Below are positions 1 to 64,000 of a DNA stretch of 64,000 bases, in pieces. The DNA comes from a virus (taxonomy: Duplodnaviria > Caudoviricetes). The notes beneath the pieces are model-generated. The model made no database searches, had not been told where the DNA came from, and worked only from the letters and a program-made list of their open reading frames with translations. Positions within the stretch are counted from its first letter, which is position 1. The number at the start of each line of letters is the position of its first letter. The translations under genes were made by a program, and so were the position numbers. The stretch spans positions 32,001 through 96,000 of the IMG/VR virus record IMGVR_UViG_3300028048_000069; one strand, 5' to 3'.

Positions 1-29
1 ATAAAAACGACCCAGAAGCGAAAAAACTT

Positions 30-299
30 ATGCACGCAGGCCATTTTATAAGTAGAACCATTAAGCAATTATTGTTAGATGAGAAAAATGTAAATGCTCA
101 ATGTAGAAATTGTAATGGGCAGCAAGATTGGCAAGGCATAGACCCTAGATATTGCTCGTATATGGTTAAAAAATATGGCCCAGAAGTTTTTGATTATTTA
201 CAAGCCAAAAAATCAATTCCTTGGGTTGAGCCGACACTTGAAGAATGGATGGCTTTAAGGGATTTTTGGAAAGCGAAATTAGAGGAGTTTAAAATATGA
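30..299 (+). CDS. NinG/Rap-like recombination endonuclease (probably 5'-truncated by window edge)
   Basis: HAGHFISR...NVNAQCRNCN HNH-like Zn motif typical of NinG; the frame is open upstream to position 3. Confidence 0.65.
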   Translation: MHAGHFISRTIKQLLLDEKNVNAQCRNCNGQQDWQGIDPRYCSYMVKKYGPEVFDYLQAKKSIPWVEPTLEEWMALRDFWKAKLEEFKI

Positions 300-1603
300 T
301 AGATATTGATATTCCTCAATTTAAGAAAGGTGTTTCTGATATATGTAAATTATTTAAAACTATGTTTCAAAACGATAGAAATATTATTATTTCTAAAAAT
401 GATATCAATTACATAAATAATCTTGACCAATTATTTTCCCTTAAAACATCTAATAATACATCTTATAATTTCGCTATAAATTACACCTTAACTCAAATAC
501 AAAATTTTAGAGAAAATATTTGTATCAATCCAATTTTATACATAACTGCATTCGAACAATTAATAAGCGGAATTACTTCTTTTAGAGATTTAGAAAAATA
601 TGATTTTAAGAAGGTGGTTGACTTTCTTAAATGGTATTATGAAAATTCTAATTTATCAAAAGCAAAAATAAATAAATTGGATATTCAAAGATTATTCTAT
701 AAAGAGCGACAAGATAAATTTTTATCAAAGATTATAGATTTAGTATGTAATAGATGTAATGTAGAAATCGTTGAATCAAAGGTTAATAATCTTATCAAAC
801 ATAAGTATTATAAATTAAGAGCAAATTATGTTTGCGGTCAACTATATGGTTCGGATTATAGAATTTTTATTACCGATACTCTTACCAAAGATTTATTTAT
901 TAAATTAGTTAATATTAAACTTCCTATATTAGTTCTTTGTAATAATGTCGATTTTGAAATAACAAATTCTTATAGATTATCCATTTTTAAAGTAACTCCT
1001 ACTGAAATTCTAAAAAATTATGATTGTATTTGCTTACTTACTGGATTTGGAAGAGGCTATCAAAACCTAGATGTTGAAGAATTAAATAGTTATAGTTTTG
1101 GCGCGGTAAGAGAATTTAAATTTATAGAAGGAACTTTACAATTTTCTGGAACTGTTCAATATGAAGCAAAACAAGTAGAACAGTTTAATAAAAAAGAAAC
1201 CCTTAATAAATACTATGCTTTACAAGGTAAAAATTTATTAATTGAATGCACAGAAGAATATTTAGAAAAGGTTAAATCAATAGTTTCTACCATAAAAGCA
1301 TTACAAAATAATGGTATTTTTTATACAGAAACTAAAACATTAAAAGTAATTATGAAGTCATTTGATGATGATTCCAAATTGAAATGTTTTATATATGATT
1401 TAGCAAAAAATTATTTGAGTTTATTTCATTTTGATTATAATAAGATACAACAAGTGATAGATAATGGTGATCTATCGGCCAGTTTTAATGTTAATACTGG
1501 TAGTTATGATGAAGAGATATTTACCTCATTAGATTATTATCTAAACATCTTCGCACTCTTGGATAGTAATGTAAAAACTTTGGGTAAATTAGGGATTGGA
1601 TGA
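296..1603 (+). CDS. Highly divergent GroEL/chaperonin-like protein
   Basis: Segments align by eye with GroEL equatorial elements (KKGVSDICKLFKTMFQNDRNIII; KVKSIVSTIKALQNNGI; SFNVNTGSY); GDGTTT motif absent. Confidence 0.45.
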   Translation: MIDIDIPQFKKGVSDICKLFKTMFQNDRNIIISKNDINYINNLDQLFSLKTSNNTSYNFAINYTLTQIQNFRENICINPILYITAFEQLISGITSFRDLEKYDFKKVVDFLKWYYENSNLSKAKINKLDIQRLFYKERQDKFLSKIIDLVCNRCNVEIVESKVNNLIKHKYYKLRANYVCGQLYGSDYRIFITDTLTKDLFIKLVNIKLPILVLCNNVDFEITNSYRLSIFKVTPTEILKNYDCICLLTGFGRGYQNLDVEELNSYSFGAVREFKFIEGTLQFSGTVQYEAKQVEQFNKKETLNKYYALQGKNLLIECTEEYLEKVKSIVSTIKALQNNGIFYTETKTLKVIMKSFDDDSKLKCFIYDLAKNYLSLFHFDYNKIQQVIDNGDLSASFNVNTGSYDEEIFTSLDYYLNIFALLDSNVKTLGKLGIG

Positions 1604-2409
1604 TGGCAGAAACCACATATGGGGTGCGAAAGTATACTTGCTCGGATAAAACTAAAAGACCCCAAAAAGGAAGTCAAAATTTAGAGAAATTAGAGAAGAG
1701 AAACTCAACACAAAGAAGGCTATATATCACATTGGATAATATAGATGAAATTTTTTCTGAAAATGATGATAAATATCCTGTTTGTTATGCCTTAATTTTT
1801 AATACAATTCAAGGCAAAGTAACTAAGTATTTTAATGGGCGCAGTTATGATAGAAAAAAGGAACTTTCTTACGATTGTATGAATGTTCTTTATAGCACAT
1901 TAAAACGAAAACTATTGCGGATGAAAGATGCTCAAGGTTTACTGAACCCACCGCCTGTTTTATTCTTTTATTTAAGTCAATTCTTTAGATATGTAGAACT
2001 TGTTGTATTTAGTGTTGTTCATTATGGACAACAAGACCTAAAATATATGGTTCAAGAACCAGAAGATTTTGCTATAGATGCAATGCAAGGCGAGGAAGAT
2101 GGTTTTATAAGTAAGGATGAGATGGATGATTATATTTTAGACCCTAAAACACTACTTAATGATGATAAAGTGATGTTGGAGACGGAAGATACTGATAATT
2201 CAGATAGAATAAAGAAATGCATTGATTCAAATAAATTATTAAGTGATAGGGAGAAATCGGTACTGTTTAGAATATATAAAAATTCATACTCTAGTTTTGG
2301 TAGCAAAGCATTAACAAATAGAGATAATGAAGTTTTGATAGGTATTCAAAACAGATTAAAAAATGACCCTGCATTGTTAAAGGATTTAGAGGAGATATTA
2401 AATGCCTAG
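1600..2409 (+). CDS. Hypothetical protein
   Basis: 269 aa ORF, ATGA-coupled to upstream gene. Confidence 0.7.
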   Translation: MMAETTYGVRKYTCSDKTKRPQKGSQNLEKLEKRNSTQRRLYITLDNIDEIFSENDDKYPVCYALIFNTIQGKVTKYFNGRSYDRKKELSYDCMNVLYSTLKRKLLRMKDAQGLLNPPPVLFFYLSQFFRYVELVVFSVVHYGQQDLKYMVQEPEDFAIDAMQGEEDGFISKDEMDDYILDPKTLLNDDKVMLETEDTDNSDRIKKCIDSNKLLSDREKSVLFRIYKNSYSSFGSKALTNRDNEVLIGIQNRLKNDPALLKDLEEILNA

Positions 2410-3187
2410 CGGAAGAACAGCAATTTTAGACAATTCAGTACATGTTAAATACATATTAGATTGTATTTCTAAGGGTATTTCTGTACCTAATATTCAAAAA
2501 GGGTTATTACAGCGCGGATTTAAGGTGTCTGTTCCTACTATTAGAAATTATGTAAATAGAGTTAAGAAAAAGGGAATAAATATAAATAAATTTATTGTAG
2601 AGACCGAATCAACTGCGCTTGATATTAATAATAAAATAAAGGGTATTAAAAATTTATCAAGCATTTTTAATAGAAGAACTTATTTAATTCAAACCTTATT
2701 AGATAGAAGAAATAAGATGCTTGAATATGCTTCTGAAGGTCCCAGAACTGGTTGGGTGGAATCAGAATTAGAAAAATTACATAAATACATTGACGAGCAT
2801 AAGGATAAACTTCCTTTAAATATGTATAATGAAATGATTTTGCAAATTGTATCAATACAAAGGTATGTTGGGCAAAACTTTTTAGATTCAAAATGTTATC
2901 CATCCATTGAAGATGCTATAAGAAAGAATACGATGGATATACACGAACTTTGTAAGTACATAGAACAATGGACATCTAGGTATGAAGTTGAGGCTTTAAT
3001 GGAAAAATTATGTGAAGGATTAACAAAAGCCGCAGTTAATACCTTTGGTCCATTGTTAAAACGAGAAACTGAGAACTATAGAAAACAATATATTGATAAA
3101 TTCCTAAGTGAAGTTGATACATTGATGAATGATTTAAAATCCTATCAGTTGGAGATAGAGGGTGAAAAATATGGTTCGGAAAAATAA
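2402..3187 (+). CDS. Hypothetical protein with N-terminal HTH-like region (terminase small subunit candidate)
   Basis: GISVPNIQKGL...VSVPTIRNY HTH-like pattern, helical remainder, close upstream of terL. Confidence 0.4.
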   Translation: MPSGRTAILDNSVHVKYILDCISKGISVPNIQKGLLQRGFKVSVPTIRNYVNRVKKKGININKFIVETESTALDINNKIKGIKNLSSIFNRRTYLIQTLLDRRNKMLEYASEGPRTGWVESELEKLHKYIDEHKDKLPLNMYNEMILQIVSIQRYVGQNFLDSKCYPSIEDAIRKNTMDIHELCKYIEQWTSRYEVEALMEKLCEGLTKAAVNTFGPLLKRETENYRKQYIDKFLSEVDTLMNDLKSYQLEIEGEKYGSEK

Positions 3188-3794
3188 ACTTTGTGAAGAT
3201 GAATTGATGACAGAATTTGATTTTACTAAAAATATTACAGTTAAGAATAAGTTGGATTATTCTCCCAAAATTTATACTATTAATTTTTGGCACGATTTCG
3301 ACGACCCTAGAAATTATATACCATATTTTAAGGTATTAGAAGATGCACACGAAGAAGACCAAATAGTATTTTACTTTAATTCACCAGGTGGTGATGTTAG
3401 TACATTAAATTTGTTTTTAAATGCTCTTCGTAGATGCAAGAGTAAATATATTTTGGCCAGAGTGAATTATGCTGCAAGCGCGGCCGCATTGTTAGCATTA
3501 TATTGTGATAATATAGAGTTTAATACAAATGCAACTTTAATGCTACACAACTATAAGGGTTTATTTTATGGTAAGGGTCAAGAAATCAAAGCAGATTTTG
3601 AACACAGTAATAAGAAATTTGAAGATATGCTAAAATACATCTGCAGAAAGATTTTGACCGATAAAGAAATAGAAGAACTTATTAATGGAAAGGACTTCTA
3701 TTTTAGTGGTGAAGAGGCTGTAAAACGATTAAAAGCGCGTGCAAATGAAAAAATAAAGGAAGACAAGAAGAAAAAGAAAAATGGACTTAAATAA
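3162..3794 (+). CDS. ClpP-family serine protease (possible prohead protease)
   Basis: FNSPGG, AASAA (catalytic Ser) and MLHN (His) motifs. Confidence 0.85.
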   Translation: MKNMVRKNKLCEDELMTEFDFTKNITVKNKLDYSPKIYTINFWHDFDDPRNYIPYFKVLEDAHEEDQIVFYFNSPGGDVSTLNLFLNALRRCKSKYILARVNYAASAAALLALYCDNIEFNTNATLMLHNYKGLFYGKGQEIKADFEHSNKKFEDMLKYICRKILTDKEIEELINGKDFYFSGEEAVKRLKARANEKIKEDKKKKKNGLK

Positions 3795-5577
3795 CATTTT
3801 TGATGAATATTTTAAAGAGAGTGATGAACAAAATCCTGATGAAGTAATATGGGAAGAAACCCCACTTACTTTTAAGGAATTTGTTCATTCTCCAGAACAT
3901 ATGAACTTTCCGCCTTTATCAGAAAGGCAGATGGATGTGTTTGATTTTATGTTTGGAGATGATCCGAAGAAAATATTTGAAAATGAACATTATTTAAGCA
4001 TTTTGGCTTGGGGTAAAGGTAGCGGAAAAGATACAATAGCATATCTTTGTACTCTTTATGTAGTGTATGTATTGTTATGTTGTAAAAATCCTACCAGTTT
4101 ATTTAAGGGGGTGCATGCCGACTATTTAGATATTCTAAATGTGGCTTATTCATATCCACAGGCAATTCAAATCTTTTTTGCTAAATTAAGAAATGCAGTT
4201 AAAGATTGGAATTGGTTAAAAAATAAATATAGATATGTTGATTCTGGTCGTTCTATAAAAGACGATAAGAAGTACGAAACTATGGATATAGTAAATATCA
4301 AACAGGATATTATTATTTTCCCCAAAAAGATACGTGCTATGTCAAAATGTTCCCAACAAAATGCCGCAGAAGGTACAAACCTACTTGTATGGATTGCCGA
4401 CGAGTTTAGTGCATTTTCCGATAAAAACAATAAATCAAATGCTATGGAAATGTTTGATACTTTAAGAACTTCTAGCACTACTCGTTTCCAAAATTATGGT
4501 AAGGGGTTTGTAATATCCTTTACTCGCTACAAAAATGATCCTATTTTGAAGTTAATTGATATGTACAAGGATGATATCAATGTTTATACAGATATAGCAA
4601 GTACATTCGAAGTTAAGCCAAAATCTGCTTTTAAAGGCGAATGGGGGAATTGGAATGGTATAGAGATGCCTGTATCTTTTATAAACGATTTTGAGATAAA
4701 TCCAGAAGGAAGTAAGGCAAAATATCTATGTCAGCCACCAGATGCAGAAGACCCTTGGATTACTGAAAAGGGGTTATTGGAAGATAGTTTTGAAGATAGA
4801 GTACCTATGTTTGAATTTACAGAATCAATTCATCCAACTGTAAATGGAAATATGATACATAAGGATATTGTTAAAAAGAATTTTAATATTCCAAATATGA
4901 CTTATGTATTGGCAGGTGATATTGGTTTAACAAATGATAGGTCTGTAATTACAATGTTCCACGACGAATCAACCTATTTACCAGATGGTTCAGTTAGAAA
5001 GCATTATGTACAAGATTTTTGTTTAACTTGGATACCAAATAAGAAAGAAAATAAGAAGGTAGATATCAATAATATAGAATATATTATTAAAAAGATTATT
5101 TTTGAATATAAAGTACCCATTGTTAAAATTATATTCGACCATTTTTCAAGCAGCCAACTATTAGATGAGTTGGCAAATAATGGGGTTTTAAGTCAACAAT
5201 TTACACTCCGCGCAGAAAATTTTGTAAATTTTAAGAATTTGCTCTATACAGGTTGTATTGATTTAATACAAGATTCTGAAGTAGAAAATGAAATGAAACG
5301 ACTTATAAATGGTACAAGAGGATTACCAGACCACCCAGAAGGAGAGCACGACGATAGATTTAGAGCCATTTGTTTAGCAGTAAATGATTTAGATGGTTCT
5401 GGTGGAAAAGATAATGTTGTAGTAACTCAAGATGGTATATTTTTGAAGGGAAGAAAGAAGAATTTATCAGGTGTGGGAACAGAAGGAGACACAATAAAAG
5501 CCCGATTTCATCAGCAGATGTCTATAGATGATGATGACACCTTTGATGCTATTCAAGCAGTTAATTTCGAAAACTAA
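3781..5577 (+). CDS. terL: Terminase large subunit
   Basis: Walker A GKGSGKD, Walker B WIADE, nuclease AGDIG and DHP..HDD motifs. Confidence 0.9.
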   Translation: MDLNNIFDEYFKESDEQNPDEVIWEETPLTFKEFVHSPEHMNFPPLSERQMDVFDFMFGDDPKKIFENEHYLSILAWGKGSGKDTIAYLCTLYVVYVLLCCKNPTSLFKGVHADYLDILNVAYSYPQAIQIFFAKLRNAVKDWNWLKNKYRYVDSGRSIKDDKKYETMDIVNIKQDIIIFPKKIRAMSKCSQQNAAEGTNLLVWIADEFSAFSDKNNKSNAMEMFDTLRTSSTTRFQNYGKGFVISFTRYKNDPILKLIDMYKDDINVYTDIASTFEVKPKSAFKGEWGNWNGIEMPVSFINDFEINPEGSKAKYLCQPPDAEDPWITEKGLLEDSFEDRVPMFEFTESIHPTVNGNMIHKDIVKKNFNIPNMTYVLAGDIGLTNDRSVITMFHDESTYLPDGSVRKHYVQDFCLTWIPNKKENKKVDINNIEYIIKKIIFEYKVPIVKIIFDHFSSSQLLDELANNGVLSQQFTLRAENFVNFKNLLYTGCIDLIQDSEVENEMKRLINGTRGLPDHPEGEHDDRFRAICLAVNDLDGSGGKDNVVVTQDGIFLKGRKKNLSGVGTEGDTIKARFHQQMSIDDDDTFDAIQAVNFEN

Positions 5578-5584
5578 AATAAAT

Positions 5585-5602
5585 TCATTTATATTTTATA
5601 TA
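5585..5602 (+). promoter_or_regulatory. Candidate late-promoter motif TCATTTATATTTTATATA
   Basis: 17/18 identical to 10643-10660; both lie just upstream of putative virion genes. Confidence 0.45.
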
Positions 5603-5624
5603 CTTATCGGGAGATTATTACAAA

Positions 5625-7316
5625 ATGGCACAAGATGTCTATAAATTAACTACATTAAATCTTTTTGAAGATTTAAAAGATACAAACATTTCTAACAGCG
5701 AATTTAAAGAAATTATCGCTTCATATTCAAAATTAGGTCAAGAATATATAAAAGATAACCAAGTTGAGTTGTTTAAGGATTTAAACAAGCAAAAAGAAAT
5801 TATTTTTTCTTACCTACCTTCGTTCAAAAAAGAAAGTTTAAAGAAAGTAGCCCACTTACATAAATCATTAGAAGCAGAAATGGGTAATATTGACGAAATT
5901 GATACCTTACAAACTCCCGAAAAACAGGTTCAATTTGTTAAAGTTGCTTATAATAATGGTAAGTGGACAATAAGTGCCAAGAATTTTGATAATGCCGAGT
6001 TCACTAACAAGGAAATTCCAGATGCTATCAATTGTTTAATTAGTGTGTGTGATAGATTGGATGAACAAGAAGCCGCTTATGCGCTGTGCCATGCCAAAAA
6101 AGCGGGTCTGTTCACTATGGCTGAATTACCCTATGTTAGAACAGAGGACTTCAATAATACAGCATTAGAAACTAGATATATTAAAGATCCTGGTACAACT
6201 TTAGGCCCAGTAGAACACTCTTGGGAATCTTCGGTTGATAATACAAATATGCCTGTTTCAAGGCAGATTGCCTCTGAAGATTTCCAAGAGATGGATAGCT
6301 TCAAAGATGAAGATGGTGATATTATTACCATTTCTTCAGTTAGCGGTGATGCTGTTATCACTTTTGATAACGATATCTACACTAAAGAAGAAGTGGAAGA
6401 AAATATTAGCAGTGGTCATTGGACAAAGGTTGAAGCGGCCTCTTCTGACATTAAATTAAAAAGATTGGAAAAAGAATTTGAAAGTATTGTTTCTGGTCTA
6501 CAAGATAAATTAGTGTTAGACGAAGCGGCACAAAGATTGAAAGATGAATTATCTCAAAAAGTTGATGCATTAGTAAGTGGTAAACTTGAGCAATATGATG
6601 AGTTAAAAGCAACCATTGAGCCTAGATTAAAAAAGATTGCTGCTAAAATTGATGCTATTACAGCCGAAGATGATAAATCAATCAAGTTGTTCAAAACTTT
6701 AAAAGCGAAAATAGGTCAATATATATTAAATTATAGCAAGCCATTAGATAAATATCAGAGAAAGGCTGTTTCTAAAGTAGAAGATGTAGAAGCACTCCTT
6801 GAACAAGCACGCGCTTATGTATCTCCTAAAAACTTGAAAGCCTTTGAAGAAAATGTTGTAAATAAATTCTTCTATTTTAATACTAAATCTGAAGTTTTCA
6901 ATTATGATTTAGATATGAAAAATCCTGAAAACCAAGAAATGGTAAATGAGCAGATAAACGAATTGAAAAAGAATATTAAAACTTCACAAGATAACAGTTT
7001 CTTGAAGGATGCTGCTTATGAAGAGTTAGATAGAATGTTAATTAATGGTGATTTGAATTTCAATCAGTACAATACCTTATCAGATTTAGCAGAAATAAAT
7101 GCTAAACCTGTATTGAGTTCATTAAAAACCATTAAAGCATCTCTCAAAAAGGATGTTAGAGCCGACTTCTTGGGTTCTATAACAAATGTAGTAAAATCCT
7201 TGTTTAACTCTATGAAACAGTGGATTACAAGCACTTTAACCTATGTATTAGGCCAAGAAAAGGATGTAAAAGATTTAAACGAGCAATTAGAAGAACTTAT
7301 TCAAGAGGGAGAATAG
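5625..7316 (+). CDS. Hypothetical protein, probable virion/internal head protein
   Basis: 563 aa, acidic/coiled-coil, GGGAG RBS, within head module. Confidence 0.55.
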   Translation: MAQDVYKLTTLNLFEDLKDTNISNSEFKEIIASYSKLGQEYIKDNQVELFKDLNKQKEIIFSYLPSFKKESLKKVAHLHKSLEAEMGNIDEIDTLQTPEKQVQFVKVAYNNGKWTISAKNFDNAEFTNKEIPDAINCLISVCDRLDEQEAAYALCHAKKAGLFTMAELPYVRTEDFNNTALETRYIKDPGTTLGPVEHSWESSVDNTNMPVSRQIASEDFQEMDSFKDEDGDIITISSVSGDAVITFDNDIYTKEEVEENISSGHWTKVEAASSDIKLKRLEKEFESIVSGLQDKLVLDEAAQRLKDELSQKVDALVSGKLEQYDELKATIEPRLKKIAAKIDAITAEDDKSIKLFKTLKAKIGQYILNYSKPLDKYQRKAVSKVEDVEALLEQARAYVSPKNLKAFEENVVNKFFYFNTKSEVFNYDLDMKNPENQEMVNEQINELKKNIKTSQDNSFLKDAAYEELDRMLINGDLNFNQYNTLSDLAEINAKPVLSSLKTIKASLKKDVRADFLGSITNVVKSLFNSMKQWITSTLTYVLGQEKDVKDLNEQLEELIQEGE

Positions 7317-7319
7317 TAG

Positions 7320-7874
7320 ATGATTGTGGTTAATAAAAGAAGTGGGCATAAATATATTGTTGCATCAATTATAAATATGCCCGAGCAAGAAAACTTGTAT
7401 AAATTAGAAGATTCTAAAGGTAAATTTAGATTAGTTAAAGAGTCTTTAATAAATGAAAAATTTATTAAGAAAAGTGCCGAAACTGGTAAAGCGGTAGATT
7501 ACTTTTCTGAATTAGATTTAATTAAAGATAAAGTAGTAGAACGAGTTAATAAGATTAATGAAGTTTTAAGATGGGTGGAATCAAGAAAATCTCTTCTAGG
7601 TAAAGATTCCCCAGAATATCAAAAATTGGAACAAGACGAAGAAAAGTATAAACAAGACCTTAAATATTATCAAAAGGTTTTGGAAACTGTAAAGGATAAA
7701 ATCGTTGATTTCCAATCTCTCCAAAGTCGTGTTAATCTAGAAAGACAAATAGACCTACAAGAATTATATAATTCTATAGGTTTATCCCCAGAAAAACTAG
7801 AAAAGCAAGATGTCCAACTTACAACGGAAACCCCTTCCGAAGTAAAAGAAACAACAGAAGTAGTAAATAAATAG
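7320..7874 (+). CDS. Hypothetical coiled-coil protein
   Basis: 184 aa ORF with GGGAG RBS. Confidence 0.65.
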   Translation: MIVVNKRSGHKYIVASIINMPEQENLYKLEDSKGKFRLVKESLINEKFIKKSAETGKAVDYFSELDLIKDKVVERVNKINEVLRWVESRKSLLGKDSPEYQKLEQDEEKYKQDLKYYQKVLETVKDKIVDFQSLQSRVNLERQIDLQELYNSIGLSPEKLEKQDVQLTTETPSEVKETTEVVNK

Positions 7875-7886
7875 AGTAGTTTTAGA

Positions 7887-7898
7887 TTAGTATAATAT
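7887..7898 (+). promoter_or_regulatory. TTAGTATAATAT promoter-like motif (one of ~14 exact or near copies)
   Basis: Contains TATAAT; recurs at gene boundaries across the window. Confidence 0.6.
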
Positions 7899-7937
7899 AT
7901 ATATGATAGATTATCATATATAGAGGTGGATTTTCTT

Positions 7938-8447
7938 ATGATAAGTCCTTCCAACCTTATCAATTTTATCTCGGAATCTTTTTTGGACTACCCTGATAAT
8001 AGTAGTTTATCTGTCATTTTTTATATGCCAGGCTGTGATAGAAACTGCATTGGGTGTCAAAATAAAGATTTACAAAGGTTTGAAGGATATTTAGAAGTTC
8101 CACTTTTAACAGATTTATTGTATTCTTATTGTGAAAAATCAAGAACTAATAAGTTATGCTTGCAAGGTGGCGACCCCTTATATAAAGAAAATCTTTATTT
8201 TACAAAGTATATTTTATTAAAACTTGGTAAGAAATTGGATATTTGCATATATACAGGCGCAACATTAACACAAGTAAAAAAACTTAATTTAGAAGGTTTT
8301 AAGTTTATTAAATGCGGTAAGTTTGATAGTTCTAAATATATAGGTTCAAAGAAAACAGATACCTATTTACAATTAGCAACCAGTAATCAACAATTATATG
8401 ATAAAGATTTGAATTTAGTTTCAAAAGACGGAATTTATTATTTTTAA
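7938..8447 (+). CDS. nrdG: Anaerobic ribonucleotide reductase activase (radical SAM)
   Basis: CDRNCIGC CxxxCxxC motif, GGDP, YTG; adjacent to nrdD; ATG 7938 follows GAGGTGG. Confidence 0.9.
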   Translation: MISPSNLINFISESFLDYPDNSSLSVIFYMPGCDRNCIGCQNKDLQRFEGYLEVPLLTDLLYSYCEKSRTNKLCLQGGDPLYKENLYFTKYILLKLGKKLDICIYTGATLTQVKKLNLEGFKFIKCGKFDSSKYIGSKKTDTYLQLATSNQQLYDKDLNLVSKDGIYYF

Positions 8448-8460
8448 TGGAGTAAGTATT

Positions 8461-10638
8461 ATGGAAAACATAGAAGTAAAAAAACCACTTAAAGTTAATT
8501 TTAAAGGTAAGTACATCCCAAACGAAGAAGATAAACAATATCAAGTAGAATTAGATAAACTTACTGATAAAACATTTGCAGATGCGGGTAATACTAGAAC
8601 CATTAAAAATATTAGGGAAACTTTAATTTGGGCATTAAAGAAAAAATATGGTAAAACAAATGGTGAATTAAAAGCAATTACTGATGGTTTATTAAAAATT
8701 CATGGTTTGCACGAAGATAATTTTGACCATATTAATTTATTTTCTAAATATATGACTAAAAACATCAATGATTTATCGATTGATGCTAATGCTAATAAAT
8801 CAGAAAAGTCAGTTAAAGGAGTGCTAAAAGATTTAGAGTTAAGTTCTGATAAACTTATCGGCTATGATATGCTTTATCGTACTATGAAGGAAATGTATGG
8901 TCAGGATGAGGCAAAAAGATTAGCAGGCGAAATGTATGATTTATCTTTAGGTCTGGCCGACAGTTCAAATATTTTAATTCCTTATTGTTGGGCAATTGAT
9001 GCTTCTAAACTAATTACAATGGGCAGAGATTTTGGAGTATTGCCTTCGAAACCATCTAAACGATTATCCTCTTATATTTCTGCTTTATGTGAAACAATCC
9101 ATCAGTTAGCGAGCCATTTAGCAGGTGCTGTTGCTATTGGTTCATTCTTTACAGATGCTGCTCATATTTTGATTTACAAAGAGCGTATACCCTTGAAAGA
9201 TATTAAAGAAAATAAGAAGATTAGAAAGCAGATTGAAAATGAGTTTCAACAATTTGTACATTCTGTAAACTTCCTTTCTAGAAATGGTAACGAAAGTCCT
9301 TTTACAAATATTTCTGTATTTGATAAAGAAAAATTAGATACATTCTTATCCGCAGATAACTATGGTTGGTTATTCCCAAATAGAATTGAAGTGTGTGTTG
9401 ATAATAATATGAAAGGTGAAGAAGTAAATGGGGAATGTACCTATAAAGTATCTAAAGAAGAGTTCAAAGAGTTTGTAAAGGATTATGTTTTTGAATTGCA
9501 GAAGATATTTGTAGATTTTTTTGATAAGGGCGACCCGATGAATGGTGGTATTAATTATCGTTTTCCTGTTGTAACTGTAAACTTTTCAAAACATAAAAAT
9601 GAAGAAACGGGTAGAGATGAGTTGGATCCACATAATGAACTTCTTGAATATATGATTAAGAAAGATATTTCTAAATATAATATCTTTACTTCATATGGTA
9701 CAAAGATTTGTTCTTGCTGTCGTATGATTAACAACACAGAACTTATGGATATGGCCGCTTCTGTAAATAGTTTTGGTGGAAGTAATGTATCTTTAGGTTC
9801 ACATAGAGTTGTTACTACAAATTTTGCTCGTATAGCCTATGAAGCAGAAGATTACGAAGAGTTTTTGGAAATTTTGAAAGATAGAGTTTACTCATCCGCT
9901 AAAATTTTAAAAGCGCATAGAGTATTGCTCACTAAATTAACTGAATTAGGTTTAGAACCATTTATTAAAAATGGTTGGATAAATATGAATAGAATGTTTA
10001 GTACATATGGTGTACTAGGCATTGTAGAAGCAGAACAAATTATTAAGCAAAAATTTGGAAAGAAAGATTTTGACTATATGGGCGATATATTAGTCAAGTT
10101 TAATACTTTATGTAAAGAGGCATCTGCTGAAAATGGTATTATTTTTAACATTGAACAAATTCCAGCCGAGAGTTTTGCAGTAAGATTGGCAGATGCGGAT
10201 AAATTATTATATGGAAATCCTTATGGATTAGACCCACTTTATGGAAATCAATTTGTACCTCTTTGGAAGAAAGCAGGTATTTATGAAAGATTGGAAATTG
10301 ATGGTAAATATAATCAATTATTAAGTGGTGGTGGTATTGTACACGCTCAAGCAAATAGTAAAGTTACTTCTACACAAGCCAAAAACATTATTTTACACGC
10401 AGTTGAGTGCGGATGCGAACACTTTGCTATAAATGTAGTTTATACACAGTGTACAGAATGCCATAATGTTGTTATAGGTAATGCTGATATTTGTCCAAAA
10501 TGTGGCGGAAAGCATTTTGACCATTATTCTAGGGTTATTGGTTTCTTTACAAAGGTAGAAGATTGGAATCCAACTAGAAGGGATTGGGAATTCCAGCGCA
10601 GACAATTTGTTGACCTTAAACAAGCCGATAAAAAATAG
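8461..10638 (+). CDS. nrdD: Class III anaerobic ribonucleoside-triphosphate reductase (no ATP cone)
   Basis: ESPFTN, FPVVT, SCCR finger loop, IPAES, C-terminal Zn ribbon and SRVIGF glycyl-radical motif. Confidence 0.93.
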   Translation: MENIEVKKPLKVNFKGKYIPNEEDKQYQVELDKLTDKTFADAGNTRTIKNIRETLIWALKKKYGKTNGELKAITDGLLKIHGLHEDNFDHINLFSKYMTKNINDLSIDANANKSEKSVKGVLKDLELSSDKLIGYDMLYRTMKEMYGQDEAKRLAGEMYDLSLGLADSSNILIPYCWAIDASKLITMGRDFGVLPSKPSKRLSSYISALCETIHQLASHLAGAVAIGSFFTDAAHILIYKERIPLKDIKENKKIRKQIENEFQQFVHSVNFLSRNGNESPFTNISVFDKEKLDTFLSADNYGWLFPNRIEVCVDNNMKGEEVNGECTYKVSKEEFKEFVKDYVFELQKIFVDFFDKGDPMNGGINYRFPVVTVNFSKHKNEETGRDELDPHNELLEYMIKKDISKYNIFTSYGTKICSCCRMINNTELMDMAASVNSFGGSNVSLGSHRVVTTNFARIAYEAEDYEEFLEILKDRVYSSAKILKAHRVLLTKLTELGLEPFIKNGWINMNRMFSTYGVLGIVEAEQIIKQKFGKKDFDYMGDILVKFNTLCKEASAENGIIFNIEQIPAESFAVRLADADKLLYGNPYGLDPLYGNQFVPLWKKAGIYERLEIDGKYNQLLSGGGIVHAQANSKVTSTQAKNIILHAVECGCEHFAINVVYTQCTECHNVVIGNADICPKCGGKHFDHYSRVIGFFTKVEDWNPTRRDWEFQRRQFVDLKQADKK

Positions 10639-10642
10639 TCTA

Positions 10643-10660
10643 TCATTTATATTTAATATA
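10643..10660 (+). promoter_or_regulatory. Candidate late-promoter motif TCATTTATATTTAATATA
   Basis: Near-identical to 5585-5602; upstream of portal. Confidence 0.45.
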
Positions 10661-10689
10661 TAGATTTAGTAAGGGAAACATCATAAAAT

Positions 10690-12453
10690 ATGGCTAAAAA
10701 AGTAAAAGCATCAGAAGTTAAGAAAATGAATGATTTTATGCCTATATTGGCAAAAACAGAGAGTTCTTTTAAAAAGAAGGCCGATTTATCAACAGATATG
10801 GCTATGGATAGCAGTAGAGTACCTCTTTATTGGCAAGATCCTCTGTATGATAGCCAACTTATTATGTTTCCCGAGTACAATCTACCCGAGGCAAATAAGA
10901 GATATAGACATTATTATAAGTTTAATCCTATTTTATCTTCTTGTGTAGATGCTCATGCTACTTTCCCTTTATCTGATTTCCAAGTTCTTTGTGAAAATGA
11001 AGAAATAAGAGAATATTATCAATTTACAGCCGATAGATTAAATTTGCTAAATATTGCTGAAAATTCATTGAGAGATATTGCTCTATTAGGGGAGTCGGTT
11101 TATTTAGGTAATTGGGATGCGGTAAATTTGGAATGGGAAGAATGGGTACAATATCCACCAGAATTTGTGGATATTTTAACAGTTCCTGGTTCAAATAAAC
11201 GAGTATTTACTATTAAACCAGACCCAGAAACAAAAAGAATTTTGCAAGAACAATCTGAAGCAAAAGATATTCTTTATAAAGCCTTGGAAAAACAAGATAA
11301 AGCATATTTACAAGCCGCAATTGAAGATAAGCCATATGTAATGCCAGATGCTAGAATAATGTATTTAGCAAATCAAGTAGATGGTTATTCTAAACGCGGT
11401 TATCCTTTAACAAAACGCGCTTTGCCAGATTTGATGTATGAACAAAAACTTCGTTCATTACAACACACCTTTGTAGAAAGACATTTATTCCCTATTAAAA
11501 TCTTTAAATTGGGTTCGGAATCAATGGGATGGGTTCCTAGCAATAAGCATTTTCAACAATTTAAGAAATTGTTAATTCAAGCAGCGGGCGACCCAGATAT
11601 GAGTTTAATTTATCATTTTGGCTTACAAGTTGATTATGTAGGTACGAAAGATAAAATTGAAAATTTAATACCACATTTCGAATTTACTACAAAGCGTATT
11701 ATGCAAGCATTCTTTATGAATGATGCTTTAATGAATGGAGATGCGAGTTATGCAGGTCAAACTGCTAATACTCGTTTGTTAATGCATCGTTTTATGACGA
11801 AGAGAACAATGCTTGAACAAGCATTTATTAATAAGATTTATTTACCAATGGCCAGACAGCAGCAACTAATTAAGTCTACCATTGATGAAAAAAGAACTAG
11901 AACAATGGTAAAATCTAAACGATTTGCCAACACTAGATATTATTTACCAAGTTTTATGTGGCAAAAACAAAACTTGCTAAATAGCCAAGCGGAAAGACAA
12001 TTTTTAATGCAGTTGTTTGAAAGAGATGCTATACCTTGGGGTATTATTAGAGATGTATTTGGTTTAGACCAAAAAGTAATCGATTATTATAGAAAAGAAG
12101 ACCAAGCAACTCTTTCTAATGAATTAACTAGAGAAATTATTGACCAAACAGTTAAGGATGACCCTTCGCTTTCATTGAGATATGCTTTGGGCGAAGACCC
12201 TATTGAGTTGTTAAAGAATAAACTTAAACAAGATACTATTGCTCAAGATACTGAAAATAAATTGAATGAAAATGGACCAGATAAATCAGATGATATAGGT
12301 GGCGGTTTCGGCGGTGGTTTTGATAGTTCCGCACCTATAGATTTAGGACCAGATAGTTCAATGGAAACAGGAGAAGAACCTAGTTTAGATGAAACTGGGC
12401 CAAGTACAGGTGATGAAGGTGCTGAACCCCCTGCTGAACCACCTATGGAGTAA
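10690..12453 (+). CDS. Portal protein
   Basis: 587 aa, portal-like layout (NPILSSCVD, ALLGESV, RGYPL, IKIFKLG), acidic Gly/Pro tail, head-module position. Confidence 0.75.
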   Translation: MAKKVKASEVKKMNDFMPILAKTESSFKKKADLSTDMAMDSSRVPLYWQDPLYDSQLIMFPEYNLPEANKRYRHYYKFNPILSSCVDAHATFPLSDFQVLCENEEIREYYQFTADRLNLLNIAENSLRDIALLGESVYLGNWDAVNLEWEEWVQYPPEFVDILTVPGSNKRVFTIKPDPETKRILQEQSEAKDILYKALEKQDKAYLQAAIEDKPYVMPDARIMYLANQVDGYSKRGYPLTKRALPDLMYEQKLRSLQHTFVERHLFPIKIFKLGSESMGWVPSNKHFQQFKKLLIQAAGDPDMSLIYHFGLQVDYVGTKDKIENLIPHFEFTTKRIMQAFFMNDALMNGDASYAGQTANTRLLMHRFMTKRTMLEQAFINKIYLPMARQQQLIKSTIDEKRTRTMVKSKRFANTRYYLPSFMWQKQNLLNSQAERQFLMQLFERDAIPWGIIRDVFGLDQKVIDYYRKEDQATLSNELTREIIDQTVKDDPSLSLRYALGEDPIELLKNKLKQDTIAQDTENKLNENGPDKSDDIGGGFGGGFDSSAPIDLGPDSSMETGEEPSLDETGPSTGDEGAEPPAEPPME

Positions 12454-12458
12454 ATTAT

Positions 12459-13082
12459 ATGAAATTTATAAGAGTATTAAAATCTAGCCTACCAAACGAA
12501 AATTCATTGGGCGAACTTATTGCCAATAACGAGCAAACTTTACAAAATTTTTGGAATTGGTTTAATGGTAGTAAGGTTGTTGATGAACAAGGTAGACCAT
12601 TAGTTGTTTATCATGGAACCATGTCAGATTTTAATGAATTTAATACTAATTATGTTTTTTCAACAAATGATATAGAAACAGCAAAAAGATATGGACATAC
12701 ATTATCATTATATTTAAATATAAAAAATCCTTATATTATAAATGCCGATGGAGATATATGGAGTGAAGTTCAAATTCCAAAAGAAATTAAAGAAAATTTT
12801 TCATATCATATAGAGAATATTCAATATGAGATATACAGTGATGCTCAATTTGAAGAAGATGAAGAATATTATAGCAATGTATTACCTATAAGAGAAATTG
12901 TAGATATAATAAGTACAAATAGAGATATTATACAATGCGATGGAATTATAGTTAACGATATTAAAGAAGATGAAGGTATTGTAGACGATTATATAGTGTT
13001 TAACTCAAATCAGATAAAATCCATTAAAAATAATAATGCTTATAAATCTGAAGATAACAGTATATATGGTAGCAAGTTATGA
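12459..13082 (+). CDS. ART-PolyVal-like ADP-ribosyltransferase-fold protein
   Basis: SKVVDEQGRPLVVYHGT...YLNIKNP...DGIIV...YIVFNSNQIKS signature. Confidence 0.7.
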   Translation: MKFIRVLKSSLPNENSLGELIANNEQTLQNFWNWFNGSKVVDEQGRPLVVYHGTMSDFNEFNTNYVFSTNDIETAKRYGHTLSLYLNIKNPYIINADGDIWSEVQIPKEIKENFSYHIENIQYEIYSDAQFEEDEEYYSNVLPIREIVDIISTNRDIIQCDGIIVNDIKEDEGIVDDYIVFNSNQIKSIKNNNAYKSEDNSIYGSKL

Positions 13083-14002
13083 TTCTTACATTTCCAGATA
13101 AGATTTTGGTTGAGAATTTATGTCATGGACCTAAAGGAAAATATAAGATTTCTTGGTCTGCATCTCCTCTTGCAACTTCTTATAATATTTATAGATCCAG
13201 AACTCCTTATGGTTGTGCAGACCTGATTAATAATACAACTGAATTATATTATATAGATACAGATTTTGAAATTATTGATGGGACAGAATGTTATTATAGA
13301 ATATCATCTGTTATGGCAGTTCCTGATAAAGATGGAAATATGATAGTTTCGGAATCAGAATTATCTAGATTTCAAGGCGCGCCTAATACTACAGAATATA
13401 TGGAGACAACTGCTGGTACTTGGACAGACTCTAATAATACTAGATGGGATCCACATGATAATAAATATCCGAATGGCGAATCATCTTATATAGGTACTAA
13501 TTATCTTCCATTAAATGTTTTAAGACGATATCAGTTTAATAAAATAGTTCGTGATGAGTTGTGGTTATTACAAGATCGTGGTGAACCAGTTTATCTTATT
13601 AAAAAGAAAAGAGTTAATTATGAAACAGATACCGAAGATGATGATAGAAGAGTTGGAAGAAAAAATAATGTTCAATATTTCTGTCCTATTATCATTTGGT
13701 CATCTATTGCAAGTCCAGGACAAACACATCTAGTAACTTATAGAGGGGCAGCATTAGAGAAAAATACAAGATGCTGGACTATCTATACACCTAAATTGGA
13801 TGATGGGGATATTATTATTACCAAAGATAATAAGCGTTGGGAAATTCAAAATGTTACTTATCAAAGAAGTTGGCGCGGTTCTGTAACATGGCAAGCATAT
13901 GATTTGAAAGCATTACCTGTAACTGACCCAGTTTATTCTCATCCACAATTAAAATGTTTAGATGGTTCTAAGTTATATCAAAAGAAACATTTCTGGCAGT
14001 AA
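13079..14002 (+). CDS. Neck/head-closure-like virion protein with N-terminal FN3-like domain
   Basis: ISWSA..ATSYNIYRS...YYRISSV FN3 pattern; C-terminal PKLDDGDII...RWEIQNV beta-barrel pattern. Confidence 0.5.
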   Translation: MILTFPDKILVENLCHGPKGKYKISWSASPLATSYNIYRSRTPYGCADLINNTTELYYIDTDFEIIDGTECYYRISSVMAVPDKDGNMIVSESELSRFQGAPNTTEYMETTAGTWTDSNNTRWDPHDNKYPNGESSYIGTNYLPLNVLRRYQFNKIVRDELWLLQDRGEPVYLIKKKRVNYETDTEDDDRRVGRKNNVQYFCPIIIWSSIASPGQTHLVTYRGAALEKNTRCWTIYTPKLDDGDIIITKDNKRWEIQNVTYQRSWRGSVTWQAYDLKALPVTDPVYSHPQLKCLDGSKLYQKKHFWQ

Positions 14003-14020
14003 AAATTGTTGGAGGGTTAA

Positions 14021-15544
14021 ATGGGCAAAATTACATCTAAACAAGATGTTATTCGCGAATATAAATCGTTGTTAAACGATTTTCTATCAACAACAGGTTC
14101 AAATAAAATCACCAGAAAATATTATAGGGAACATTCAAAATTTCCTTATTTATATGAAAAATTTTTTGGCAGTTTTGATGAATTAAAGAAAACCTTTTCA
14201 ATAGACCTACCTGAAAGAAAAATAATCAAAAAACGAGTAGTAATTTCTTCCATACTTCCTAATACAGAATTAGATAAAGATTTTATTCAAGCAATGGAAA
14301 ACTATTGTTTGAATAATAATGCTCAATTATTATTAGTTCCTATAAAGGGTGTTCGTGGAGAAACAACTTTTGATGAAAAAATAATGGTTAGATATGGCGG
14401 TTATTTTACAACAGAAGCAACCTTTAATGAAAATCTTAAATTAGTAAATACAGGTATAACTGCAAATAATAAAAATCCTTTAGTAAGTATAAAAGAGTTA
14501 GGCCATAAAGAATATTCTACAATTGTAGCATCCACTAAACAATGTATGGAGATGATACCTTCCATAAATAAAGGTAAAACTCATTTAATTTATTTAACAG
14601 GCACTTGTTCTAAACCTATTTACAATAAGAATATAACTGGTACAATAAATGCAAATAACAATAAAGTAGGCGGTTTAGTAGTAGAGATAGAAAGTGATAG
14701 AATATTTTACATAAGAAATATTGAATGGATAAATGGATACTTTGTAGATTTAAATAAAGCCTATTATAAAGACCATATAGAAAATATACAAGCAGAAGCC
14801 ATTGTAGCAGGGGATTTGCATTTAAGTGGCGACGAAGATGATAAAGCATTAGACTTATTAGATAAGGAAATGCGCCTACTTAAAGCAAAAAGGCTCGTAA
14901 TTCACGATTTTTGTAGCCATAATACAATTAATCATCACGAACAAGATAATTGGATTAAAATGGCAAAATTGACAAATAAATTCCATAGTTTACAAGATGA
15001 GCATAAATATACCGCAGAAAGGTTTAACAAATTTGCTAAAGATTTAAAAAATGTTGAATTTATAGTTGTAAAAAGTAATCACGATAGATGGTTGCATAAG
15101 TATTTAGGAAATAGAAGTTTATGGATTAAAGATAATTGTAATGCTTTTTATGCTCATACCTTATGTGGATATGCTCTACAAGGTATGGATCCTTTTGAGG
15201 CCACTATGAGAACATTTTTAGATAAAAAATTAAATGTTAAATTTCTTATGGATGGGCAAACTTATAGAATAGCCGATACAGAACTATCTTTACATGGCGA
15301 TATAGGAAATAATGGGGGACCTGCAACATTAAGAAGTATAGAATTAAGTGCTGGAAAATGTATTATAGGGCATAGTCATCAGCCTAGAATGGGTTTTTAT
15401 GGAATACAAGTAGGAACAAATACAAAGGTCGATTTAGGTTATAATATTGGTGGTAGCAGTTGGCATAATGGTAATGCCAGTTTATATAAAGATGGGCATA
15501 AACAATTGCTTTTGGGTGTAAATTATAAGATTTCAATAAAATAA
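14021..15544 (+). CDS. T5 A1-like metallophosphoesterase-fold nuclease
   Basis: GDLH, SNHD, HGDIGNNG and GHSH motifs; 507 aa. Confidence 0.7.
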   Translation: MGKITSKQDVIREYKSLLNDFLSTTGSNKITRKYYREHSKFPYLYEKFFGSFDELKKTFSIDLPERKIIKKRVVISSILPNTELDKDFIQAMENYCLNNNAQLLLVPIKGVRGETTFDEKIMVRYGGYFTTEATFNENLKLVNTGITANNKNPLVSIKELGHKEYSTIVASTKQCMEMIPSINKGKTHLIYLTGTCSKPIYNKNITGTINANNNKVGGLVVEIESDRIFYIRNIEWINGYFVDLNKAYYKDHIENIQAEAIVAGDLHLSGDEDDKALDLLDKEMRLLKAKRLVIHDFCSHNTINHHEQDNWIKMAKLTNKFHSLQDEHKYTAERFNKFAKDLKNVEFIVVKSNHDRWLHKYLGNRSLWIKDNCNAFYAHTLCGYALQGMDPFEATMRTFLDKKLNVKFLMDGQTYRIADTELSLHGDIGNNGGPATLRSIELSAGKCIIGHSHQPRMGFYGIQVGTNTKVDLGYNIGGSSWHNGNASLYKDGHKQLLLGVNYKISIK

Positions 15545-15547
15545 TTG

Positions 15548-15576
15548 TTGACAAATCATTTATAATTTTGTAGTAT
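15548..15576 (+). promoter_or_regulatory. Sigma70-type promoter
   Basis: TTGACA-N17-TAGTAT upstream of 15599 ORF (GAGGT RBS). Confidence 0.6.
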
Positions 15577-15598
15577 ATAATTTAGAGGTACTATAAAT

Positions 15599-15928
15599 AT
15601 GTACATTGATAATATTAAAAAATTGCACGACCAATTAAAAGAACTGATATTTGTATGTGATGATATAGAAACAGCAGATGCAGATGGTCAAGGGTATGAT
15701 TTAGATAATCTCATATCTATTATTAATAAATGGATAAATTCATCAATATGGAATATGAAAAGTGATGAATTTAGAATGCATTTTGGAGAATGGGAAGATA
15801 AGGATTTAAGTGATGTATTTTGGCCTTATGCAGATACAGTAATAGAGATGAAAGATAAATTGCGGAAAGATTATAATAAGTTAGTAAGAATAGATTATAG
15901 ATTGAAGGAAGAATTAAAAGTCAAATAA
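15599..15928 (+). CDS. Hypothetical protein
   Basis: 109 aa ORF with RBS and promoter. Confidence 0.65.
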   Translation: MYIDNIKKLHDQLKELIFVCDDIETADADGQGYDLDNLISIINKWINSSIWNMKSDEFRMHFGEWEDKDLSDVFWPYADTVIEMKDKLRKDYNKLVRIDYRLKEELKVK

Positions 15929-15962
15929 AAATTAGTATAATATGTATATATAGGAGAACAAG

Positions 15963-16385
15963 ATGACAGAAAAAATCGAAGTTTCGTTGACTTTTAATGA
16001 TTTTGCTAAAAATCACAAGTCAGCGATTGAACTAAAACAACTAGATGCTAAAAATTATAAGGCATTATTAACTGTTAAAGCGGTAGAAGACCAAACTAAA
16101 GATATTGGTTTTTCTGATGCTTGGAAAAAAGAATTAGCAGATAAAATTGCTGAATTAAAACCATTAGCAGAAGAAGAATTAAAATCAGCAAGCGAAAATA
16201 TTAATACTTATTTATTCAATTTGGTAAAAGAAGTTATTGCTTATCATAGAGCAGTAGTAGAAATGCCAAAGGATGAAAAGATTAAAGAATTATCAAATAC
16301 AATTCGTTCTATTATTGCCGCAGGTGGCGGTCAATTGGAAGCAGAATTTGTATTTAATTTAGTTAAAGTGTTGTACATTAAATAA
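15963..16385 (+). CDS. Hypothetical protein
   Basis: 140 aa; AGGAG RBS; TTAGTATAATAT at 15932. Confidence 0.7.
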   Translation: MTEKIEVSLTFNDFAKNHKSAIELKQLDAKNYKALLTVKAVEDQTKDIGFSDAWKKELADKIAELKPLAEEELKSASENINTYLFNLVKEVIAYHRAVVEMPKDEKIKELSNTIRSIIAAGGGQLEAEFVFNLVKVLYIK

Positions 16386-16416
16386 GTATAATATAATTGA
16401 TATTTGATAATATGAT

Positions 16417-16489
16417 TGCGGAGAAGACAGCCAGTGCGGTCGGGAGTCTCATAAACTCTTCTAGATTGGTGCAACTCCAATCTCCGCTA
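16417..16489 (+). tRNA. tRNA-Met(CAT), atypical; possibly initiator (unpaired 1:72)
   Basis: Acceptor (T)GCGGAG/CTCCGC(T)A; anticodon arm GGAGT-CTCATAA-ACTCT; T arm ATTGG-TGCAACT-CCAAT. Confidence 0.75.
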
Positions 16490-16494
16490 TAATT

Positions 16495-17335
16495 ATAAGC
16501 AGATATATGTCGGAGGCAGAAGTGTATATCACAATATAGATTAATTACCTATTATTGTAAAATGCTTGGGAAACGCAGGTCGGGAATAGTGAACTTCGCG
16601 AATACATTGGCCGATAATACCGACAGCCCACGATTTAGGTGTAATAACCTAATAAAAAGGACATAAGGAATGGTAGTGCTCTTATGTGTGCCAATGGAAT
16701 GGAGTGTGAATGCCTACTTACGCTTTAGGTAACTATAGTAAGTCCTAAAGAAGTGGTTCCAAGGGTACGGGAACTGAAAACTAGACCCATTAGTGTAGTT
16801 TCGGCTACCTTAAACAAACCGAATAACGCTTGGCTTTAAAATCTGACAATGGATGGAACGACTCCAATTAAAATAAAGTTCCTGCCAAGTTTGGATATAA
16901 GAGTATTGTAGCAATCCTTTAGATAATTTTCTTCTAAAGCAAAAAACTATAAGAAATTATATCTTAAATTACTAGAAAGGTAATACAGCAAGTGATGGTT
17001 TGTTGGCTTGTGAGGACAAGTTATTAACATAGTATCCTATTAGGTAGAGTTCATCACTACCGAGATAGGAGAGTTTAGATGACTAAACCTTAAACCGATG
17101 TCAGGAATGAAAAGTGTACTGACTTCCTCCTAGTAAGTAGTGATATTATATAAATGCTGTAAATATAGCGACTTGTGGCTAGTGATTACTATTTATATAA
17201 TGTTTATTGACAACCTACTCGGGCTTAACTATATACGCGAGGACGCGAGAATAGACCGCCAAAACAGAGTTATAAGAGATACTAGTTAATTCTTATACAA
17301 GTTTTACCACTTTACTTGAGGAGCCATAAAGTGGA
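16495..17335 (+). ncRNA. Giant structured ncRNA candidate (GOLLD/ROOL-like)
   Basis: ~840 nt without a sizeable ORF between two tRNAs; many local hairpins, long-range helices and a pseudoknot; boundaries approximate. Confidence 0.6.
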
Positions 17336-17346
17336 TGATATTTTAT

Positions 17347-17417
17347 TCCCTTGTGGTGAAACAGTATCACGATCGGCTGTTAACCGATTATTCTGGGGGC
17401 AGAACCCAGCGAGGGAG
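17347..17417 (+). tRNA. tRNA-Asn(GTT), atypical T loop
   Basis: TCCCTTG/CGAGGGA acceptor; ATCGG-CTGTTAA-CCGAT; T arm CTGGG-GGCAGAA-CCCAG. Confidence 0.85.
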
Positions 17418-17429
17418 TTCACTTTAATT

Positions 17430-17789
17430 ATGTTTTTTGATAGACTTAAAAATTGGTTATTTAAATATAACATAGAAACAGATGCTTATTCAGTTGGTGA
17501 GAAGATAAAAATATATGTGAGTTATATGTGTGGTAAAAACCATAATGAGTTTGGTGCTCGCGTGTGTAAATCAGATAAGTATAATCACTATAAAGACAGT
17601 ATTTGTTTTAAAGATGAAGAAGATGTTTTGAATTGGGTATGTAACCATAAACCTAGTTTTATAAGTCTTATATGTAATATTGAAGACCATAAAGCATCGG
17701 ATTTTTTTGGTATATTTGATAAACTACCCCAATATGTAAATAGAATAAAAGAATCATATTGGGAGAATGGTTTTAAGATATTTGATTAG
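17430..17789 (+). CDS. Hypothetical protein
   Basis: ORF trimmed to first ATG after tRNA-Asn. Confidence 0.55.
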   Translation: MFFDRLKNWLFKYNIETDAYSVGEKIKIYVSYMCGKNHNEFGARVCKSDKYNHYKDSICFKDEEDVLNWVCNHKPSFISLICNIEDHKASDFFGIFDKLPQYVNRIKESYWENGFKIFD

Positions 17790-17795
17790 ATTTAA

Positions 17796-17869
17796 GCGGG
17801 TATAGTTCAGTTGGTTAGAACGCTGCCCTGTCAAGGCAGAGGTCGTCGGTTCGAGTCCGATTGCCCGCG
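17796..17869 (+). tRNA. tRNA-Asp(GTC)
   Basis: Canonical cloverleaf, CTGCC-CTGTCAA-GGCAG, TTCGAGT T loop. Confidence 0.95.
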
Positions 17870-17879
17870 AATTTTATTT

Positions 17880-18086
17880 ATGAAATATTTAGCATTATTT
17901 ATTTGTATATTTTTGCCCTTAATATCATATTCTAAAGTGACACTTAAAGCAACTGGATATGTAGTTGTTAGAATAGTTAGTAATGAACAACTTATAAATT
18001 CTGATACATTGGTTGAGAATAAACAAATAGGTAATGAATTAGTTTATAGTTATATAAAAGATAATACTATAAATTATGTATTTTAG
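17880..18086 (+). CDS. Small secreted/membrane hypothetical protein
   Basis: MKYLALFICIFLPLISYS signal-peptide-like start after tRNA-Asp. Confidence 0.5.
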   Translation: MKYLALFICIFLPLISYSKVTLKATGYVVVRIVSNEQLINSDTLVENKQIGNELVYSYIKDNTINYVF

Positions 18087-18091
18087 ATTTC

Positions 18092-18165
18092 GCGCTGATA
18101 GCTCAATTGGTTAGAGCATCCGACTCATAATCGGCAGGTTCAAGGTTCAAGTCCTTGTCGGCGCA
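18092..18165 (+). tRNA. tRNA with CAT anticodon, probably tRNA-Ile2 (else elongator Met)
   Basis: Canonical cloverleaf; CCGA-CTCATAA-TCGG arm resembles bacterial Ile2. Confidence 0.85.
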
Positions 18166-18186
18166 GAAAATTAGTATAATATTATT

Positions 18187-18410
18187 CATAAGAGACTTCA
18201 AGGACCTGTTTCCTTTGTGCGGTGGTTTGCTACTACCACTGAAGTCGTAAAGTAGCACTCCTTTTGATAATTTTTATTGAGTTAGGACACACCTCGGACT
18301 CAATAAAAGTGGAAATGGGTGATGTAGAGGCCAAGGCTGTTCTACACTTCCATCTATTTTGAGGGATACTGGTACTCCCAATACCACAAAAAACCAGTAT
18401 TTTATTTATT
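18187..18410 (+). ncRNA. Structured 5' leader / sRNA candidate upstream of arginine decarboxylase
   Basis: TTAGTATAATAT at 18171, then ~240 nt non-coding with four stem-loops. Confidence 0.45.
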
Positions 18411-18423
18411 GGAGATAATAACA

Positions 18424-18975
18424 ATGTACGAAGCATATGTACCTAAAGAAATATTTCTTACAAAAGGTATAGGTAGGCATAAAGAGAAATTAGCAAGTTT
18501 TGAAGAGGCATTAAGGGATGCTAAAATAGCAAGTTATAATATTGTTCCAGTCTCAAGTATTTTTCCACCACATTGTAAAATTATCTCAAAAGAAAAAGGT
18601 GTAAAGTTATTAAAACCAGGTCAAATTTTACATTGTGTAATTAGTAGAAATACTTGCAATGAAGCACGCAGATTAATATCTGCATCAGTAGGTGTAGCAA
18701 TTCCAAAAGACCCTAATCAACATGGTTATTTATCGGAACATCATAGTTTTGGGGAAACAGAAAAACAAAGTGGAGATTATGCAGAAGATTTAGCAGCATT
18801 AATGTTATCTACTACTATTGGAATTGACTTTGATAATGATACTACTTGGGATCAAAAAGAACAGATTTGGAAAATGAGTGGTAAGATTGTAAAAACAACA
18901 AATATTACTCAATCAGCAATTTGCGCTGATGATGTATGGACAACAGTAGTGGCAGCGGCAGTATTTGCTAGTTAG
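18424..18975 (+). CDS. pdaD: Pyruvoyl-dependent arginine decarboxylase
   Basis: SFEEALRDA, YNIVPVSSIFPP (Ser-Ser self-cleavage site), GYLSEH, WTTVVAAAVF; GGAG RBS. Confidence 0.92.
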   Translation: MYEAYVPKEIFLTKGIGRHKEKLASFEEALRDAKIASYNIVPVSSIFPPHCKIISKEKGVKLLKPGQILHCVISRNTCNEARRLISASVGVAIPKDPNQHGYLSEHHSFGETEKQSGDYAEDLAALMLSTTIGIDFDNDTTWDQKEQIWKMSGKIVKTTNITQSAICADDVWTTVVAAAVFAS

Positions 18976-19008
18976 TCATTTAGATTTTATTGTTATTTGA
19001 AAATTTAT

Positions 19009-19092
19009 GGCCAGATGGCGGAATTGGTATACGCGACAGACTTAAAATCTGTTGGTTGCAAAATCTTGAGGGTTCGAGTCCCTCTCTGGCTA
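19009..19092 (+). tRNA. tRNA-Leu(TAA)
   Basis: GGCCAGA/TCTGGCT; ACAGA-CTTAAAA-TCTGT; long variable arm. Confidence 0.92.
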
Positions 19093-19100
19093 TTTAAAAT

Positions 19101-19172
19101 GCCTTCTTCGTCTATCAGTTAGGACATCAGATTTTCAATCTGAAGAGAGGAGTGCGACTCTCCTAGAAGGTA
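19101..19172 (+). tRNA. tRNA-Glu(TTC)
   Basis: GCCTTCT/AGAAGGT; TCAGA-TTTTCAA-TCTGA; T loop TGCGACT. Confidence 0.88.
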
Positions 19173-19176
19173 ATTT

Positions 19177-19248
19177 GCCCTTATAGCTCAATGGATAGAG
19201 CACCCGCCTTCTAAGCGGATGATATAGGTTCGATTCCCATTAAGGGTA
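19177..19248 (+). tRNA. tRNA-Arg(TCT)
   Basis: GCCCTTA/TAAGGGT; CCGC-CTTCTAA-GCGG. Confidence 0.9.
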
Positions 19249-19258
19249 ATAATTTAAT

Positions 19259-19343
19259 GCTCAGTATGTTCCAATGGTGGGACAGCGGACTGTAAATCCG
19301 CCGCACTCGTGCATGGTAGGTTCGATCCCTACACTGAGCACCA
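19259..19343 (+). tRNA. tRNA-Tyr(GTA)
   Basis: GCTCAGT/ACTGAGC-A-CCA; GCGGA-CTGTAAA-TCCGC; variable arm. Confidence 0.92.
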
Positions 19344-19454
19344 TTTTAATAACCACACGAACGATAGGGTAATGCCTAGTTGATATTTTGGTGTTTAAGT
19401 GAATTGCTTAACAGAGAAGGGCAACTCTGGGTATAAATGCCCAATATATTTTAT

Positions 19455-19531
19455 CTACGTGTAGGATAGATGGTTATTCCGCGACACTTGGGCTGTCGAG
19501 ATCGCAGGTTCGAATCCTGCCACGTAGACCA
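19455..19531 (+). tRNA. tRNA-Pro(TGG)
   Basis: CTACGTG/CACGTAG-A-CCA; CGACA-CTTGGGC-TGTCG. Confidence 0.92.
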
Positions 19532-19535
19532 TTTT

Positions 19536-19624
19536 GGAAAGGTGGCAGAGTGATTTATTGCACCGCTCTTGAAAAGCGGCAACGGAGATAACTTCGTTCG
19601 TGGGTTTAAATCCCACCCTTTCCG
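19536..19624 (+). tRNA. tRNA-Ser(TGA)
   Basis: GGAAAGG/CCTTTCC-G; CCGCT-CTTGAAA-AGCGG; long variable arm. Confidence 0.92.
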
Positions 19625-19638
19625 TTTTATTTATATAG

Positions 19639-20493
19639 ATGATAACTAAAGCAATAATAAACTATGGAATGGGCGATGCACTTAATGCTAGAACATTCCT
19701 ATTAAATTATTGTAAGCAAAAGAAATTGCCTACAAGTTCAATATCTATATATACTTTAAAATATTGGTGGATGTTCGAAGGATTAGGATTTAGAAGAAGT
19801 CTTAATAAAGATAGGTTTTTTAAATTGGTACCTTATAGAAATTTTGGAAAATATGATCTTCCAAAAATTTATAATGATAAGAAATTGGATTTATGTATCG
19901 CACATAATGCAGGCATAGATTTTAGTTTTGATTATATAGAATTTCTTCCAAAATATGAAGAACCTAATATAGATTTACCAGAAAAATTTATTACTTTTAA
20001 TACTGGTTATGGGGAATTATCAGGAAAACCACACGATTTAGGTTATGTTTGTACAAAATCCTGGCCTGTCGAATATTGGCAAAAATTAGTAGATTTATTA
20101 AAGATTCCTTGTGTACAAATAGGGGCTGGAAAAAGTTGTAGTATAATAAATAATACAGCCTTAAATTTAGTAGATAAATTAAATATTAAGCAAAGTGCGG
20201 AAGTAATGAGAAAATCTTTGTTTCATATAGATATAGAGGGCGGTTTACCTATATTAAATCAGCATTTAGGCGGAAAATCAGTAGTATTATTTGGACCTAC
20301 TGCTATAGAACAGCAAGGAAGAAGTTTTAATTTAAATTTAAGAGCAAATACTTGTACTCCTTGTTATGAGTGGGGAACAAACGATAAAAGTTTAGCAATG
20401 CTTAAAAAAGATTTACCTTGCAATGCTCATTGTATGAAGGATTTAAAACCAGAATATGTAGTAGATGAAATCTATAAGAACAAATGGTTATGA
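19639..20493 (+). CDS. Glycosyltransferase family 9 (heptosyltransferase-like)
   Basis: GMGDAL, KSWPVEYW, NLVDKLNI, IDIEGGL..L, VVLFGPT, CMKDL.PE.V GT9 pattern. Confidence 0.85.
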   Translation: MITKAIINYGMGDALNARTFLLNYCKQKKLPTSSISIYTLKYWWMFEGLGFRRSLNKDRFFKLVPYRNFGKYDLPKIYNDKKLDLCIAHNAGIDFSFDYIEFLPKYEEPNIDLPEKFITFNTGYGELSGKPHDLGYVCTKSWPVEYWQKLVDLLKIPCVQIGAGKSCSIINNTALNLVDKLNIKQSAEVMRKSLFHIDIEGGLPILNQHLGGKSVVLFGPTAIEQQGRSFNLNLRANTCTPCYEWGTNDKSLAMLKKDLPCNAHCMKDLKPEYVVDEIYKNKWL

Positions 20494-20951
20494 ATAAAAT
20501 TAAAAAATTAGGCGATATTTTAACAGTAGTTTTACCAATAAGTATAATTCCGATAATTTTATGGTTAAATAATTGGAAATCACTTATTGTTTTTGCAATT
20601 ATTTATGGGTTAGGTAATTTAATTGTACAAGTATTAAAGGGCATTTTTGACGAACCTAGACCTAGAGAAACAGTTGGCGACCATGTTATTTATGTACATG
20701 GATATAGTCATAATGATGGGGAGAGTTTATGTTCTGGCCACGCTATGAGTGCTTGTCTACCTGCTTATTTTAGTTTATTCTTTATTAAGCCATTTTGGGT
20801 GTTTATACCATTTTTATTATTGGCTTGGCTATGTGGTTGGACAAGGATAAAAGTAAAAGCACATTGGTTTTTAGATGTGTTTCTATCAAATTTAATAGCA
20901 TTTAACTGTTGTTTATTAGTGGCCTATATTTATTTTAAATTATTAGTATAA
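20484..20951 (+). CDS. PAP2-family membrane phosphatase (lipid A or undecaprenyl-PP phosphatase-like)
   Basis: KxxxxxxRP, SGH and TRxxxxAHWxxD motifs; hydrophobic helices. Confidence 0.88.
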   Translation: MVMNKIKKLGDILTVVLPISIIPIILWLNNWKSLIVFAIIYGLGNLIVQVLKGIFDEPRPRETVGDHVIYVHGYSHNDGESLCSGHAMSACLPAYFSLFFIKPFWVFIPFLLLAWLCGWTRIKVKAHWFLDVFLSNLIAFNCCLLVAYIYFKLLV

Positions 20952-20969
20952 TATATATAAATATTTGTT

Positions 20970-21042
20970 GCCGAAGTAGCTCAATTGGCAGAGCACTCGC
21001 TTTGTAAGCGAATGGTTGAAGGTTCGATTCCTTTCTTCGGCT
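20970..21042 (+). tRNA. tRNA-Thr(TGT)
   Basis: GCCGAAG/CTTCGGC; TCGC-TTTGTAA-GCGA; TTAGTATAATAT at 20943. Confidence 0.92.
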
Positions 21043-21108
21043 AATAAAATTTAATAACTGTAACCTCATCATACCTCCTACAGTTATTATGCAACAAGAG
21101 AACTAAAC

Positions 21109-21140
21109 AAGCCAGACTATTTTATAGTCTGGCTTTCTTT
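21109..21140 (+). terminator. Intrinsic terminator
   Basis: AAGCCAGACTAT-TTT-ATAGTCTGGCTT followed by TCTTT. Confidence 0.75.
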
Positions 21141-21157
21141 AGTATAATATATAATAT

Positions 21158-21499
21158 ATGATGGATATTCGAAATCCAATTGAATTTAGCGCGATGCTAA
21201 CTAGTCTAAAACCATCTGTAATTAGTTCAACTTTATTACTAATGGAAATGATTAAAGATAATAAATCAGAAATAATAATAGATGAAGAAGACTCACATAA
21301 TATTGTCGCTTTGCTTATGTATAATGCTATGATAAATGAAACTGTAGATTATAGTATTTTAGATGATTTTGATTTTGCTAAAGATGGTAAAATAATTTTA
21401 AAGAATGATAATAAAGATAAAGTTAGAGAGCACATAGAATTTTTGTTAAACTATATGTATTATCGAATAGAAGTTCCTATAGATATAGCAGTTTGTTAA
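21158..21499 (+). CDS. Hypothetical protein
   Basis: 113 aa ORF after TTAGTATAATAT (21139). Confidence 0.6.
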   Translation: MMDIRNPIEFSAMLTSLKPSVISSTLLLMEMIKDNKSEIIIDEEDSHNIVALLMYNAMINETVDYSILDDFDFAKDGKIILKNDNKDKVREHIEFLLNYMYYRIEVPIDIAVC

Positions 21500-21927
21500 A
21501 AGGAGAATTTATGAGTAGAATATTAGAACATGCAAAAGAAGAATTAAAATATGCAGGAATGAATATTAGTGAAGAAGGCTGTAATCCTAAAAATCCAAAA
21601 GATCCAATGGATGGTTATGTAAATGCATGTGCTAAAAATGCAATGGAATTATTGGAAGTATTTGTAAAAGCAGGACATAGTGGAATGTCAGCAGAAATTA
21701 CATTAAATATTTTTAATAAACTTGCTAGACAAGAAAATTTAACTCCTTTAACAAATAATCCTGATGAGTGGATCAATTGTGGAGATTGGCTTAATAATAC
21801 GTATCAAAGTAAAAGAAATTGTTCTTGTTTTAGTGACGATGGATTAAAAACATATCATAACCTTAATGAAAAGGAACCTAGAAAAAATTATCCATTGGAG
21901 GATTATAAAAAATGTATTTCAAAGTAG
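21493..21927 (+). CDS. Conserved phage hypothetical protein
   Basis: HAKEEL...GHSGMSA...LTPLT..PDEW...QSKR pattern familiar from phage hypotheticals; true start probably the ATG at 21511. Confidence 0.7.
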   Translation: MLKGEFMSRILEHAKEELKYAGMNISEEGCNPKNPKDPMDGYVNACAKNAMELLEVFVKAGHSGMSAEITLNIFNKLARQENLTPLTNNPDEWINCGDWLNNTYQSKRNCSCFSDDGLKTYHNLNEKEPRKNYPLEDYKKCISK

Positions 21928-22193
21928 ATAGAAAAGTTTTAAAGAAAGCATTAGTTTGGCTTAAAAGACAACCAAAAACTTACGTATTTGAAACAGATAT
22001 TTTAGATGGCGACACAGGTAAACCTACAGGTAATAAATATAGAGAAGATTTTCCTAATAATAATGATGAGTATATTGAACAAATAGAATTTGCGCTTTAT
22101 AAAACTAAAATGGATGAGTTTTATATTGATTATGATTTTGCTCAAGCAATTAGACCAGCATTATTAACTAAGAAGGCTAAAAAAGATGAATAA
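21912..22193 (+). CDS. Hypothetical protein
   Basis: 93 aa ORF with GGAGG RBS. Confidence 0.6.
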   Translation: MYFKVDRKVLKKALVWLKRQPKTYVFETDILDGDTGKPTGNKYREDFPNNNDEYIEQIEFALYKTKMDEFYIDYDFAQAIRPALLTKKAKKDE

Positions 22194-22317
22194 ATTTTAA
22201 CCACTGCGACAATTAATTTGTGAAGATTGCGGTACAAAATTTTTTGGTTTATATAATAAATATTGTACAAGTTGTATGCGAAAGAGAAAACAGTATAAAT
22301 TGGGAGATAAAAAATGA
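22186..22317 (+). pseudogene. Small Zn-ribbon gene with premature TAA at codon 5
   Basis: MNKF*PLRQLICEDCGTKFFGLYNKYCTSCMRK...; ends in ATGA overlap with next gene. Confidence 0.5.
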
Positions 22318-23399
22318 GTTCTACACCTTTAAGACTTAAAAAATATGGAGTTAGTTCAACAGGTTTAATTGCGCCTATCATTAGAGAAGGTGATGATATT
22401 GCACAAATAACTGTGAATGCTGTATTAAATGCTATTGATAATATTGAAGATGGGGATATTGTAGGAATTACTGAATCTGTAGTTGCTCGCGCACAAGGTA
22501 ATTATGTAACTATTGATGAAGTTGCTGAAGATATTAAAAGGCAGTTGAATAATCCTAAAGAAGTATTTTTAATAAAACCTATTTATTCTCGTAATCGTTT
22601 TGCAATGATTTTGAAAGCATTTGCTCGTGCAGTTTCAGAAACTGTGTATATCTATATGCCTTTAATTGATGAAGTTGGAAATGTATTAAGAAATCATCCT
22701 TTTACAGGTTTAAATTATGATGAATATTATAAGTCTATCGTAGAAGGAGAAGGTAAGAAATTTGTATTGGTAGAGAGTGATGCCGATTCGCACTTTGATG
22801 TTGTAAGAAGTGAAGTTCCTACAGTGAATTGTACTTTAAGACCAGATGAAATTGATGCGGAGATAGAATTTACATTAGCACATTTTTGTCACGATAAATG
22901 TGAATGGGGATTATTAGGATCTAATAAAGCAAGTGAAGAGAAATTAAAATTATTTCCATCAAAGAAATTTGCTAAAAAAGTAGTTGATTATGTAAGGGAT
23001 GAAATTTATTATAAAACTGGTAAAAGAGTAGAAGTAATGGTTTATGGTGATGGTTGTTTCAAAGACCCAGTAGGTGGAATATGGGAGTTCGCAGACCCAG
23101 AAACTTCACCTGCTTATTCTGAAGGTTTAAAAGGAACTCCAAATGAATTAAAATTGAAGAATTTGGCAGATGAAAAGTTCAAAGATTTAAATGGTGCTAC
23201 TTTAGGTATGGCTATTTATAATGAAATTGCTAATAAGCAAAAAGATTTAAAAGGTAATATGACTTCTCAAGGTACAACTCCTAGAAGATATGTTGACCTG
23301 TTAGCATCTTTAATGGATTTAACAAGTGGTAGCGGTGATAAAGGCACACCGATTGTTTATGTAAAAAGATATTTTGAAAATTTTGCTACGGAGAAATAA
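22314..23399 (+). CDS. Coenzyme F420-0:gamma-glutamyl ligase family (CofE-like) protein
   Basis: APIIREGDD, TESVVARAQ, YGDGCFKDP.G.IWEFADP, DLTSGSGDKGTP. Confidence 0.85.
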   Translation: MSSTPLRLKKYGVSSTGLIAPIIREGDDIAQITVNAVLNAIDNIEDGDIVGITESVVARAQGNYVTIDEVAEDIKRQLNNPKEVFLIKPIYSRNRFAMILKAFARAVSETVYIYMPLIDEVGNVLRNHPFTGLNYDEYYKSIVEGEGKKFVLVESDADSHFDVVRSEVPTVNCTLRPDEIDAEIEFTLAHFCHDKCEWGLLGSNKASEEKLKLFPSKKFAKKVVDYVRDEIYYKTGKRVEVMVYGDGCFKDPVGGIWEFADPETSPAYSEGLKGTPNELKLKNLADEKFKDLNGATLGMAIYNEIANKQKDLKGNMTSQGTTPRRYVDLLASLMDLTSGSGDKGTPIVYVKRYFENFATEK

Positions 23400-24452
23400 A
23401 TGACTAGAATTTATACCGAGCCACAATTAGATTTTTGTGATGTATTATTTCAGCCAAAAAGAACTACATTAAATTCACGAAGTGATGCTGATGTATTAAG
23501 AAAATATAATTTTAAGTATTACCCTTATATTTTGGAATCTTGTGGAATTATGGCTTCAAATATGGCTACCACAGGAACATTTTATATGGATGAAGTGCTG
23601 TCTAAATATAAAGCAATTACTTGTTTACATAAACACTATCAACACGATATTTTGGATTTATCCTTTAATGATTACAATCAGTTAATGTTTATATCTACAG
23701 GTCTTAAAGAAGATAAGAATAAACTATTCAGATTATTGGAATCCAATACATTTATAAACAAAGTCTGTATAGATATTGCAAACGGATATATACCTAAACT
23801 TATCGATTTAGTAAAGGAATTAAGAGATAAGTTTCCTGGTCTATTGATAATGGCAGGTAATGTAGTAACTGGTGATATGGTTCAAGATTTGATTTTAAAT
23901 GGCGCAGATATTGTTAAAGTAGGAATTGGACCAGGTAGTGTTTGTATAACTCGTTCTCAAACAGGAGTAGGCAGACCACAATTATCTACCATTCTTGAAT
24001 GTGCAGATGCTGCTCATGGTGTTGGTGGAATGATTTGTGCAGATGGTGGTTGTACTTGTCCTGGGGATATTGCTAAAGCATTTGGCGCAGGTGCTGATTT
24101 TGTAATGTTAGGTGGTATGTTAGCAGGTACAGACGAAGCCTCTGGAGAATTAGTGAATATTGATGGAAAATCTTATAAACAATTTTATGGGATGTCATCA
24201 AGATTAGCGCAAGTAAAACATTTTGGTGGAATGAAAGAATATAGAACAACCGAAGGAAGAGAAAAGTTAATTCCTTATAAAGGTTCTGCTAAAGATGTTA
24301 TTGAAGATATTTTAGGTGGTATTCGTTCTACTATGACTTATATAGGTGCAACGAGATTAAAAGATATTCCTAAATGTACATCTTTTTATACAGTAAATAG
24401 GCAATTAAATACAGTATTTGAAAATATGAAAGATATAGGGGGATGCAAATGA
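23400..24452 (+). CDS. guaC: GMP reductase
   Basis: DIANGY, AGNVVT, KVGIGPGSVC, ADGG, FYGMSS motifs. Confidence 0.93.
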   Translation: MTRIYTEPQLDFCDVLFQPKRTTLNSRSDADVLRKYNFKYYPYILESCGIMASNMATTGTFYMDEVLSKYKAITCLHKHYQHDILDLSFNDYNQLMFISTGLKEDKNKLFRLLESNTFINKVCIDIANGYIPKLIDLVKELRDKFPGLLIMAGNVVTGDMVQDLILNGADIVKVGIGPGSVCITRSQTGVGRPQLSTILECADAAHGVGGMICADGGCTCPGDIAKAFGAGADFVMLGGMLAGTDEASGELVNIDGKSYKQFYGMSSRLAQVKHFGGMKEYRTTEGREKLIPYKGSAKDVIEDILGGIRSTMTYIGATRLKDIPKCTSFYTVNRQLNTVFENMKDIGGCK

Positions 24453-24628
24453 CTTTATTGCAAGCATTAAACAATATAAACCCAGGTAATGTTATTAGTT
24501 GGGGAAATTCAGACGAAGTAGATTTTGTAGAAATATTTGTATTAGGCGATTGTTCTTTGAGATTTGCAGATTCTACAATGGAAATAAATTCAAAAAATAT
24601 AGGTTCAGATGGGTGGACAAGAAAATGA
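24443..24628 (+). CDS. Hypothetical protein
   Basis: 61 aa coupled ORF. Confidence 0.5.
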   Translation: MQMTLLQALNNINPGNVISWGNSDEVDFVEIFVLGDCSLRFADSTMEINSKNIGSDGWTRK

Positions 24629-24897
24629 AAGATAAACAAGAACTATTCGCCGAAAAAGTTAGAAAAATTACAAATGGAATAGCAGAACTTCTTATTGAAA
24701 AGAATAAGAGTTATGGTAATTCAGCATTAGAGCCTATAAATTGCTTTTATAAGGGTGATGCAGAAACCGCTATCAAAGTCCGTATAGACGACAAGTTATC
24801 TCGTATTATGCGCGGTAAAGAGTATAAGCAAGAAGATACCATTATGGATTTATTAGGTTATCTTGTTATTTTAAAAGTTAGTAAGGAAATGAAATAA
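24625..24897 (+). CDS. Nucleotide modification-associated domain 1 (DUF1599-like) protein
   Basis: KNKSYGNSA...VRIDDKLSRI...DTIMDLLGY. Confidence 0.75.
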   Translation: MKDKQELFAEKVRKITNGIAELLIEKNKSYGNSALEPINCFYKGDAETAIKVRIDDKLSRIMRGKEYKQEDTIMDLLGYLVILKVSKEMK

Positions 24898-25703
24898 TGC
24901 CTAAAATTGACCTTTATCAAGGTGATTGCCTAGCAGTAATGGATAAACTAATAGCCGAAGGGGTTAAGGTGGATTTGGTGGTTACAAGTCCACCATACGA
25001 TAATCTGCGAACATACAACAATACGCTGAATTGGAATTTTGATATTTTTAAGAATATAGCCAACAAGTTAAAAGACATTTTAGCAGACGGTGGTGTTATC
25101 GTTTGGGTGGTGGCAGATGCTACAATTAACGGGAGCGAAACAGGCTCATCTTTTAGGCAGGCATTATATTTCAAAGAAATTGGTTTTAATATACACGATA
25201 CTATGATTTATCGGAAATTGAATTATGTGCCATTAACACATAATAGATATGAGCAAGAGTTTGAATATATGTTTTGTTTTAGTAAAGGAAAGCCAAAGAC
25301 CTTTAATCCTATTAAAGTGCCTTGTAAATATGCTGGAACAGAAACTTGGGGTAATAGTTCTTTTTATAAAAAATCAGATGGCGAATTAGTAGATGTAGGA
25401 AAGAAAAAAGTAAATGATGAAAAAATAAAGGGAAATGTTTTTGAATATCGAACAGGAAGCGCAACCGAAAGTAAACAATATCATCATCCTGCTATGTTCC
25501 CATTAAAACTTGCACAAGACCACATAATTTCTTGGTCAAACGAAAACGACACCGTTTTAGACCCATTTATGGGTAGTGGCACAACAGGTGTGGCCTGCAA
25601 GATGTTAAACAGAAACTTTATTGGCATTGAATTAGATGAAAACTATTTTAAGATTGCCAAAGAAAGAATTGAAAATACAGTTGTGCCTAAAAGGTTATTT
25701 TAA
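24897..25703 (+). CDS. N4/N6 DNA methyltransferase (beta class)
   Basis: TSPPY before DPFMGSGTT; ends PKRLF. Confidence 0.93.
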   Translation: MPKIDLYQGDCLAVMDKLIAEGVKVDLVVTSPPYDNLRTYNNTLNWNFDIFKNIANKLKDILADGGVIVWVVADATINGSETGSSFRQALYFKEIGFNIHDTMIYRKLNYVPLTHNRYEQEFEYMFCFSKGKPKTFNPIKVPCKYAGTETWGNSSFYKKSDGELVDVGKKKVNDEKIKGNVFEYRTGSATESKQYHHPAMFPLKLAQDHIISWSNENDTVLDPFMGSGTTGVACKMLNRNFIGIELDENYFKIAKERIENTVVPKRLF

Positions 25704-28387
25704 TGGAAGCATATTTATCTCGCGGTAAGAAATTTATAGGAGATAGTATTATACTAAAGTTTGACTACGACCAAACTTTAGTTAATTTTGTTAAAGCACT
25801 TCCTTTAAGATTTTATGACCCAGATACAAAAACTTGGGAGATACCATTAGAGCAATTTCCTAGGTTTATTGATTTTTATAAAAAACCGATTACTCTACAT
25901 ATTTTTTATTCAAAGCCAAAAGATAAAAAAGAATTGGAAATACCTAGTGATTATAAATTTCCTTTTAATCCGTATCCACATCAATTAGAAGGAATTAAAT
26001 TTGGATTAAATCACGACAATTTTTTATTATCAGATCAACAAGGTTTGGGTAAAACAGTTCAATCCGCAACTATTGCTTGTATCCGTAAAAAGTTATATGG
26101 ATATAAACATTGTTTAATTGTATGCGCCATCAATGGTTCTAAATATAATTGGAAGAAGGAATGTGAGTTGTTTACTGAAGAAAAAGCACATATTCTAGGT
26201 ACAAGAACAACTAAAAATGGACACGAAGTTATTAAATCAAGTGTAGAGAAAATAGAAGATATAAATAATATTGATAACCTACCATTTTTTATTATTACCA
26301 ATAAAGAAACATTGCGAAATAAAGATATTATTAAGGCATTAGAAAAACAATCAGATAAAATAGATATGTGTATTTATGATGAAATACATATGTCTAAAAA
26401 TATTCAATCACAACAAGGTAAAGGATTATTAAAGGTAGATTGCGGATGCAAAATTGCTTTATCAGGTACACCAATTTTAAATAATCCATTAGATACCTAT
26501 ATGGTAATGAGATGGTTGGGATATGAAACCCATAGTATGACCGCTTATAAGCAAAGATATTGTGAATTTGGTGGTTATGGTGGGTATGAAATTGTTGGGT
26601 ATAAAAACATAAACGAATTAAAAGAAAGGTTTAGTGGTGTTCAATTAAGAAGATTAAAGGAAAACTGCCTTAATTTACCGCCAAAAATATATGAAACCGA
26701 ATATTTAGAATTATCTCAAAAACAAAGAATTTTATACAGTGAAGTATATAATGATATTGCCTTCAATGTAGATAATAAAGATTTAAGCCAAAACCCATTA
26801 GTTAGAACAATTAGGTTGAGGCAAGTTACAGCAAATCCAGCCATTTTGAGCGATAAAATAACAGATTCAGTAAAATATGATAGATGTATAGAGATGGTTG
26901 AAGAGTTAAGCAAAGAAGGCCGAAAATGCCTTATATTTAGCAATTGGGTAGATGTTATTAACCCATTGTATGTTTTACTCCAAAAATACAATCCTGCCCT
27001 AATAATAGGAGGAACAAAGGATATAGAGAAGGAAAAGAGCAAGTTAAATACAGACCCTACTTGTTCTTGTTGTTTAGGTACTATTGGTGCTATGGGAACA
27101 TCCCACACATTAACTGGGGCAGATACTGTTATATTTTTAGATGAACCTTGGAATAGAGGTACAAAAGAACAGTGCGAAGATAGATGTTTTTTGAAAGGTA
27201 CAGAAATTTTAACCCCTCTTGGTTTTAAATCCATAGAAGATATAAAAGTAGGGGATATGGTATACAGTGGAGATGGAAAAATTGTTAAAGTAAAAGATGC
27301 TTGGGTAACAAATTATAATGGAAATATTGCAAAAATAAAATTATGGGGGTCTAAAAAACCCATTTATTGTACAGAAGACCATAGATTTCTTGTTGATGGT
27401 AAGTGGATAGAAGCAAAACATTTATCTAAAGGTTCTATCTTATCATTTATAGAGAATAATAATAAAGACTATAATGATTTTATATATCCACCGAATTTAT
27501 GTAAATGTAAGAGAATATTTATAGGAAATAAAGGTCAATTAATTACAAATGGTAGACTTATAAATGCAAAGCCTATAAAAATAACTGATGAATTTTTATA
27601 TTTCTGTGGTTATTATTTAGGAGATGGATTTTCAAGAGTATCAGAGAGCGGAGGAAGTTGCATAGGTGTTTCAGGAAATACCTATAGTAAAATGGAAGCA
27701 TTAAAATTATGTAATAAATGGTTTAAACAAGTAGGACTTAAAACAAGTTATTTTAAATCAAAAAAAGACAAGGGTAATGAAATAAGGTCTTATAGTAGAG
27801 AATATGCTTTATGGTTTAAATATTTATTTGGCGATAACACTTATGAAAAACATTTTCCAGATTTTATTTATAAACTAAGTAATAGACAGTTAGAAATTTT
27901 ATTAAAAGGACTAAAAGATTCTGACGGTTATGTTAGAAAAACTCATCAATTTTCTTATTCAACCACTTCAAATAAATTATGTGCCAATGTATTATGGTTA
28001 TTATCTGTTTGTGGTTATAAGCCTTCTTATAGTTGGAGTAAAAGTTCAAAATGTTTTGTTTTAAATTGTATTTTAAATAAAGATTCTTCTAATTATAGAA
28101 TTAGAAGTGGAAAAATACGAAGTATAGAGTTTGAACATAAAAAAGATGTTGTTTATGATATTGAAGTAGAAGGAAATCATACTTTTGTTGTAAATAATAT
28201 CGTTGTCCACAATTGCCATCGTATTGGTACTAAAAATACAGTAAATATTATTACCTTTATTTGTAAAAATACTATTGATGAGAGAATAAATCAAATAGTA
28301 CAAGAAAAGGGTGAGTGGGCGGATTGTATTGTAGATGGAAAAGTTTTGAGAAAGTCCGAAGAAATTTTAAAGTTTTTATTATCGTAG
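25703..28387 (+). CDS. SNF2-family helicase containing an intein
   Basis: QGLGKT, DEIH, SGTP, EDR/CHRIG motif VI split by intein. Confidence 0.9.
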   Translation: MEAYLSRGKKFIGDSIILKFDYDQTLVNFVKALPLRFYDPDTKTWEIPLEQFPRFIDFYKKPITLHIFYSKPKDKKELEIPSDYKFPFNPYPHQLEGIKFGLNHDNFLLSDQQGLGKTVQSATIACIRKKLYGYKHCLIVCAINGSKYNWKKECELFTEEKAHILGTRTTKNGHEVIKSSVEKIEDINNIDNLPFFIITNKETLRNKDIIKALEKQSDKIDMCIYDEIHMSKNIQSQQGKGLLKVDCGCKIALSGTPILNNPLDTYMVMRWLGYETHSMTAYKQRYCEFGGYGGYEIVGYKNINELKERFSGVQLRRLKENCLNLPPKIYETEYLELSQKQRILYSEVYNDIAFNVDNKDLSQNPLVRTIRLRQVTANPAILSDKITDSVKYDRCIEMVEELSKEGRKCLIFSNWVDVINPLYVLLQKYNPALIIGGTKDIEKEKSKLNTDPTCSCCLGTIGAMGTSHTLTGADTVIFLDEPWNRGTKEQCEDRCFLKGTEILTPLGFKSIEDIKVGDMVYSGDGKIVKVKDAWVTNYNGNIAKIKLWGSKKPIYCTEDHRFLVDGKWIEAKHLSKGSILSFIENNNKDYNDFIYPPNLCKCKRIFIGNKGQLITNGRLINAKPIKITDEFLYFCGYYLGDGFSRVSESGGSCIGVSGNTYSKMEALKLCNKWFKQVGLKTSYFKSKKDKGNEIRSYSREYALWFKYLFGDNTYEKHFPDFIYKLSNRQLEILLKGLKDSDGYVRKTHQFSYSTTSNKLCANVLWLLSVCGYKPSYSWSKSSKCFVLNCILNKDSSNYRIRSGKIRSIEFEHKKDVVYDIEVEGNHTFVVNNIVVHNCHRIGTKNTVNIITFICKNTIDERINQIVQEKGEWADCIVDGKVLRKSEEILKFLLS
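27185..28213 (+). mobile_element. Intein with LAGLIDADG homing endonuclease (343 aa) in SNF2 helicase
   Basis: CFLKGT..., CTEDHRF, GYYLGDG, KGLKDSDG, ...VVHN/C. Confidence 0.93.
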
Positions 28388-28397
28388 GGGAATATAT

Positions 28398-29054
28398 ATG
28401 CCTAAAGATTGGGTTGGAAATAAAGCATCCACATTTAAGATGATAGCGGCCACAAACCATGCACCAGAAGGGTATGAAAGAGAGAGCAGAGATTTTTATG
28501 CTACAGAACCGAAAGCAGCAGAGTTATTATTAGAAGTAGAGCCGAATTTAACCAATATTTGGGAAAATGCTGCTGGAAAATGTCATCTTGCAAATGTATT
28601 CGAAAAAGCAGGTAAATTAGGTCGTAAATCAGACATTATAAATCGTATGGATGACCCAAATTTAGAAGTAAAAGATTTTTTAACTAGTAGTGGAAAGGGG
28701 TTATTAGGCAAAAAAGAAGTGTGGGATGGAGATATAGTTACAAATCCACCTTATGCATTTGCCCAAGAATGGGTAGAGAAATCTATAGAAACAGTTACCG
28801 AAGGTCATAAAGTTTGTTTGTTTTTAAAATTGACATTTTTAGAAGGACAAGCACGAAGGGAGATGTATAAGAAATATCCACCTAAAGTAGTGTATGTATG
28901 TTCTAGCAGAATATGTTGTGCTATGAATGGTGAGTTTGAAGTTGTTGATAAGAAAACAGGCAAAATGAAACCGATAGGTTCTGCAGTATGTTATGCTTGG
29001 TTTGTATGGGAAAAGGGGTTCAAAGGTGACCCAATAATTAAATGGATAAATTAA
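28398..29054 (+). CDS. N6-adenine DNA methyltransferase-like protein
   Basis: DFYAT, WENAAG.G-like SAM motif, VTNPPY, YAWFVW. Confidence 0.82.
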   Translation: MPKDWVGNKASTFKMIAATNHAPEGYERESRDFYATEPKAAELLLEVEPNLTNIWENAAGKCHLANVFEKAGKLGRKSDIINRMDDPNLEVKDFLTSSGKGLLGKKEVWDGDIVTNPPYAFAQEWVEKSIETVTEGHKVCLFLKLTFLEGQARREMYKKYPPKVVYVCSSRICCAMNGEFEVVDKKTGKMKPIGSAVCYAWFVWEKGFKGDPIIKWIN

Positions 29055-29066
29055 AGGACTGATTTT

Positions 29067-30773
29067 ATGAAAATAAGAAATGTTTTATCACTTTTTGATG
29101 GTATATCTTGCGGTCAATTAGCATTACATAGAGCAGGTATAGAATATGACACATATTATGCTAGTGAAATAGATAAAAATCCTATTTACATTACTCAATA
29201 TAATTTCCCCAATACAATTCAGTTAGGGGATGTAGAAAAATGGAAAGAATGGGATATTGATTGGAGTAAAATTGACTTGTTAATCGGCGGTAGTCCTTGT
29301 ACAAATCTTTCAATCGCTGGAAACAGAGAGGGGTTAGAAGGAGAAGAATCAAGATTATTTTACTCTTATGTAGATATTCTTAATCATATTAAAAAGTTTA
29401 ATCCTAATGTAAAATTTTTACTTGAAAATGTTGAGAGTATGAGTGATGAAAATAAAGGCATTATAAATAATTATATGGGGTGTAAGCCTGTTATGATAAA
29501 TTCAGCATTACTTTCAGCACAAAATCGTAAAAGATATTATTGGGTTAATTGGCATTTGAAAAAGGAAAGTTTATTCGGACTTCCCACCTGCACGATACCA
29601 CAGCCAAAAGACAAAGGCATTGTGCTAAAAGATATTTTAGAGAGTAGTGTTAAAGAAATTAAGGAGCCTAATTTAGCGCATTATTTGAGAGAGTTTGGTT
29701 CGAAAGGAAAAATATTACTGGATGATGAAAAAGCATCCACTTTAACTGCTGCTATGGGTGAAGGCGGTGGAAATGTTCCTTGTGTGGCAAATGAAGTTTC
29801 TCAAAAGTATTATTCTGGCAGAATTGTAGGGAGACCTTTAGATGAAAACGGAAAGAGAAAAGACAATGCCAATCTTGAACTTACGCAAGTTGTAGAAATA
29901 AGTTCCGACCCAAATAAAGCAAATAATTTAAGCACAGTTCAAAAAGATAATGTAATTGTAGAAAAAATAGATGCTAGTTGTTTAAGGTACGAAAGAACGG
30001 AAGAAGGTAAGAAATTAAGAAAACAGTATGAAAATGGTGAAATTAAACATGGTTATAATGAACATAGAATGTTATCACCTAGAACTGATGGTAAGACAAA
30101 CACTCTTACAACTGTAGAAAAAGATAATATGATTTTTGAACCTATTTGTGTAAATAGCCAAAGTGGTCGAGCAGATGGTTTAGCAAAACAACCTTCTTGT
30201 GCGGATAGAATTTATGATGTTAATGGAAAAAGTGTAGCATTGGCGAGTGGGTGGAAACAAAATATAGCAGAACCTATGAATAATTTTGTTAAAAAGAAGT
30301 ATGAAGAGTTTGCTACTGAAAAAGGGTATATTCCCACACAATTTAATCCCTATAATAAACAAGAAATTACTGATAAAGCACCTTCACAGACTACTAGAGC
30401 AGGTTCAACCGCAACAAGTAGCACTGTACTTATGTTCGAACCTTATAGATTAGGAACTTTAGAAGGTAGAAGTACAGGTCAAGCAAACAGAATATATTCA
30501 GTTCAAGGGAAATCTATTTGTTTAAATGCTAATGGCGGTGGTGGCGGTGCTAAAACTGGTTTATATAAAATAAATCTACCAGATGGGGAATATATTATAA
30601 GAAAACTTACTCCTATTGAATGCGAACGACTACAAACAGTGCCAGATAACTATACAGAATATGGTTTAAACGGAGATAAAAAGGTTAAAATTTCTAATGG
30701 TGCTCGATATAAAGCATTAGGAAATGGATGGACAGTAGATGTAATCAGTTATATATTTTCATTTTTAGTATAA
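29067..30773 (+). CDS. C5-cytosine DNA methyltransferase with very long variable region
   Basis: SLFDGI, GSPC, LENV, QNRKR, RKLTPIECERLQ, LGNGW. Confidence 0.93.
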   Translation: MKIRNVLSLFDGISCGQLALHRAGIEYDTYYASEIDKNPIYITQYNFPNTIQLGDVEKWKEWDIDWSKIDLLIGGSPCTNLSIAGNREGLEGEESRLFYSYVDILNHIKKFNPNVKFLLENVESMSDENKGIINNYMGCKPVMINSALLSAQNRKRYYWVNWHLKKESLFGLPTCTIPQPKDKGIVLKDILESSVKEIKEPNLAHYLREFGSKGKILLDDEKASTLTAAMGEGGGNVPCVANEVSQKYYSGRIVGRPLDENGKRKDNANLELTQVVEISSDPNKANNLSTVQKDNVIVEKIDASCLRYERTEEGKKLRKQYENGEIKHGYNEHRMLSPRTDGKTNTLTTVEKDNMIFEPICVNSQSGRADGLAKQPSCADRIYDVNGKSVALASGWKQNIAEPMNNFVKKKYEEFATEKGYIPTQFNPYNKQEITDKAPSQTTRAGSTATSSTVLMFEPYRLGTLEGRSTGQANRIYSVQGKSICLNANGGGGGAKTGLYKINLPDGEYIIRKLTPIECERLQTVPDNYTEYGLNGDKKVKISNGARYKALGNGWTVDVISYIFSFLV

Positions 30774-30797
30774 TATAGATACCGCAGAGAGAAACAT

Positions 30798-31589
30798 ATG
30801 ATTGAGACCAATAAAATATACAATGCTGATTGTATTGAATTTATGGGGGATATGTCAAAGGAGAACCTAAAGGTGGATCTCGTTTTGACATCTCCCCCTT
30901 ATAATACATCTAGAGTAACTGGTACTTTGGAAAATTATGAAAAAAGATACGATTGCTATCAAGAAGATAAAAGTAATGCCGATTATGACGAGTGGACATT
31001 AAATGTTTTTAAAGGGTTTGATAGTATTCTTAAAGAGAATGGGTGTGTAATTTATAATATTTCCTATGGCAACGAAAATCCAAGTCAAATGTTCACCTGT
31101 ATCAATAAAATTTTAGTAGGAAGTAATTTTACTATAGCAGATGTTATAGGGTGGAAAAAGCATAGTGCTATACCTAATAATGTTAGCCATAATAAATTAA
31201 CAAGAATTTTTGAATTTGTGTTCGTATTATGTAGAAAATCGGAATATTCTACTTTTTATTGTAATAAGAAGATGCTTAATAAAAGTATTACTGGCCAGAA
31301 AATATACGAGAATATTTATAATATAATTGATGCGCGAAATAATGATGAATCAACAAGTTTAAATAAGGCAACATTTAGCACAGAATTTGTTTGTAAACTT
31401 CTCAATATATACGGAAGGGAAAATGGATTGGTATTTGACCCTTTTATGGGTACAGGGACAACTGCTATCGCTTGTAAAAAATATGGTCTATCTTATTTAG
31501 GTACAGAACTATCAAAAGAACAATGCGAGCACGCCAACAGTAGATTGTCTGGTACTTCTTCCCCATTATTTAAACATAAGTTTAATTAA
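30798..31589 (+). CDS. N4/N6 DNA methyltransferase (beta class)
   Basis: TSPPY; DPFMGTGTT. Confidence 0.9.
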   Translation: MIETNKIYNADCIEFMGDMSKENLKVDLVLTSPPYNTSRVTGTLENYEKRYDCYQEDKSNADYDEWTLNVFKGFDSILKENGCVIYNISYGNENPSQMFTCINKILVGSNFTIADVIGWKKHSAIPNNVSHNKLTRIFEFVFVLCRKSEYSTFYCNKKMLNKSITGQKIYENIYNIIDARNNDESTSLNKATFSTEFVCKLLNIYGRENGLVFDPFMGTGTTAIACKKYGLSYLGTELSKEQCEHANSRLSGTSSPLFKHKFN

Positions 31590-31593
31590 TAGT

Positions 31594-31932
31594 ATGAGAT
31601 ACGAAACTAAAAAGGGTTTATTTAAACCCAAACCACTACCTATTTCTAAAATTTATAATAATAGGATGGAAAATGACAAGAATTTTACTTACATAATTCT
31701 TAATTTTTCTAAAGAGCCTGTTATAATAAACTTATTGTTTGAATATGTAAAAAGTCTGCCTTTTACTTTAAGTTCAAAGTATTTTAAGAAACAGTTAAAA
31801 TTATTAGAACCACTAACAGTTGATGAACAGATACGAATTATTAGTAAAACTGTTGAAAAAGGTTGGAAATCTTTACTTTTTGAATATAACCGAGTGGTTA
31901 AAGAACGATTGGGCGAGTTAGATAGCGAGTAG
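31594..31932 (+). CDS. Hypothetical protein (possible replication-initiator-like fragment)
   Basis: 112 aa; IISKTVEKGWKSL pattern; upstream of dnaC/dnaB. Confidence 0.4.
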   Translation: MRYETKKGLFKPKPLPISKIYNNRMENDKNFTYIILNFSKEPVIINLLFEYVKSLPFTLSSKYFKKQLKLLEPLTVDEQIRIISKTVEKGWKSLLFEYNRVVKERLGELDSE

Positions 31933-31934
31933 AT

Positions 31935-32747
31935 ATGGGTAAAATATTGAATGATAAGTATTATACCCCCAAAGAATTAGCAAAAAGGCTTATAGAAACT
32001 ACTTTTTCTGTGTTGGGAAGGGATAATATAACAGATATCATCGAACCTTCTGCTGGGAATGGTTCTTTTTCTTCTCAAATTAACTGCAAAGCATACGATA
32101 TAGAACCTTATGGCGAAGGTATTATTAAACAAGATTTTCTAACATTAAACTTGTTTTATAAGAAGGGTAGATTAATAATTGGAAATCCGCCTTTTGGAAC
32201 TAATAATTGGATGTCGGTGAAGTTTTTTAAAAAGGCTTGTACATTAGGAGATTTTATAGCATTTATACAGCCTATATCTCAATTAGATAATAATATACAG
32301 ATGTATTATTTTGATTTGGTGTATTCGGAAGATTTAGGTATTGTAACATATACAGATAGAAAATTACACTGCTGTTTTAATATATATAAAAGACCTAAAT
32401 GTGGTATAAATACTAAACCAAGTTATGTTCTAAAAGATATAACTATAATTGAGCATAGAAGAAAGAAGGGAAATTATCAAACAGCAGAAAATAAGGAAAT
32501 ACTTCCCAATTATGATTATGCTATGTGTAATTGGGGAAATGGTAGTTTAGGTAAGGTACCTGAATTTGTTGGGCAGTATGCACAGGAAGTTTATTTTTAT
32601 TGCCACAATAAGGAATTTTTGCCAAAAATGTTAGAATTATTAGAGTTCAATGCCATTAGAAAATATGTGAACTCAATAAGTATGAAGCGCATATCTGTGA
32701 TGCGACTATACAAGTACCTTAAAGATAATATAGTAGGCATTAAATAG
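31935..32747 (+). CDS. N6-adenine DNA methyltransferase (gamma-like motif order)
   Basis: YYTP, EPSAGNGSF, GNPPF. Confidence 0.85.
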   Translation: MGKILNDKYYTPKELAKRLIETTFSVLGRDNITDIIEPSAGNGSFSSQINCKAYDIEPYGEGIIKQDFLTLNLFYKKGRLIIGNPPFGTNNWMSVKFFKKACTLGDFIAFIQPISQLDNNIQMYYFDLVYSEDLGIVTYTDRKLHCCFNIYKRPKCGINTKPSYVLKDITIIEHRRKKGNYQTAENKEILPNYDYAMCNWGNGSLGKVPEFVGQYAQEVYFYCHNKEFLPKMLELLEFNAIRKYVNSISMKRISVMRLYKYLKDNIVGIK

Positions 32748-32776
32748 TATAAAATTTATTTTAGTAAAATATAAAT

Positions 32777-33460
32777 ATGAACGATAAATGTATTTTCTTT
32801 GATGTTTGCCAAACAAAAGAGCATTGTTCAGTAGATTGTATAAGGTATGCCGAAATGACATACCTTATCAATCATAGTGGTTTGCCCGCTACATTGATTA
32901 AGCGCAATACATTGACACCAGATAAAGTAGATTATGATGCTTTTATGTACTTGGCTGATATTAAGGATGAAATAGTAGATTTTGTCAATAATGGAAGAAA
33001 TTTGTATATTTATTCCACTACTACTGGTAATGGTAAAACTACTTGGCTTTCAAAACTACTAAAATCTTATTTCAATCAAATTTGGGCAGGAAATGGTTTT
33101 AGAACCAGAGGCTATTATATTGACCTACCTGCATTTTTTATGGATCTAAAAGATGCTATCAATCATCCAAGCGACGATTTAGAAGAACGAAAGGAATTTC
33201 TAAAGAATGTAGATTTATTATGTGTTGATAGCATTTCTCCAATAACTGTAAGTGAATTTGAAATAAATCATTTGTCAAATATAGTTGACCATCGTATAAA
33301 CAATGGTCTGGCCACAATATATGGGTCTAATTTAGATGAAAATGGCTTATTAAGGTTCTTCGGAACGAGGTTAAAAAGTCGTATATTCAATAGTTCAGAA
33401 ATAATACGATTTCAGGGTGTTGATAGAAGGAGTCAGAAGTGGTCGACGCACAAATTTTAA
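32777..33460 (+). CDS. DnaC/IstB-like helicase loader ATPase
   Basis: TGNGKTT Walker A, SNL, SRI..S, GVDRR. Confidence 0.8.
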   Translation: MNDKCIFFDVCQTKEHCSVDCIRYAEMTYLINHSGLPATLIKRNTLTPDKVDYDAFMYLADIKDEIVDFVNNGRNLYIYSTTTGNGKTTWLSKLLKSYFNQIWAGNGFRTRGYYIDLPAFFMDLKDAINHPSDDLEERKEFLKNVDLLCVDSISPITVSEFEINHLSNIVDHRINNGLATIYGSNLDENGLLRFFGTRLKSRIFNSSEIIRFQGVDRRSQKWSTHKF

Positions 33461-34716
33461 GTAAAGTTTTAGATACAGGTAACATAGAAATTGTTACTCA
33501 TAATGGTCTAAATTCCGAATATTTTCCAAACTATGAGAGTGAGTTTAAATTCATATTAGACCACTATCGTCAGTATGGTGTTGTACCAGATAAAGAAACT
33601 TTTCTTTCAAAGTTTCCAGATTTTACTATTGTAAAAGTAAACGAGTCAGATACTTACCTATTAGACCAACTAAACGAAAACTTCTTGTACAATAGGATGG
33701 TTCCTATTCTAACTAAAGTACAAGACTACCTAACTAAAGAAGAAGATAGCAGAAAGGCAGTAGAATATCTTCAGCAAGAACTTCCATTTTTAACAAGTAA
33801 ATTAAGATTAGAAGCACAAGATATTGTTAAGAATGCTGATGTTCGTATTGAAGAACTTGAGAAAAGAAAAGATGGCAAGTATTTTATAACCACAGGATTT
33901 CGTGAGTTAGATAATGCTCTAATGGGTTGGCAACGCGGAGAAGATTTAGTAACAGTAATGGGTCGTACAAATGAGGGTAAGTCGTGGTGTTTATTAAAAT
34001 TTTTAGAAGCAGCATGGTTGGCTGGATACAGAGTAGGTTTATATTCAGGTGAAATGAGTGGAATACAAGTTGGGTTTAGGTTTGATACTATTTACAATAA
34101 TTTTTCAAATACTGTTTTAACTAAAGGTTCTCAAGACATTGAAGCATATAAAGAGTATGTTAAAGGGTTGAAAGAAAAAAATTCATTCTTTGTTATAACC
34201 CCAGAAGATATGGGTGGAAACTGTACAGTTACTAAACTAGAAGCATTTATCCAAAAGTATAAATTGGATATTTTAGGTGTCGACCAGTACAGTTTAATGG
34301 ATGACGAAACCTTTAAACCAGGTCAACCACTTCGTGTAAAATATGATAACATCAGCAAAGGTTTATTTCAGTTAAGTTGTAAATATCATATTCCTGTATT
34401 AGCAGCAGTACAAGCAAACAGAGCATCAGTATCAAAAGATAAAAAGAATAAGGCTGAAGGTCCAAAATTAGAGCATATTTCAGAAGCAGATGCTATTGCT
34501 CATAATAGTTCTCGTGTTATTGCTATGCGCCAAAACGAAGGTAATCTTGAATTTGAAGTGGTTAAAAACAGAATAGGTGGTCGTAATGGAAGATATATTT
34601 ATAGATGGCTGATTGATACAGGTAAGTTTGAATATGTTCCTACTTTAGCAAATAATGACAGTCAACAAGTAGAGCAAATTAAAAAACAGTTTAGAGATAA
34701 AGAGGACATATTTTAA
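33439..34716 (+). CDS. dnaB: Replicative DNA helicase
   Basis: TGF..LD, GRTNEGKS, SGEM, VDQY, QANR, KNR. Confidence 0.9.
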   Translation: MVDAQILSKVLDTGNIEIVTHNGLNSEYFPNYESEFKFILDHYRQYGVVPDKETFLSKFPDFTIVKVNESDTYLLDQLNENFLYNRMVPILTKVQDYLTKEEDSRKAVEYLQQELPFLTSKLRLEAQDIVKNADVRIEELEKRKDGKYFITTGFRELDNALMGWQRGEDLVTVMGRTNEGKSWCLLKFLEAAWLAGYRVGLYSGEMSGIQVGFRFDTIYNNFSNTVLTKGSQDIEAYKEYVKGLKEKNSFFVITPEDMGGNCTVTKLEAFIQKYKLDILGVDQYSLMDDETFKPGQPLRVKYDNISKGLFQLSCKYHIPVLAAVQANRASVSKDKKNKAEGPKLEHISEADAIAHNSSRVIAMRQNEGNLEFEVVKNRIGGRNGRYIYRWLIDTGKFEYVPTLANNDSQQVEQIKKQFRDKEDIF

Positions 34717-35402
34717 TGATAAATTCTATTGTTAAGGGCGATTGTTTAGAAGTTCTAAACAGTATAGAAGATAATAGTATTGATTGTATTTTTACTGATG
34801 TTCCTTACAAGCAAGATTTTCATAATAGGGGAATGAGTAAAGATAGACCTAACCATATGAAAATCAAAGAATATGGTAGCGATAGCGAACTCGATTATAC
34901 AGCATTTTTTAATTTATGTATTTCTAAATTAAAGCATATAAATTTCTTTACTTTTTGTGATAAAGAAACTAAATTTGAATTTATAAAATTGGCTAAAGAA
35001 AGGGATTTTGGGTATAAGGAGTTATGCTTTTGTAAAACAAGTCCCGCGCCATTCTGTAATAATCAATGGCTACCAGATGTAGAGTATGGGATACACATAT
35101 TTAAAGATTTAGAAGTAATGGGTTCATATGAAACAAAGAGGTCATTTTTTGTAATGGTTAATTTTAAAGAGCCAAACATTGACCATCCAACCGCTAAAAA
35201 GGTTTCAGTATGCTGTCAAATTCTTAAAAATATAACGAAGGAAGGTCAGTTAGTGCTCGACCCATTTAGTGGTAGTGGAACAACCGCGATTGCTTGTAGT
35301 AGAATAAAAAGAAATTTTATTTGTATTGAAAAGAATGAAGATTATTATAAAGCAAGTTGTGAAAGATTAAAAACAGAACAATCAAAAAAGAGATTATTTT
35401 AA
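34716..35402 (+). CDS. N4/N6 DNA methyltransferase (beta class)
   Basis: TDVPY, HPTAK, DPFSGSGTT; ends KKRLF. Confidence 0.88.
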   Translation: MINSIVKGDCLEVLNSIEDNSIDCIFTDVPYKQDFHNRGMSKDRPNHMKIKEYGSDSELDYTAFFNLCISKLKHINFFTFCDKETKFEFIKLAKERDFGYKELCFCKTSPAPFCNNQWLPDVEYGIHIFKDLEVMGSYETKRSFFVMVNFKEPNIDHPTAKKVSVCCQILKNITKEGQLVLDPFSGSGTTAIACSRIKRNFICIEKNEDYYKASCERLKTEQSKKRLF

Positions 35403-37309
35403 TGATAAAAGTAAATAATACCTATATAACAGCGAGTGTTGAAGATATAGTGGGTTTATTAAAAACCCATTTATCACTTATGGGCATCAATTTATTAAAT
35501 CAAATTCGGCCTGGAAGAGATAATATACAAGTAACTTGCCCAATACATAATAATGGGCAAGAGAGAAAACCTTCTTGTGGCATAAGAACAACAGAAGAAC
35601 AAGGTAAGGAAGTAGGTTCTGTTCACTGTTTTACTGATGACACAAAGGTAATAACATATGATGGAACAAAAAGGATAAAAGATATAGTTGGAAAAAAAGT
35701 TTTTGTATTAAATGGAAATGGATTTTGGGAACAAACTATTTTTAAGTCTTATGGTATTCAAGAACTTTATAAACTTACTTTAAGAAGAGATGGTCATTAT
35801 AAGATTATATATACAACAAGTGATCATTTATGGAAAGTTAGAAGTAGAAAAAATTTTATACCTACAAAAGAACTAATAAAAAATCAGAGGTTAGAAAAAG
35901 CTGTTCCTAATAATATATCTCTAAATATAATAGATGAAGGTATTATACATGGATTTATATTTGGAGATGGAAGTATAAATAGAGTTTATAAAGACGGTAC
36001 ATTCAAGTATAGGGTTCATTTTTTTACAAATGATAAGATGAATGTTTGTAATAAATTTTTTAAGAATTTTGAAGGAGGCGAAGGATATAAAAATTATCCA
36101 TATCCATACAAATTTGTTTCATCTAGTATTAATTATAAATCTCTTCCTATTACAAATAATTTAGATTATTTATATAGTTTTATTGTTGGGTGGTTTGCTG
36201 CAGATGGTTGTGTTTCACAAAATGGTGTGTGTTCTATTGCAAATATAGATGAAAAAAATATCGATTTTTTGGTAGATACTCTTCCAAAATTAGGTATAGC
36301 ACATTTTGGAAAAAGATTTCAAAAAAGAGAACCTAATGATACTTATATAGATAAGGAATCAATTATATGGAAACTTACATTCGCTGTAAATACATTGCCA
36401 AATAATTTTTTTGTAAGATATTCTGAAAATCCTATTAATAGAGTAAAAAAATATGATAGACTTAAATGGACAGTGCAAAAGGTTGAAAAAACAAATACAA
36501 AACAAGAAGTGTTTTGTTGCGAAACAAAATCACATACATTCACTCTAGAAGATTTTATTTTGACCCATAATTGTTTTACTTGCGGATACACAGCATCATT
36601 ACCTGTATTTATTAGTAATTGTTTTGGTAAAAGAGATGGTGGGAAATATGGTCAAAAATGGCTTTTAAAGCACTTTTCTGGTATAGATGGAGTAAGTGAT
36701 AGAAAACCGATTATAGACCTTTCTAGGGGTAAAATAAGCCAAAATACAGATAAAACCTATATAAGCGAAGAAGAACTAGAATCCTATAGATATATCCATC
36801 CCTATATGTATAAGCGCGGTTTAACAGATGAAATTATTGAAAAATACGATATTGGGTATGATAAGAATACAGATTGTATAACAATGCCTATAAGGGATGA
36901 AAGCGGAAGAACTTTATTCTTTTGTAGACGTTCGGTAAAAAGTAAATTTTTTAGTTATCCAGAAGGGGTTGAAAAACCTATTTATGGCATATATGAGTTG
37001 CCAAAAGATTGTAAGGAATTAGTAGTTTGTGAGAGTGTATTTAATGCTTTAACCTGTGTAAAGTATGGTATTAGTGCCATCGCTTTATTAGGAACTGGAA
37101 ATAAGTATCAGTATGAACAAATAAAGAGATTGCCAGTAAGAAAGATTATTTTAGGATTTGATGGTGATGATGCAGGTGATAGAGCAGCGATTAGATTTGC
37201 TCAAAATGTTACAAACAAGATTATTTGCAAATATGAAATTCCGCGCGGAAAAGATATAAACGATTTAAGTAAAGAAGAATTTTATAATTTAAAAATGGTG
37301 TCCATATGA
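35402..37309 (+). CDS. dnaG: DNA primase (CHC2 Zn finger + TOPRIM) containing an intein
   Basis: CPIH...H/CFTC Zn finger, VCES, GFDGDDAG, KDIND. Confidence 0.88.
   Translation: MIKVNNTYITASVEDIVGLLKTHLSLMGINLLNQIRPGRDNIQVTCPIHNNGQERKPSCGIRTTEEQGKEVGSVHCFTDDTKVITYDGTKRIKDIVGKKVFVLNGNGFWEQTIFKSYGIQELYKLTLRRDGHYKIIYTTSDHLWKVRSRKNFIPTKELIKNQRLEKAVPNNISLNIIDEGIIHGFIFGDGSINRVYKDGTFKYRVHFFTNDKMNVCNKFFKNFEGGEGYKNYPYPYKFVSSSINYKSLPITNNLDYLYSFIVGWFAADGCVSQNGVCSIANIDEKNIDFLVDTLPKLGIAHFGKRFQKREPNDTYIDKESIIWKLTFAVNTLPNNFFVRYSENPINRVKKYDRLKWTVQKVEKTNTKQEVFCCETKSHTFTLEDFILTHNCFTCGYTASLPVFISNCFGKRDGGKYGQKWLLKHFSGIDGVSDRKPIIDLSRGKISQNTDKTYISEEELESYRYIHPYMYKRGLTDEIIEKYDIGYDKNTDCITMPIRDESGRTLFFCRRSVKSKFFSYPEGVEKPIYGIYELPKDCKELVVCESVFNALTCVKYGISAIALLGTGNKYQYEQIKRLPVRKIILGFDGDDAGDRAAIRFAQNVTNKIICKYEIPRGKDINDLSKEEFYNLKMVSI
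35627..36571 (+). mobile_element. Intein with LAGLIDADG homing endonuclease (315 aa) in primase Zn finger
   Basis: CFTDDT..., TSDHLW, GFIFGDG, GWFAADG, ...LTHN/C. Confidence 0.92.
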
Positions 37310-38178
37310 TAGATTTATTACAACCAATTATTAAATGGTCTGGGTCTAAAAGAAGTCAAGCATCTAAAATTGTATCTTTATTAAATGATACATATGAAAT
37401 ATATTATGAGCCATTTTGTGGTGGATGCTCAGTATTATTTTATATTTTAAATTATTGTCCAAATAGATTTAGTAAATATATTTGTTCAGATATAAATAGA
37501 GAGTTGATTGATACATTTAATATGATTAAAAATAACCCACAAGAAATTTTTAATAATTATAAAATAATGTGGAAAGAATTGAATAAAGATAATGACTTAG
37601 AACGAAAGAAAAATTATTTTAATAAAATTAGAGAAGAATTTAATAAAACAAAAGATGCCAAATTATTCTTTTTTATTATGCGAACAACAACTAATGGTAT
37701 GCCTAGATATAATTCCAATGGTGAATTTAACAATTCATTTCATGTGACAAGAAAAGGAATAAATCCAAGTAGATTAGAAACAATTTTATATCAATGGAAT
37801 AAATTATTAAATAGATTTAATGTGGAATTTTTACACTGCTCGTATGATTCTATAAAACCATCCAAATATGATTTTATGTATTTAGACCCGCCTTATGTTA
37901 ATACCAGGGGTATGTATTATGGAACCATAGATTATGATAATTTATGGAGATTTTTAAAAAACTGTGATTGCGATTATTTTTTAAGTTTAGATGGAATCGC
38001 AGGTGATGAAATTAATATTGTAGATATTCCTAAAGAATTGTACAATCAACATCTTTTATTGTATAGTGGGAATTCTTCTTTTAGAAGGGTTATAGGAAAA
38101 AATACACATGTTAGTGTTAAAGAGAGTTTATATGTTAAAACTAATAAACCTCATAAAGAACAAATAAAATTATTTTAG
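37306..38178 (+). CDS. Dam-like (D12 class) adenine methyltransferase
   Basis: KWSGSK, YEPFCGG, RYN..G.FN, YLDPPY; ends IKLF. Confidence 0.92.
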   Translation: MIDLLQPIIKWSGSKRSQASKIVSLLNDTYEIYYEPFCGGCSVLFYILNYCPNRFSKYICSDINRELIDTFNMIKNNPQEIFNNYKIMWKELNKDNDLERKKNYFNKIREEFNKTKDAKLFFFIMRTTTNGMPRYNSNGEFNNSFHVTRKGINPSRLETILYQWNKLLNRFNVEFLHCSYDSIKPSKYDFMYLDPPYVNTRGMYYGTIDYDNLWRFLKNCDCDYFLSLDGIAGDEINIVDIPKELYNQHLLLYSGNSSFRRVIGKNTHVSVKESLYVKTNKPHKEQIKLF

Positions 38179-38180
38179 TG

Positions 38181-38258
38181 TATGAAATACCGCGTGGTAA
38201 AGATATTAATGATTTAACTAAAGAAGAATTTGATGGGTTAAGAAAGGTTAGAGTATAA
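38181..38258 (+). repeat. Diverged duplicate of primase 3' end (relic of 37232-37309)
   Basis: Translates YEIPRGKDINDLTKEEFDGLRKVRV* versus primase YEIPRGKDINDLSKEEFYNLKMVSI*. Confidence 0.9.
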
Positions 38259-39028
38259 TGTCCGATATAAAATTATACAAAGGTGATTGTTTGGATGTGC
38301 TGAACACACTAGATGCTAATAGTGTTGATTTGGTTGTTACTTCACCACCTTATGATGACCTTCGTGAGTATAATTCTGTTATTGATTGGAAACAATTAGC
38401 AACCGCTTTGTACAGAGTAATAAAAGAAGGCGGAGTTGTGGTGTGGAATGTTAATGATAAAGTTATTGATGGTTCTAAATCATTGACATCTTTTAAGCAA
38501 TGTATTTTATTTAATGAAATTGGTTTTAATGTTAATGATGTTATGATTTGGAAAAAGGCTAATCCAATGCCACAAGTAAAACAGCCTAGGTATAATCAAG
38601 TATTCGAATATATGTTTATATTTTCTAAAGGAAAACCAAAAACATTCAATCCAATTATGGTAGATTGTAAATGTGCAGGTCAAAATTATGCTAGTACTTG
38701 TAAAAAGATTACTACAGGTAAAGAGCGCGAGTATAAAGAGTTTGAAATAAATAGTAAGAAGGTAGCCGATAATATTTGGGAATTTGCTATTTCTCAAAAT
38801 AAAACAGAACACCCTGCTGTTTTTCCATTGGAGTTACCTTTAAAACATATAAAATCTTGGTCGAATAAAAACGAATTAGTATTGGATCCATTTATGGGTA
38901 GCGGTACTACAGGTATTGCTTGTAAGATGCTGTTTAGAAATTTTATAGGAATAGAAATAGATGAAAACTATTTTAAATTAGCGGAGAGAAGAATATCTGA
39001 TACCTATGTTCCTACTCCATTATTTTAA
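38258..39028 (+). CDS. N4/N6 DNA methyltransferase (beta class), paralog of 24897
   Basis: TSPPY, HPAVFP, DPFMGSGTT; ends TPLF. Confidence 0.93.
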   Translation: MSDIKLYKGDCLDVLNTLDANSVDLVVTSPPYDDLREYNSVIDWKQLATALYRVIKEGGVVVWNVNDKVIDGSKSLTSFKQCILFNEIGFNVNDVMIWKKANPMPQVKQPRYNQVFEYMFIFSKGKPKTFNPIMVDCKCAGQNYASTCKKITTGKEREYKEFEINSKKVADNIWEFAISQNKTEHPAVFPLELPLKHIKSWSNKNELVLDPFMGSGTTGIACKMLFRNFIGIEIDENYFKLAERRISDTYVPTPLF

Positions 39029-39030
39029 TT

Positions 39031-39411
39031 ATGAAAAAGCAAATAAATAATATTTTTACGGATATACCAAAAACATTACTAAATTTAATTTCTAGTGTAA
39101 TGGTCAATGGTGTAGTATATAAAAATTTAAAAGATTGGTGCGCCAATATAGTAGAAGGGGAAAATATTATTATAATAAATCCACTTAGTAGTACTAACAG
39201 AAAGGTTATTGTAAAAGAAGTAGCACTCCACGATACTCCATATTTTAAGTTTAATGAATTATATAATAACAACAATCCAATACCTATGGTAGAAATGTAT
39301 GGAGTACTTTTGGAAGAAAAAGATAAAACTGTTAAAATGGATTTATGGGATAAAGAACATAAAGTGCATTGGTCTGGATGGCTATTAAGAAGTTGGATTT
39401 TAGAGTGGTAA
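39031..39411 (+). CDS. Hypothetical protein
   Basis: 126 aa ORF in operon. Confidence 0.6.
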   Translation: MKKQINNIFTDIPKTLLNLISSVMVNGVVYKNLKDWCANIVEGENIIIINPLSSTNRKVIVKEVALHDTPYFKFNELYNNNNPIPMVEMYGVLLEEKDKTVKMDLWDKEHKVHWSGWLLRSWILEW

Positions 39412-39412
39412 A

Positions 39413-40132
39413 ATGGATAATATTATTTTATATAATGATGATTGTTTTAATCGGTTATCTGGGTTAAGTAATATAGATTTGATTGTTACTGACCCACCAT
39501 ATTCTTTTAAGGCTAAAAAGATAAAAGAAGGTAGTGGTGGAACAGTTAATAATCTTAAAAAATTTGATGTGAGTTTATTGAAGTTGAACGATAAGGATTT
39601 AATAAATTCATATGATATAGCAAAATTTGGAGATTTAGTTTTTAATTTGCAAAATGAAGTAAATGCTTATTTTTGGTGTAATAAAAATCAAATTCCAGAA
39701 TACCTAGATTTTTATGTAACTAAATATAAGTGTAAATTTGATATTATTTGTTGGCACAAGGTAAATGCATTACCTACATATGCGAATAAATATTTAACCG
39801 ATACCGAGTATTTATTATATTTTCACAATGGTAAGGGTAAATGTTTTCCGCAGAATTATGAAGATGCTAAAACCTATTACATAACTATGATAAACCACAA
39901 GGATAAAAAGAAGTGGGATCACCCTACAATTAAACCTTTAGATATCACAATGAAAGTAATACGAAATAGTAGCAAAGAAGGTGAGTTAGTGTTAGACCCT
40001 TTTATGGGCAGTGGTACTACTGGTTTGGCCTGTAAGATATTGGGAAGAAAGTTTATAGGTATAGAGATAGCAGAAGATTATTTTAAGATGGCTGAAGATA
40101 GAATTTTTGAAAAGAAAGGGGGTTTGTTTTAA
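39413..40132 (+). CDS. N6 DNA methyltransferase (beta class)
   Basis: TDPPY, HPTIKP, DPFMGSGTT; ends GGLF. Confidence 0.92.
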   Translation: MDNIILYNDDCFNRLSGLSNIDLIVTDPPYSFKAKKIKEGSGGTVNNLKKFDVSLLKLNDKDLINSYDIAKFGDLVFNLQNEVNAYFWCNKNQIPEYLDFYVTKYKCKFDIICWHKVNALPTYANKYLTDTEYLLYFHNGKGKCFPQNYEDAKTYYITMINHKDKKKWDHPTIKPLDITMKVIRNSSKEGELVLDPFMGSGTTGLACKILGRKFIGIEIAEDYFKMAEDRIFEKKGGLF

Positions 40133-40470
40133 TGAAGCCTACACGATACTATAGTTCTAGACAAGAAAAACAGATAGCCAAATCTATTGGTGGAAAGCAA
40201 GTTGCAAATTCAGGTGCTACTTCTTTTCATAAAGGTGATGTTAAAACAGCCGATTGGCTTATAGAGGCCAAAACAGTAACAAAGGTTAAAGATTCCTTTT
40301 CTATTAAGAAGGCTTGGCTTATAAAAAATCAAGAAGAAGCATTCGCTATGAATAGAAGATATGCTGCTCTTGCTTTTAATTTCGGGCCTGATGAAGAAAA
40401 TTATTATGTAATTAGCGAGAAACTGTTTAAAGAATTAGTAAAATATATACAAGAGGACAGGGAGGTTTAA
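40132..40470 (+). CDS. Holliday junction resolvase-like PD-(D/E)xK nuclease
   Basis: QEK.IAK...NSGA...KGDV...IEAK. Confidence 0.7.
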   Translation: MKPTRYYSSRQEKQIAKSIGGKQVANSGATSFHKGDVKTADWLIEAKTVTKVKDSFSIKKAWLIKNQEEAFAMNRRYAALAFNFGPDEENYYVISEKLFKELVKYIQEDREV

Positions 40471-41475
40471 ATGGCAACACTTGCAGTGAAGTATAGACCC
40501 ACCACTTTTGAAGATGTGTGCGGTCAACAGAATATTATTACTATTCTTAATAATCAATTAAGCACAAAATCTTTCAAAAATGCTTACCTATTTTGCGGTC
40601 CATCAGGTTGTGGTAAAACAACAATGGCTCGTATATTTGCTAAAAAATTAAATAATGGTGGCGGTTCAATAATTGAAATAGATGCCGCTAGTAATAATGG
40701 TGTAGATGATGTTAGGCAAATTATAAAAGACGCTCAATTCTTACCATTAGATGGTTCATATAAAATATACATATTAGATGAGTGCCATTTATTTAGTACT
40801 GGTGCTTGGAATGCAATGCTTAAACTTATTGAAGAACCACCTGCTAAAACCATCTTTATTTTTTGTACTACCGACCCACAGAAAATACCTTCAACCATCA
40901 TAGGTCGTGTACAAAGGTATAACTTTACAAAAATTAGTAGTAAGCAAATTATTGATAGATTAACTTATATTTTGAAGTCCGAAAATATAAATACTTTTGA
41001 TGGTTCTTCTTTACAACTTATCGCTAGATTATCAAAGGGCGGTATGAGAGATAGCATAACCACACTTGAGAAATGCCTAGGATTTAGCAAAAACCTTACT
41101 GTAAGCAATATTACACAAGCCTTGGGGGTAGTGGGTTACGATAGTATGTTCTATGTGTTTAAAGCAATTATAGAGCATAAAACAGATGATGTTTTATCGC
41201 AGATAGAAACCCTTTATCTTAATGGGTTGGATATAAAGGTGTTTGTAGTAAGTTTTTTACAATTTGTATTGGACATTTCTAGATACATAGTAACAAAAGA
41301 TTTTTGTGTTAGTTATCTTCCAGATGATTATAAATCAAAGATAGATGGATTATCACTTAATAAAGAGCAACTAGCAAATTTAGTGGATGGGTTGGTTAAA
41401 TTAAATAGTTATATAAAGTATGAATCCAATCCATTTGTATTTGTTCAAGCATTTCTATTAAAGGTATCTATATAA
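40471..41475 (+). CDS. dnaX: Clamp loader ATPase, DNA pol III gamma/tau-like
   Basis: LAVKYRP, GPSGCGKTT, IDAAS, DECH, LKLIEEPP, GGMRD. Confidence 0.92.
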   Translation: MATLAVKYRPTTFEDVCGQQNIITILNNQLSTKSFKNAYLFCGPSGCGKTTMARIFAKKLNNGGGSIIEIDAASNNGVDDVRQIIKDAQFLPLDGSYKIYILDECHLFSTGAWNAMLKLIEEPPAKTIFIFCTTDPQKIPSTIIGRVQRYNFTKISSKQIIDRLTYILKSENINTFDGSSLQLIARLSKGGMRDSITTLEKCLGFSKNLTVSNITQALGVVGYDSMFYVFKAIIEHKTDDVLSQIETLYLNGLDIKVFVVSFLQFVLDISRYIVTKDFCVSYLPDDYKSKIDGLSLNKEQLANLVDGLVKLNSYIKYESNPFVFVQAFLLKVSI

Positions 41476-42266
41476 TGATTGGTCAGAAGTTATTTGCTAC
41501 CTATTTAAGCAATTGGACTATACCGCCTCATTTTATTATTTTGAATGGGGAAGTAGGTTCTGGTCGTTCCACAATTATAGAAGAAATTAAGAAGAAATTT
41601 AAGTATAAATCGGTGTTATGCGGAACTTCTACAGAAGAAGTTAGGCAGATAGTAGATATGGCATACACTGTAGAGACACCTGTTTTTTATATATTTTACA
41701 ATGGGGAAAAATTATCATCTAACGCTAAAAATGTGTTGCTTAAAGTAGTTGAAGAACAGCCTAAAAATGCATTTTTTATAATGAGAACAGAGTCTGGTAC
41801 TATAGAAACATTAAAAAATCGTTCATTCTATTATAATATACAGCCATATTCTTCTTCGGAGTTAAAAGAGTATTTTTCTAAACAGAATAAAGAAGATGTT
41901 TATGATAATTATGGCGAAATATGTAAAAATATAGGGCAGATAAAAATATTTTTAGAGATGGATTATGAAGGGTTGATTGATTATTGTGATATGATTGTTA
42001 CAAAGATTAATCGTGCGTCACAAGGTAATGTGTTTAATATAACACGAAAGATTGATTTTGGTGATAATCCTAATGGTTGGGATGTACAACTATTTATAAA
42101 TGCTCTTGAGTGGAAGTTAAAAAATGCTTACAAAACAACCAAAGAAGATAGGTTTTTTCAAGCAATTTTTAGATTAAATTCTTTTAAGTCGCAGATTAAA
42201 ATAAATGGTGTGAATAAATCGGTCGCATTAGATAATTTTTTACTAGGGTTGAGAACATTATTATGA
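41475..42266 (+). CDS. holB: Clamp loader delta-prime-like subunit
   Basis: MIGQ, degenerate Walker A GEVGSGRS, AKNVLLKVVEEQP, ETLKNRS. Confidence 0.7.
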   Translation: MIGQKLFATYLSNWTIPPHFIILNGEVGSGRSTIIEEIKKKFKYKSVLCGTSTEEVRQIVDMAYTVETPVFYIFYNGEKLSSNAKNVLLKVVEEQPKNAFFIMRTESGTIETLKNRSFYYNIQPYSSSELKEYFSKQNKEDVYDNYGEICKNIGQIKIFLEMDYEGLIDYCDMIVTKINRASQGNVFNITRKIDFGDNPNGWDVQLFINALEWKLKNAYKTTKEDRFFQAIFRLNSFKSQIKINGVNKSVALDNFLLGLRTLL

Positions 42267-43192
42267 ACTTGGTTGAGTTAAAAACAAGAATGTCTAAAAA
42301 GGATATTCCTAATTTTTTAATTTTTACTGGCCCAGAACTTGGGGTTCTTAACACATATATTGGTAAAATAGGATCCATAATAAATACAGCAATTAAAAGA
42401 AGAGAAACTGTGTCGAGCGCATTGGAATTATGCCGAAGTAAATCTATTTTTAATAAAATAAATTTTGTAGTTGTAACAGATGACAATGATTTTTTAAAAA
42501 ATGAAACTGCTTGGGATAAGGTAATTATGCAGTTAGGAGATAATATTTTATTACTCCACTATCATACATATGATAAACGATTAAAATTTTGGAATAAATT
42601 TGCAGACCAAACTGTCGTTTTTGATTACCTTAAACCAAATGTAATAGCAAAGCATTTGTGCAAAGATTATGGGTTAAGTGAATCTTTCGGAGAATTGATT
42701 GCAGAAGGGTGCGGATGTGATTATACTCGTTGCTTGTTAGAAGTAGATAAGATTAAAAATCTTTCTGATGCTACTCATCAATCTATAGATGAAGTGTGCT
42801 CAAACAATCTAAAAACAGGTATAATTTGTTTTGATAAAGATGTGAATATTAATCCATTTGTTGAAGCATTTTTAAGAAGAGATTTATCATTAGCATATTC
42901 ACTATATGAAGAACTATTATTGCAAGGTGAGCCAGTTTTAAGGATGCTTTCTTTTCTGTATAATGCCTTTAAAAATGTTTTAATAGTGCAGACCGCTACA
43001 AGTACTTATAAACTGCGAGAAACCACAGGCATAACCTATTATGGAGAAATAGAAGGAAAAAAGTTTAAGGGCAATTATAGTGATGTAGAACTTGAAAATA
43101 TACTATACATTTTGATGTGGTTAGAGCAAGGCATAAAGAGTGGCACAATACAGCCAGAATTTGTTGTTGATTTTTTGTTGGTAAATTTGTAA
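42263..43192 (+). CDS. holA: Clamp loader delta-like subunit
   Basis: LIFTGPE, DKRLKF, LLEVDKI, GEP...L, IKSG patterns; third gene of loader cluster. Confidence 0.7.
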   Translation: MNLVELKTRMSKKDIPNFLIFTGPELGVLNTYIGKIGSIINTAIKRRETVSSALELCRSKSIFNKINFVVVTDDNDFLKNETAWDKVIMQLGDNILLLHYHTYDKRLKFWNKFADQTVVFDYLKPNVIAKHLCKDYGLSESFGELIAEGCGCDYTRCLLEVDKIKNLSDATHQSIDEVCSNNLKTGIICFDKDVNINPFVEAFLRRDLSLAYSLYEELLLQGEPVLRMLSFLYNAFKNVLIVQTATSTYKLRETTGITYYGEIEGKKFKGNYSDVELENILYILMWLEQGIKSGTIQPEFVVDFLLVNL

Positions 43193-43206
43193 TATAGGAT
43201 TGTGTT

Positions 43207-43374
43207 ATGAAATTCTTAAAACTAATATACAAGAAGTTTTTCGTCGGTAAAGAGAAGAAAACATATACTTGTTGTAGGAGGTGTGGTAAGCAATTAAAAA
43301 GTAAAGAAAGTCGTAAGTTGGGTTTAGGAAAATGTTGTTATAAAAAAGAGTTGTATAAAAATAAATTATTCTAA
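43207..43374 (+). CDS. Small Zn-finger protein (DUF6011-like)
   Basis: CRRCGKQLKSKESRKLGLGKCC; ends NKLF; not in ORF track (<60 aa). Confidence 0.6.
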   Translation: MKFLKLIYKKFFVGKEKKTYTCCRRCGKQLKSKESRKLGLGKCCYKKELYKNKLF

Positions 43375-43401
43375 AAACTGTGGTTGTATGGGGAGGGTGA
43401 A

Positions 43402-44253
43402 ATGAAGGTTGACAGTTATTCTTTTAGAGCCTTTTATTCAGGGCACTATGATTCAAAATTGGACTCAAAACCAGGTGAATACTTGGTAATGAACTACCAA
43501 AAAGCAACAAAACTACTAGACGATTCTCTCGTCGATTTATCTCAAAAATTTAAGACACAGGAGAAGTACCTAGCATTTAAGGAAAAATTGGAGAATTTAA
43601 AATCTCAATATTTTTCTGCTTTATGCAATAGGTATATGGGTGTTGTATTTAATTCTGGTCGTCGCATTATAAGTAATTCAATCTCTGACTCGGATATGAT
43701 TAGTTATGGGGAAGAAGTACTGTTACAATGCGCTTTGAAATATAAGTTTGATAAGAAGATTTCTTTTATAACTTATTTTACCAATGCGGTGTTTAATATG
43801 TCTTACACATTAGTAAGAAAGAAACACTTTAGAGATTGGAATATAAATATGGCATCCTTGAACACACTAATGGAAATTGATGACCGAATAAGTGAGTTAT
43901 CTGAAGATAAAAAATTTATTCCAGCCAAAAAGAAAAAGCCATTAGTAATAAAGCCATCAAAAATAAATGAAGAGTTAGATAAGATACTTTTTAACCCAGA
44001 ATTGGCTGAATCTATAAAGGTTAAGTTGGGTATTAAGGATGACTTGTTTTTGCATTATTTAATATTGAAAACAAAGCACAAAAAGTCAACTATTAATTCC
44101 GACGAAACAGAAAAACTATCTTATTTAGAACCCATTTATGAAAATGACTATAACAATTTTAGTAAGATATATATGTATGAGTCAGATATTGACGATTACA
44201 GAGAAAAAATTCAAAAAAATCGTATAAAAGAGGAAATACTATGTCAAGAGTAA
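43402..44253 (+). CDS. Sigma-factor-like protein
   Basis: DMISYG..VLL.CALKYKFDKKISFITY region-2-like segment; GGGAGGG RBS. Confidence 0.5.
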   Translation: MKVDSYSFRAFYSGHYDSKLDSKPGEYLVMNYQKATKLLDDSLVDLSQKFKTQEKYLAFKEKLENLKSQYFSALCNRYMGVVFNSGRRIISNSISDSDMISYGEEVLLQCALKYKFDKKISFITYFTNAVFNMSYTLVRKKHFRDWNINMASLNTLMEIDDRISELSEDKKFIPAKKKKPLVIKPSKINEELDKILFNPELAESIKVKLGIKDDLFLHYLILKTKHKKSTINSDETEKLSYLEPIYENDYNNFSKIYMYESDIDDYREKIQKNRIKEEILCQE

Positions 44254-44864
44254 CAACAGAACAAGCAAGAAAAATAACAACTTCAAATTCAAATGGCTAT
44301 TTTAGCCTTAAAGATGATGGTGATAAAGCCACTGTTAGATTTATGTACAACAATGTTTCAGAAATTGAAACCTATTCTGTACACGATGTTACCATAAATG
44401 GGTTTAATAAGCATGTAGATTGCTTAAAAGATGCTGAAGGTAATGGAGTATGCCCATTTTGTGAAAAGGGTGTAAAACGAACTGCTAGAACATTTTTTAA
44501 ACTGTACAATGTAGATAATGGCGCGGTTGAAATTTGGGATTGTGGTATTAAACGCGCACCAGGTTTAGAAAATATTTTAAAGATGTCTCGGTCGCCGAAG
44601 TTGGTAAATGATGTTTTTGAAATTGTACGACATGGTAAAGCAAAATCTACCGATACGACCTATGAACTTATTTATAAATCTTCTGATGATGTTACCTTGG
44701 AAGAACTTCCGAACTCACCAGACCTTTATAGTAAATATATTCTAAAGAAATCTCCCGAAGAAATGGAATATTATATTACTCATAATGAGTTCAAACCTAC
44801 AGGTGAACAATCAGCCAAATCTGATGCTACTGTTACCAAAAGAGTAAATAGGAGTGTCTTTTAA
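44241..44864 (+). CDS. Single-stranded DNA-binding protein (phage type)
   Basis: FSLKDDGD.A.VRF, CPFC, RHGK...T.Y pattern; directly upstream of polymerase. Confidence 0.7.
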   Translation: MSRVTTEQARKITTSNSNGYFSLKDDGDKATVRFMYNNVSEIETYSVHDVTINGFNKHVDCLKDAEGNGVCPFCEKGVKRTARTFFKLYNVDNGAVEIWDCGIKRAPGLENILKMSRSPKLVNDVFEIVRHGKAKSTDTTYELIYKSSDDVTLEELPNSPDLYSKYILKKSPEEMEYYITHNEFKPTGEQSAKSDATVTKRVNRSVF

Positions 44865-47188
44865 TGGCATTGTTCGCACCTAGGTCTAGTAGGGAACTCG
44901 ATAAGAAGATAATACAGAAAGCACATTCTGTAAAAAGTGTTTTTGTCGGTAGTTCTAAAGGTGCAAAAAGGGGGCTATCTGAAAGGATAGCCTCCGCCGA
45001 AGTTGAAGTAAATAGATATTTTAGTAAGTTTAAAGATGATTTTTTAATTATTCGTACAGAAGAAGAATTAAAAAATTATGTAGATAATATTATAAAAGAT
45101 GGAATTGTAGCCATCGATACAGAAACTGATGGGTTGGATACCTTTAACGGAACATTAGCAGGTATCTGTCTGTATAGTCCTTCAAATAAAGCATCCTATA
45201 TTCCTGTTCACCATGTATCCTATATTACAGGGCAAGAAGTTAATAATCAACTAAAAGAAGATATTATTAAAAAGTACTTTGAAAGGGTAGTTAATGCTAA
45301 TGTAAAAATAATTATGCATAATGCCTCTTTCGATTTAAAAGTATTTGCAAATTTAGTAGGTATTAGATTGCCTTGTTATTGGGATACAATGATTGCTTCT
45401 AATATTTTGAACGAAAATGAACCGCATGGTTTGAAAGCACTTCACGATAAATATTGCGGAGATGGTACAGGTGTATATAGCATTACAAATTTGTTTGAAG
45501 GAATTATATTTACTCACGTTCCGATAAAATTGGGTTATTTATATGCTGCTCGTGATGCTAAAATGACTTATGAGTTATATAAATATCAAAGCCAATTCCT
45601 ATGTGAAAACCCATCAAAAGAACACGAAGATTTGAAGTCTTGTTATGATGTGTTTATGAACATAGAAATGCCATTGGTGCCTGTCATTTTAGATGCAGAA
45701 CTGCGCGGAGTTAGATTAGATTTAGCAACTGCGGATAAATTGAAAGAAGAATATAATGCTAAATTGGCTGTTTGTAAGGAACAATTTACAGCGATAGTTG
45801 AACCGATAAAAGATTTAGTATTACAGTTTATTAGAACACATACTACAATTACATCTAAACCTAAACTTGAATGGCCTATCAATTTTGATTCACCACTGCA
45901 GATAAGTGAATTACTTTTTAATGTGCTAAAGGTAAGTGATAAAAATGGTAAGAGTACAGGTGTTAAAGAACTTAATGCTATTATGGAAAGCACCAAAAAT
46001 GATACAGTTCGAAATTTAATTAAAACCTTACTTGAGTACAGAAAAGTACAAAAACTATTGACCACTTATATTGAGAAATTGCCTAATGAAGTAAATCCTA
46101 AAACAGGTAAAATTCACTGCAACTTCAATCAGTATGGAACAGTAACTGGTCGTATGAGTTCTAGTTCACCGAACTTACAAAATATTCCTTCAAAGAATAA
46201 AGAAATTAGAAAGATGTTTGTAGCAGATGAGGGGTATTGTTTAATCGGTGGAGATTATTCACAGCAAGAACCGCGTATTTTAGCACATATGAGTGGAGAT
46301 GAGCAGTTAATACACGCATACACTACTGGTAAGGATTTATATGCACATGTAGGTTCTTTAGCCTTAAAAGTACCTTATGAAGATTGTTTGGAACATTACC
46401 CAGATGGTAGTGTAAATCAAGAAGGTAAATTAAGAAGAAGTAGAATGAAGGCCATTGTGTTGGCTTTAATGTATGGTAAAGGAACTAAAGCATTGGCAGC
46501 CGATTTGAAAATATCTTTGGAAGATGCCTCATCCCTTATGAAATCCTTTTTTACAGAATTTCCTAAAGTTAATGAGTTTATCAATAAATCACAATCATTC
46601 GCTAAATGTAATGGGTATGTAAAAACATTGTGGGGAAGAAAACGAAGGCTACCAGATATGCTTTTAGACCCTTATGAATTTAGTTATGCTAATGGGGTTA
46701 GTAGAGATTTTGACCCATTAGATGATATTGATAGTGATGAAACCAATGATTTAACTGTCGATCCAGTTTTAGTACAAAAATGGACAGCAAGATTAAATAA
46801 AGCATTTGGTTCTTTTAAGAAACGAGAAGTAATTCAGCAAGCATTAGCAGAAGATAATATTCAAATAAAGGAAAATAGTCTTAAAATTGCTGATGCTGAA
46901 CGACAGACAGTAAATAGTATTATTCAAGGTTCGGCTGGAGATATGGTTAAACGCGCTAGTATTTTGTGTTATAACGATAAACGACTACAAGATATGGATT
47001 GCCATATTTTAATTTGGGTTCACGACGAAATAATTTCTACAGCACCTATCAAATATGCTAGGGAATGTGCAAAAATTATTGATGAAAATATGAAAAAAGC
47101 CGCAGATAAATTAGTAGTTCCTATGAAAACGGACTTTGAAATAACCAAAATTTGGTATGGTGAAGAAATTGATTTTAGTAAGATATAA
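44864..47188 (+). CDS. polA: Family A DNA polymerase with 3'-5' exonuclease
   Basis: IDTET, HNASFD, YAARDA; TGRMSSSSPNLQNIP, DYSQQEPR, K...L..MYG, IQGSA, VHDE. Confidence 0.95.
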   Translation: MALFAPRSSRELDKKIIQKAHSVKSVFVGSSKGAKRGLSERIASAEVEVNRYFSKFKDDFLIIRTEEELKNYVDNIIKDGIVAIDTETDGLDTFNGTLAGICLYSPSNKASYIPVHHVSYITGQEVNNQLKEDIIKKYFERVVNANVKIIMHNASFDLKVFANLVGIRLPCYWDTMIASNILNENEPHGLKALHDKYCGDGTGVYSITNLFEGIIFTHVPIKLGYLYAARDAKMTYELYKYQSQFLCENPSKEHEDLKSCYDVFMNIEMPLVPVILDAELRGVRLDLATADKLKEEYNAKLAVCKEQFTAIVEPIKDLVLQFIRTHTTITSKPKLEWPINFDSPLQISELLFNVLKVSDKNGKSTGVKELNAIMESTKNDTVRNLIKTLLEYRKVQKLLTTYIEKLPNEVNPKTGKIHCNFNQYGTVTGRMSSSSPNLQNIPSKNKEIRKMFVADEGYCLIGGDYSQQEPRILAHMSGDEQLIHAYTTGKDLYAHVGSLALKVPYEDCLEHYPDGSVNQEGKLRRSRMKAIVLALMYGKGTKALAADLKISLEDASSLMKSFFTEFPKVNEFINKSQSFAKCNGYVKTLWGRKRRLPDMLLDPYEFSYANGVSRDFDPLDDIDSDETNDLTVDPVLVQKWTARLNKAFGSFKKREVIQQALAEDNIQIKENSLKIADAERQTVNSIIQGSAGDMVKRASILCYNDKRLQDMDCHILIWVHDEIISTAPIKYARECAKIIDENMKKAADKLVVPMKTDFEITKIWYGEEIDFSKI

Positions 47189-47205
47189 ATACAGAGGTAC
47201 AAACA

Positions 47206-48279
47206 ATGAACATTAAACTAAAAACTGAAGAACTAAAAGATGCAATTAATAAAATTGTAAAAGGTTTGGGAAATAATAAAATGTTGCCCATTACCGAAAT
47301 GATAGGTATAAATGTAGATAAATCTACCTTGTCATTAGTATCTACTGATGGTACAAATAAAGTACAAGTAGTAATACCTATCGAAGGGGATAACGAACCT
47401 ACATCTTTTGTGGTAAATGGTAAGACATTCTCTCAATTGGTTTTAAAAACAACAACAGAGTTTATCAATTTATCCGTAGAAGATGGAAAATTGGTTGTAA
47501 AGGGTAATGGTAGTTATTCTTTTTCATTTCCCACTGATGAAGATGGTGAATTTATTGTAATTCCAAATGTAGAAGTAGATAAGGATACTAAAGTTGAATT
47601 ATCAGCCGAAGATTTGAAAAATTCTTACAATATCAATAAATCATCCGTATCAGTTACTATGGAAACCCCTGCATATACAGGTTTCTATTATGACGATAAT
47701 GGATCTGTAGCCACAAATTCATTGAAAATTAGTTATGTAAATAAGAAATTATTTAGTAATCCTATCTTATTGAATGCAAAACTTGCAAGTTTGTTTTCTA
47801 TATTACCAGAGGAAAAGGTATATGTTTATCAAGGAAATTCAGAAATTGCTTTTGAATCTGGTAATGTAACAATCCAAGGATTTAAAATGGATGATGTGAG
47901 CGAGTTCCCTATCAATGATATTATTCCATTTTTAACCGCCGATTTACCACATAAGGTTAGATTGAATAAAAAGGCATTATTAAACCTTTTAGAGCGCATC
48001 GCAGTATTTGTAACTCCCTTTGATAAAAACTCAATTAAAATTGATTTTACGAAGAATGGTGTGCGTGTATGGACATTGGATGGTATCAATAATGAAATTA
48101 TTCCATATACAGATTCTGAAAATGTAGAAGAAACTTCAATCAAAGTGGATGTAACGAACTTTAAGGATTTAGTAGGTTCTAACCCAGAAGAAGAATTAGT
48201 AATTATGTATGGGCATCCAGCGGCCATTAAAATGACCTTTGGAAATGTTTCTCAAGTATTAGCACTAGTAGGTGAATAA
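47206..48279 (+). CDS. dnaN: Sliding clamp, DNA pol III beta-like
   Basis: 357 aa, three-domain beta-clamp pattern (L.L.STDG, ATNS..I, EFP, LLERI); adjacent to polymerase; clamp loader nearby. Confidence 0.75.
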   Translation: MNIKLKTEELKDAINKIVKGLGNNKMLPITEMIGINVDKSTLSLVSTDGTNKVQVVIPIEGDNEPTSFVVNGKTFSQLVLKTTTEFINLSVEDGKLVVKGNGSYSFSFPTDEDGEFIVIPNVEVDKDTKVELSAEDLKNSYNINKSSVSVTMETPAYTGFYYDDNGSVATNSLKISYVNKKLFSNPILLNAKLASLFSILPEEKVYVYQGNSEIAFESGNVTIQGFKMDDVSEFPINDIIPFLTADLPHKVRLNKKALLNLLERIAVFVTPFDKNSIKIDFTKNGVRVWTLDGINNEIIPYTDSENVEETSIKVDVTNFKDLVGSNPEEELVIMYGHPAAIKMTFGNVSQVLALVGE

Positions 48280-49031
48280 TGCGCTTATTTAGTGAACCAG
48301 ACCAAAGTATTGCTACTAATTTTTTGAACGATTTAGAGAAATCTATTTATATAGATTCTAAACCTTCAAAAGATACGAAGAGCACATATTATAAACCTTC
48401 TTCACTAAATTGTTTGCGTATGATGTACTACTATCGAACAAATACAAAGATAGATGGGGCAGTTAGACCTGCCTCATCTATCGGTATACTTCATAGTGGG
48501 GAAGATAGACATTTAAGAATACAAAAAGCCATTACAAATATGAAAAATAATGGCTTTGATTGTGAATGGGTTGATGTAGAAACATACATAAAAGAAAATA
48601 AATTAACAAATTTAGAAGTAATCTCCAAAAAAGAGTACGAAACTACAGTACATAATAAAGAACTTGATTTGTTATTTTTATGTGATGGCATAGTTAAAAT
48701 AAATGGAAAATATTTTATTATAGAAATTAAAACTGAAAACTCAAGTTCTTTTTATAATCGACTTGCAGTAGCGGAAGAACATAAACATCAAGCGGCCTGT
48801 TACTCAATATCTTTTAACATAAACTATGTTATTTTTATTTATGAAAATAGGGATTTATGTTTAAAGAAATCGTTTTTATTTTATGTTCCTGTTTCGTTGA
48901 AAAACGAAGTGGTAGGTATGATAGAAAGATGCAATGAGTTTGTTGAGAAGAAAGAATTGCCTACTAAAATTGTGTGTAAGTTTTGTACTTACTGCGACTA
49001 TAAGAAAAAATGTTCAAAAAATGAGGCTTAA
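48279..49031 (+). CDS. Cas4-like PD-(D/E)xK exonuclease
   Basis: PSSLNC.R, G...H, CDG...IEIKT, Q...Y, C..C.Y...C. Confidence 0.8.
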   Translation: MRLFSEPDQSIATNFLNDLEKSIYIDSKPSKDTKSTYYKPSSLNCLRMMYYYRTNTKIDGAVRPASSIGILHSGEDRHLRIQKAITNMKNNGFDCEWVDVETYIKENKLTNLEVISKKEYETTVHNKELDLLFLCDGIVKINGKYFIIEIKTENSSSFYNRLAVAEEHKHQAACYSISFNINYVIFIYENRDLCLKKSFLFYVPVSLKNEVVGMIERCNEFVEKKELPTKIVCKFCTYCDYKKKCSKNEA

Positions 49032-49033
49032 AT

Positions 49034-49582
49034 ATGTCAAAAATAGAACTTGGATCCAATATAAAAGAAGAATTAATAGAGGTTGAGCGCGTAAATTTAG
49101 AAAATAAAAGTGCCGATATAGAGAAGATAGTAAACAAGGTAATAAATACCTATGCATCAGAACTAGATGCATTAGTTCGTAATATAGATATGAAAGTTAG
49201 AAATCAAGAACTAGATGGATTTTCTGACCAAGAACTAGAAAGTTATTGTTTGAAATTATCTTCTTTTATGTATTTTGCTGCCGCTGGCCAAGAATTAATA
49301 GGGTTAAGAGAAGATATAGCAACAGCATTAAACAAAGAAGATTATAACAATAAATATGCTGAAGCAACAGGTACTATCAATGATAAAAAAGCAACTGCAG
49401 AATTGGAATCACAAAGTTCTATGTTGGTAGAGTTAATTTATGATAGAGCCGAAAAGATGATGAACTCAAAATTAACCTATGCGACACACTTATTAGGGTC
49501 TATAAAAAGAGTACTTAATAGAAGAATTGAACAGATGAAAATGAACCCAACAACTGTAACATATACAGATTCAACTAAATAA
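49034..49582 (+). CDS. Helical hypothetical protein (UvsY-like recombination mediator candidate)
   Basis: All-helical, immediately upstream of recA. Confidence 0.45.
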   Translation: MSKIELGSNIKEELIEVERVNLENKSADIEKIVNKVINTYASELDALVRNIDMKVRNQELDGFSDQELESYCLKLSSFMYFAAAGQELIGLREDIATALNKEDYNNKYAEATGTINDKKATAELESQSSMLVELIYDRAEKMMNSKLTYATHLLGSIKRVLNRRIEQMKMNPTTVTYTDSTK

Positions 49583-49591
49583 GGAGTAAGT

Positions 49592-50683
49592 ATGAATAAA
49601 TTAGATGAACTGATGAAAGAGGTAAATAAAAAATTTAAGGACGAGATTTTTGTAAAGGGTGTAAAGTGGGAAGACACTAATGATAAAATACCATTTTCAA
49701 GTCCACGCGCAAACTATATGACTTATGGTGGAATCCCATTAGGTCGTGCAGTACAATTTTTTGGGGTAAATTCTGGCGGTAAAACAACTACATCATTAGA
49801 TATTGTAGCCAATGCTCAAAAGTTATTTGAAAGAATGGCGATTAAAAATGATGAGCCAGAAAAAGAAATTTTATTTATTGACGCAGAAAATACCCTAGAT
49901 GAACTGTGGGCAACTAAATTAGGTGTAAATTTAGATAAATTGCGAATATTAAGACCACAAGCACAATCAGCCGAAGATATATTCCAAATCATTTTAGATG
50001 CTGTAAATACAGGTGAATTAGGGTTGGTAGTCCTTGATAGTGTAGGTGTTCTTTTAAGTAATGCTGCTTGGGAAGCAAATATGGATGAAAGAACCTATTG
50101 TGGTATTGCTGGGCCTTTAACAACTTTTGTTGGAAAGATAACTCCATTATTGCATAGATATCACACTACTCTTATTTATATTAACCAAATTCGTGATGTA
50201 TTAAATGCTCGTATTCCTATGCAGAGCACACCAGGTGGTCGTGCCTTATCACATAGTTTATCATTAAACATTAAATTTTGGAAAGGTTCGTTTATCGATG
50301 AATTGGGTGCTGAAATGAAATCCTCTTCAGAAAACCCTGCAGGCAATTTAGTTATGATGTCGATTGAAAAAACAAAGGTGTGTAGACCAGATAGAAGAAC
50401 AGGTTTTTATACATTAAATTATAAAGATGGCATTGATAAAATAAATGACTTAGTTGATTTGTGTATGAAAGAAGGTATTGTTGAACAATCTGGCGCGTGG
50501 TTCACTGTAAATAATTGGACAAAACTAATTGAAACAGGTGAAATTGAACCCGCAAAAGTTGACGGAAAAAATATTCTTAAATTTCAGGGCAGACCTAAAT
50601 TAGTACAATATTTAAAGGACAATGAACATATCACCAATTCTATTAGTGAATGTGTATTAAAATTATTAAATAAGGAAAATTAA
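49592..50683 (+). CDS. recA: RecA/UvsX recombinase
   Basis: GGIPLGR, GVNSGGKTT, FIDAE, LDSV, INQIR, TPGGRAL, GAWF. Confidence 0.93.
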   Translation: MNKLDELMKEVNKKFKDEIFVKGVKWEDTNDKIPFSSPRANYMTYGGIPLGRAVQFFGVNSGGKTTTSLDIVANAQKLFERMAIKNDEPEKEILFIDAENTLDELWATKLGVNLDKLRILRPQAQSAEDIFQIILDAVNTGELGLVVLDSVGVLLSNAAWEANMDERTYCGIAGPLTTFVGKITPLLHRYHTTLIYINQIRDVLNARIPMQSTPGGRALSHSLSLNIKFWKGSFIDELGAEMKSSSENPAGNLVMMSIEKTKVCRPDRRTGFYTLNYKDGIDKINDLVDLCMKEGIVEQSGAWFTVNNWTKLIETGEIEPAKVDGKNILKFQGRPKLVQYLKDNEHITNSISECVLKLLNKEN

Positions 50684-50684
50684 T

Positions 50685-51452
50685 ATGGATAATATAACAG
50701 AAAAATTAAATGGCGCAACAAAAGAAGAGTTGGATATTCTTAACTCAAAGGTAGATACAGCCACAGAAGAAATGGGTAAAATCAATGGTAAAAAGGATAT
50801 GATTAAAATTCTAAAGAAGGATTTTACTGATAACTTACTTACTGCTGTAAAAGAAGAATTTCCTAAGGCTAATTTAAAGCGCGAGGAAAAAGTACTAAAA
50901 GGGTTATTTGGTAAATTATTAAAAAGCCAAGTAGATGTGGATGCAGAAGATAAGGATGGGTTAGTAGTTGCTGGATATCTACGAAAAAAAGTAGAAGAAA
51001 TGGTTATGCTAATCTATGCTTATAGATATTTAAAAGACCAATCTATTAATAGAATGTTTGAAAGTTATGGTATTAAATTAGATTATGAACCTATTGAAAC
51101 TAAATTAAAATATTTAGCAGGTACTACTTTTAAAGAATCTGTTACCACTTATGTAAATCAAGCAGTTGAATTACAAGTAGATAGTGATAATATTAAAACT
51201 AACATTGAAGAAAATATTTATAATGAAATTCCAGCCACTTTGAAATATAATAAAGATGTGAACCCATCTGGAATTAAAAAAAGTATTTTTAAGAAGTTTT
51301 CATTATTAAAACTGTTAAAGAAAATTAATTTGATTAAAGCAAAACACAGTTATGAAAAAATGGCAGTCGCCGCTGAAGTCAGTAGTCGTGCAAATACTTT
51401 AGCAGTTGCTATCGCCGATAACTTAGTTTCTGATGGGAAGGAAGCAATTTAA
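50685..51452 (+). CDS. Hypothetical protein
   Basis: 255 aa ORF with RBS. Confidence 0.65.
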   Translation: MDNITEKLNGATKEELDILNSKVDTATEEMGKINGKKDMIKILKKDFTDNLLTAVKEEFPKANLKREEKVLKGLFGKLLKSQVDVDAEDKDGLVVAGYLRKKVEEMVMLIYAYRYLKDQSINRMFESYGIKLDYEPIETKLKYLAGTTFKESVTTYVNQAVELQVDSDNIKTNIEENIYNEIPATLKYNKDVNPSGIKKSIFKKFSLLKLLKKINLIKAKHSYEKMAVAAEVSSRANTLAVAIADNLVSDGKEAI

Positions 51453-51453
51453 T

Positions 51454-52158
51454 ATGAGAGCACAGGTATTAAGTATAGATAATCATTATGCATATAGAAT
51501 AATGTACACAGCAGCAAGAACTTGTTATTCTAAAGACTCACCTATTGATATTTTTTATAATAGTGCGAGTAAGGATGTTTCCGATATGGAAAAGGTTATT
51601 TGCAAAGCATTGGATGCAGGTCATTTATCTATAGCAGAGCATTATCAATTTAATATCTTAATTGAAGGTGTAAGCAGAGCATTAACTCATCAATTAGTTA
51701 GACATAGACATTGTACTTTTAGCCAACAAAGCCAAAGATATTGTAAATTGGATAAAGGTTTTGACTATCTTATTCCAGAAAGTATAAAACAAAATGCAGA
51801 GTTGGAAGAAGGATTTAAAATTGCAATGAATAGTTTATCTGATTTTTATGATATTTTAATTGCTGAAGGCATTAAACCAGAAGATGCTAGATTTATTTTG
51901 CCTAATGCCTGTGCCTCTAATATTGTTTTAACCTGTAATTTGCGCGAACTTATGCATATTTGTAATGAAAGATTATGCACTTGTGCACAAACAGAAATAA
52001 GAGTATTATTTGGCGAGATAACAAAACAAGTCGTTGATGGATTACCTTTAGCAAAAAAATATTTGGTTCCTAAATGCGAACTATTAGGGTACTGTAATGA
52101 AATTCCCAATAGAAGTTGCGGAAGAAAAATACTTAAAGAAAAATTATTTACTAAATAA
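51454..52158 (+). CDS. thyX: Flavin-dependent thymidylate synthase
   Basis: HQLVRHR..TFSQQSQRY, EDARFILP, NLREL, AQTEIR. Confidence 0.95.
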   Translation: MRAQVLSIDNHYAYRIMYTAARTCYSKDSPIDIFYNSASKDVSDMEKVICKALDAGHLSIAEHYQFNILIEGVSRALTHQLVRHRHCTFSQQSQRYCKLDKGFDYLIPESIKQNAELEEGFKIAMNSLSDFYDILIAEGIKPEDARFILPNACASNIVLTCNLRELMHICNERLCTCAQTEIRVLFGEITKQVVDGLPLAKKYLVPKCELLGYCNEIPNRSCGRKILKEKLFTK

Positions 52159-52181
52159 ATTAAAATTAGTATAATATAAGT

Positions 52182-52379
52182 ATGATTACATTTTTAATAG
52201 TATATAAACACAATGCCTCTATATCTGAATACAAAAATATGAAATTTGTATCGGATGGCGCGCCTAGTTTATCAGAAATTCAACTAAAAATCATTGACCT
52301 TCATAAATGGAAAGTCAATGATTTTGCTATTATTAACATATTACCTATTAAAACAGAACTATTCGAACATGGAAAATAA
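52182..52379 (+). CDS. Hypothetical protein (likely leaderless)
   Basis: ATG 6 nt after TATAAT of the 52166 motif. Confidence 0.55.
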   Translation: MITFLIVYKHNASISEYKNMKFVSDGAPSLSEIQLKIIDLHKWKVNDFAIINILPIKTELFEHGK

Positions 52380-52382
52380 TTA

Positions 52383-52411
52383 TTTACAAAATTGAAAAAA
52401 TTTAGTATGAT
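52383..52411 (+). promoter_or_regulatory. Sigma70-type promoter
   Basis: TTTACA-N17-TATGAT. Confidence 0.55.
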
Positions 52412-52451
52412 ATAAGTGTAAGAACAAAAACTAAAAAAACAGGAGTGTAAA

Positions 52452-53063
52452 ATGTTAGTAAAAAATGTAAAAGTATGTACCCACTGTAAAAAACAATTGC
52501 CAGTAACGGAGTTCTATGTCGATAGACATTCAAAGGATGGACTTCAAAATTGGTGTAAATCTTGTAAAAATGAATCAAACCGAAAAAATCAACTCAAGAT
52601 TAAAAATCAAAAAAGAAACACAGAACTAAAACGATTATCACATTATCACTTAAAGCATGGTCTTGAGTATGAATTAAGGGGCGATAAATTACACAAAGGT
52701 TTAAGAAAATATGTTGTTTATAAATGTTTAGATTGCGGTAAAGAAGTTGAATCTAAAGTAACGACCGCTTGGGAACATAAATTTAAATGTGATGATTGTT
52801 TAGAAAAAAGTCTTGCTAATAAACCACAAAAACGAGCCTACAGAAAAAAGAATGTAATTAAAACAAGGCAAGAGCCTTATGAAATTCCGCATTTCAATGT
52901 GGATAAATTAAATGATGTAGAACAAAAACAAATTCGTAGAAGATATTATAGGGAAAATGACCCTATTATTAAAGTAATTGTAGTTCCTGTTCCACAACCT
53001 CAAACAGAAAATAGATTTACCAAATGGCTTAAAGGGTTATTTGGTAAAAAAGACTTACAGTAG
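52452..53063 (+). CDS. Zn-finger protein
   Basis: KVCTHCK...F...KDGL..WCKSC plus a second CxxC pair; AGGAG RBS. Confidence 0.65.
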   Translation: MLVKNVKVCTHCKKQLPVTEFYVDRHSKDGLQNWCKSCKNESNRKNQLKIKNQKRNTELKRLSHYHLKHGLEYELRGDKLHKGLRKYVVYKCLDCGKEVESKVTTAWEHKFKCDDCLEKSLANKPQKRAYRKKNVIKTRQEPYEIPHFNVDKLNDVEQKQIRRRYYRENDPIIKVIVVPVPQPQTENRFTKWLKGLFGKKDLQ

Positions 53064-53138
53064 TATCAAGTACCTAAGAAAATAACACTAGTTTGCCAGT
53101 TCTAGTACCTCAATAAAAACTGGCAATTTTATAAAAGG

Positions 53139-53648
53139 GTGGGGATTTATATGAGTACAGGAGAAAAGTTGTTTGTAGGTATAATTACAGCATTTATTTT
53201 AGGTTTTAGCACTGCTATTTATGTATGGTCACATTGGATAGATGACACACCGAAAGAAGTGATGGTAGAAGTTCCACAATCACTAGTAATAGAAATTCCG
53301 CAGAAGTACAATCTAACTGGTACAGAATATACCAAAAGGGTGTTAAACGACATCACTATAACATCCTACAATAATCATGCAAATCAAACAGATGATAGTC
53401 CGAACATTACTGCTACGAGCCGACCTGTAAGAGAAAATATGGTGGCAGCATCACCTGATTTATTAACTAAAGGGATAATCAGATATGGGGATTTAGTTTA
53501 TATTGATTGTATGAAACAGTGGTATGTGGTTGAAGATACAATGAATAAACGCTTTGAACGAAGGATAGATATATTTTTATTTAGTAAAGATGAAAGTTTA
53601 AAAATAAATAAGAAATGCAATATCGAAGTTTTGCACATTAATAAATAG
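53139..53648 (+). CDS. 3D-domain (peptidoglycan-active) membrane protein
   Basis: N-terminal TM; TSYN...QTDDSP.ITA, VAAS.DL, YG, VEDTM..RF..RIDIF. Confidence 0.8.
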   Translation: MGIYMSTGEKLFVGIITAFILGFSTAIYVWSHWIDDTPKEVMVEVPQSLVIEIPQKYNLTGTEYTKRVLNDITITSYNNHANQTDDSPNITATSRPVRENMVAASPDLLTKGIIRYGDLVYIDCMKQWYVVEDTMNKRFERRIDIFLFSKDESLKINKKCNIEVLHINK

Positions 53649-53649
53649 T

Positions 53650-53868
53650 ATGAATGATAATGAATTGGAAATTTTAGTAAGATCTTGCATAAGAAAGCAT
53701 CGGTATCCCACTGCTCAAACTGCTCAAGAGGCAATAAATAGAGTGCATAAGAAAAGGGATACACCATTGCGCTATTATTACTGTAAGAGATGTTGTGGTT
53801 ATCATTTAACAAAGAGAGTTGGGGAGAATATTGTGGATGGAAGAAAAAAGGTATATAAACCAATTTGA
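53650..53868 (+). CDS. Small hypothetical Zn-binding protein
   Basis: C..K.RY...YYC..C.GYHLT. Confidence 0.6.
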   Translation: MNDNELEILVRSCIRKHRYPTAQTAQEAINRVHKKRDTPLRYYYCKRCCGYHLTKRVGENIVDGRKKVYKPI

Positions 53869-54397
53869 TACAACCGAAAAGTGTAGTGAGTTTGGTAAAC
53901 TAGCAGAAGATTTATTTCAAAAATTTCTAATAAATAATCGTATATTTTTTAGAAAAGCAACGCAAGAAGAACAGTTTAATCACATAGATTTTATTTATCT
54001 ACACGATAAGACCTTAAATCCTTGTTCAGTTGAAATAAAGTATTCTAAAAAGATAAACAGAACAGATATTGATGTTTCCCCAGATTATATGTGGGTTGAG
54101 TTCAAAAATGTCTGCGGTGGGAAAGGTTGGCTATTTGGTAATAGTGATTATACAGCCTTTTATGACAAGTTTAAGAACAAATTTATTATGGTAGAAACTG
54201 CTAGATTAAGGGAAAGATGCATAGAGTTATGTAATCAAGGAACTACTGATAATAAAAGTGATGCTTTATATAAGCATTATACAAGGGAAGGCAGACAAGA
54301 TGATATTTCTTTGGTAAAAATAAAAGATTTAGAGGATATAGCAAGGGCAATTTTTGACCCTAACAAGGAGTTAGATTATGCTGATGTTAAATATTGA
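53819..54397 (+). CDS. PD-(D/E)xK nuclease-like protein
   Basis: HIDF...VEIK, WVEF.NV.G.KGW. Confidence 0.6.
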   Translation: MGRILWMEEKRYINQFDTTEKCSEFGKLAEDLFQKFLINNRIFFRKATQEEQFNHIDFIYLHDKTLNPCSVEIKYSKKINRTDIDVSPDYMWVEFKNVCGGKGWLFGNSDYTAFYDKFKNKFIMVETARLRERCIELCNQGTTDNKSDALYKHYTREGRQDDISLVKIKDLEDIARAIFDPNKELDYADVKY

Positions 54398-54896
54398 AAG
54401 ATTAACTGCTGTAACATTGCCTAAAAAGGCACATAAGACAGATGCTGGAATTGATTTTTATATTCCTAATGATTTAAATTATGTTCTAAAAAATGGTAAA
54501 AATATTAAGATAGGGTTATATACTCGTAATATGGATCCCACTAATGATAAAATCACTTCGGCTGCCATTGAGATTAAACCGAATGAATCTTGTTTAATTC
54601 CTATGGGTATTAAAACATCCTTTAATAAAGATTATGCATTGGTATTCTTTAATAGGTCTGGTATCGCCACGAAAAAGCATTTATTAAGAGGTGCTTGCAT
54701 AGTAGATAGTGAATATAGGGGAGAGATTTTTGTTAATTTAAATAATGTATCAAACGAAACTCAATATCTACTTCCTGGTGAAAAATTGATACAAGCAATG
54801 TTACTTCCTGTTCCAGAAGTAGATATTCAAGAAGGAAAAGTAGATATTGATACAGAAAGGGGAGAAGGTGGATTTGGTTCTACCGATAAAAAATAG
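54378..54896 (+). CDS. dut: dUTPase (trimeric)
   Basis: DAGIDF, RSG, VDSEYRGE, RGEGGFGST. Confidence 0.95.
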   Translation: MLMLNIERLTAVTLPKKAHKTDAGIDFYIPNDLNYVLKNGKNIKIGLYTRNMDPTNDKITSAAIEIKPNESCLIPMGIKTSFNKDYALVFFNRSGIATKKHLLRGACIVDSEYRGEIFVNLNNVSNETQYLLPGEKLIQAMLLPVPEVDIQEGKVDIDTERGEGGFGSTDKK

Positions 54897-54904
54897 GGTG
54901 AAAT

Positions 54905-55171
54905 ATGACATTAGATGAAGCAAAAAAGTTAAAAGTCGGCCAGGAGATATGGTATAGTTCATTTGGGGATTTACCAGAAAAAGTAGTTATTTCTAAAATA
55001 ATAACAGATGGGTATGGTAAATTAGAAATACATTTGGTAGATAATTGTTATATACCAGAAAGAGATTTAGATTATGTATTTTTAACATTTGATGAATGCG
55101 CTGATGCTTGTCAAAAATATTTTGAAAAGAAATTACAGAAATTAAGAGAATTAATTTTAATGGAAAAGTAA
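54905..55171 (+). CDS. Hypothetical protein
   Basis: 88 aa ORF with RBS. Confidence 0.6.
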   Translation: MTLDEAKKLKVGQEIWYSSFGDLPEKVVISKIITDGYGKLEIHLVDNCYIPERDLDYVFLTFDECADACQKYFEKKLQKLRELILMEK

Positions 55172-55204
55172 TTAGTATAATATAAAATAAGGGTGGGTTA
55201 AAAG

Positions 55205-55390
55205 ATGAAATTATTACTAGTATTCTATATTGGATTTACAATGGGTATGTGTATAATGGATTATTTAGATGTAAAAAATACAATAGATGTTCATCTATAC
55301 AAGAGGTCAATATTTAATGTAATATTAGCCACATTATTTTCACCTATTACCTTCCCTATATATTTATTATTAAATATAAAGGGGCGATAG
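55205..55390 (+). CDS. Small membrane protein
   Basis: Two hydrophobic segments; TTAGTATAATAT at 55172. Confidence 0.55.
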   Translation: MKLLLVFYIGFTMGMCIMDYLDVKNTIDVHLYKRSIFNVILATLFSPITFPIYLLLNIKGR

Positions 55391-55392
55391 TA

Positions 55393-55533
55393 ATGATAAC
55401 TAAATATATGTGTAAGAATTTTCAAAAAGATAATATTATTTGTGAGTTATGTGTTGCAAATAAAACTTATATTGATATTCAAAATGTTGAATGTCAAAGT
55501 TGTTTCGAACCAGAAATCAATAATTTAAAATAA
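55393..55533 (+). CDS. Small Cys-rich hypothetical protein
   Basis: 46 aa ORF filling the gap. Confidence 0.4.
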   Translation: MITKYMCKNFQKDNIICELCVANKTYIDIQNVECQSCFEPEINNLK

Positions 55534-55541
55534 GACATTAT

Positions 55542-56033
55542 ATGGAATATAGAAATTTATATGTATTTGATTTAGATGGCACATTGTGTGATATTACACA
55601 TCGTCTAAAGTATATTAGAAATAGTAATGGTACTAGATTAACACATCCTAATTGGGAAAAGTTTTTTAAAGAATGTGTAAATGATGAACCATTATCTGGA
55701 ACCATTGAAATATTGAAATCATTACAAAGATGCGGAAAGCAAATATGTATATGTTCTGGACGTTCTGATGAAGTTAAAGCAGAAACAATTCATTGGCTTC
55801 AACTTCAAGGCATAGATATAATTCGTTTAATTTTAGTAATGAGAAAAGATGGAGATTATAGATCTGATATTACTGTAAAAGATGAATTATTAACTGGAGT
55901 ATTAAGCATTTTAAATAACGAATTTGAAGGAGTTACTTGGAATCCTATTATTTTTGAAGATAGAAAACAAGTAGTTGATATGTGGAGAAGTAAAGGATTT
56001 ACTTGTTATCAAGTAGCACCTGGAGAATTTTAA
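55542..56033 (+). CDS. HAD-family polynucleotide 3'-phosphatase (PNK phosphatase domain-like)
   Basis: FDLDGTL, SGR, MR..GD.R.D, FEDR.QVVDMWR..G. Confidence 0.88.
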   Translation: MEYRNLYVFDLDGTLCDITHRLKYIRNSNGTRLTHPNWEKFFKECVNDEPLSGTIEILKSLQRCGKQICICSGRSDEVKAETIHWLQLQGIDIIRLILVMRKDGDYRSDITVKDELLTGVLSILNNEFEGVTWNPIIFEDRKQVVDMWRSKGFTCYQVAPGEF

Positions 56034-56602
56034 AAAGGAGAATAATTATGTGGCCGTTTAAAAAGAAAGAACAACTTAAATATAAATTAACTAGAGATTC
56101 AAAAGGACATTATCATCTTAATTATAAGGATGTATATACAAATGAATATGAAACATTAATTGCTGAATCCACTGATGAATGTTTAATAAGATGTTTATTT
56201 GTTTCTTTGTCTCAACAAGTTGATTTAGCAGAAGAAATTAAAAAGCATATTGATGATTCTATGCCAAAAGGATATGTTGATAGAATTACAATTGGAAATC
56301 ATACTTTTATTAGCGATAATATTGTGAGTAGTACTATTCCAACAACAGAAGATATTAAAAATATAATTGAAGACCCTAATATTTTTTATGCAGTACAAGG
56401 AAATTATCCTAATATTGTAATTAGTAAATATGAAAAAGTAGCAGAAGATTCCTTTAATTATTGTTTAAGACAAGAAGAAGGTAATTTATCTTTATTGCCT
56501 AAAACTATTTGTTTTAATTCAAAGGCGGATGCTATAATTTATCAAAACAATTTAATACAAAAATCATTAGAAGAACAATCAAAAGGTAAAAAGAAAAATT
56601 AA
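56003..56602 (+). CDS. Hypothetical protein
   Basis: ORF; true start probably the ATG at 56048 after AAGGAG. Confidence 0.6.
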   Translation: MLSSSTWRILKRRIIMWPFKKKEQLKYKLTRDSKGHYHLNYKDVYTNEYETLIAESTDECLIRCLFVSLSQQVDLAEEIKKHIDDSMPKGYVDRITIGNHTFISDNIVSSTIPTTEDIKNIIEDPNIFYAVQGNYPNIVISKYEKVAEDSFNYCLRQEEGNLSLLPKTICFNSKADAIIYQNNLIQKSLEEQSKGKKKN

Positions 56603-56610
56603 GGTATAGT

Positions 56611-56955
56611 ATGAAAGTTAAAAAATATAAAACAGAACAAGAAAAACGACAAGCATATAATGAATATGCCAAAAACTATTATTACTTACATAAGAATGAC
56701 CCAGAGTTTAAGGCGAAAAGAAAAAGTTATTATAAAGGCTATTATGATAGTTTATCAGATGTAAAGAAAGAAGCCTATAGAACCTATAATTCTGAATATT
56801 CTTTTTATGTAAGAAGTGTTATTACAGGTAAATTAGAAAAGAAAATAGTAAAGAATAAAGAAAAAGTAAAAGAATTAGAAAATAAAATACACGAAATGCA
56901 AGGAAAACTCAACTATATGAGAAATAAATTTGAACATCTCGGAAAGAAAAAATGA
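56611..56955 (+). CDS. Basic Tyr/Lys-rich hypothetical protein
   Basis: 114 aa ORF. Confidence 0.55.
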   Translation: MKVKKYKTEQEKRQAYNEYAKNYYYLHKNDPEFKAKRKSYYKGYYDSLSDVKKEAYRTYNSEYSFYVRSVITGKLEKKIVKNKEKVKELENKIHEMQGKLNYMRNKFEHLGKKK

Positions 56956-57034
56956 ACATATATAATATCAATGACTTTTTAGACGAAGAGTTTTATAATA
57001 AAATAGTATCTAAATGTAGTTTTCAATTTCAAAG

Positions 57035-57382
57035 ATGGTGGAAAAAATGATTGATAAGAAATTCTTTAAAAAAGTAATGAATGCAATAATAGAGATCGAT
57101 ACAAAATTAGATAAGTTAAACTCTGTTAATGCAGAAGCAGTATCCTTTGTTATAGATTACTCATTACAAGATGAACTAATAGATACTCTCGGAGCCGCTA
57201 TGAATTTAGATAATAACGAGTACTATGGGAATACTATTAGTTGGTGGGTATATGAAACTAACTTCGGCAAAAAGAATAATGTAGTAGTTTTTAATAATAA
57301 AACTATGAAAGTAGATACTATTGATAAACTATATGATTTATGTGTAAAAGAAGGTCAGCAAAATATATCCATATCGGAGTAA
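57035..57382 (+). CDS. Hypothetical protein
   Basis: ISWWVYE..FG pattern. Confidence 0.6.
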   Translation: MVEKMIDKKFFKKVMNAIIEIDTKLDKLNSVNAEAVSFVIDYSLQDELIDTLGAAMNLDNNEYYGNTISWWVYETNFGKKNNVVVFNNKTMKVDTIDKLYDLCVKEGQQNISISE

Positions 57383-57384
57383 AA

Positions 57385-58023
57385 ATGAAGATAGCAGCAT
57401 TTAGTGATTGTCATTGGTTATATAAAGATATAAAAGATTTCCCAGAAGCAGATTTATGTATATTTGCAGGTGATTGGTGCGGTAGTGGATATTATATCAA
57501 TGAAACAACAGATTTTTTAAGTTGGTTTAAGGATTTACCTTATAAGCATAAAGTGGCTGTTCCAGGTAATCACGACCGATTATGTGAATTAAACGAAAAG
57601 ATGGTGAAAGACCTTTTCCTGCAGGCTGGCTCTCATCTATTAATTGATGAGCAAGTTGTAATAGAAGGGATTTCAATATATGGCTCACCTTGGAGTCCCT
57701 TCTTTAATAATTGGGCTTATATGCTAAATGAAGAACAGTTAAAATGGAAATTTAAGCACATACCCAAGGATGTAGATGTATTAGTAACACATACACCGCC
57801 GAAAGGTATTTTAGACCCAGATGAATATGGTAGTGAGTCATTAAGAAAAATATTAAATGATGTAAATCCTAAAATACATATATTCGGTCATAATCATGGT
57901 GGGTATGGTTATAAAGAAACTATTAACACAAAGTTCTATAATGTAAGTGTATGTAGTGATGCTGATACAGAACATCATAATACATATGAATTGGTAAATC
58001 CAATTTCCTTAATTAATATATAA
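57385..58023 (+). CDS. Calcineurin-like metallophosphoesterase
   Basis: SDCH, AGD, GNHD, THTPP, FGHNH. Confidence 0.9.
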   Translation: MKIAAFSDCHWLYKDIKDFPEADLCIFAGDWCGSGYYINETTDFLSWFKDLPYKHKVAVPGNHDRLCELNEKMVKDLFLQAGSHLLIDEQVVIEGISIYGSPWSPFFNNWAYMLNEEQLKWKFKHIPKDVDVLVTHTPPKGILDPDEYGSESLRKILNDVNPKIHIFGHNHGGYGYKETINTKFYNVSVCSDADTEHHNTYELVNPISLINI

Positions 58024-58044
58024 TTAAGGGTATTGAGTTAAAAT

Positions 58045-58081
58045 ATTGCCCCCAGTTTAATTAAATTCTGGGGGTAATTTT
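58045..58081 (+). terminator. Terminator-like hairpin
   Basis: ATTGCCCCCAG...CTGGGGGTAAT followed by a short T run. Confidence 0.55.
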
Positions 58082-58095
58082 ATAGAGGCAGTAAT

Positions 58096-58662
58096 ATGAA
58101 GAAATGTAAACAGTGTGGATGCGAATTTGAACCTTTAACTCATAATCAGCAATTTTGTAAAAAAGAGTGCGGAAGGGAATATAATTTAAAAATTCGTAGG
58201 GATAGATATAAACAGCCATTAAAGCGCATAGAGTATTGTGTATATTGTGGTAAGCCATTAAATCCTTATGGATCTCAAAAATACTGTAATGCCGAATGTA
58301 GAAGATTGCATAGAAATCAAAAGAGAAACAAAAGCGGTAGGATATGTAATAGGGTTGTAGTTCCAGAAACACTAAAGAAGTGTGAATATTGCGGAAAGGA
58401 TATCCCCTTTAATAAGAATTATGCTAGTACCTATAGCCGAAAAAAGTACTGTTCTAGAGAATGCTGCTCAAATAGTTTTAAGGAACATAGAGAAAGATTT
58501 AGTGGAAATCAATTAGTTATTGATGGTTTTAAAATTATAATCAAGCATATAGGAAATAATTTTATGTGGGATGCCTATAAAGGTAATAAATTGGTTTTGA
58601 AAGGAAGTAATCCATTTGGTACTTTTATAGAATGTAAAAAGGATGCTCTGTCGGCATTTTAA
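58096..58662 (+). CDS. Multi Zn-finger (CxxC...YC..C repeats) protein
   Basis: Three CxxCG...(F/Y)C..EC repeats. Confidence 0.65.
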   Translation: MKKCKQCGCEFEPLTHNQQFCKKECGREYNLKIRRDRYKQPLKRIEYCVYCGKPLNPYGSQKYCNAECRRLHRNQKRNKSGRICNRVVVPETLKKCEYCGKDIPFNKNYASTYSRKKYCSRECCSNSFKEHRERFSGNQLVIDGFKIIIKHIGNNFMWDAYKGNKLVLKGSNPFGTFIECKKDALSAF

Positions 58663-58669
58663 AATATTG

Positions 58670-58698
58670 TTGACTTTTTTAAAAAGATTTATTATAAT
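58670..58698 (+). promoter_or_regulatory. Sigma70-type promoter
   Basis: TTGACT-N17-TATAAT, then AAGGAGGT RBS. Confidence 0.75.
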
Positions 58699-58726
58699 AT
58701 AAGTATAAAGTAAAGGAGGTAGTAAA

Positions 58727-59116
58727 ATGAAAAAATTAAATGTGTCGGAATTTAAGAAATTAAGTGAAAAACTTATTAATGATAGAGAAAAATTATATAA
58801 GGTATGGGAAAAAGAACTTACCAAAGAATTGACCCCCTATGTTAAATCAATTTCAGAACGGGAATGTCACAACTGTTTGGGTGAGTTTTATTTCGTATAC
58901 ACATTAGTAACAAAGAAAACTGGTATGATGCTAGACTTTTCTGTTGAAGATGATAATAATGGCGCGGAAAAGGATTGGATGGTGCATATACATGTTTATG
59001 ATTTACCAAAAGGATTTGAAGATAAATATAAGATGGTAGATGATTGTTGTATCTTCAAAAACAAAGATGTATATAAGGCCATAGAATTTCTTAAAAAACT
59101 AACCAAGGAGTTTTAA
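58727..59116 (+). CDS. Hypothetical (probably early) protein
   Basis: Strong promoter and RBS. Confidence 0.7.
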   Translation: MKKLNVSEFKKLSEKLINDREKLYKVWEKELTKELTPYVKSISERECHNCLGEFYFVYTLVTKKTGMMLDFSVEDDNNGAEKDWMVHIHVYDLPKGFEDKYKMVDDCCIFKNKDVYKAIEFLKKLTKEF

Positions 59117-59117
59117 T

Positions 59118-59255
59118 ATGAGAGTATGTCCTAAATGCCATAAAAAGTATAATGGATACCCAGCAATTAGTAGGCGCGACAATAAAACTGAAATATGTTC
59201 TATGTGTGGCCAGTTAGAGGCATTAGAAGATTTTTGGAAATGGAGAGTTAAATGA
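59118..59255 (+). CDS. Small Zn-ribbon protein
   Basis: CPKC...PAISRRDNKTEICSMC; AAGGAG RBS. Confidence 0.6.
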   Translation: MRVCPKCHKKYNGYPAISRRDNKTEICSMCGQLEALEDFWKWRVK

Positions 59256-59461
59256 AGAAAGTGTATTTAATTTTAGCATTATTATTTGTAGCCATATTAG
59301 GTTATTCATTTGCCAATGTAATGAAGATAAATCCTACCGATATTACTTCTCGTAAAGATTATGTGGGTAGTGGTATTACCAGATACGACCTTGGTGATGT
59401 AGAATGCTTTAAGGTTGATGTTGGTAATGGTGGAGTGGCATTATCTTGTTTGAGGAAATGA
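59252..59461 (+). CDS. Small secreted protein
   Basis: Signal peptide MKKVYLILALLFVAILGYSFA. Confidence 0.6.
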   Translation: MKKVYLILALLFVAILGYSFANVMKINPTDITSRKDYVGSGITRYDLGDVECFKVDVGNGGVALSCLRK

Positions 59462-59661
59462 ATATGAGCGAAAAAGAAGTTACTAAAAAGTATAGATGGT
59501 ACAAAGAGTTTTCCCTTCCACTAAACGACCATTTGTATAGAATTAATCTATTGCACGATATGGCAGAATTTGAAGTAAGGTTTGGTGATAAGGTAGTTGG
59601 TATTACAAGTGAACAAGAACATAATCATTTTGTAGTAATATATTATATAGAGGAGAAATAA
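59446..59661 (+). CDS. Hypothetical protein
   Basis: ORF in operon. Confidence 0.5.
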   Translation: MFEEMNMSEKEVTKKYRWYKEFSLPLNDHLYRINLLHDMAEFEVRFGDKVVGITSEQEHNHFVVIYYIEEK

Positions 59662-59663
59662 CA

Positions 59664-59954
59664 ATGAAAAATACATCAAAAAAAGAATCAAATAAGGAAC
59701 AAGAACTAATAAATGAATTGGTTGAAACAGTAGAAAAATATCCTATATGTAATACTATTGTATTTAATACATATAAGGAAGATAAAAAACTCACAGCGGC
59801 CATTAAAGAGTTATTATCATCTAAAATGAACAAGGATTACAAAATTATAGTGGATGAACCAAACGAAGATCATCCAGAAGGAACTTGTCATTTGGCTTTT
59901 ATACCTGAAAACCCGATGACATTAAAAGAATTGTTCAATAATCTACATAAGTAA
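59664..59954 (+). CDS. Hypothetical protein
   Basis: GAGGAG RBS. Confidence 0.6.
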   Translation: MKNTSKKESNKEQELINELVETVEKYPICNTIVFNTYKEDKKLTAAIKELLSSKMNKDYKIIVDEPNEDHPEGTCHLAFIPENPMTLKELFNNLHK

Positions 59955-59963
59955 GGAGTTAAT

Positions 59964-60170
59964 ATGTTCGATAGCGATAAGTTTGAATATACTGAATATT
60001 GGCGCGATAAACATAATTATGAACAACTCTTTGTAAAGGTTCAAAGGAACTGGAATAAAGGTGTTATTTATCGTAAGCAAGTAAAAGAACTGCAAAGGTT
60101 ACAACATAAGTTGGTATATCATCATTATCCGACCTATCTAACATTACAAACAATAGGTGAATACAGATGA
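59964..60170 (+). CDS. Hypothetical protein
   Basis: AAGGAG RBS. Confidence 0.55.
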   Translation: MFDSDKFEYTEYWRDKHNYEQLFVKVQRNWNKGVIYRKQVKELQRLQHKLVYHHYPTYLTLQTIGEYR

Positions 60171-60275
60171 ACATATTACAAACAATCTATTTAATTTTAA
60201 TGGGTCTAGGAATATGGTATCTTATTCACCTATTAATAGAGTTCTATCAGATGTACACTTTATAGGGAGAGAATT

Positions 60276-60437
60276 ATGGCAGTTAAAATAGAAGATATGG
60301 ATATGCCGAAAACTTGTGCTGCTTGCGATTTGTCGTATGTAGATGCTGATACGAGCGAATTGATATGTTCTTATAATGATTGCCCTGCCTCATATACAGA
60401 CAGATTAAAATGTTGTCCATTACAGCCTATAGAGTAA
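60276..60437 (+). CDS. Small Cys-rich phage protein
   Basis: DMPKTCAAC...C...CPL pattern; GGGAG RBS. Confidence 0.55.
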   Translation: MAVKIEDMDMPKTCAACDLSYVDADTSELICSYNDCPASYTDRLKCCPLQPIE

Positions 60438-60452
60438 ATAAAAGGAGATTAT

Positions 60453-60722
60453 ATGAAAGAAGTAAAGTTTTATTATTTATGTTCTGAACGTGCACATGAA
60501 GAACATATTTGTATAAATAATCCGAAGTTTGATTATAGATATTTTAGACCTTTAGAAGGAATAGAAATATATACAAATATGGAAGAATTAAATAGAAATT
60601 TCCATAATTGGTGTATTAGAAATCATAAAGATACCGCTTATATTGGCGAAATAGTATTTAAACCAGGAAAGCATGTAGAATTAGTAACTAGCTATAAAGA
60701 TTATAAGGAGAAAGAAAAATGA
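60453..60722 (+). CDS. Hypothetical protein
   Basis: AAGGAG RBS. Confidence 0.6.
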   Translation: MKEVKFYYLCSERAHEEHICINNPKFDYRYFRPLEGIEIYTNMEELNRNFHNWCIRNHKDTAYIGEIVFKPGKHVELVTSYKDYKEKEK

Positions 60723-61075
60723 CATTAGGAGAACTAATTGATGCTTTAAAATCATTTCCAAAAGATTACTTAGTTGTTATTAAACCATATGATTTAATTC
60801 CTCATAGTTTTACTTCTTATCGTGGATATTATGAACAATTAGCATTAGAGTATGATGTCGAAGGACATTGTACAGTTGAAGATTTATTAAAGATTGCTAA
60901 AAAAGTCGTTGGAAAAGAACTTATGGGATATAAGGGCGGAAATTTTTTAATGACTAAAAATACACCAGTATGGATCTCAAACTATGGAAATACATCTAAT
61001 ATGTTATTAACCAAAGTAGAAAGTCCTTTTACAGGTTATGTATATCTTTATGGAGAATATAGGGAGATTGCTTAA
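60719..61075 (+). CDS. Conserved phage hypothetical protein
   Basis: MTLGELI..L...SYRGYY.QLA...GYKGG.F.M...TPVW. Confidence 0.7.
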   Translation: MTLGELIDALKSFPKDYLVVIKPYDLIPHSFTSYRGYYEQLALEYDVEGHCTVEDLLKIAKKVVGKELMGYKGGNFLMTKNTPVWISNYGNTSNMLLTKVESPFTGYVYLYGEYREIA

Positions 61076-61076
61076 T

Positions 61077-62441
61077 ATGGAACATTATTTAGATTATTTA
61101 TTAAGATTTGTAACTGAATTAAGAAGTACTAATTCTCGTATTTTAAAAGAAGAGATATTAGCTAAATGGTGGAAAGAGTATTTAGATATGTATGCTAAAA
61201 ATAATGATAATGAACCTTTAGCTTCATTGTTAAATTTATTCAGATATGTATATAATTATGATACTCAATACTATATTACTTCTGCTAATATTTTAAAGAA
61301 AGATTTAACTGAAAAAGGTTTATTTGCGGGTAAAAATTATCCTTTATTATGGGACTTATTAGATGATTTATCTAATAGAGTTATTACTGGTCATCAAGCA
61401 ATAATGGCGGTACAACAATTCTTAAAGGAATTACATAACGAAAAATGGGAACAACTTGTATTGGATATTATTGATAAAGATCTTAAATGTGGTTTATCTG
61501 AAGTAACTATTAACAAAGTATGCGGTAATGTTATTAAAACCTATGATTGCTGCTTGGCTCAAAAATTTGATGCTAAAAAGCATATTTTAACATCAGATTG
61601 GGTTATTGAAAGAAAATTGGATGGTGCTAGAGTTCAAATAATCAATAAAAATGGGCAAATTAGAGCATTTTCAAGGCAGGGTAAGGAATTTACTACCCTA
61701 GGCAAGGTAATTGATGAATTAAGCGGTAAAATGCCTAATAATACAGTATTTGATGGGGAAGTGTGCCTTGTAGATGAAAAAGGATTAGAAAGTTTTCAAG
61801 GCATTATGAAAGAAATAAAGCGCAAAGACCATACCATTGAAAACCCATTAGTATTATGCTTTGATATGCTTACATTAGAAGAATTTGAAAATAAAAAGGG
61901 AACTACCCACTATACTGCTCGTATGGAAAGGTTAAAAGAATGGTATAATTTACAGAAATGGAATACCCAAAACAAAGTAGCCAAACATTTATCTATTGTA
62001 AATTACGAATATTACAGTCCTAAAGTATTGGAAGAATGGAGTAAGAGAGTACAAAAATATGGTTGGGAAGGTTTAATGTTTCGTAAAGATGTAGGCTATG
62101 AAGGTAAAAGAACTAATAACCTTTTAAAGTTCAAATCCTTTTTAGATGCTGAATTTAGAGTGGAAGCAATAGAAGAAGGTGATGCTCAAGAACTTATTGA
62201 TGGTAAAATGGTTAAGATTAAATGTGTAGGTTCTTTAATTATTAACTATAAAGGCAGTAAGGTCGGAGTTGGTACTGGTTTATCATTGGCGCAAAGAAAG
62301 AGATGGTATGAGCATCCAGAAGAAATTATTGGAAAGCAAATTTGCGTAAAATTCTTTGAAGAAACTATAGACCAAAATGGTAATCCTTCATTAAGGTTTC
62401 CAGTATTAAAGTTTATATTTGACGAGGATAGAGATGTATGA
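61077..62441 (+). CDS. ATP-dependent DNA ligase
   Basis: ERKLDGAR adenylation motif, FSRQGK, FDGE, FD, EGLM, KFK, VGTG, SLRFP. Confidence 0.95.
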   Translation: MEHYLDYLLRFVTELRSTNSRILKEEILAKWWKEYLDMYAKNNDNEPLASLLNLFRYVYNYDTQYYITSANILKKDLTEKGLFAGKNYPLLWDLLDDLSNRVITGHQAIMAVQQFLKELHNEKWEQLVLDIIDKDLKCGLSEVTINKVCGNVIKTYDCCLAQKFDAKKHILTSDWVIERKLDGARVQIINKNGQIRAFSRQGKEFTTLGKVIDELSGKMPNNTVFDGEVCLVDEKGLESFQGIMKEIKRKDHTIENPLVLCFDMLTLEEFENKKGTTHYTARMERLKEWYNLQKWNTQNKVAKHLSIVNYEYYSPKVLEEWSKRVQKYGWEGLMFRKDVGYEGKRTNNLLKFKSFLDAEFRVEAIEEGDAQELIDGKMVKIKCVGSLIINYKGSKVGVGTGLSLAQRKRWYEHPEEIIGKQICVKFFEETIDQNGNPSLRFPVLKFIFDEDRDV

Positions 62442-62611
62442 TAGTGGAGTTTATTGAATCATTGGGTCCTAATAATGATGAAGTTAAAATAAAAGAAACA
62501 ATAGAAAATTATACTAAAAATGGTTATAAACTAAAGGAGTTCAAGTATATAGATTATTCAAGGGATAATGAATATTATACAAATAGGTTCATTTTAATCT
62601 TTGATAAATAA
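62438..62611 (+). CDS. Small hypothetical protein
   Basis: 57 aa, ATGA-coupled to ligase. Confidence 0.45.
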   Translation: MIVEFIESLGPNNDEVKIKETIENYTKNGYKLKEFKYIDYSRDNEYYTNRFILIFDK

Positions 62612-62630
62612 GTTTTAGTATAATATAAAT

Positions 62631-62828
62631 ATGCCAAATCTATCCGCCAATATTAGCATATTTATAAACAAATTAGTGTATAGGGAAGAAGGTAATCCGA
62701 TATGCTATACTGTATATAGGGAAAAGAGTATATGGTATAAAATATTTGATACCTTCTTTTTTTGGCAAAATCAGCATTGTAGAAAAGTATATTTGATGAA
62801 GAGGATTCATAATGCTAATAAACAATAA
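62631..62828 (+). CDS. Hypothetical protein (likely leaderless)
   Basis: ATG 6 nt after TATAAT of the 62615 motif. Confidence 0.55.
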   Translation: MPNLSANISIFINKLVYREEGNPICYTVYREKSIWYKIFDTFFFWQNQHCRKVYLMKRIHNANKQ

Positions 62829-63414
62829 AAATGTTTTCTTTTATGCAGACCCTCATTTCGGTCATAAAAATGTTATTAGATATTGCAACAGACCATTTAC
62901 TAGCGTAAGTGAGATGAATACCCAACTTATTAAAAATTTTAATAAGGTTGTAACAAATAGTGATGTTGTATATATTTTGGGTGATGTATCATTTTTGAAT
63001 ACCACTAGCACAACTGAGATAGTTAAATCTCTAAAGGGTTATAAGATTTTGGTTAAAGGAAACCATGATAACAAATCCAATACAGCATACCGCAAGATGG
63101 GGTTTATGGAAGTGTATGATAGACCTGTTATTTTCAATATACAATACATTCTTTCCCACGAGCCGATTATTGATGAACTGTACGAGAACTCTGGGTTTAT
63201 AAATATCTACGGACACATTCACAATAACGCGGTTAATAACAGCAATAATAAATTCTGCGTATCGGTTGAATCGATAGATTACAAACCTATTAGTTTTGAA
63301 GATATTAAAACAGAACTTAGAAAGCCGAAAGGGTTGGGTAGTCCGTACTATGTACCTAGATGTGATTTGTTTAGTTATACGGGGGAAATGGATGAAAATA
63401 GCAATTGTAGGTAG
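62812..63414 (+). CDS. Calcineurin-like phosphoesterase
   Basis: DPHFGH, LGD, GNHD, SHEP, GHIH. Confidence 0.9.
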   Translation: MLINNKNVFFYADPHFGHKNVIRYCNRPFTSVSEMNTQLIKNFNKVVTNSDVVYILGDVSFLNTTSTTEIVKSLKGYKILVKGNHDNKSNTAYRKMGFMEVYDRPVIFNIQYILSHEPIIDELYENSGFINIYGHIHNNAVNNSNNKFCVSVESIDYKPISFEDIKTELRKPKGLGSPYYVPRCDLFSYTGEMDENSNCR

Positions 63415-63952
63415 CCATGGAGTAGGTAAAACATCTTTAATGAATAAAATGGAAAGTGATATATATTTCTGCGATTATACATTTTATCCAGAGGCAGTAA
63501 GAGAAGTGAGTAGAGTTGGATTTCCTTATAATGAAGCAAGTACCGATTGTTCTCAACTCGCTATGTTAGCATTACATCTACTTCATGTGGAAAGAGATAC
63601 TGATATGGTAACAGATAGATTTATTGTAGATGGTTTAATTTACTCACAAATTTTACGATCAAAAGGCTCTGAAATAAGTAAAGATTGTATAGATATATTA
63701 AGAACTTATTGGGATAAATATAAAGATAAAATAGACCTATATGTATATTGTCCAGCAGAATGGGAAATTAAAAATGATAACTTTAGAATGACCGATACCT
63801 ATATGAGAGATATGATTTCTACATTGATGCTCGCGCAGTTATATATGGATATTCCAAAAGAAAAATTCTTAATTGTACATGGCGAAACAGACCAAAGGAA
63901 AGAGCAAGTTAAACAATATGTTAAATCGTTAAGAGGTGAACTAAATGTGTAA
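63392..63952 (+). CDS. P-loop nucleotide kinase-like ATPase (AAA_28/NadR type)
   Basis: IAIVGSHGVGKTS, DR..VD...Y, D.FR. Confidence 0.75.
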   Translation: MKIAIVGSHGVGKTSLMNKMESDIYFCDYTFYPEAVREVSRVGFPYNEASTDCSQLAMLALHLLHVERDTDMVTDRFIVDGLIYSQILRSKGSEISKDCIDILRTYWDKYKDKIDLYVYCPAEWEIKNDNFRMTDTYMRDMISTLMLAQLYMDIPKEKFLIVHGETDQRKEQVKQYVKSLRGELNV

Positions 63953-64000
63953 ACAATTACATCCCTCATTAGTTATAGATGATGTTATAGAGTTTTTACA

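Follow-up and report, generated by a model that had tools for sequence, protein, structure and literature searches.

Large Structured RNAs in Phages

To our knowledge, very few bacterial or phage RNAs of more than 500 nt with a conserved complex fold have been described, and for none of GOLLD, ROOL and the RNAX of phage T5 do we know of a function. ROOL is large and ornate, with several junctions and pseudoknots, and its genes lie close to tRNA islands in phages and prophages. Its first sighting was in the cow rumen; it is very abundant, and it has no assigned function (PMC5737381; bioRxiv 10.1101/2024.12.08.627333). GOLLD reaches at least 800 nt, is associated with phages and often adjoins tRNAs, one studied member lying downstream of a Met-tRNA. 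Its 3′ part is conserved and its 5′ part is variable, and ribosomes have been reported to bind it (bioRxiv 10.1101/2024.12.08.627333).

The rnaX gene of T5 spans 719 nt (AY543070, 40848–41566) and is annotated as a misc_RNA, 'stable RNA with unknown functions'. A promoter lies upstream of it, a tRNA-like piece is found close to the 5′ end, and the 3′ end abuts tRNA-Arg. A blastn search with rnaX returns 525 matches; among the matches listed, all are in phages of enterobacteria. These relatives consist of conserved blocks interrupted by variable inserts. In the RNAX of Epseptimavirus-type phages, one conserved hairpin loop contains CGGAGG, and a nearby hairpin loop holds a palindrome that differs between T5 and the Epseptimavirus-type phages (L025 versus L026–L031) while being palindromic in both. 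These two loops would fit loop–loop contacts in RNAX itself.

The locus described below lies in a rumen phage, at the head of a tRNA cluster. It is a real, expressed, structured, non-coding RNA locus, and it is a composite of folded units. The first-pass annotation of the region had proposed a single ornate non-coding RNA of about 840 nt; the structured and expressed nature of the RNA holds, as seen from covariation and from contigs of RNA sequencing runs, while its unity does not, one of the units (module A) being separable from the rest.

The Phage and the Setting of the Locus

The window, i.e., the whole stretch of 64,000 nt that was analyzed, corresponds to bases 32001–96000 of a 136,046-bp virus record in IMG/VR, which is complete and carries direct terminal repeats. 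Nearly all sequencing runs that hold the stretch are gut and rumen samples (bovine, goat, sheep), and no close cultured phage was found. Two ORFs upstream of the RNA tract, the ORF at 14021–15544 has a PHROG match to the T5 A1 'DNA transfer protein'; its product is 25–29% identical to the A1 proteins of T5-like and other phages. Downstream of the tract, ARAGORN calls nine tRNA genes on the same strand. The elements that flank the tract are the following.

15548–15576, + strand: promoter-like site that fits the consensus at 10 of 12 positions; a weak candidate by consensus match alone
16418–16488, + strand: tRNA-like cloverleaf; canonical 7-nt anticodon loop with CAU, 3-bp D stem, non-canonical T loop
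17347–17417, + strand: tRNA-Asn (GUU); Rfam tRNA match of 44.7 bits

The promoter-like site could possibly be the start of a transcript that comprises two small ORFs, the RNAs and tRNA-Asn, and a contig of high depth from one RNA run (X1) starts at this site, at position 15542. No terminator-like site was found in 15400–18300.

The first-pass annotation had placed the tract between tRNA-Met and tRNA-Asn. The latter is borne out by its Rfam score, while the supposed tRNA-Met is sub-threshold and is drawn only by ARAGORN with relaxed settings. By default, ARAGORN makes no call at 16418–16488, and there is no Rfam tRNA match at E ≤ 10; the relaxed search yields a cloverleaf with CAT and a D stem of 3 bp in the window as well as in its relative L002 (see below). 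Compared to L002, the acceptor and anticodon stems carry one compensatory change each and, by eye from the alignment, the T stem carries two. The element is likely a processing signal or an aberrant tRNA. A Tymo_tRNA-like match of 31 bits is under the cut-off of 40 and is absent from L002, and was taken as a coincidence of loop sequence. As for tRNA-Asn, it is missed by ARAGORN even with relaxed settings, and its T loop departs from the canonical form. At the corresponding place in L002 stands a tRNA-Asn with a higher score, followed by a second tRNA-like match.

Some further observations concern the surroundings. L002 has an extra ORF of 148 aa (L002:6017–6463) between the gene of a 140-aa protein and the tRNA-like element, which the window lacks; this shows the head of the tRNA cluster to be an insertion hot spot. 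The pyruvoyl arginine decarboxylase gene at 18417–18974 of the window shows a high depth in RNA runs (~190–250), but the contigs concerned are only 80–90% identical and run into unrelated sequence, and therefore represent homologues from other organisms rather than the phage. Finally, Rfam recognizes a group I intron at L002:9573–9766, with 55.4 bits against a cut-off of 50. Its insertion point corresponds to 19043/19044 of the window, in the anticodon (19043–19045) of the intact tRNA-Leu(UAA) found there, and ARAGORN makes no tRNA-Leu call in L002. The position resembles that of the classical tRNA-Leu intron of cyanobacteria and plastids.

A Non-Coding Tract

From 16386 to 17315 (930 nt; 16386–17346 for the stretch as a whole), the window contains no ORF that reaches 60 or 80 aa. 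With either cut-off this is its longest ORF-free tract, as had been claimed before, the runner-up being the tRNA cluster with 663 nt. The tract is also richer in GC than its surroundings, in agreement with the first-pass annotation (0.33–0.40 compared to 0.27–0.30 in the flanking genes). Every frame has stops, 12–29 per frame. When TGA, TAG or TAA is read through, no frame opens across the tract; the longest frame obtained by reassigning a single stop codon, TAA in this case, runs over 152 codons and lies on the minus strand. A coding or recoded gene is rejected, as stops occur in all frames and reassignment opens none: the DNA is non-coding.

The predicted folding energy is lower than that of shuffled sequences on the + strand (z = −3.2) and on the − strand (z = −3.7). 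Since both strands beat their shuffles, folding energy alone is weak evidence. The arms of all hairpins listed in the first-pass annotation are present where it had placed them; those other than the helices supported below fall in lineage-specific parts of the tract.

Relatives of the Tract

The tract is carried by L002, a 13.5 kb contig whose A1-like protein is 85% identical to that of the window and which was also recovered as L005 and L006. Three blocks are 81–83% identical between the two, i.e., 16385–16621, 16758–16956 and 17210–17330. The first two are separated by unrelated sequence (136 nt in the window versus 255 nt in L002), and between the second and the third lies a piece of 253 nt that is found only in the window. 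L004, with an A1-like protein that is 71% identical, has no such tract. A variant from sheep rumen, seen in the RNA run X20, has 116 nt in place of 16891–16977 and 30 nt in place of 17114–17211, with a CCUCC motif kept.

A blastn search of the tract against 50,697 phage records returned nothing. Eight pattern scans of viral contigs, one of a metagenome and one of genome contigs gave only chance matches beyond L002 and L007, a phage described below; L008–L014 and L021 were rejected as members, being chance pattern matches without the other motifs. Searches guided by proteins led to L002–L004 and L006 only, and for the neighboring 140-aa protein, Logan and ENA contigs encode 57 relatives that are 60–98% identical.

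Module A, a Separable Folded RNA

The 5′ part of the tract forms a unit referred to as module A, for which a model (R1) was built on 16495–16632.

16497–16630, + strand: module A, a folded RNA of 135 nt
16498–16501/16563–16566, + strand: stem P0, closing a junction that holds hairpins P1 and P2
16502–16510/16522–16530, + strand: stem P1, with an invariant 11-nt loop containing GGAGG
16568–16570/16627–16629, + strand: stem P3a, enclosing a loop together with P3b
16579–16583/16620–16624, + strand: stem P3b, with two compensatory changes between the window and L002

The loop enclosed by P3a and P3b contains an 8-nt palindrome (16595–16602) and a conserved GATAAT (16613–16618). P1 differs from its L002 equivalent by four compensatory changes.

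A gapped pattern derived from the first conserved block led to L007, an unrelated complete phage of 49 kb, in which R1 has a 137-nt match of 74.5 bits (E 3e-14). In the three phages (window, L002 and L007), the P1 11-nt loop, the joiner AAACGCAGG and the segment GGCCGATAATACC are invariant. The palindrome of the inner loop occupies the same spot in each, with 8 nt in the window, 12 nt in L002 and a different sequence of 6 nt in L007. Covariation is extensive: 15 of the 30 pairs are changed on both sides and 93% of the cells pair, while in a control in which the partners were slid by 1–3 columns pairing drops to 35–42%, with 0–1 pairs changed on both sides. The folds of the locus are under selection.

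Each genome has one copy of module A. In L007, it stands between a tRNA whose anticodon is CTA (tRNA-Pyl according to ARAGORN) and an ORF that resembles thyX by eye, and nothing resembling the rest of the window tract was found in this phage. Looking at L007:9453–10827 as a whole, the amber-reading CTA tRNA, module A and the thyX-like ORF are followed by ~440 nt of GC-rich DNA, which has no ORF of at least 50 aa on the + strand and no Rfam match; it may be another structured RNA. R1 found no match in 151 genomes around a Lachnospiraceae MAG and 151 around a Bacteroidales MAG, both of which are arbitrary samples, so that this result carries little weight.

Anatomy of the Large RNA

Module A is followed by a large RNA that combines a conserved core with swappable peripheral domains.

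About 16636–17335, + strand: large RNA of ~700 nt
16631–16755, + strand: 5′ hairpin domain, lineage-specific, holding three of the hairpins listed earlier
16756–16788, + strand: H1 (16756–16760/16770–16774) with an H-type pseudoknot formed by its loop (16763–16766/16785–16788)
16789–16890, + strand: most conserved core, with ~4 differences from L002 over roughly 100 nt
16828–16834/16884–16890, + strand: H2, an invariant helix of 7 bp
16901–16909/17210–17220, + strand: H4, a long-range helix closing a junction with H3 and the window-specific insert
16917–16923/16933–16939, + strand: H3, with two compensatory changes between the window and L002
16957–17205, + strand: peripheral domain of ~250 nt with 3–4 hairpins, absent in L002 and partly present in the sheep variant
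17229–17334, + strand: 3′ domain with hairpins H5, H6 and H7
17229–17232/17251–17254, + strand: H5, with an additional inner stem
17271–17276/17292–17297, + strand: H6, invariant
17307–17314/17327–17334, + strand: H7, terminal hairpin with a conserved 12-nt loop containing GAGGAG and four compensatory changes on both sides

Most of the fold of the large RNA is putative, as the comparison covers one full relative (L002, ~82% identical) and one partly seen variant. On the two full sequences RNAalifold yields unstable, over-fitted structures, and MAFFT misaligned block C across the insert; consensus folding being unreliable here, the helices were located directly. For this, all stems possible in both the window and L002 were listed exhaustively. 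Three of them carry four compensatory changes each, and none of 60 column shuffles reaches the observed count (a mean of 0.15 stems with at least three changes). One of these three is an AT-only stem of 5 bp that crosses a block boundary and is given no weight. Covariation among homologues, which the first-pass annotation had suggested looking for, is present. In total, ~12 compensatory changes separate the large RNA from its L002 counterpart. P1, the cloverleaf and H5 contain wobble pairs that are compatible with the + strand only.

Conserved and variable elements alternate along the molecule. In place of the 5′ hairpin domain, L002 has 255 unrelated bases without homology to the window. H1 and the pseudoknot stem next to it have two both-sided compensatory changes each between the window and L002, and the sheep variant shows H1 in the L002 form. 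Independent thermodynamic folds of the window and L002 share just two helices; H2 is predicted with a pairing probability of 0.90 and 0.95 in such folds of the two sequences. In L002, H4 is kept with arms only ~70 nt apart, the insert of 253 nt being absent, and by eye it has two compensatory changes. The long-range helix proposed earlier (16901–16915/17206–17220) is thereby kept for its first two segments. By contrast, an earlier proposed pseudoknot between CATTGGC and GCCAATG is not conserved, as L002 lacks the second arm and, by our own reading of its sequence, L007 the first. The peripheral domain has CCUCC at 17126–17130, and L002 has CCUCC in a different domain. The inner stem of H5 is made of unrelated sequences in the window, L002 and X20, yet each of them forms a hairpin.

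Expression in Rumen Metatranscriptomes

Six of the runs that hold the stretch are labeled metatranscriptomic. The contigs of four of them, each from a different study (X1, X5, X8 and X20), were placed on 14500–19700 of the window. In three studies the RNA is that of the phage itself, at a depth 2–100 times that of the neighboring phage genes. In X1, a contig of 2,255 nt (15542–17796), which also takes in two small ORFs upstream and one downstream, has a depth of 682, compared to 6–17 for adjacent phage contigs. In X5, a contig of 688 nt (16636–17323) has a depth of 49.7, against 2.3 over 16479–16629 and 2.5 over an upstream ORF. X8 has contigs at 16656–17194 and 17170–17325 with a depth of 6–9, and the sheep run X20 has the diverged variant at a depth of 30–53. 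Depth steps of such size within one phage genome do not arise from uniform carry-over of DNA, and the RNA is far above the neighboring phage messages.

The contig data come without strand, exact ends or per-base depth. The end shared by X5 and X8 (17323/17325, in the loop of H7) is consequently only a hint, and so is a start of the abundant RNA just past module A (X5 at 16636, X8 at 16656). Likewise, the X5 gap at 16630–16635 and the low depth over module A are contig-based and prove nothing alone.

Comparison with Known RNA Families

A cmscan search with all 4,227 families of Rfam 15 at E ≤ 10, a check proposed in the first-pass annotation, gave only noise with the 1.2-kb region, L002, and module A and the core taken separately, and no family matched the tract. 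With an E-value limit of 10, the GOLLD model (RF02032, cut-off 150 bits) finds nothing in the window region, in L002 or in the genome as a whole, and the ROOL model (RF03087, cut-off 99.1 bits) finds nothing in a direct cmscan of the 1.2 kb. A whole-phage search with ROOL was empty as well, but this is a weak test as control genomes gave no match either. The suggestion of a GOLLD-like member consequently falls away; the alternative suggestion of a new class may apply. No group I intron (RF00028) was matched at E ≤ 10 in the tract, and this silence is meaningful because the same search detects the intron elsewhere in L002; the group II model found nothing in a whole-phage search. The Rfam scan at E ≤ 10 also detected no tRNA-like remnant inside 16495–17335.

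The rumen RNA is similar to both ROOL and GOLLD in context, size class and abundance, but neither covariance model matches it. Moreover, ROOL and GOLLD are marked by a homo-oligomeric cage made of RNA only, whereas the rumen RNA is known here from its sequence and from contigs. In GOLLD, the conserved and the variable parts are split into halves, whereas they are interleaved in the rumen RNA.

The likeness to RNAX goes further. Both RNAs stand at the head of a tRNA cluster and share the strand of the tRNAs, are of similar size, have a tRNA-like piece at the 5′ side and a tRNA directly 3′, and consist of conserved blocks with variable inserts among relatives. Both phages have terminal repeats and an A1 protein (A1-like in the rumen phage). 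What defines RNAX by position, i.e., a large RNA in a T5-like phage that heads a tRNA cluster, with a tRNA-like 5′ element and an abutting tRNA, is thus all found here. On the other hand, the tRNA-like piece of T5 has a canonical T arm, which the rumen one lacks, module A has no recognizable counterpart in RNAX, and the matches listed for RNAX are in enterobacterial phages while the present RNA belongs to a rumen phage. A profile built from seven diverse RNAX sequences and run with nhmmer on the window, L002 and L007 gave no match, nor did R1, with filters off, on the seven RNAX loci. The two groups have 6 conserved 7-mers in common, compared to 7.3 expected (P = 0.7), and the likeness in motifs, being at chance level, was rejected as evidence of homology. 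The rumen RNA is a positional analogue of T5 RNAX, which is the nearest known thing, and possibly a very distant relative.

A Model for the Locus and Its Alternatives

We consider it rather probable that the locus is a non-coding RNA locus made up of a cloverleaf, module A and a large RNA of ~700 nt, which is processed with the help of tRNAs and acts in trans. Three units on the + strand would stand in a row at the head of the tRNA cluster, with each lineage grafting its own peripheral hairpins onto the conserved core of the large RNA. The units would be transcribed together with the tRNAs, and they would be cut out by RNase P on the tRNA-Asn side and by RNase P or RNase Z on the cloverleaf side. 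Processing of the 5′ end of tRNA-Asn would free the 3′ end of the large RNA, which H7 may shield by blocking exonucleolytic trimming. Near 16630, the transcript may be cleaved, or a new one may begin there under the control of the conserved −10-like GATAAT; given this hexamer (16613–16618), the large RNA could have its own start. During infection, the large RNA would work in trans, either as a stable structural RNA or within an RNA–protein particle, like RNAX, GOLLD and ROOL. Its exposed loops, with the palindrome, GGAGG, GAGGAG and CCUCC, might mediate self-association or contact with the ribosome; this is conjecture, as such motifs are short and prone to occur by chance.

Several other explanations can be weighed against this model. 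The RNA might be a true, highly diverged homologue of T5 RNAX, the order of tRNA-like element, large RNA and tRNA being ancestral in T5-like phages. The position, the 719-nt size, the tRNA-like piece, the upstream promoter and the abutting tRNA-Arg of RNAX all speak for this, as do the conserved blocks with variable inserts, the A1-like protein of the phage, and the occurrence, in the same order in both RNAs, of a CGGAGG hairpin loop and a loop that changes but stays palindromic. Yet blastn, the seven-sequence profile and R1 with filters off are all empty, the common 7-mers (6 versus 7.3) stay at chance level, and L004 lacks such an RNA in spite of its A1-like protein being 71% identical, which leaves true homology possible though unlikely. 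There may also be no single large RNA at all, the tract being an array of independent small folded RNAs with processing spacers. The presence of module A alone in L007, together with its low depth in X5, indicates an array in at least part of the locus, and whole blocks are swapped or missing between relatives; the break in depth in X5 at 16630–16636 also agrees with this. However, H4, which has compensatory changes, spans the 250-nt insert and joins positions 300 nt apart, single contigs of 688 nt and 539 nt from RNA runs cover the body unbroken, and no tRNA-like remnant is found inside 16495–17335, so that an array throughout seems fairly improbable.

The remaining explanations fare less well. 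Inverted repeats rich in AT, and the role of tRNA regions as rearrangement hot spots in such phages, would suit an element acting at the DNA level, such as a replication origin or a packaging site, or decayed tRNA genes rather than an RNA gene. Such an element is very improbable, as some of the compensatory changes give wobble pairs, which can form only in + strand RNA, the depth in RNA runs is far above that of the flanking genes, and tRNA remnants are absent. Even less credit can be given to a very divergent GOLLD or ROOL RNA: it would be found in the same kind of place (in a phage, by tRNAs), with a similar size and abundance, and ROOL was indeed first seen in cow rumen, but searches with both models gave no match at E ≤ 10, be it in the window, the whole genome, L002 or sub-blocks. 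Returning to the composite, trans-acting locus, a bolder extension is that the ~700-nt RNA is the first of a new class of giant RNAs in phages, unrelated by descent to GOLLD, ROOL and RNAX, and that, like these, it would assemble into a multimeric RNA-only particle through its palindromic and GGAGG/CCUCC loops and would target the translation apparatus of the host (ribosomes or tRNAs) in infection. We regard this as a speculative idea with a small chance of being correct. If true, a large self-assembling RNA beside a tRNA island would be a recurrent, convergent device of phages.

Significance for Phage Biology

The locus adds an independent example of a giant phage RNA, whose abundance is directly evidenced in natural rumen communities. 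Its modular anatomy is clear, with a separable module of 135 nt that is common to an unrelated phage. The natural domain-swap variants would make the RNA convenient for structural work. If large folded RNAs next to tRNA islands arose several times, this would point to a general task in phage infection.

Follow-up and report, generated by a model that had tools for sequence, protein, structure and literature searches.

Why should several DNA methyltransferases (MTases), encoded among the replication genes of one phage, end in the same two residues, leucine and phenylalanine (LF)? The preliminary description of this locus had proposed that unrelated MTases converged on an LF tag that lets them ride the phage's own sliding clamp. 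We analysed the window, meaning the whole 64,000-nucleotide stretch of DNA, as part of its phage genome, which comprises 136 kb with 181 ORFs and 30% G+C. A megablast search of 20 kb against a phage collection found no relative. The genome encodes 11 predicted MTases, nine of which lie in the window's replication module, interleaved with replisome genes as first described and as we confirmed from the ORFs. These nine are given below in window coordinates, followed by two that lie just outside the window.

24897..25703, + strand: beta-class N4/N6 DNA MTase, ending VPKRLF (PF01555 at 1.2e-47)
28398..29054, + strand: small N6-adenine MTase-like protein without an LF tail (phrog_799, 'DNA methyltransferase', at 6.5e-50)
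29067..30773, + strand: C5-cytosine MTase without a terminal LF (PF00145 at 7.5e-37)
30798..31589, + strand: beta-class MTase, ending SSPLFKHKFN (PF01555 at 5.9e-34)
31935..32747, + strand: MTase-like protein, tail-less (phrog_799 at 4e-15, phrog_5172 at 6e-26)
34716..35402, + strand: beta-class MTase, ending SKKRLF (PF01555 at 8.2e-20)
37306..38178, + strand: D12 (Dam-type) MTase, ending EQIKLF (PF02086 at 2.3e-33)
38258..39028, + strand: beta-class MTase, ending VPTPLF (PF01555 at 8.1e-48)
39413..40132, + strand: beta-class MTase, ending KKGGLF (PF01555 at 5.3e-29)
Genome 30670-31419: beta-class MTase just outside the window, ending KIRKLF
Genome 97718-98455: beta-class MTase just outside the window, tail-less

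The ORFs and their C-termini matched the earlier account of five MTases ending in LF and a sixth ending in LFKHKFN, and four MTases in the window lack a tail (28398, 29067 and 31935 among them; genes are named by their first position). The 28398 product contains NPPY at residue 116 and has a PF05869 match under that family's cut-off, and 31935 carries GNGSF (motif I) and NPPF (motif IV) and has no match in Pfam. Also in line with the preliminary description, Pfam and PHROGs recognised no restriction endonuclease family among ORFs 24499-50683, several small ones of which are unannotated, and we found no cognate endonuclease beside an MTase, the arrangement of Type II restriction-modification systems.

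Terminal LF was strongly overrepresented in this phage. The LF dipeptide has a frequency of 0.36% per position, so that 0.66 C-terminal occurrences are expected among 181 ORFs; we observed eight genome-wide (Poisson P = 5e-7), six of them on MTases. The tails lie past the last Pfam position. In 24897, the Pfam domain stops at residue 256 of 268, and the 10-residue tail that follows the fold is missing from solved relatives, of which 5hfj stops 3 residues past its final helix. The D12 enzyme 37306 has a 12-residue extension past the fold end ESLYVK. The five beta-class tails of the window align with one another in paralogues sharing 22-55% identity; that of 30798 is one of them, its LF occupying the homologous tail position before the chain continues as KHKFN. 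Because the beta-class tails are homologous among paralogues, the case for convergence within this phage depends on the D12 enzyme, whose tail alone is clearly independent. The tails other than that of 37306 consist of basic residues followed by LF; VPKRLF, SKKRLF, VPTPLF and KKGGLF keep just the L-F of the clamp-binding consensus, and among seven tails only 37306 has Q-x-x-L-F.

Orthologues of the tailed enzymes showed that the tail is optional and that its linker is variable. Among anchored orthologues of 24897, 27 of 90 had LF in the tail, and tails were no longer than five residues in 23. A by-eye tally of the orthologue tails listed gave Q at position -5 (Q-x-x-L-F) in 12 of 26 LF tails. 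Close orthologues (82-89% identity) differed in linker length and sequence and kept the LF. Most of 120 D12 orthologues stopped 0-6 residues from ESLYIK, and nearly all of the few long extensions ended in LF or MF. These patterns support the reading of the LF tails as a real peptide motif, selected at the amino-acid level and lying past the catalytic fold.

The MTases share their module with a beta clamp, three loader subunits, PolA, DnaB, a primase and a single-strand DNA-binding protein (SSB), among the following features.

25703..28387, + strand: SNF2-family helicase with an intein, tail-less, in the replication module (PF00176, PF14890, PF00271)
33439..34716, + strand: DnaB-type helicase, ending DKEDIF (PF03796)
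35402..37309, + strand: Toprim primase split by an intein that contains a LAGLIDADG domain (domain matches)
40471..43192, + strand: three clamp-loader subunits, a set of three neighbouring ORFs
40471-41475, + strand: gamma/tau-like loader subunit (PF13177, PF12169, PF22608)
41475-42266, + strand: delta-prime-like loader subunit (PF13177)
42263-43192, + strand: delta-like loader subunit (PF21694)
43207..43374, + strand: DUF6011 protein of 55 residues, ending NKLF (PF19474 at 3.3e-8)
44241..44864, + strand: SSB with a conserved C-terminal F (phrog_14578 at 1.1e-39)
44864..47188, + strand: family-A DNA polymerase with 3'-5' exonuclease (PF00476 at 7e-93, PF01612)
47206..48279, + strand: phage sliding clamp of the beta type (DnaN), onto which the tails are proposed to dock (PF00712 at 1.8e-14)
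48279..49031, + strand: Cas4-like nuclease, starting MRLF (phrog_1706 at 1e-38)

Pfam matches on 47206 and on the three ORFs at 40471-43192 bore out the earlier statement that the phage has its own clamp and three-subunit loader. The predicted 357-aa clamp product is a true homologue of DnaN, with full-length similarity to solved three-domain beta clamps. A profile of 106 relatives, from a family with 1085 representatives at E <= 1e-3, matched 41 solved beta clamps over positions 1-336 (best 7evp, 1.2e-21); PF02767 scored 26.0 on this ORF, where the cut-off is 27. Gamma/tau-, delta-prime- and delta-like subunits on three adjacent ORFs provide the loader that accompanies a DnaN. Alignment of the delta-like subunit to solved delta subunits, meant to compare its SIF at about residue 61 with the clamp wedge of E. 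coli delta, gave no delta match.

To place the tails in a wider context, we considered other viral contigs. Around 65 clamp relatives, LF ended 89 of 1650 ORFs, compared with 6.2 expected (14-fold). L[FW] ends near clamp relatives were found on DpdA-like proteins (26/27), ligase-like proteins (13/16), C5 MTases (6/7), beta-class MTases (8/8) and DUF6884 proteins (5/5). Comparison of related genomes shows, and is the sole view that shows, convergence across D12, C5 and beta-class MTases, DpdA and others. The claim that unrelated MTases converged on an LF tag thus stood across families in related genomes and needs correction for the five beta-class enzymes here, which are paralogues.

The type of tail (LF, LW or LFD-x) was a trait of each genome, common to unrelated MTase families. 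All nine MTases of G004 (five beta-class, four D12) carry an [LI]FD-type tail, such as LFDM, LFDL, IFDF or LFDEI; seven beta-class and one D12 MTase of G012 end in LW or LF; and all four MTases of L002/L003 end in KLF. At the other extreme, L066 has seven MTases and no tails, and this record (also G042, 41% complete) has a clamp-loader match yet tail-less MTases throughout. The tail-less class is impure: MTase-like ORFs of L024-L026 end in EKLFEI, EKLFEIRE or EKLFMYKNKNSK, and L006, counted as tail-less, ends in NRIFAE.

The preliminary description had suggested comparing MTase C-termini in phages with and without their own dnaN, and we found that tails track the loader or DnaN. Among records at least 90% complete, a loader or DnaN was present in four of five tail-bearing and none of 12 tail-less records (P = 0.002, kinship ignored), and PF13177 exceeded its cut-off in 8/19 tail-bearing versus 1/29 tail-less records; since the contigs are interrelated and many are fragments, Fisher tests overstate their independence. 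The polymerase terminus varied in the same way. Family-B polymerases end in EGLW (G012), VPLF (G016, G011) and QPLF (G014), and the PolB end was of the MTase tail type in four of four tailed genomes and in none of six tail-less genomes. Across these genomes, the comparison showed that unrelated enzymes of one genome share the tail, and that the tail varies together with the polymerase end and with the clamp or loader genes.

In this phage, the polymerase appears to carry the motif at its other end. Its PolA ends in IDFSKI, and none of 51 orthologues has an LF end; unlike the T4 polymerase and the PolB of the four tailed genomes above, this replicative polymerase does not share the C-terminal tail of its presumed fellow clients. 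All 51 orthologues start M-[A/P/SG]-LF, which agrees with the initial proposal that the N-terminal MALF is an LF motif. N-terminal M-x-LF occurs twice among the 181 ORFs, with 0.66 expected, and is non-significant alone. We infer that MALF acts as a clamp motif, and the data support the view that the LF tails mirror a motif on the polymerase, the canonical clamp client. A PF00476 search of 48 D12-derived records found no PolA. The cultured Streptococcus phage Dp-1 shows a similar arrangement, in which DpdA ends in RRLF and PolA (gp71) starts MAQKGLF; the paper on its host interactome leaves DnaN unmentioned.

We consider it likely that the LF tails dock the MTases on the phage's own sliding clamp and so couple methylation to genome copying. 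The terminal LF would be a short docking peptide, added on a flexible and variable linker to enzymes that modify DNA after replication. It would insert into the hydrophobic partner-binding cleft of the beta-type clamp (47206-48279), which the three-subunit phage loader would load, and an LF at the N-terminus seems to serve the polymerase in the same way. Clamps left on fresh duplex would gather up to seven MTases of differing specificity; by concentrating these enzymes on new DNA, they are proposed to cause the phage genome to be methylated during copying. That the clamp is the partner, that docking couples methylation to replication and that the purpose is restriction evasion are all inferred from the comparison.

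One of the tails was co-folded with the clamp, a check that the preliminary description had put forward. A clamp dimer with residues 234-268 of 24897 reached an ipSAE of 0.39 compared with 0.02 for the best control, a verdict of 'weak support', and no interface was reported. Of 80 solved complexes, 58 passed the mark used for this verdict, as did 2 of 110 mismatched pairs; scores at the mark and up to 0.60 came from 7 of the 80 solved complexes and from both passing mismatches. Runs shared at least 91% of contacts, with partner pLDDT of at least 46; pLDDT was 92 for the clamp and 46 for the 35-residue fragment with the tail at its end. The 24897 tail was thus separated from its controls, within the weak band.

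The tail could instead dock on another shared partner, such as the host beta clamp, the clamp loader, the DnaB helicase, SSB or another replisome hub, which we regard as unlikely and still the most serious competitor. The comparative evidence indicates a common, co-evolving partner without naming it, and Q-x-x-L-F in orthologue tails would suit the host beta clamp as well. Large phages with LW and LFD-type tails have loader-like genes and polymerases and yielded no confident clamp: the 47206-clamp profile found none in them, and PF09116 (gp45 C-domain) gave a single weak match, in G012 (E 0.0055). Against such a partner, the same motif occurs on the polymerase, whose termini are classical clamp ligands (PMC2988020), loader or clamp genes of the phage accompany the tails, and the co-fold favoured the phage clamp over controls, albeit weakly.

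In the tails here a hydrophobic end comes after basic residues (KRLF, KKRLF, IRKLF), which also recalls a degradation tag of the ClpX type that would limit the enzymes to a time window, since the C-terminal ClpX signal of MuA resembles such basic-hydrophobic tails. We find this very improbable: it leaves unexplained why the same enzyme families can carry acidic LFD-x or LW tails, why polymerase ends share the tail, why PolA has an LF at its N-terminus and why the tails are linked to clamp-loader genes. Hardly credible is the reading that LF is a functionless by-product. Its source would be either the stop/start word TTATTTTAATG, found at 25695 and 35394 and as the variant TTGTTTTAATG at 40124, which the preliminary description raised as what would overturn its proposal, or AT-rich codon bias with common descent (TTA and TTT are the commonest codons at 30% G+C, and the beta-class MTases are paralogues). 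We rejected coupling because codons and stop contexts vary, the 89 LF ends near clamp relatives using eight codon pairs and three stop codons, 66 of them without an ATG within 12 nt downstream, because the coupled ATG is missing here at 37306, 38258 and 43207, and because the motif survives linker change in close orthologues and recurs in D12 enzymes, whose fold is unrelated, at the PolA N-terminus and, in the form of LW or LFD-x, in genomes richer in GC.

Docking on the phage clamp would resemble several known systems. Clients of the beta clamp (Pol II, Pol IV, Pol III alpha, delta, Hda and MutS/L) bind through QL[S/D]LF and related motifs, whose glutamine is important for docking on the E. 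coli beta clamp (PMC11139829). The tails are likewise short linear motifs with L-F on a disordered terminus, often the extreme C-terminus, or the N-terminus as in Hda. They differ in that most tails here lack the glutamine, the clamp is phage-encoded, and the clients are DNA MTases, with DpdA in relatives; a review of clamp clients contains no occurrence of 'methyl' and mentions neither MTases nor DpdA (PMC11139829). In T4, gp43, gp33 and gp55 bind gp45 via similar C-termini on divergent linkers (PMC2988020). As in T4 and RB69, with their near-identical hydrophobic/acidic ends on variable linkers, related giant phages tag PolB together with MTases, and in this phage beta-class MTases, the D12 MTase and the DUF6011 protein share a tail on divergent linkers, with more families doing so in relatives. 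Unlike T4 and RB69, the polymerase here is of family A with an N-terminal LF, the clamp belongs to the dimeric beta family rather than the gp45 trimers, and where T4 adds transcription factors, the further proposed clients here are enzymes that modify DNA.

The logic is also that of DNMT1 and PCNA, where an MTase with a clamp-binding peptide prefers newly replicated, clamp-bearing DNA (PMC9690074); the motif (PIP box versus terminal LF), enzyme and clamp are non-homologous, and we found no PIP box (Q-x-x-[LIM]-x-x-[FY]-[FY]) in the tails here, where the clamp is beta-type. DNMT1 maintains an epigenetic pattern, whereas here enzymes of many specificities share a tag, presumably for self-protection from restriction. 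Like the orphan multi-MTase sets of other phages, which serve anti-restriction, this phage has many MTases and no recognisable cognate endonuclease; a shared appended tail and a link to replisome genes are absent from the description of those sets. A literature search for clamp-bound bacterial or phage MTases found no paper describing them.

By a narrow margin, we favour a broader generalisation, in which many large phages use a genome-specific 'tool-belt code': a terminal tag of 2-4 residues (LF, LW or LFD-x), copying the clamp-binding end of the polymerase, on essentially all post-replicative DNA-modifying enzymes. Its carriers would be MTases of at least four families and DpdA, the 7-deazaguanine transglycosylase; ligase-like proteins and further enzymes would probably carry it as well. 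If so, chemical self-marking would be physically tied to the replication fork, and outside eukaryotes this would be the first case of DNA modification coupled to a clamp. Should the tails bind the clamp, methylation and DpdA-type hypermodification (e.g. in Dp-1) would be recruited to the replisome rather than carried out by freely diffusing enzymes. This would account for how each new genome copy is protected, in a phage that has many specificities, before host nucleases see it, and would add DNA-modifying enzymes to the clients of bacterial-type clamps. A terminal tag matching the polymerase end could then serve as a sequence rule for finding unknown phage proteins that act on nascent DNA, and the clamp cleft could be a weak point for phage defence or engineering, where one cleft would be blocked.

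The window has other LF-like features. Internal LFs are present in KKESLF (29067, residue 165), KKGLF (31594) and EKGLF (the 61038 ORF, residue 92), where chance alone predicts about 2 per 570 residues. The N-terminal MRLF of the Cas4-like nuclease, at first counted as an LF motif, was rejected for lack of conservation across 56 orthologues, which read CRLI internally. The C-terminal F of SSB was also set aside, as a separate conserved SSB tail (RRDRF or RREAF in orthologues). In 19 of 19 DnaB orthologues the final residue is an F preceded by a hydrophobic one, mostly as D[VI]F, and primase orthologues have a hydrophobic-F end in 14 of 31, for example NLQELF. The terminal NKLF reported for the DUF6011 protein at 43207 was confirmed from the ORF, and this small protein is a possible further client of the clamp.

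The source record is a single virus of 136,046 bp with 30% G+C, of which the window covers bases 32001-96000, and nearly all of its genes lie on the + strand. Nine methyltransferase (MTase) genes are interleaved with replication genes in a module at 24897-50683. Directly upstream of the module (window 22314-24452) are F420-0:gamma-glutamyl ligase-like and IMPDH/GMP-reductase-like genes, an unusual pair of auxiliary genes in a phage.

Features of the replication module and methyltransferase set (window coordinates unless stated)
25703-28387, SNF2 helicase with an intein carrying a LAGLIDADG-like domain (Pfam)
33439-34716, DnaB helicase
35402-37309, Toprim primase with an intein carrying a LAGLIDADG-like domain (Pfam)
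44241-44864, SSB
44864-47188, family-A polymerase (PolA) with proofreading exonuclease
47206-48279, beta-type clamp
Elsewhere in the module, DnaC/DnaA-like ATPase, Holliday-junction resolvase, three clamp-loader subunits, Cas4-like nuclease, RecA/UvsX-like recombinase
In the window, five beta-class MTases (PF01555), one D12/Dam MTase (PF02086), one C5 MTase (PF00145)
In the window, two further MTases missed by Pfam, DNA methyltransferase in PHROGs, motifs NPPY or GNGSF...NPPF
Genome 97718-98455, 1,718 bases past the window end, seventh beta-class MTase, tail-less, ending ..NRIEKCSN

No restriction endonuclease family was recognised among the module ORFs, in agreement with the preliminary description of MTases lacking a recognisable cognate restriction enzyme. 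Reading of the ORFs also confirmed the MTase C-termini it had listed. Of all 181 ORFs in the genome, 8 terminate in Leu-Phe (LF), against 0.66 expected (P = 5e-7); MTases account for six of the eight, and in one additional MTase five residues come after LF. Just beyond the window boundaries are two more beta-class genes, and the genome's only tail-less beta-class MTase (97718-98455) is also the sole enzyme of its class to lie outside the replication module. Internal LFs, which had been counted as similar motifs, are present at a frequency no higher than expected.

Comparison shows that the tail is an add-on, outside the enzyme proper. It begins past the last Pfam position, and the chain of a solved H. 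pylori relative ends three residues beyond the final helix. Among 90 cleanly anchored orthologues of the beta-class gene 24897 (62-89% identity), 27 have an LF-containing tail, often reading Q-x-x-L-F or with D after LF, and in another 23 the tail is no longer than five residues. In the closest orthologues the linker is wholly changed and LF is kept. In one orthologue 98% identical to 24897 (P0002), ..EQGGLGLWQS replaces the LF end, and the tail may be frameshifted or remodelled. The fold of D12 enzymes closes with ESLYIK, where most of 120 orthologues stop; the few with long extensions end in LF or MF.

The earlier proposal that unrelated MTases converged on LF applies to the D12 enzyme, whose tail, on a different fold, is an independent case. 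It does not extend to the beta-class paralogues: the six with LF share 22-55% identity, and in them LF aligns 5-7 residues past the last helix of the fold, so these tails are homologous in position. The alternative that LF is a by-product of stop/start coupling, conserved as nucleotides, fails because eight codon pairs and each of the three stop codons occur among the 89 LF ends found near relatives of the clamp, 66 of these ends have no ATG within 12 nt, and the coupled start is missing at three of the window's own tails.

Clamp relatives comprised 1085 representatives at E <= 1e-3, and the family profile covers the full length of solved bacterial beta clamps. In 65 viral loci around them, LF was the top C-terminal dipeptide (89 of 1650 ORFs versus 6.2 expected). 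L[FW] ends were carried by 26/27 DpdA-like transglycosylases, 13/16 small ligase-like proteins, 6/7 C5 MTases, 8/8 beta-class MTases and 5/5 DUF6884 proteins, with scattered LF ends on primase, helicase, homing endonucleases, GNAT, PAPS-reductase-like and other enzymes. PolA of these phages never ends in LF, and all 51 orthologues begin M-[A/P/SG]-L-F, which upholds MALF as an N-terminal LF motif; MRLF of the Cas4-like nuclease, suggested alongside it, is not conserved in orthologues. In the cultured relative Streptococcus phage Dp-1, whose DNA is known to contain dPreQ1 (PMC6884629), DpdA (gp7, L197 3793-4728) ends ..NRQRRLF and PolA (gp71, L198 9539-11878) begins MAQKGLF, making Dp-1 a tractable system for tail tests.

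Across 80 viral contigs with D12 relatives, MTases on one contig tend toward the same tail behaviour regardless of family, although the tail-less class is imperfect in a few contigs (ORFs of L024-L026 end EKLFEI and similar). All nine MTases of G004 (218 kb) have an [LI]FD-type tail (LFDM, LFDL, IFDF, LFDEI and similar), eight in G012 (363 kb) end in LW or LF, all four in L002/L003 end in KLF, and none of seven in L066 has a tail. This pattern points to a shared partner co-evolving with the tail. Family-B polymerase (PolB) ends match the tails of the same genomes (..EGLW in G012, ..VPLF in G016 and G011, ..QPLF in G014), and in T4 and RB69 the C-terminus of the polymerase is a classical clamp ligand; gp33 and gp55 of these phages have near-identical ends and divergent linkers (PMC2988020). 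The LFD-type genome G005 has a weak 748-residue PolB match ending ..SMFEEFF, and in six tail-less genomes the polymerase end differs.

Among split PolB pieces of G002, a 491-aa ORF with an intein C-terminal splicing block (L201 6921-8393) ends ..AFNKLF and may represent the polymerase's C-terminal extein. In G014 (673-kb record), a C5 MTase is apparently split between two neighbouring ORFs (296 and 160 aa), each ending ..ALF (L203 1892-3261). The MTases and PolB of G014 end in LF, and its 672-aa M13-family peptidase (L202 2880-4895) ends ..RAKLW, an end that may be coincidental or may mark an unexpected client.

That the tail functions as a docking peptide is almost certain, and the phage clamp is its best candidate partner, a reading we consider probable. 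The main rival would have the tail bind the host clamp or some other hub of the replisome. In records of 90% completeness or more, a loader-like gene or DnaN relative occurs in 4/5 tail-bearing versus 0/12 tail-less records (P = 0.002, indicative only, since records are related and often fragmentary). Across all records, the loader family scored above the cut-off in 8/19 tail-bearing versus 1/29 tail-less; the exception, G042 (the L066 genome), has a loader match and no tails. Co-folding of the clamp dimer with residues 234-268 of 24897, each entered as an alignment, gave ipSAE of 0.39, 0.40 and 0.36 versus 0.02 for the best control, with contact agreement between runs of at least 91% and partner pLDDT of at least 46. 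Of 80 solved complexes used in calibration, 58 reached the mark, as did 2 of 110 mismatched pairs; only seven solved complexes, and both passing mismatches, did so with a score of 0.60 or lower. The model yielded no interface, is weakly consistent with docking and adds little by itself.

Docking on the phage clamp would place methylation at the fork, and its purpose might be restriction evasion. Four of the window's MTases are tail-less, so not every one of them can require tethering. Literature searches found DNMT1-PCNA and no MTase or DpdA of bacteria or phages that binds a clamp, and "methyl" is absent from the text of a 2024 beta-clamp review (PMC11139829).

Other replication proteins carry ends of their own. 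The SSB family, including orthologues in L131-L195, has a conserved basic end (..RRDRF or ..RREAF; ..NRSVF in this phage), unlike both LF and the acidic tip of bacterial SSB. Acidic tails of ..D[VIL]F type terminate all 19 DnaB orthologues (..DKEDIF in this phage), and the ending ..NL.E[ILV]F is present on roughly half of the primase orthologues; these tails and the LF tails may share a partner or bind different ones.
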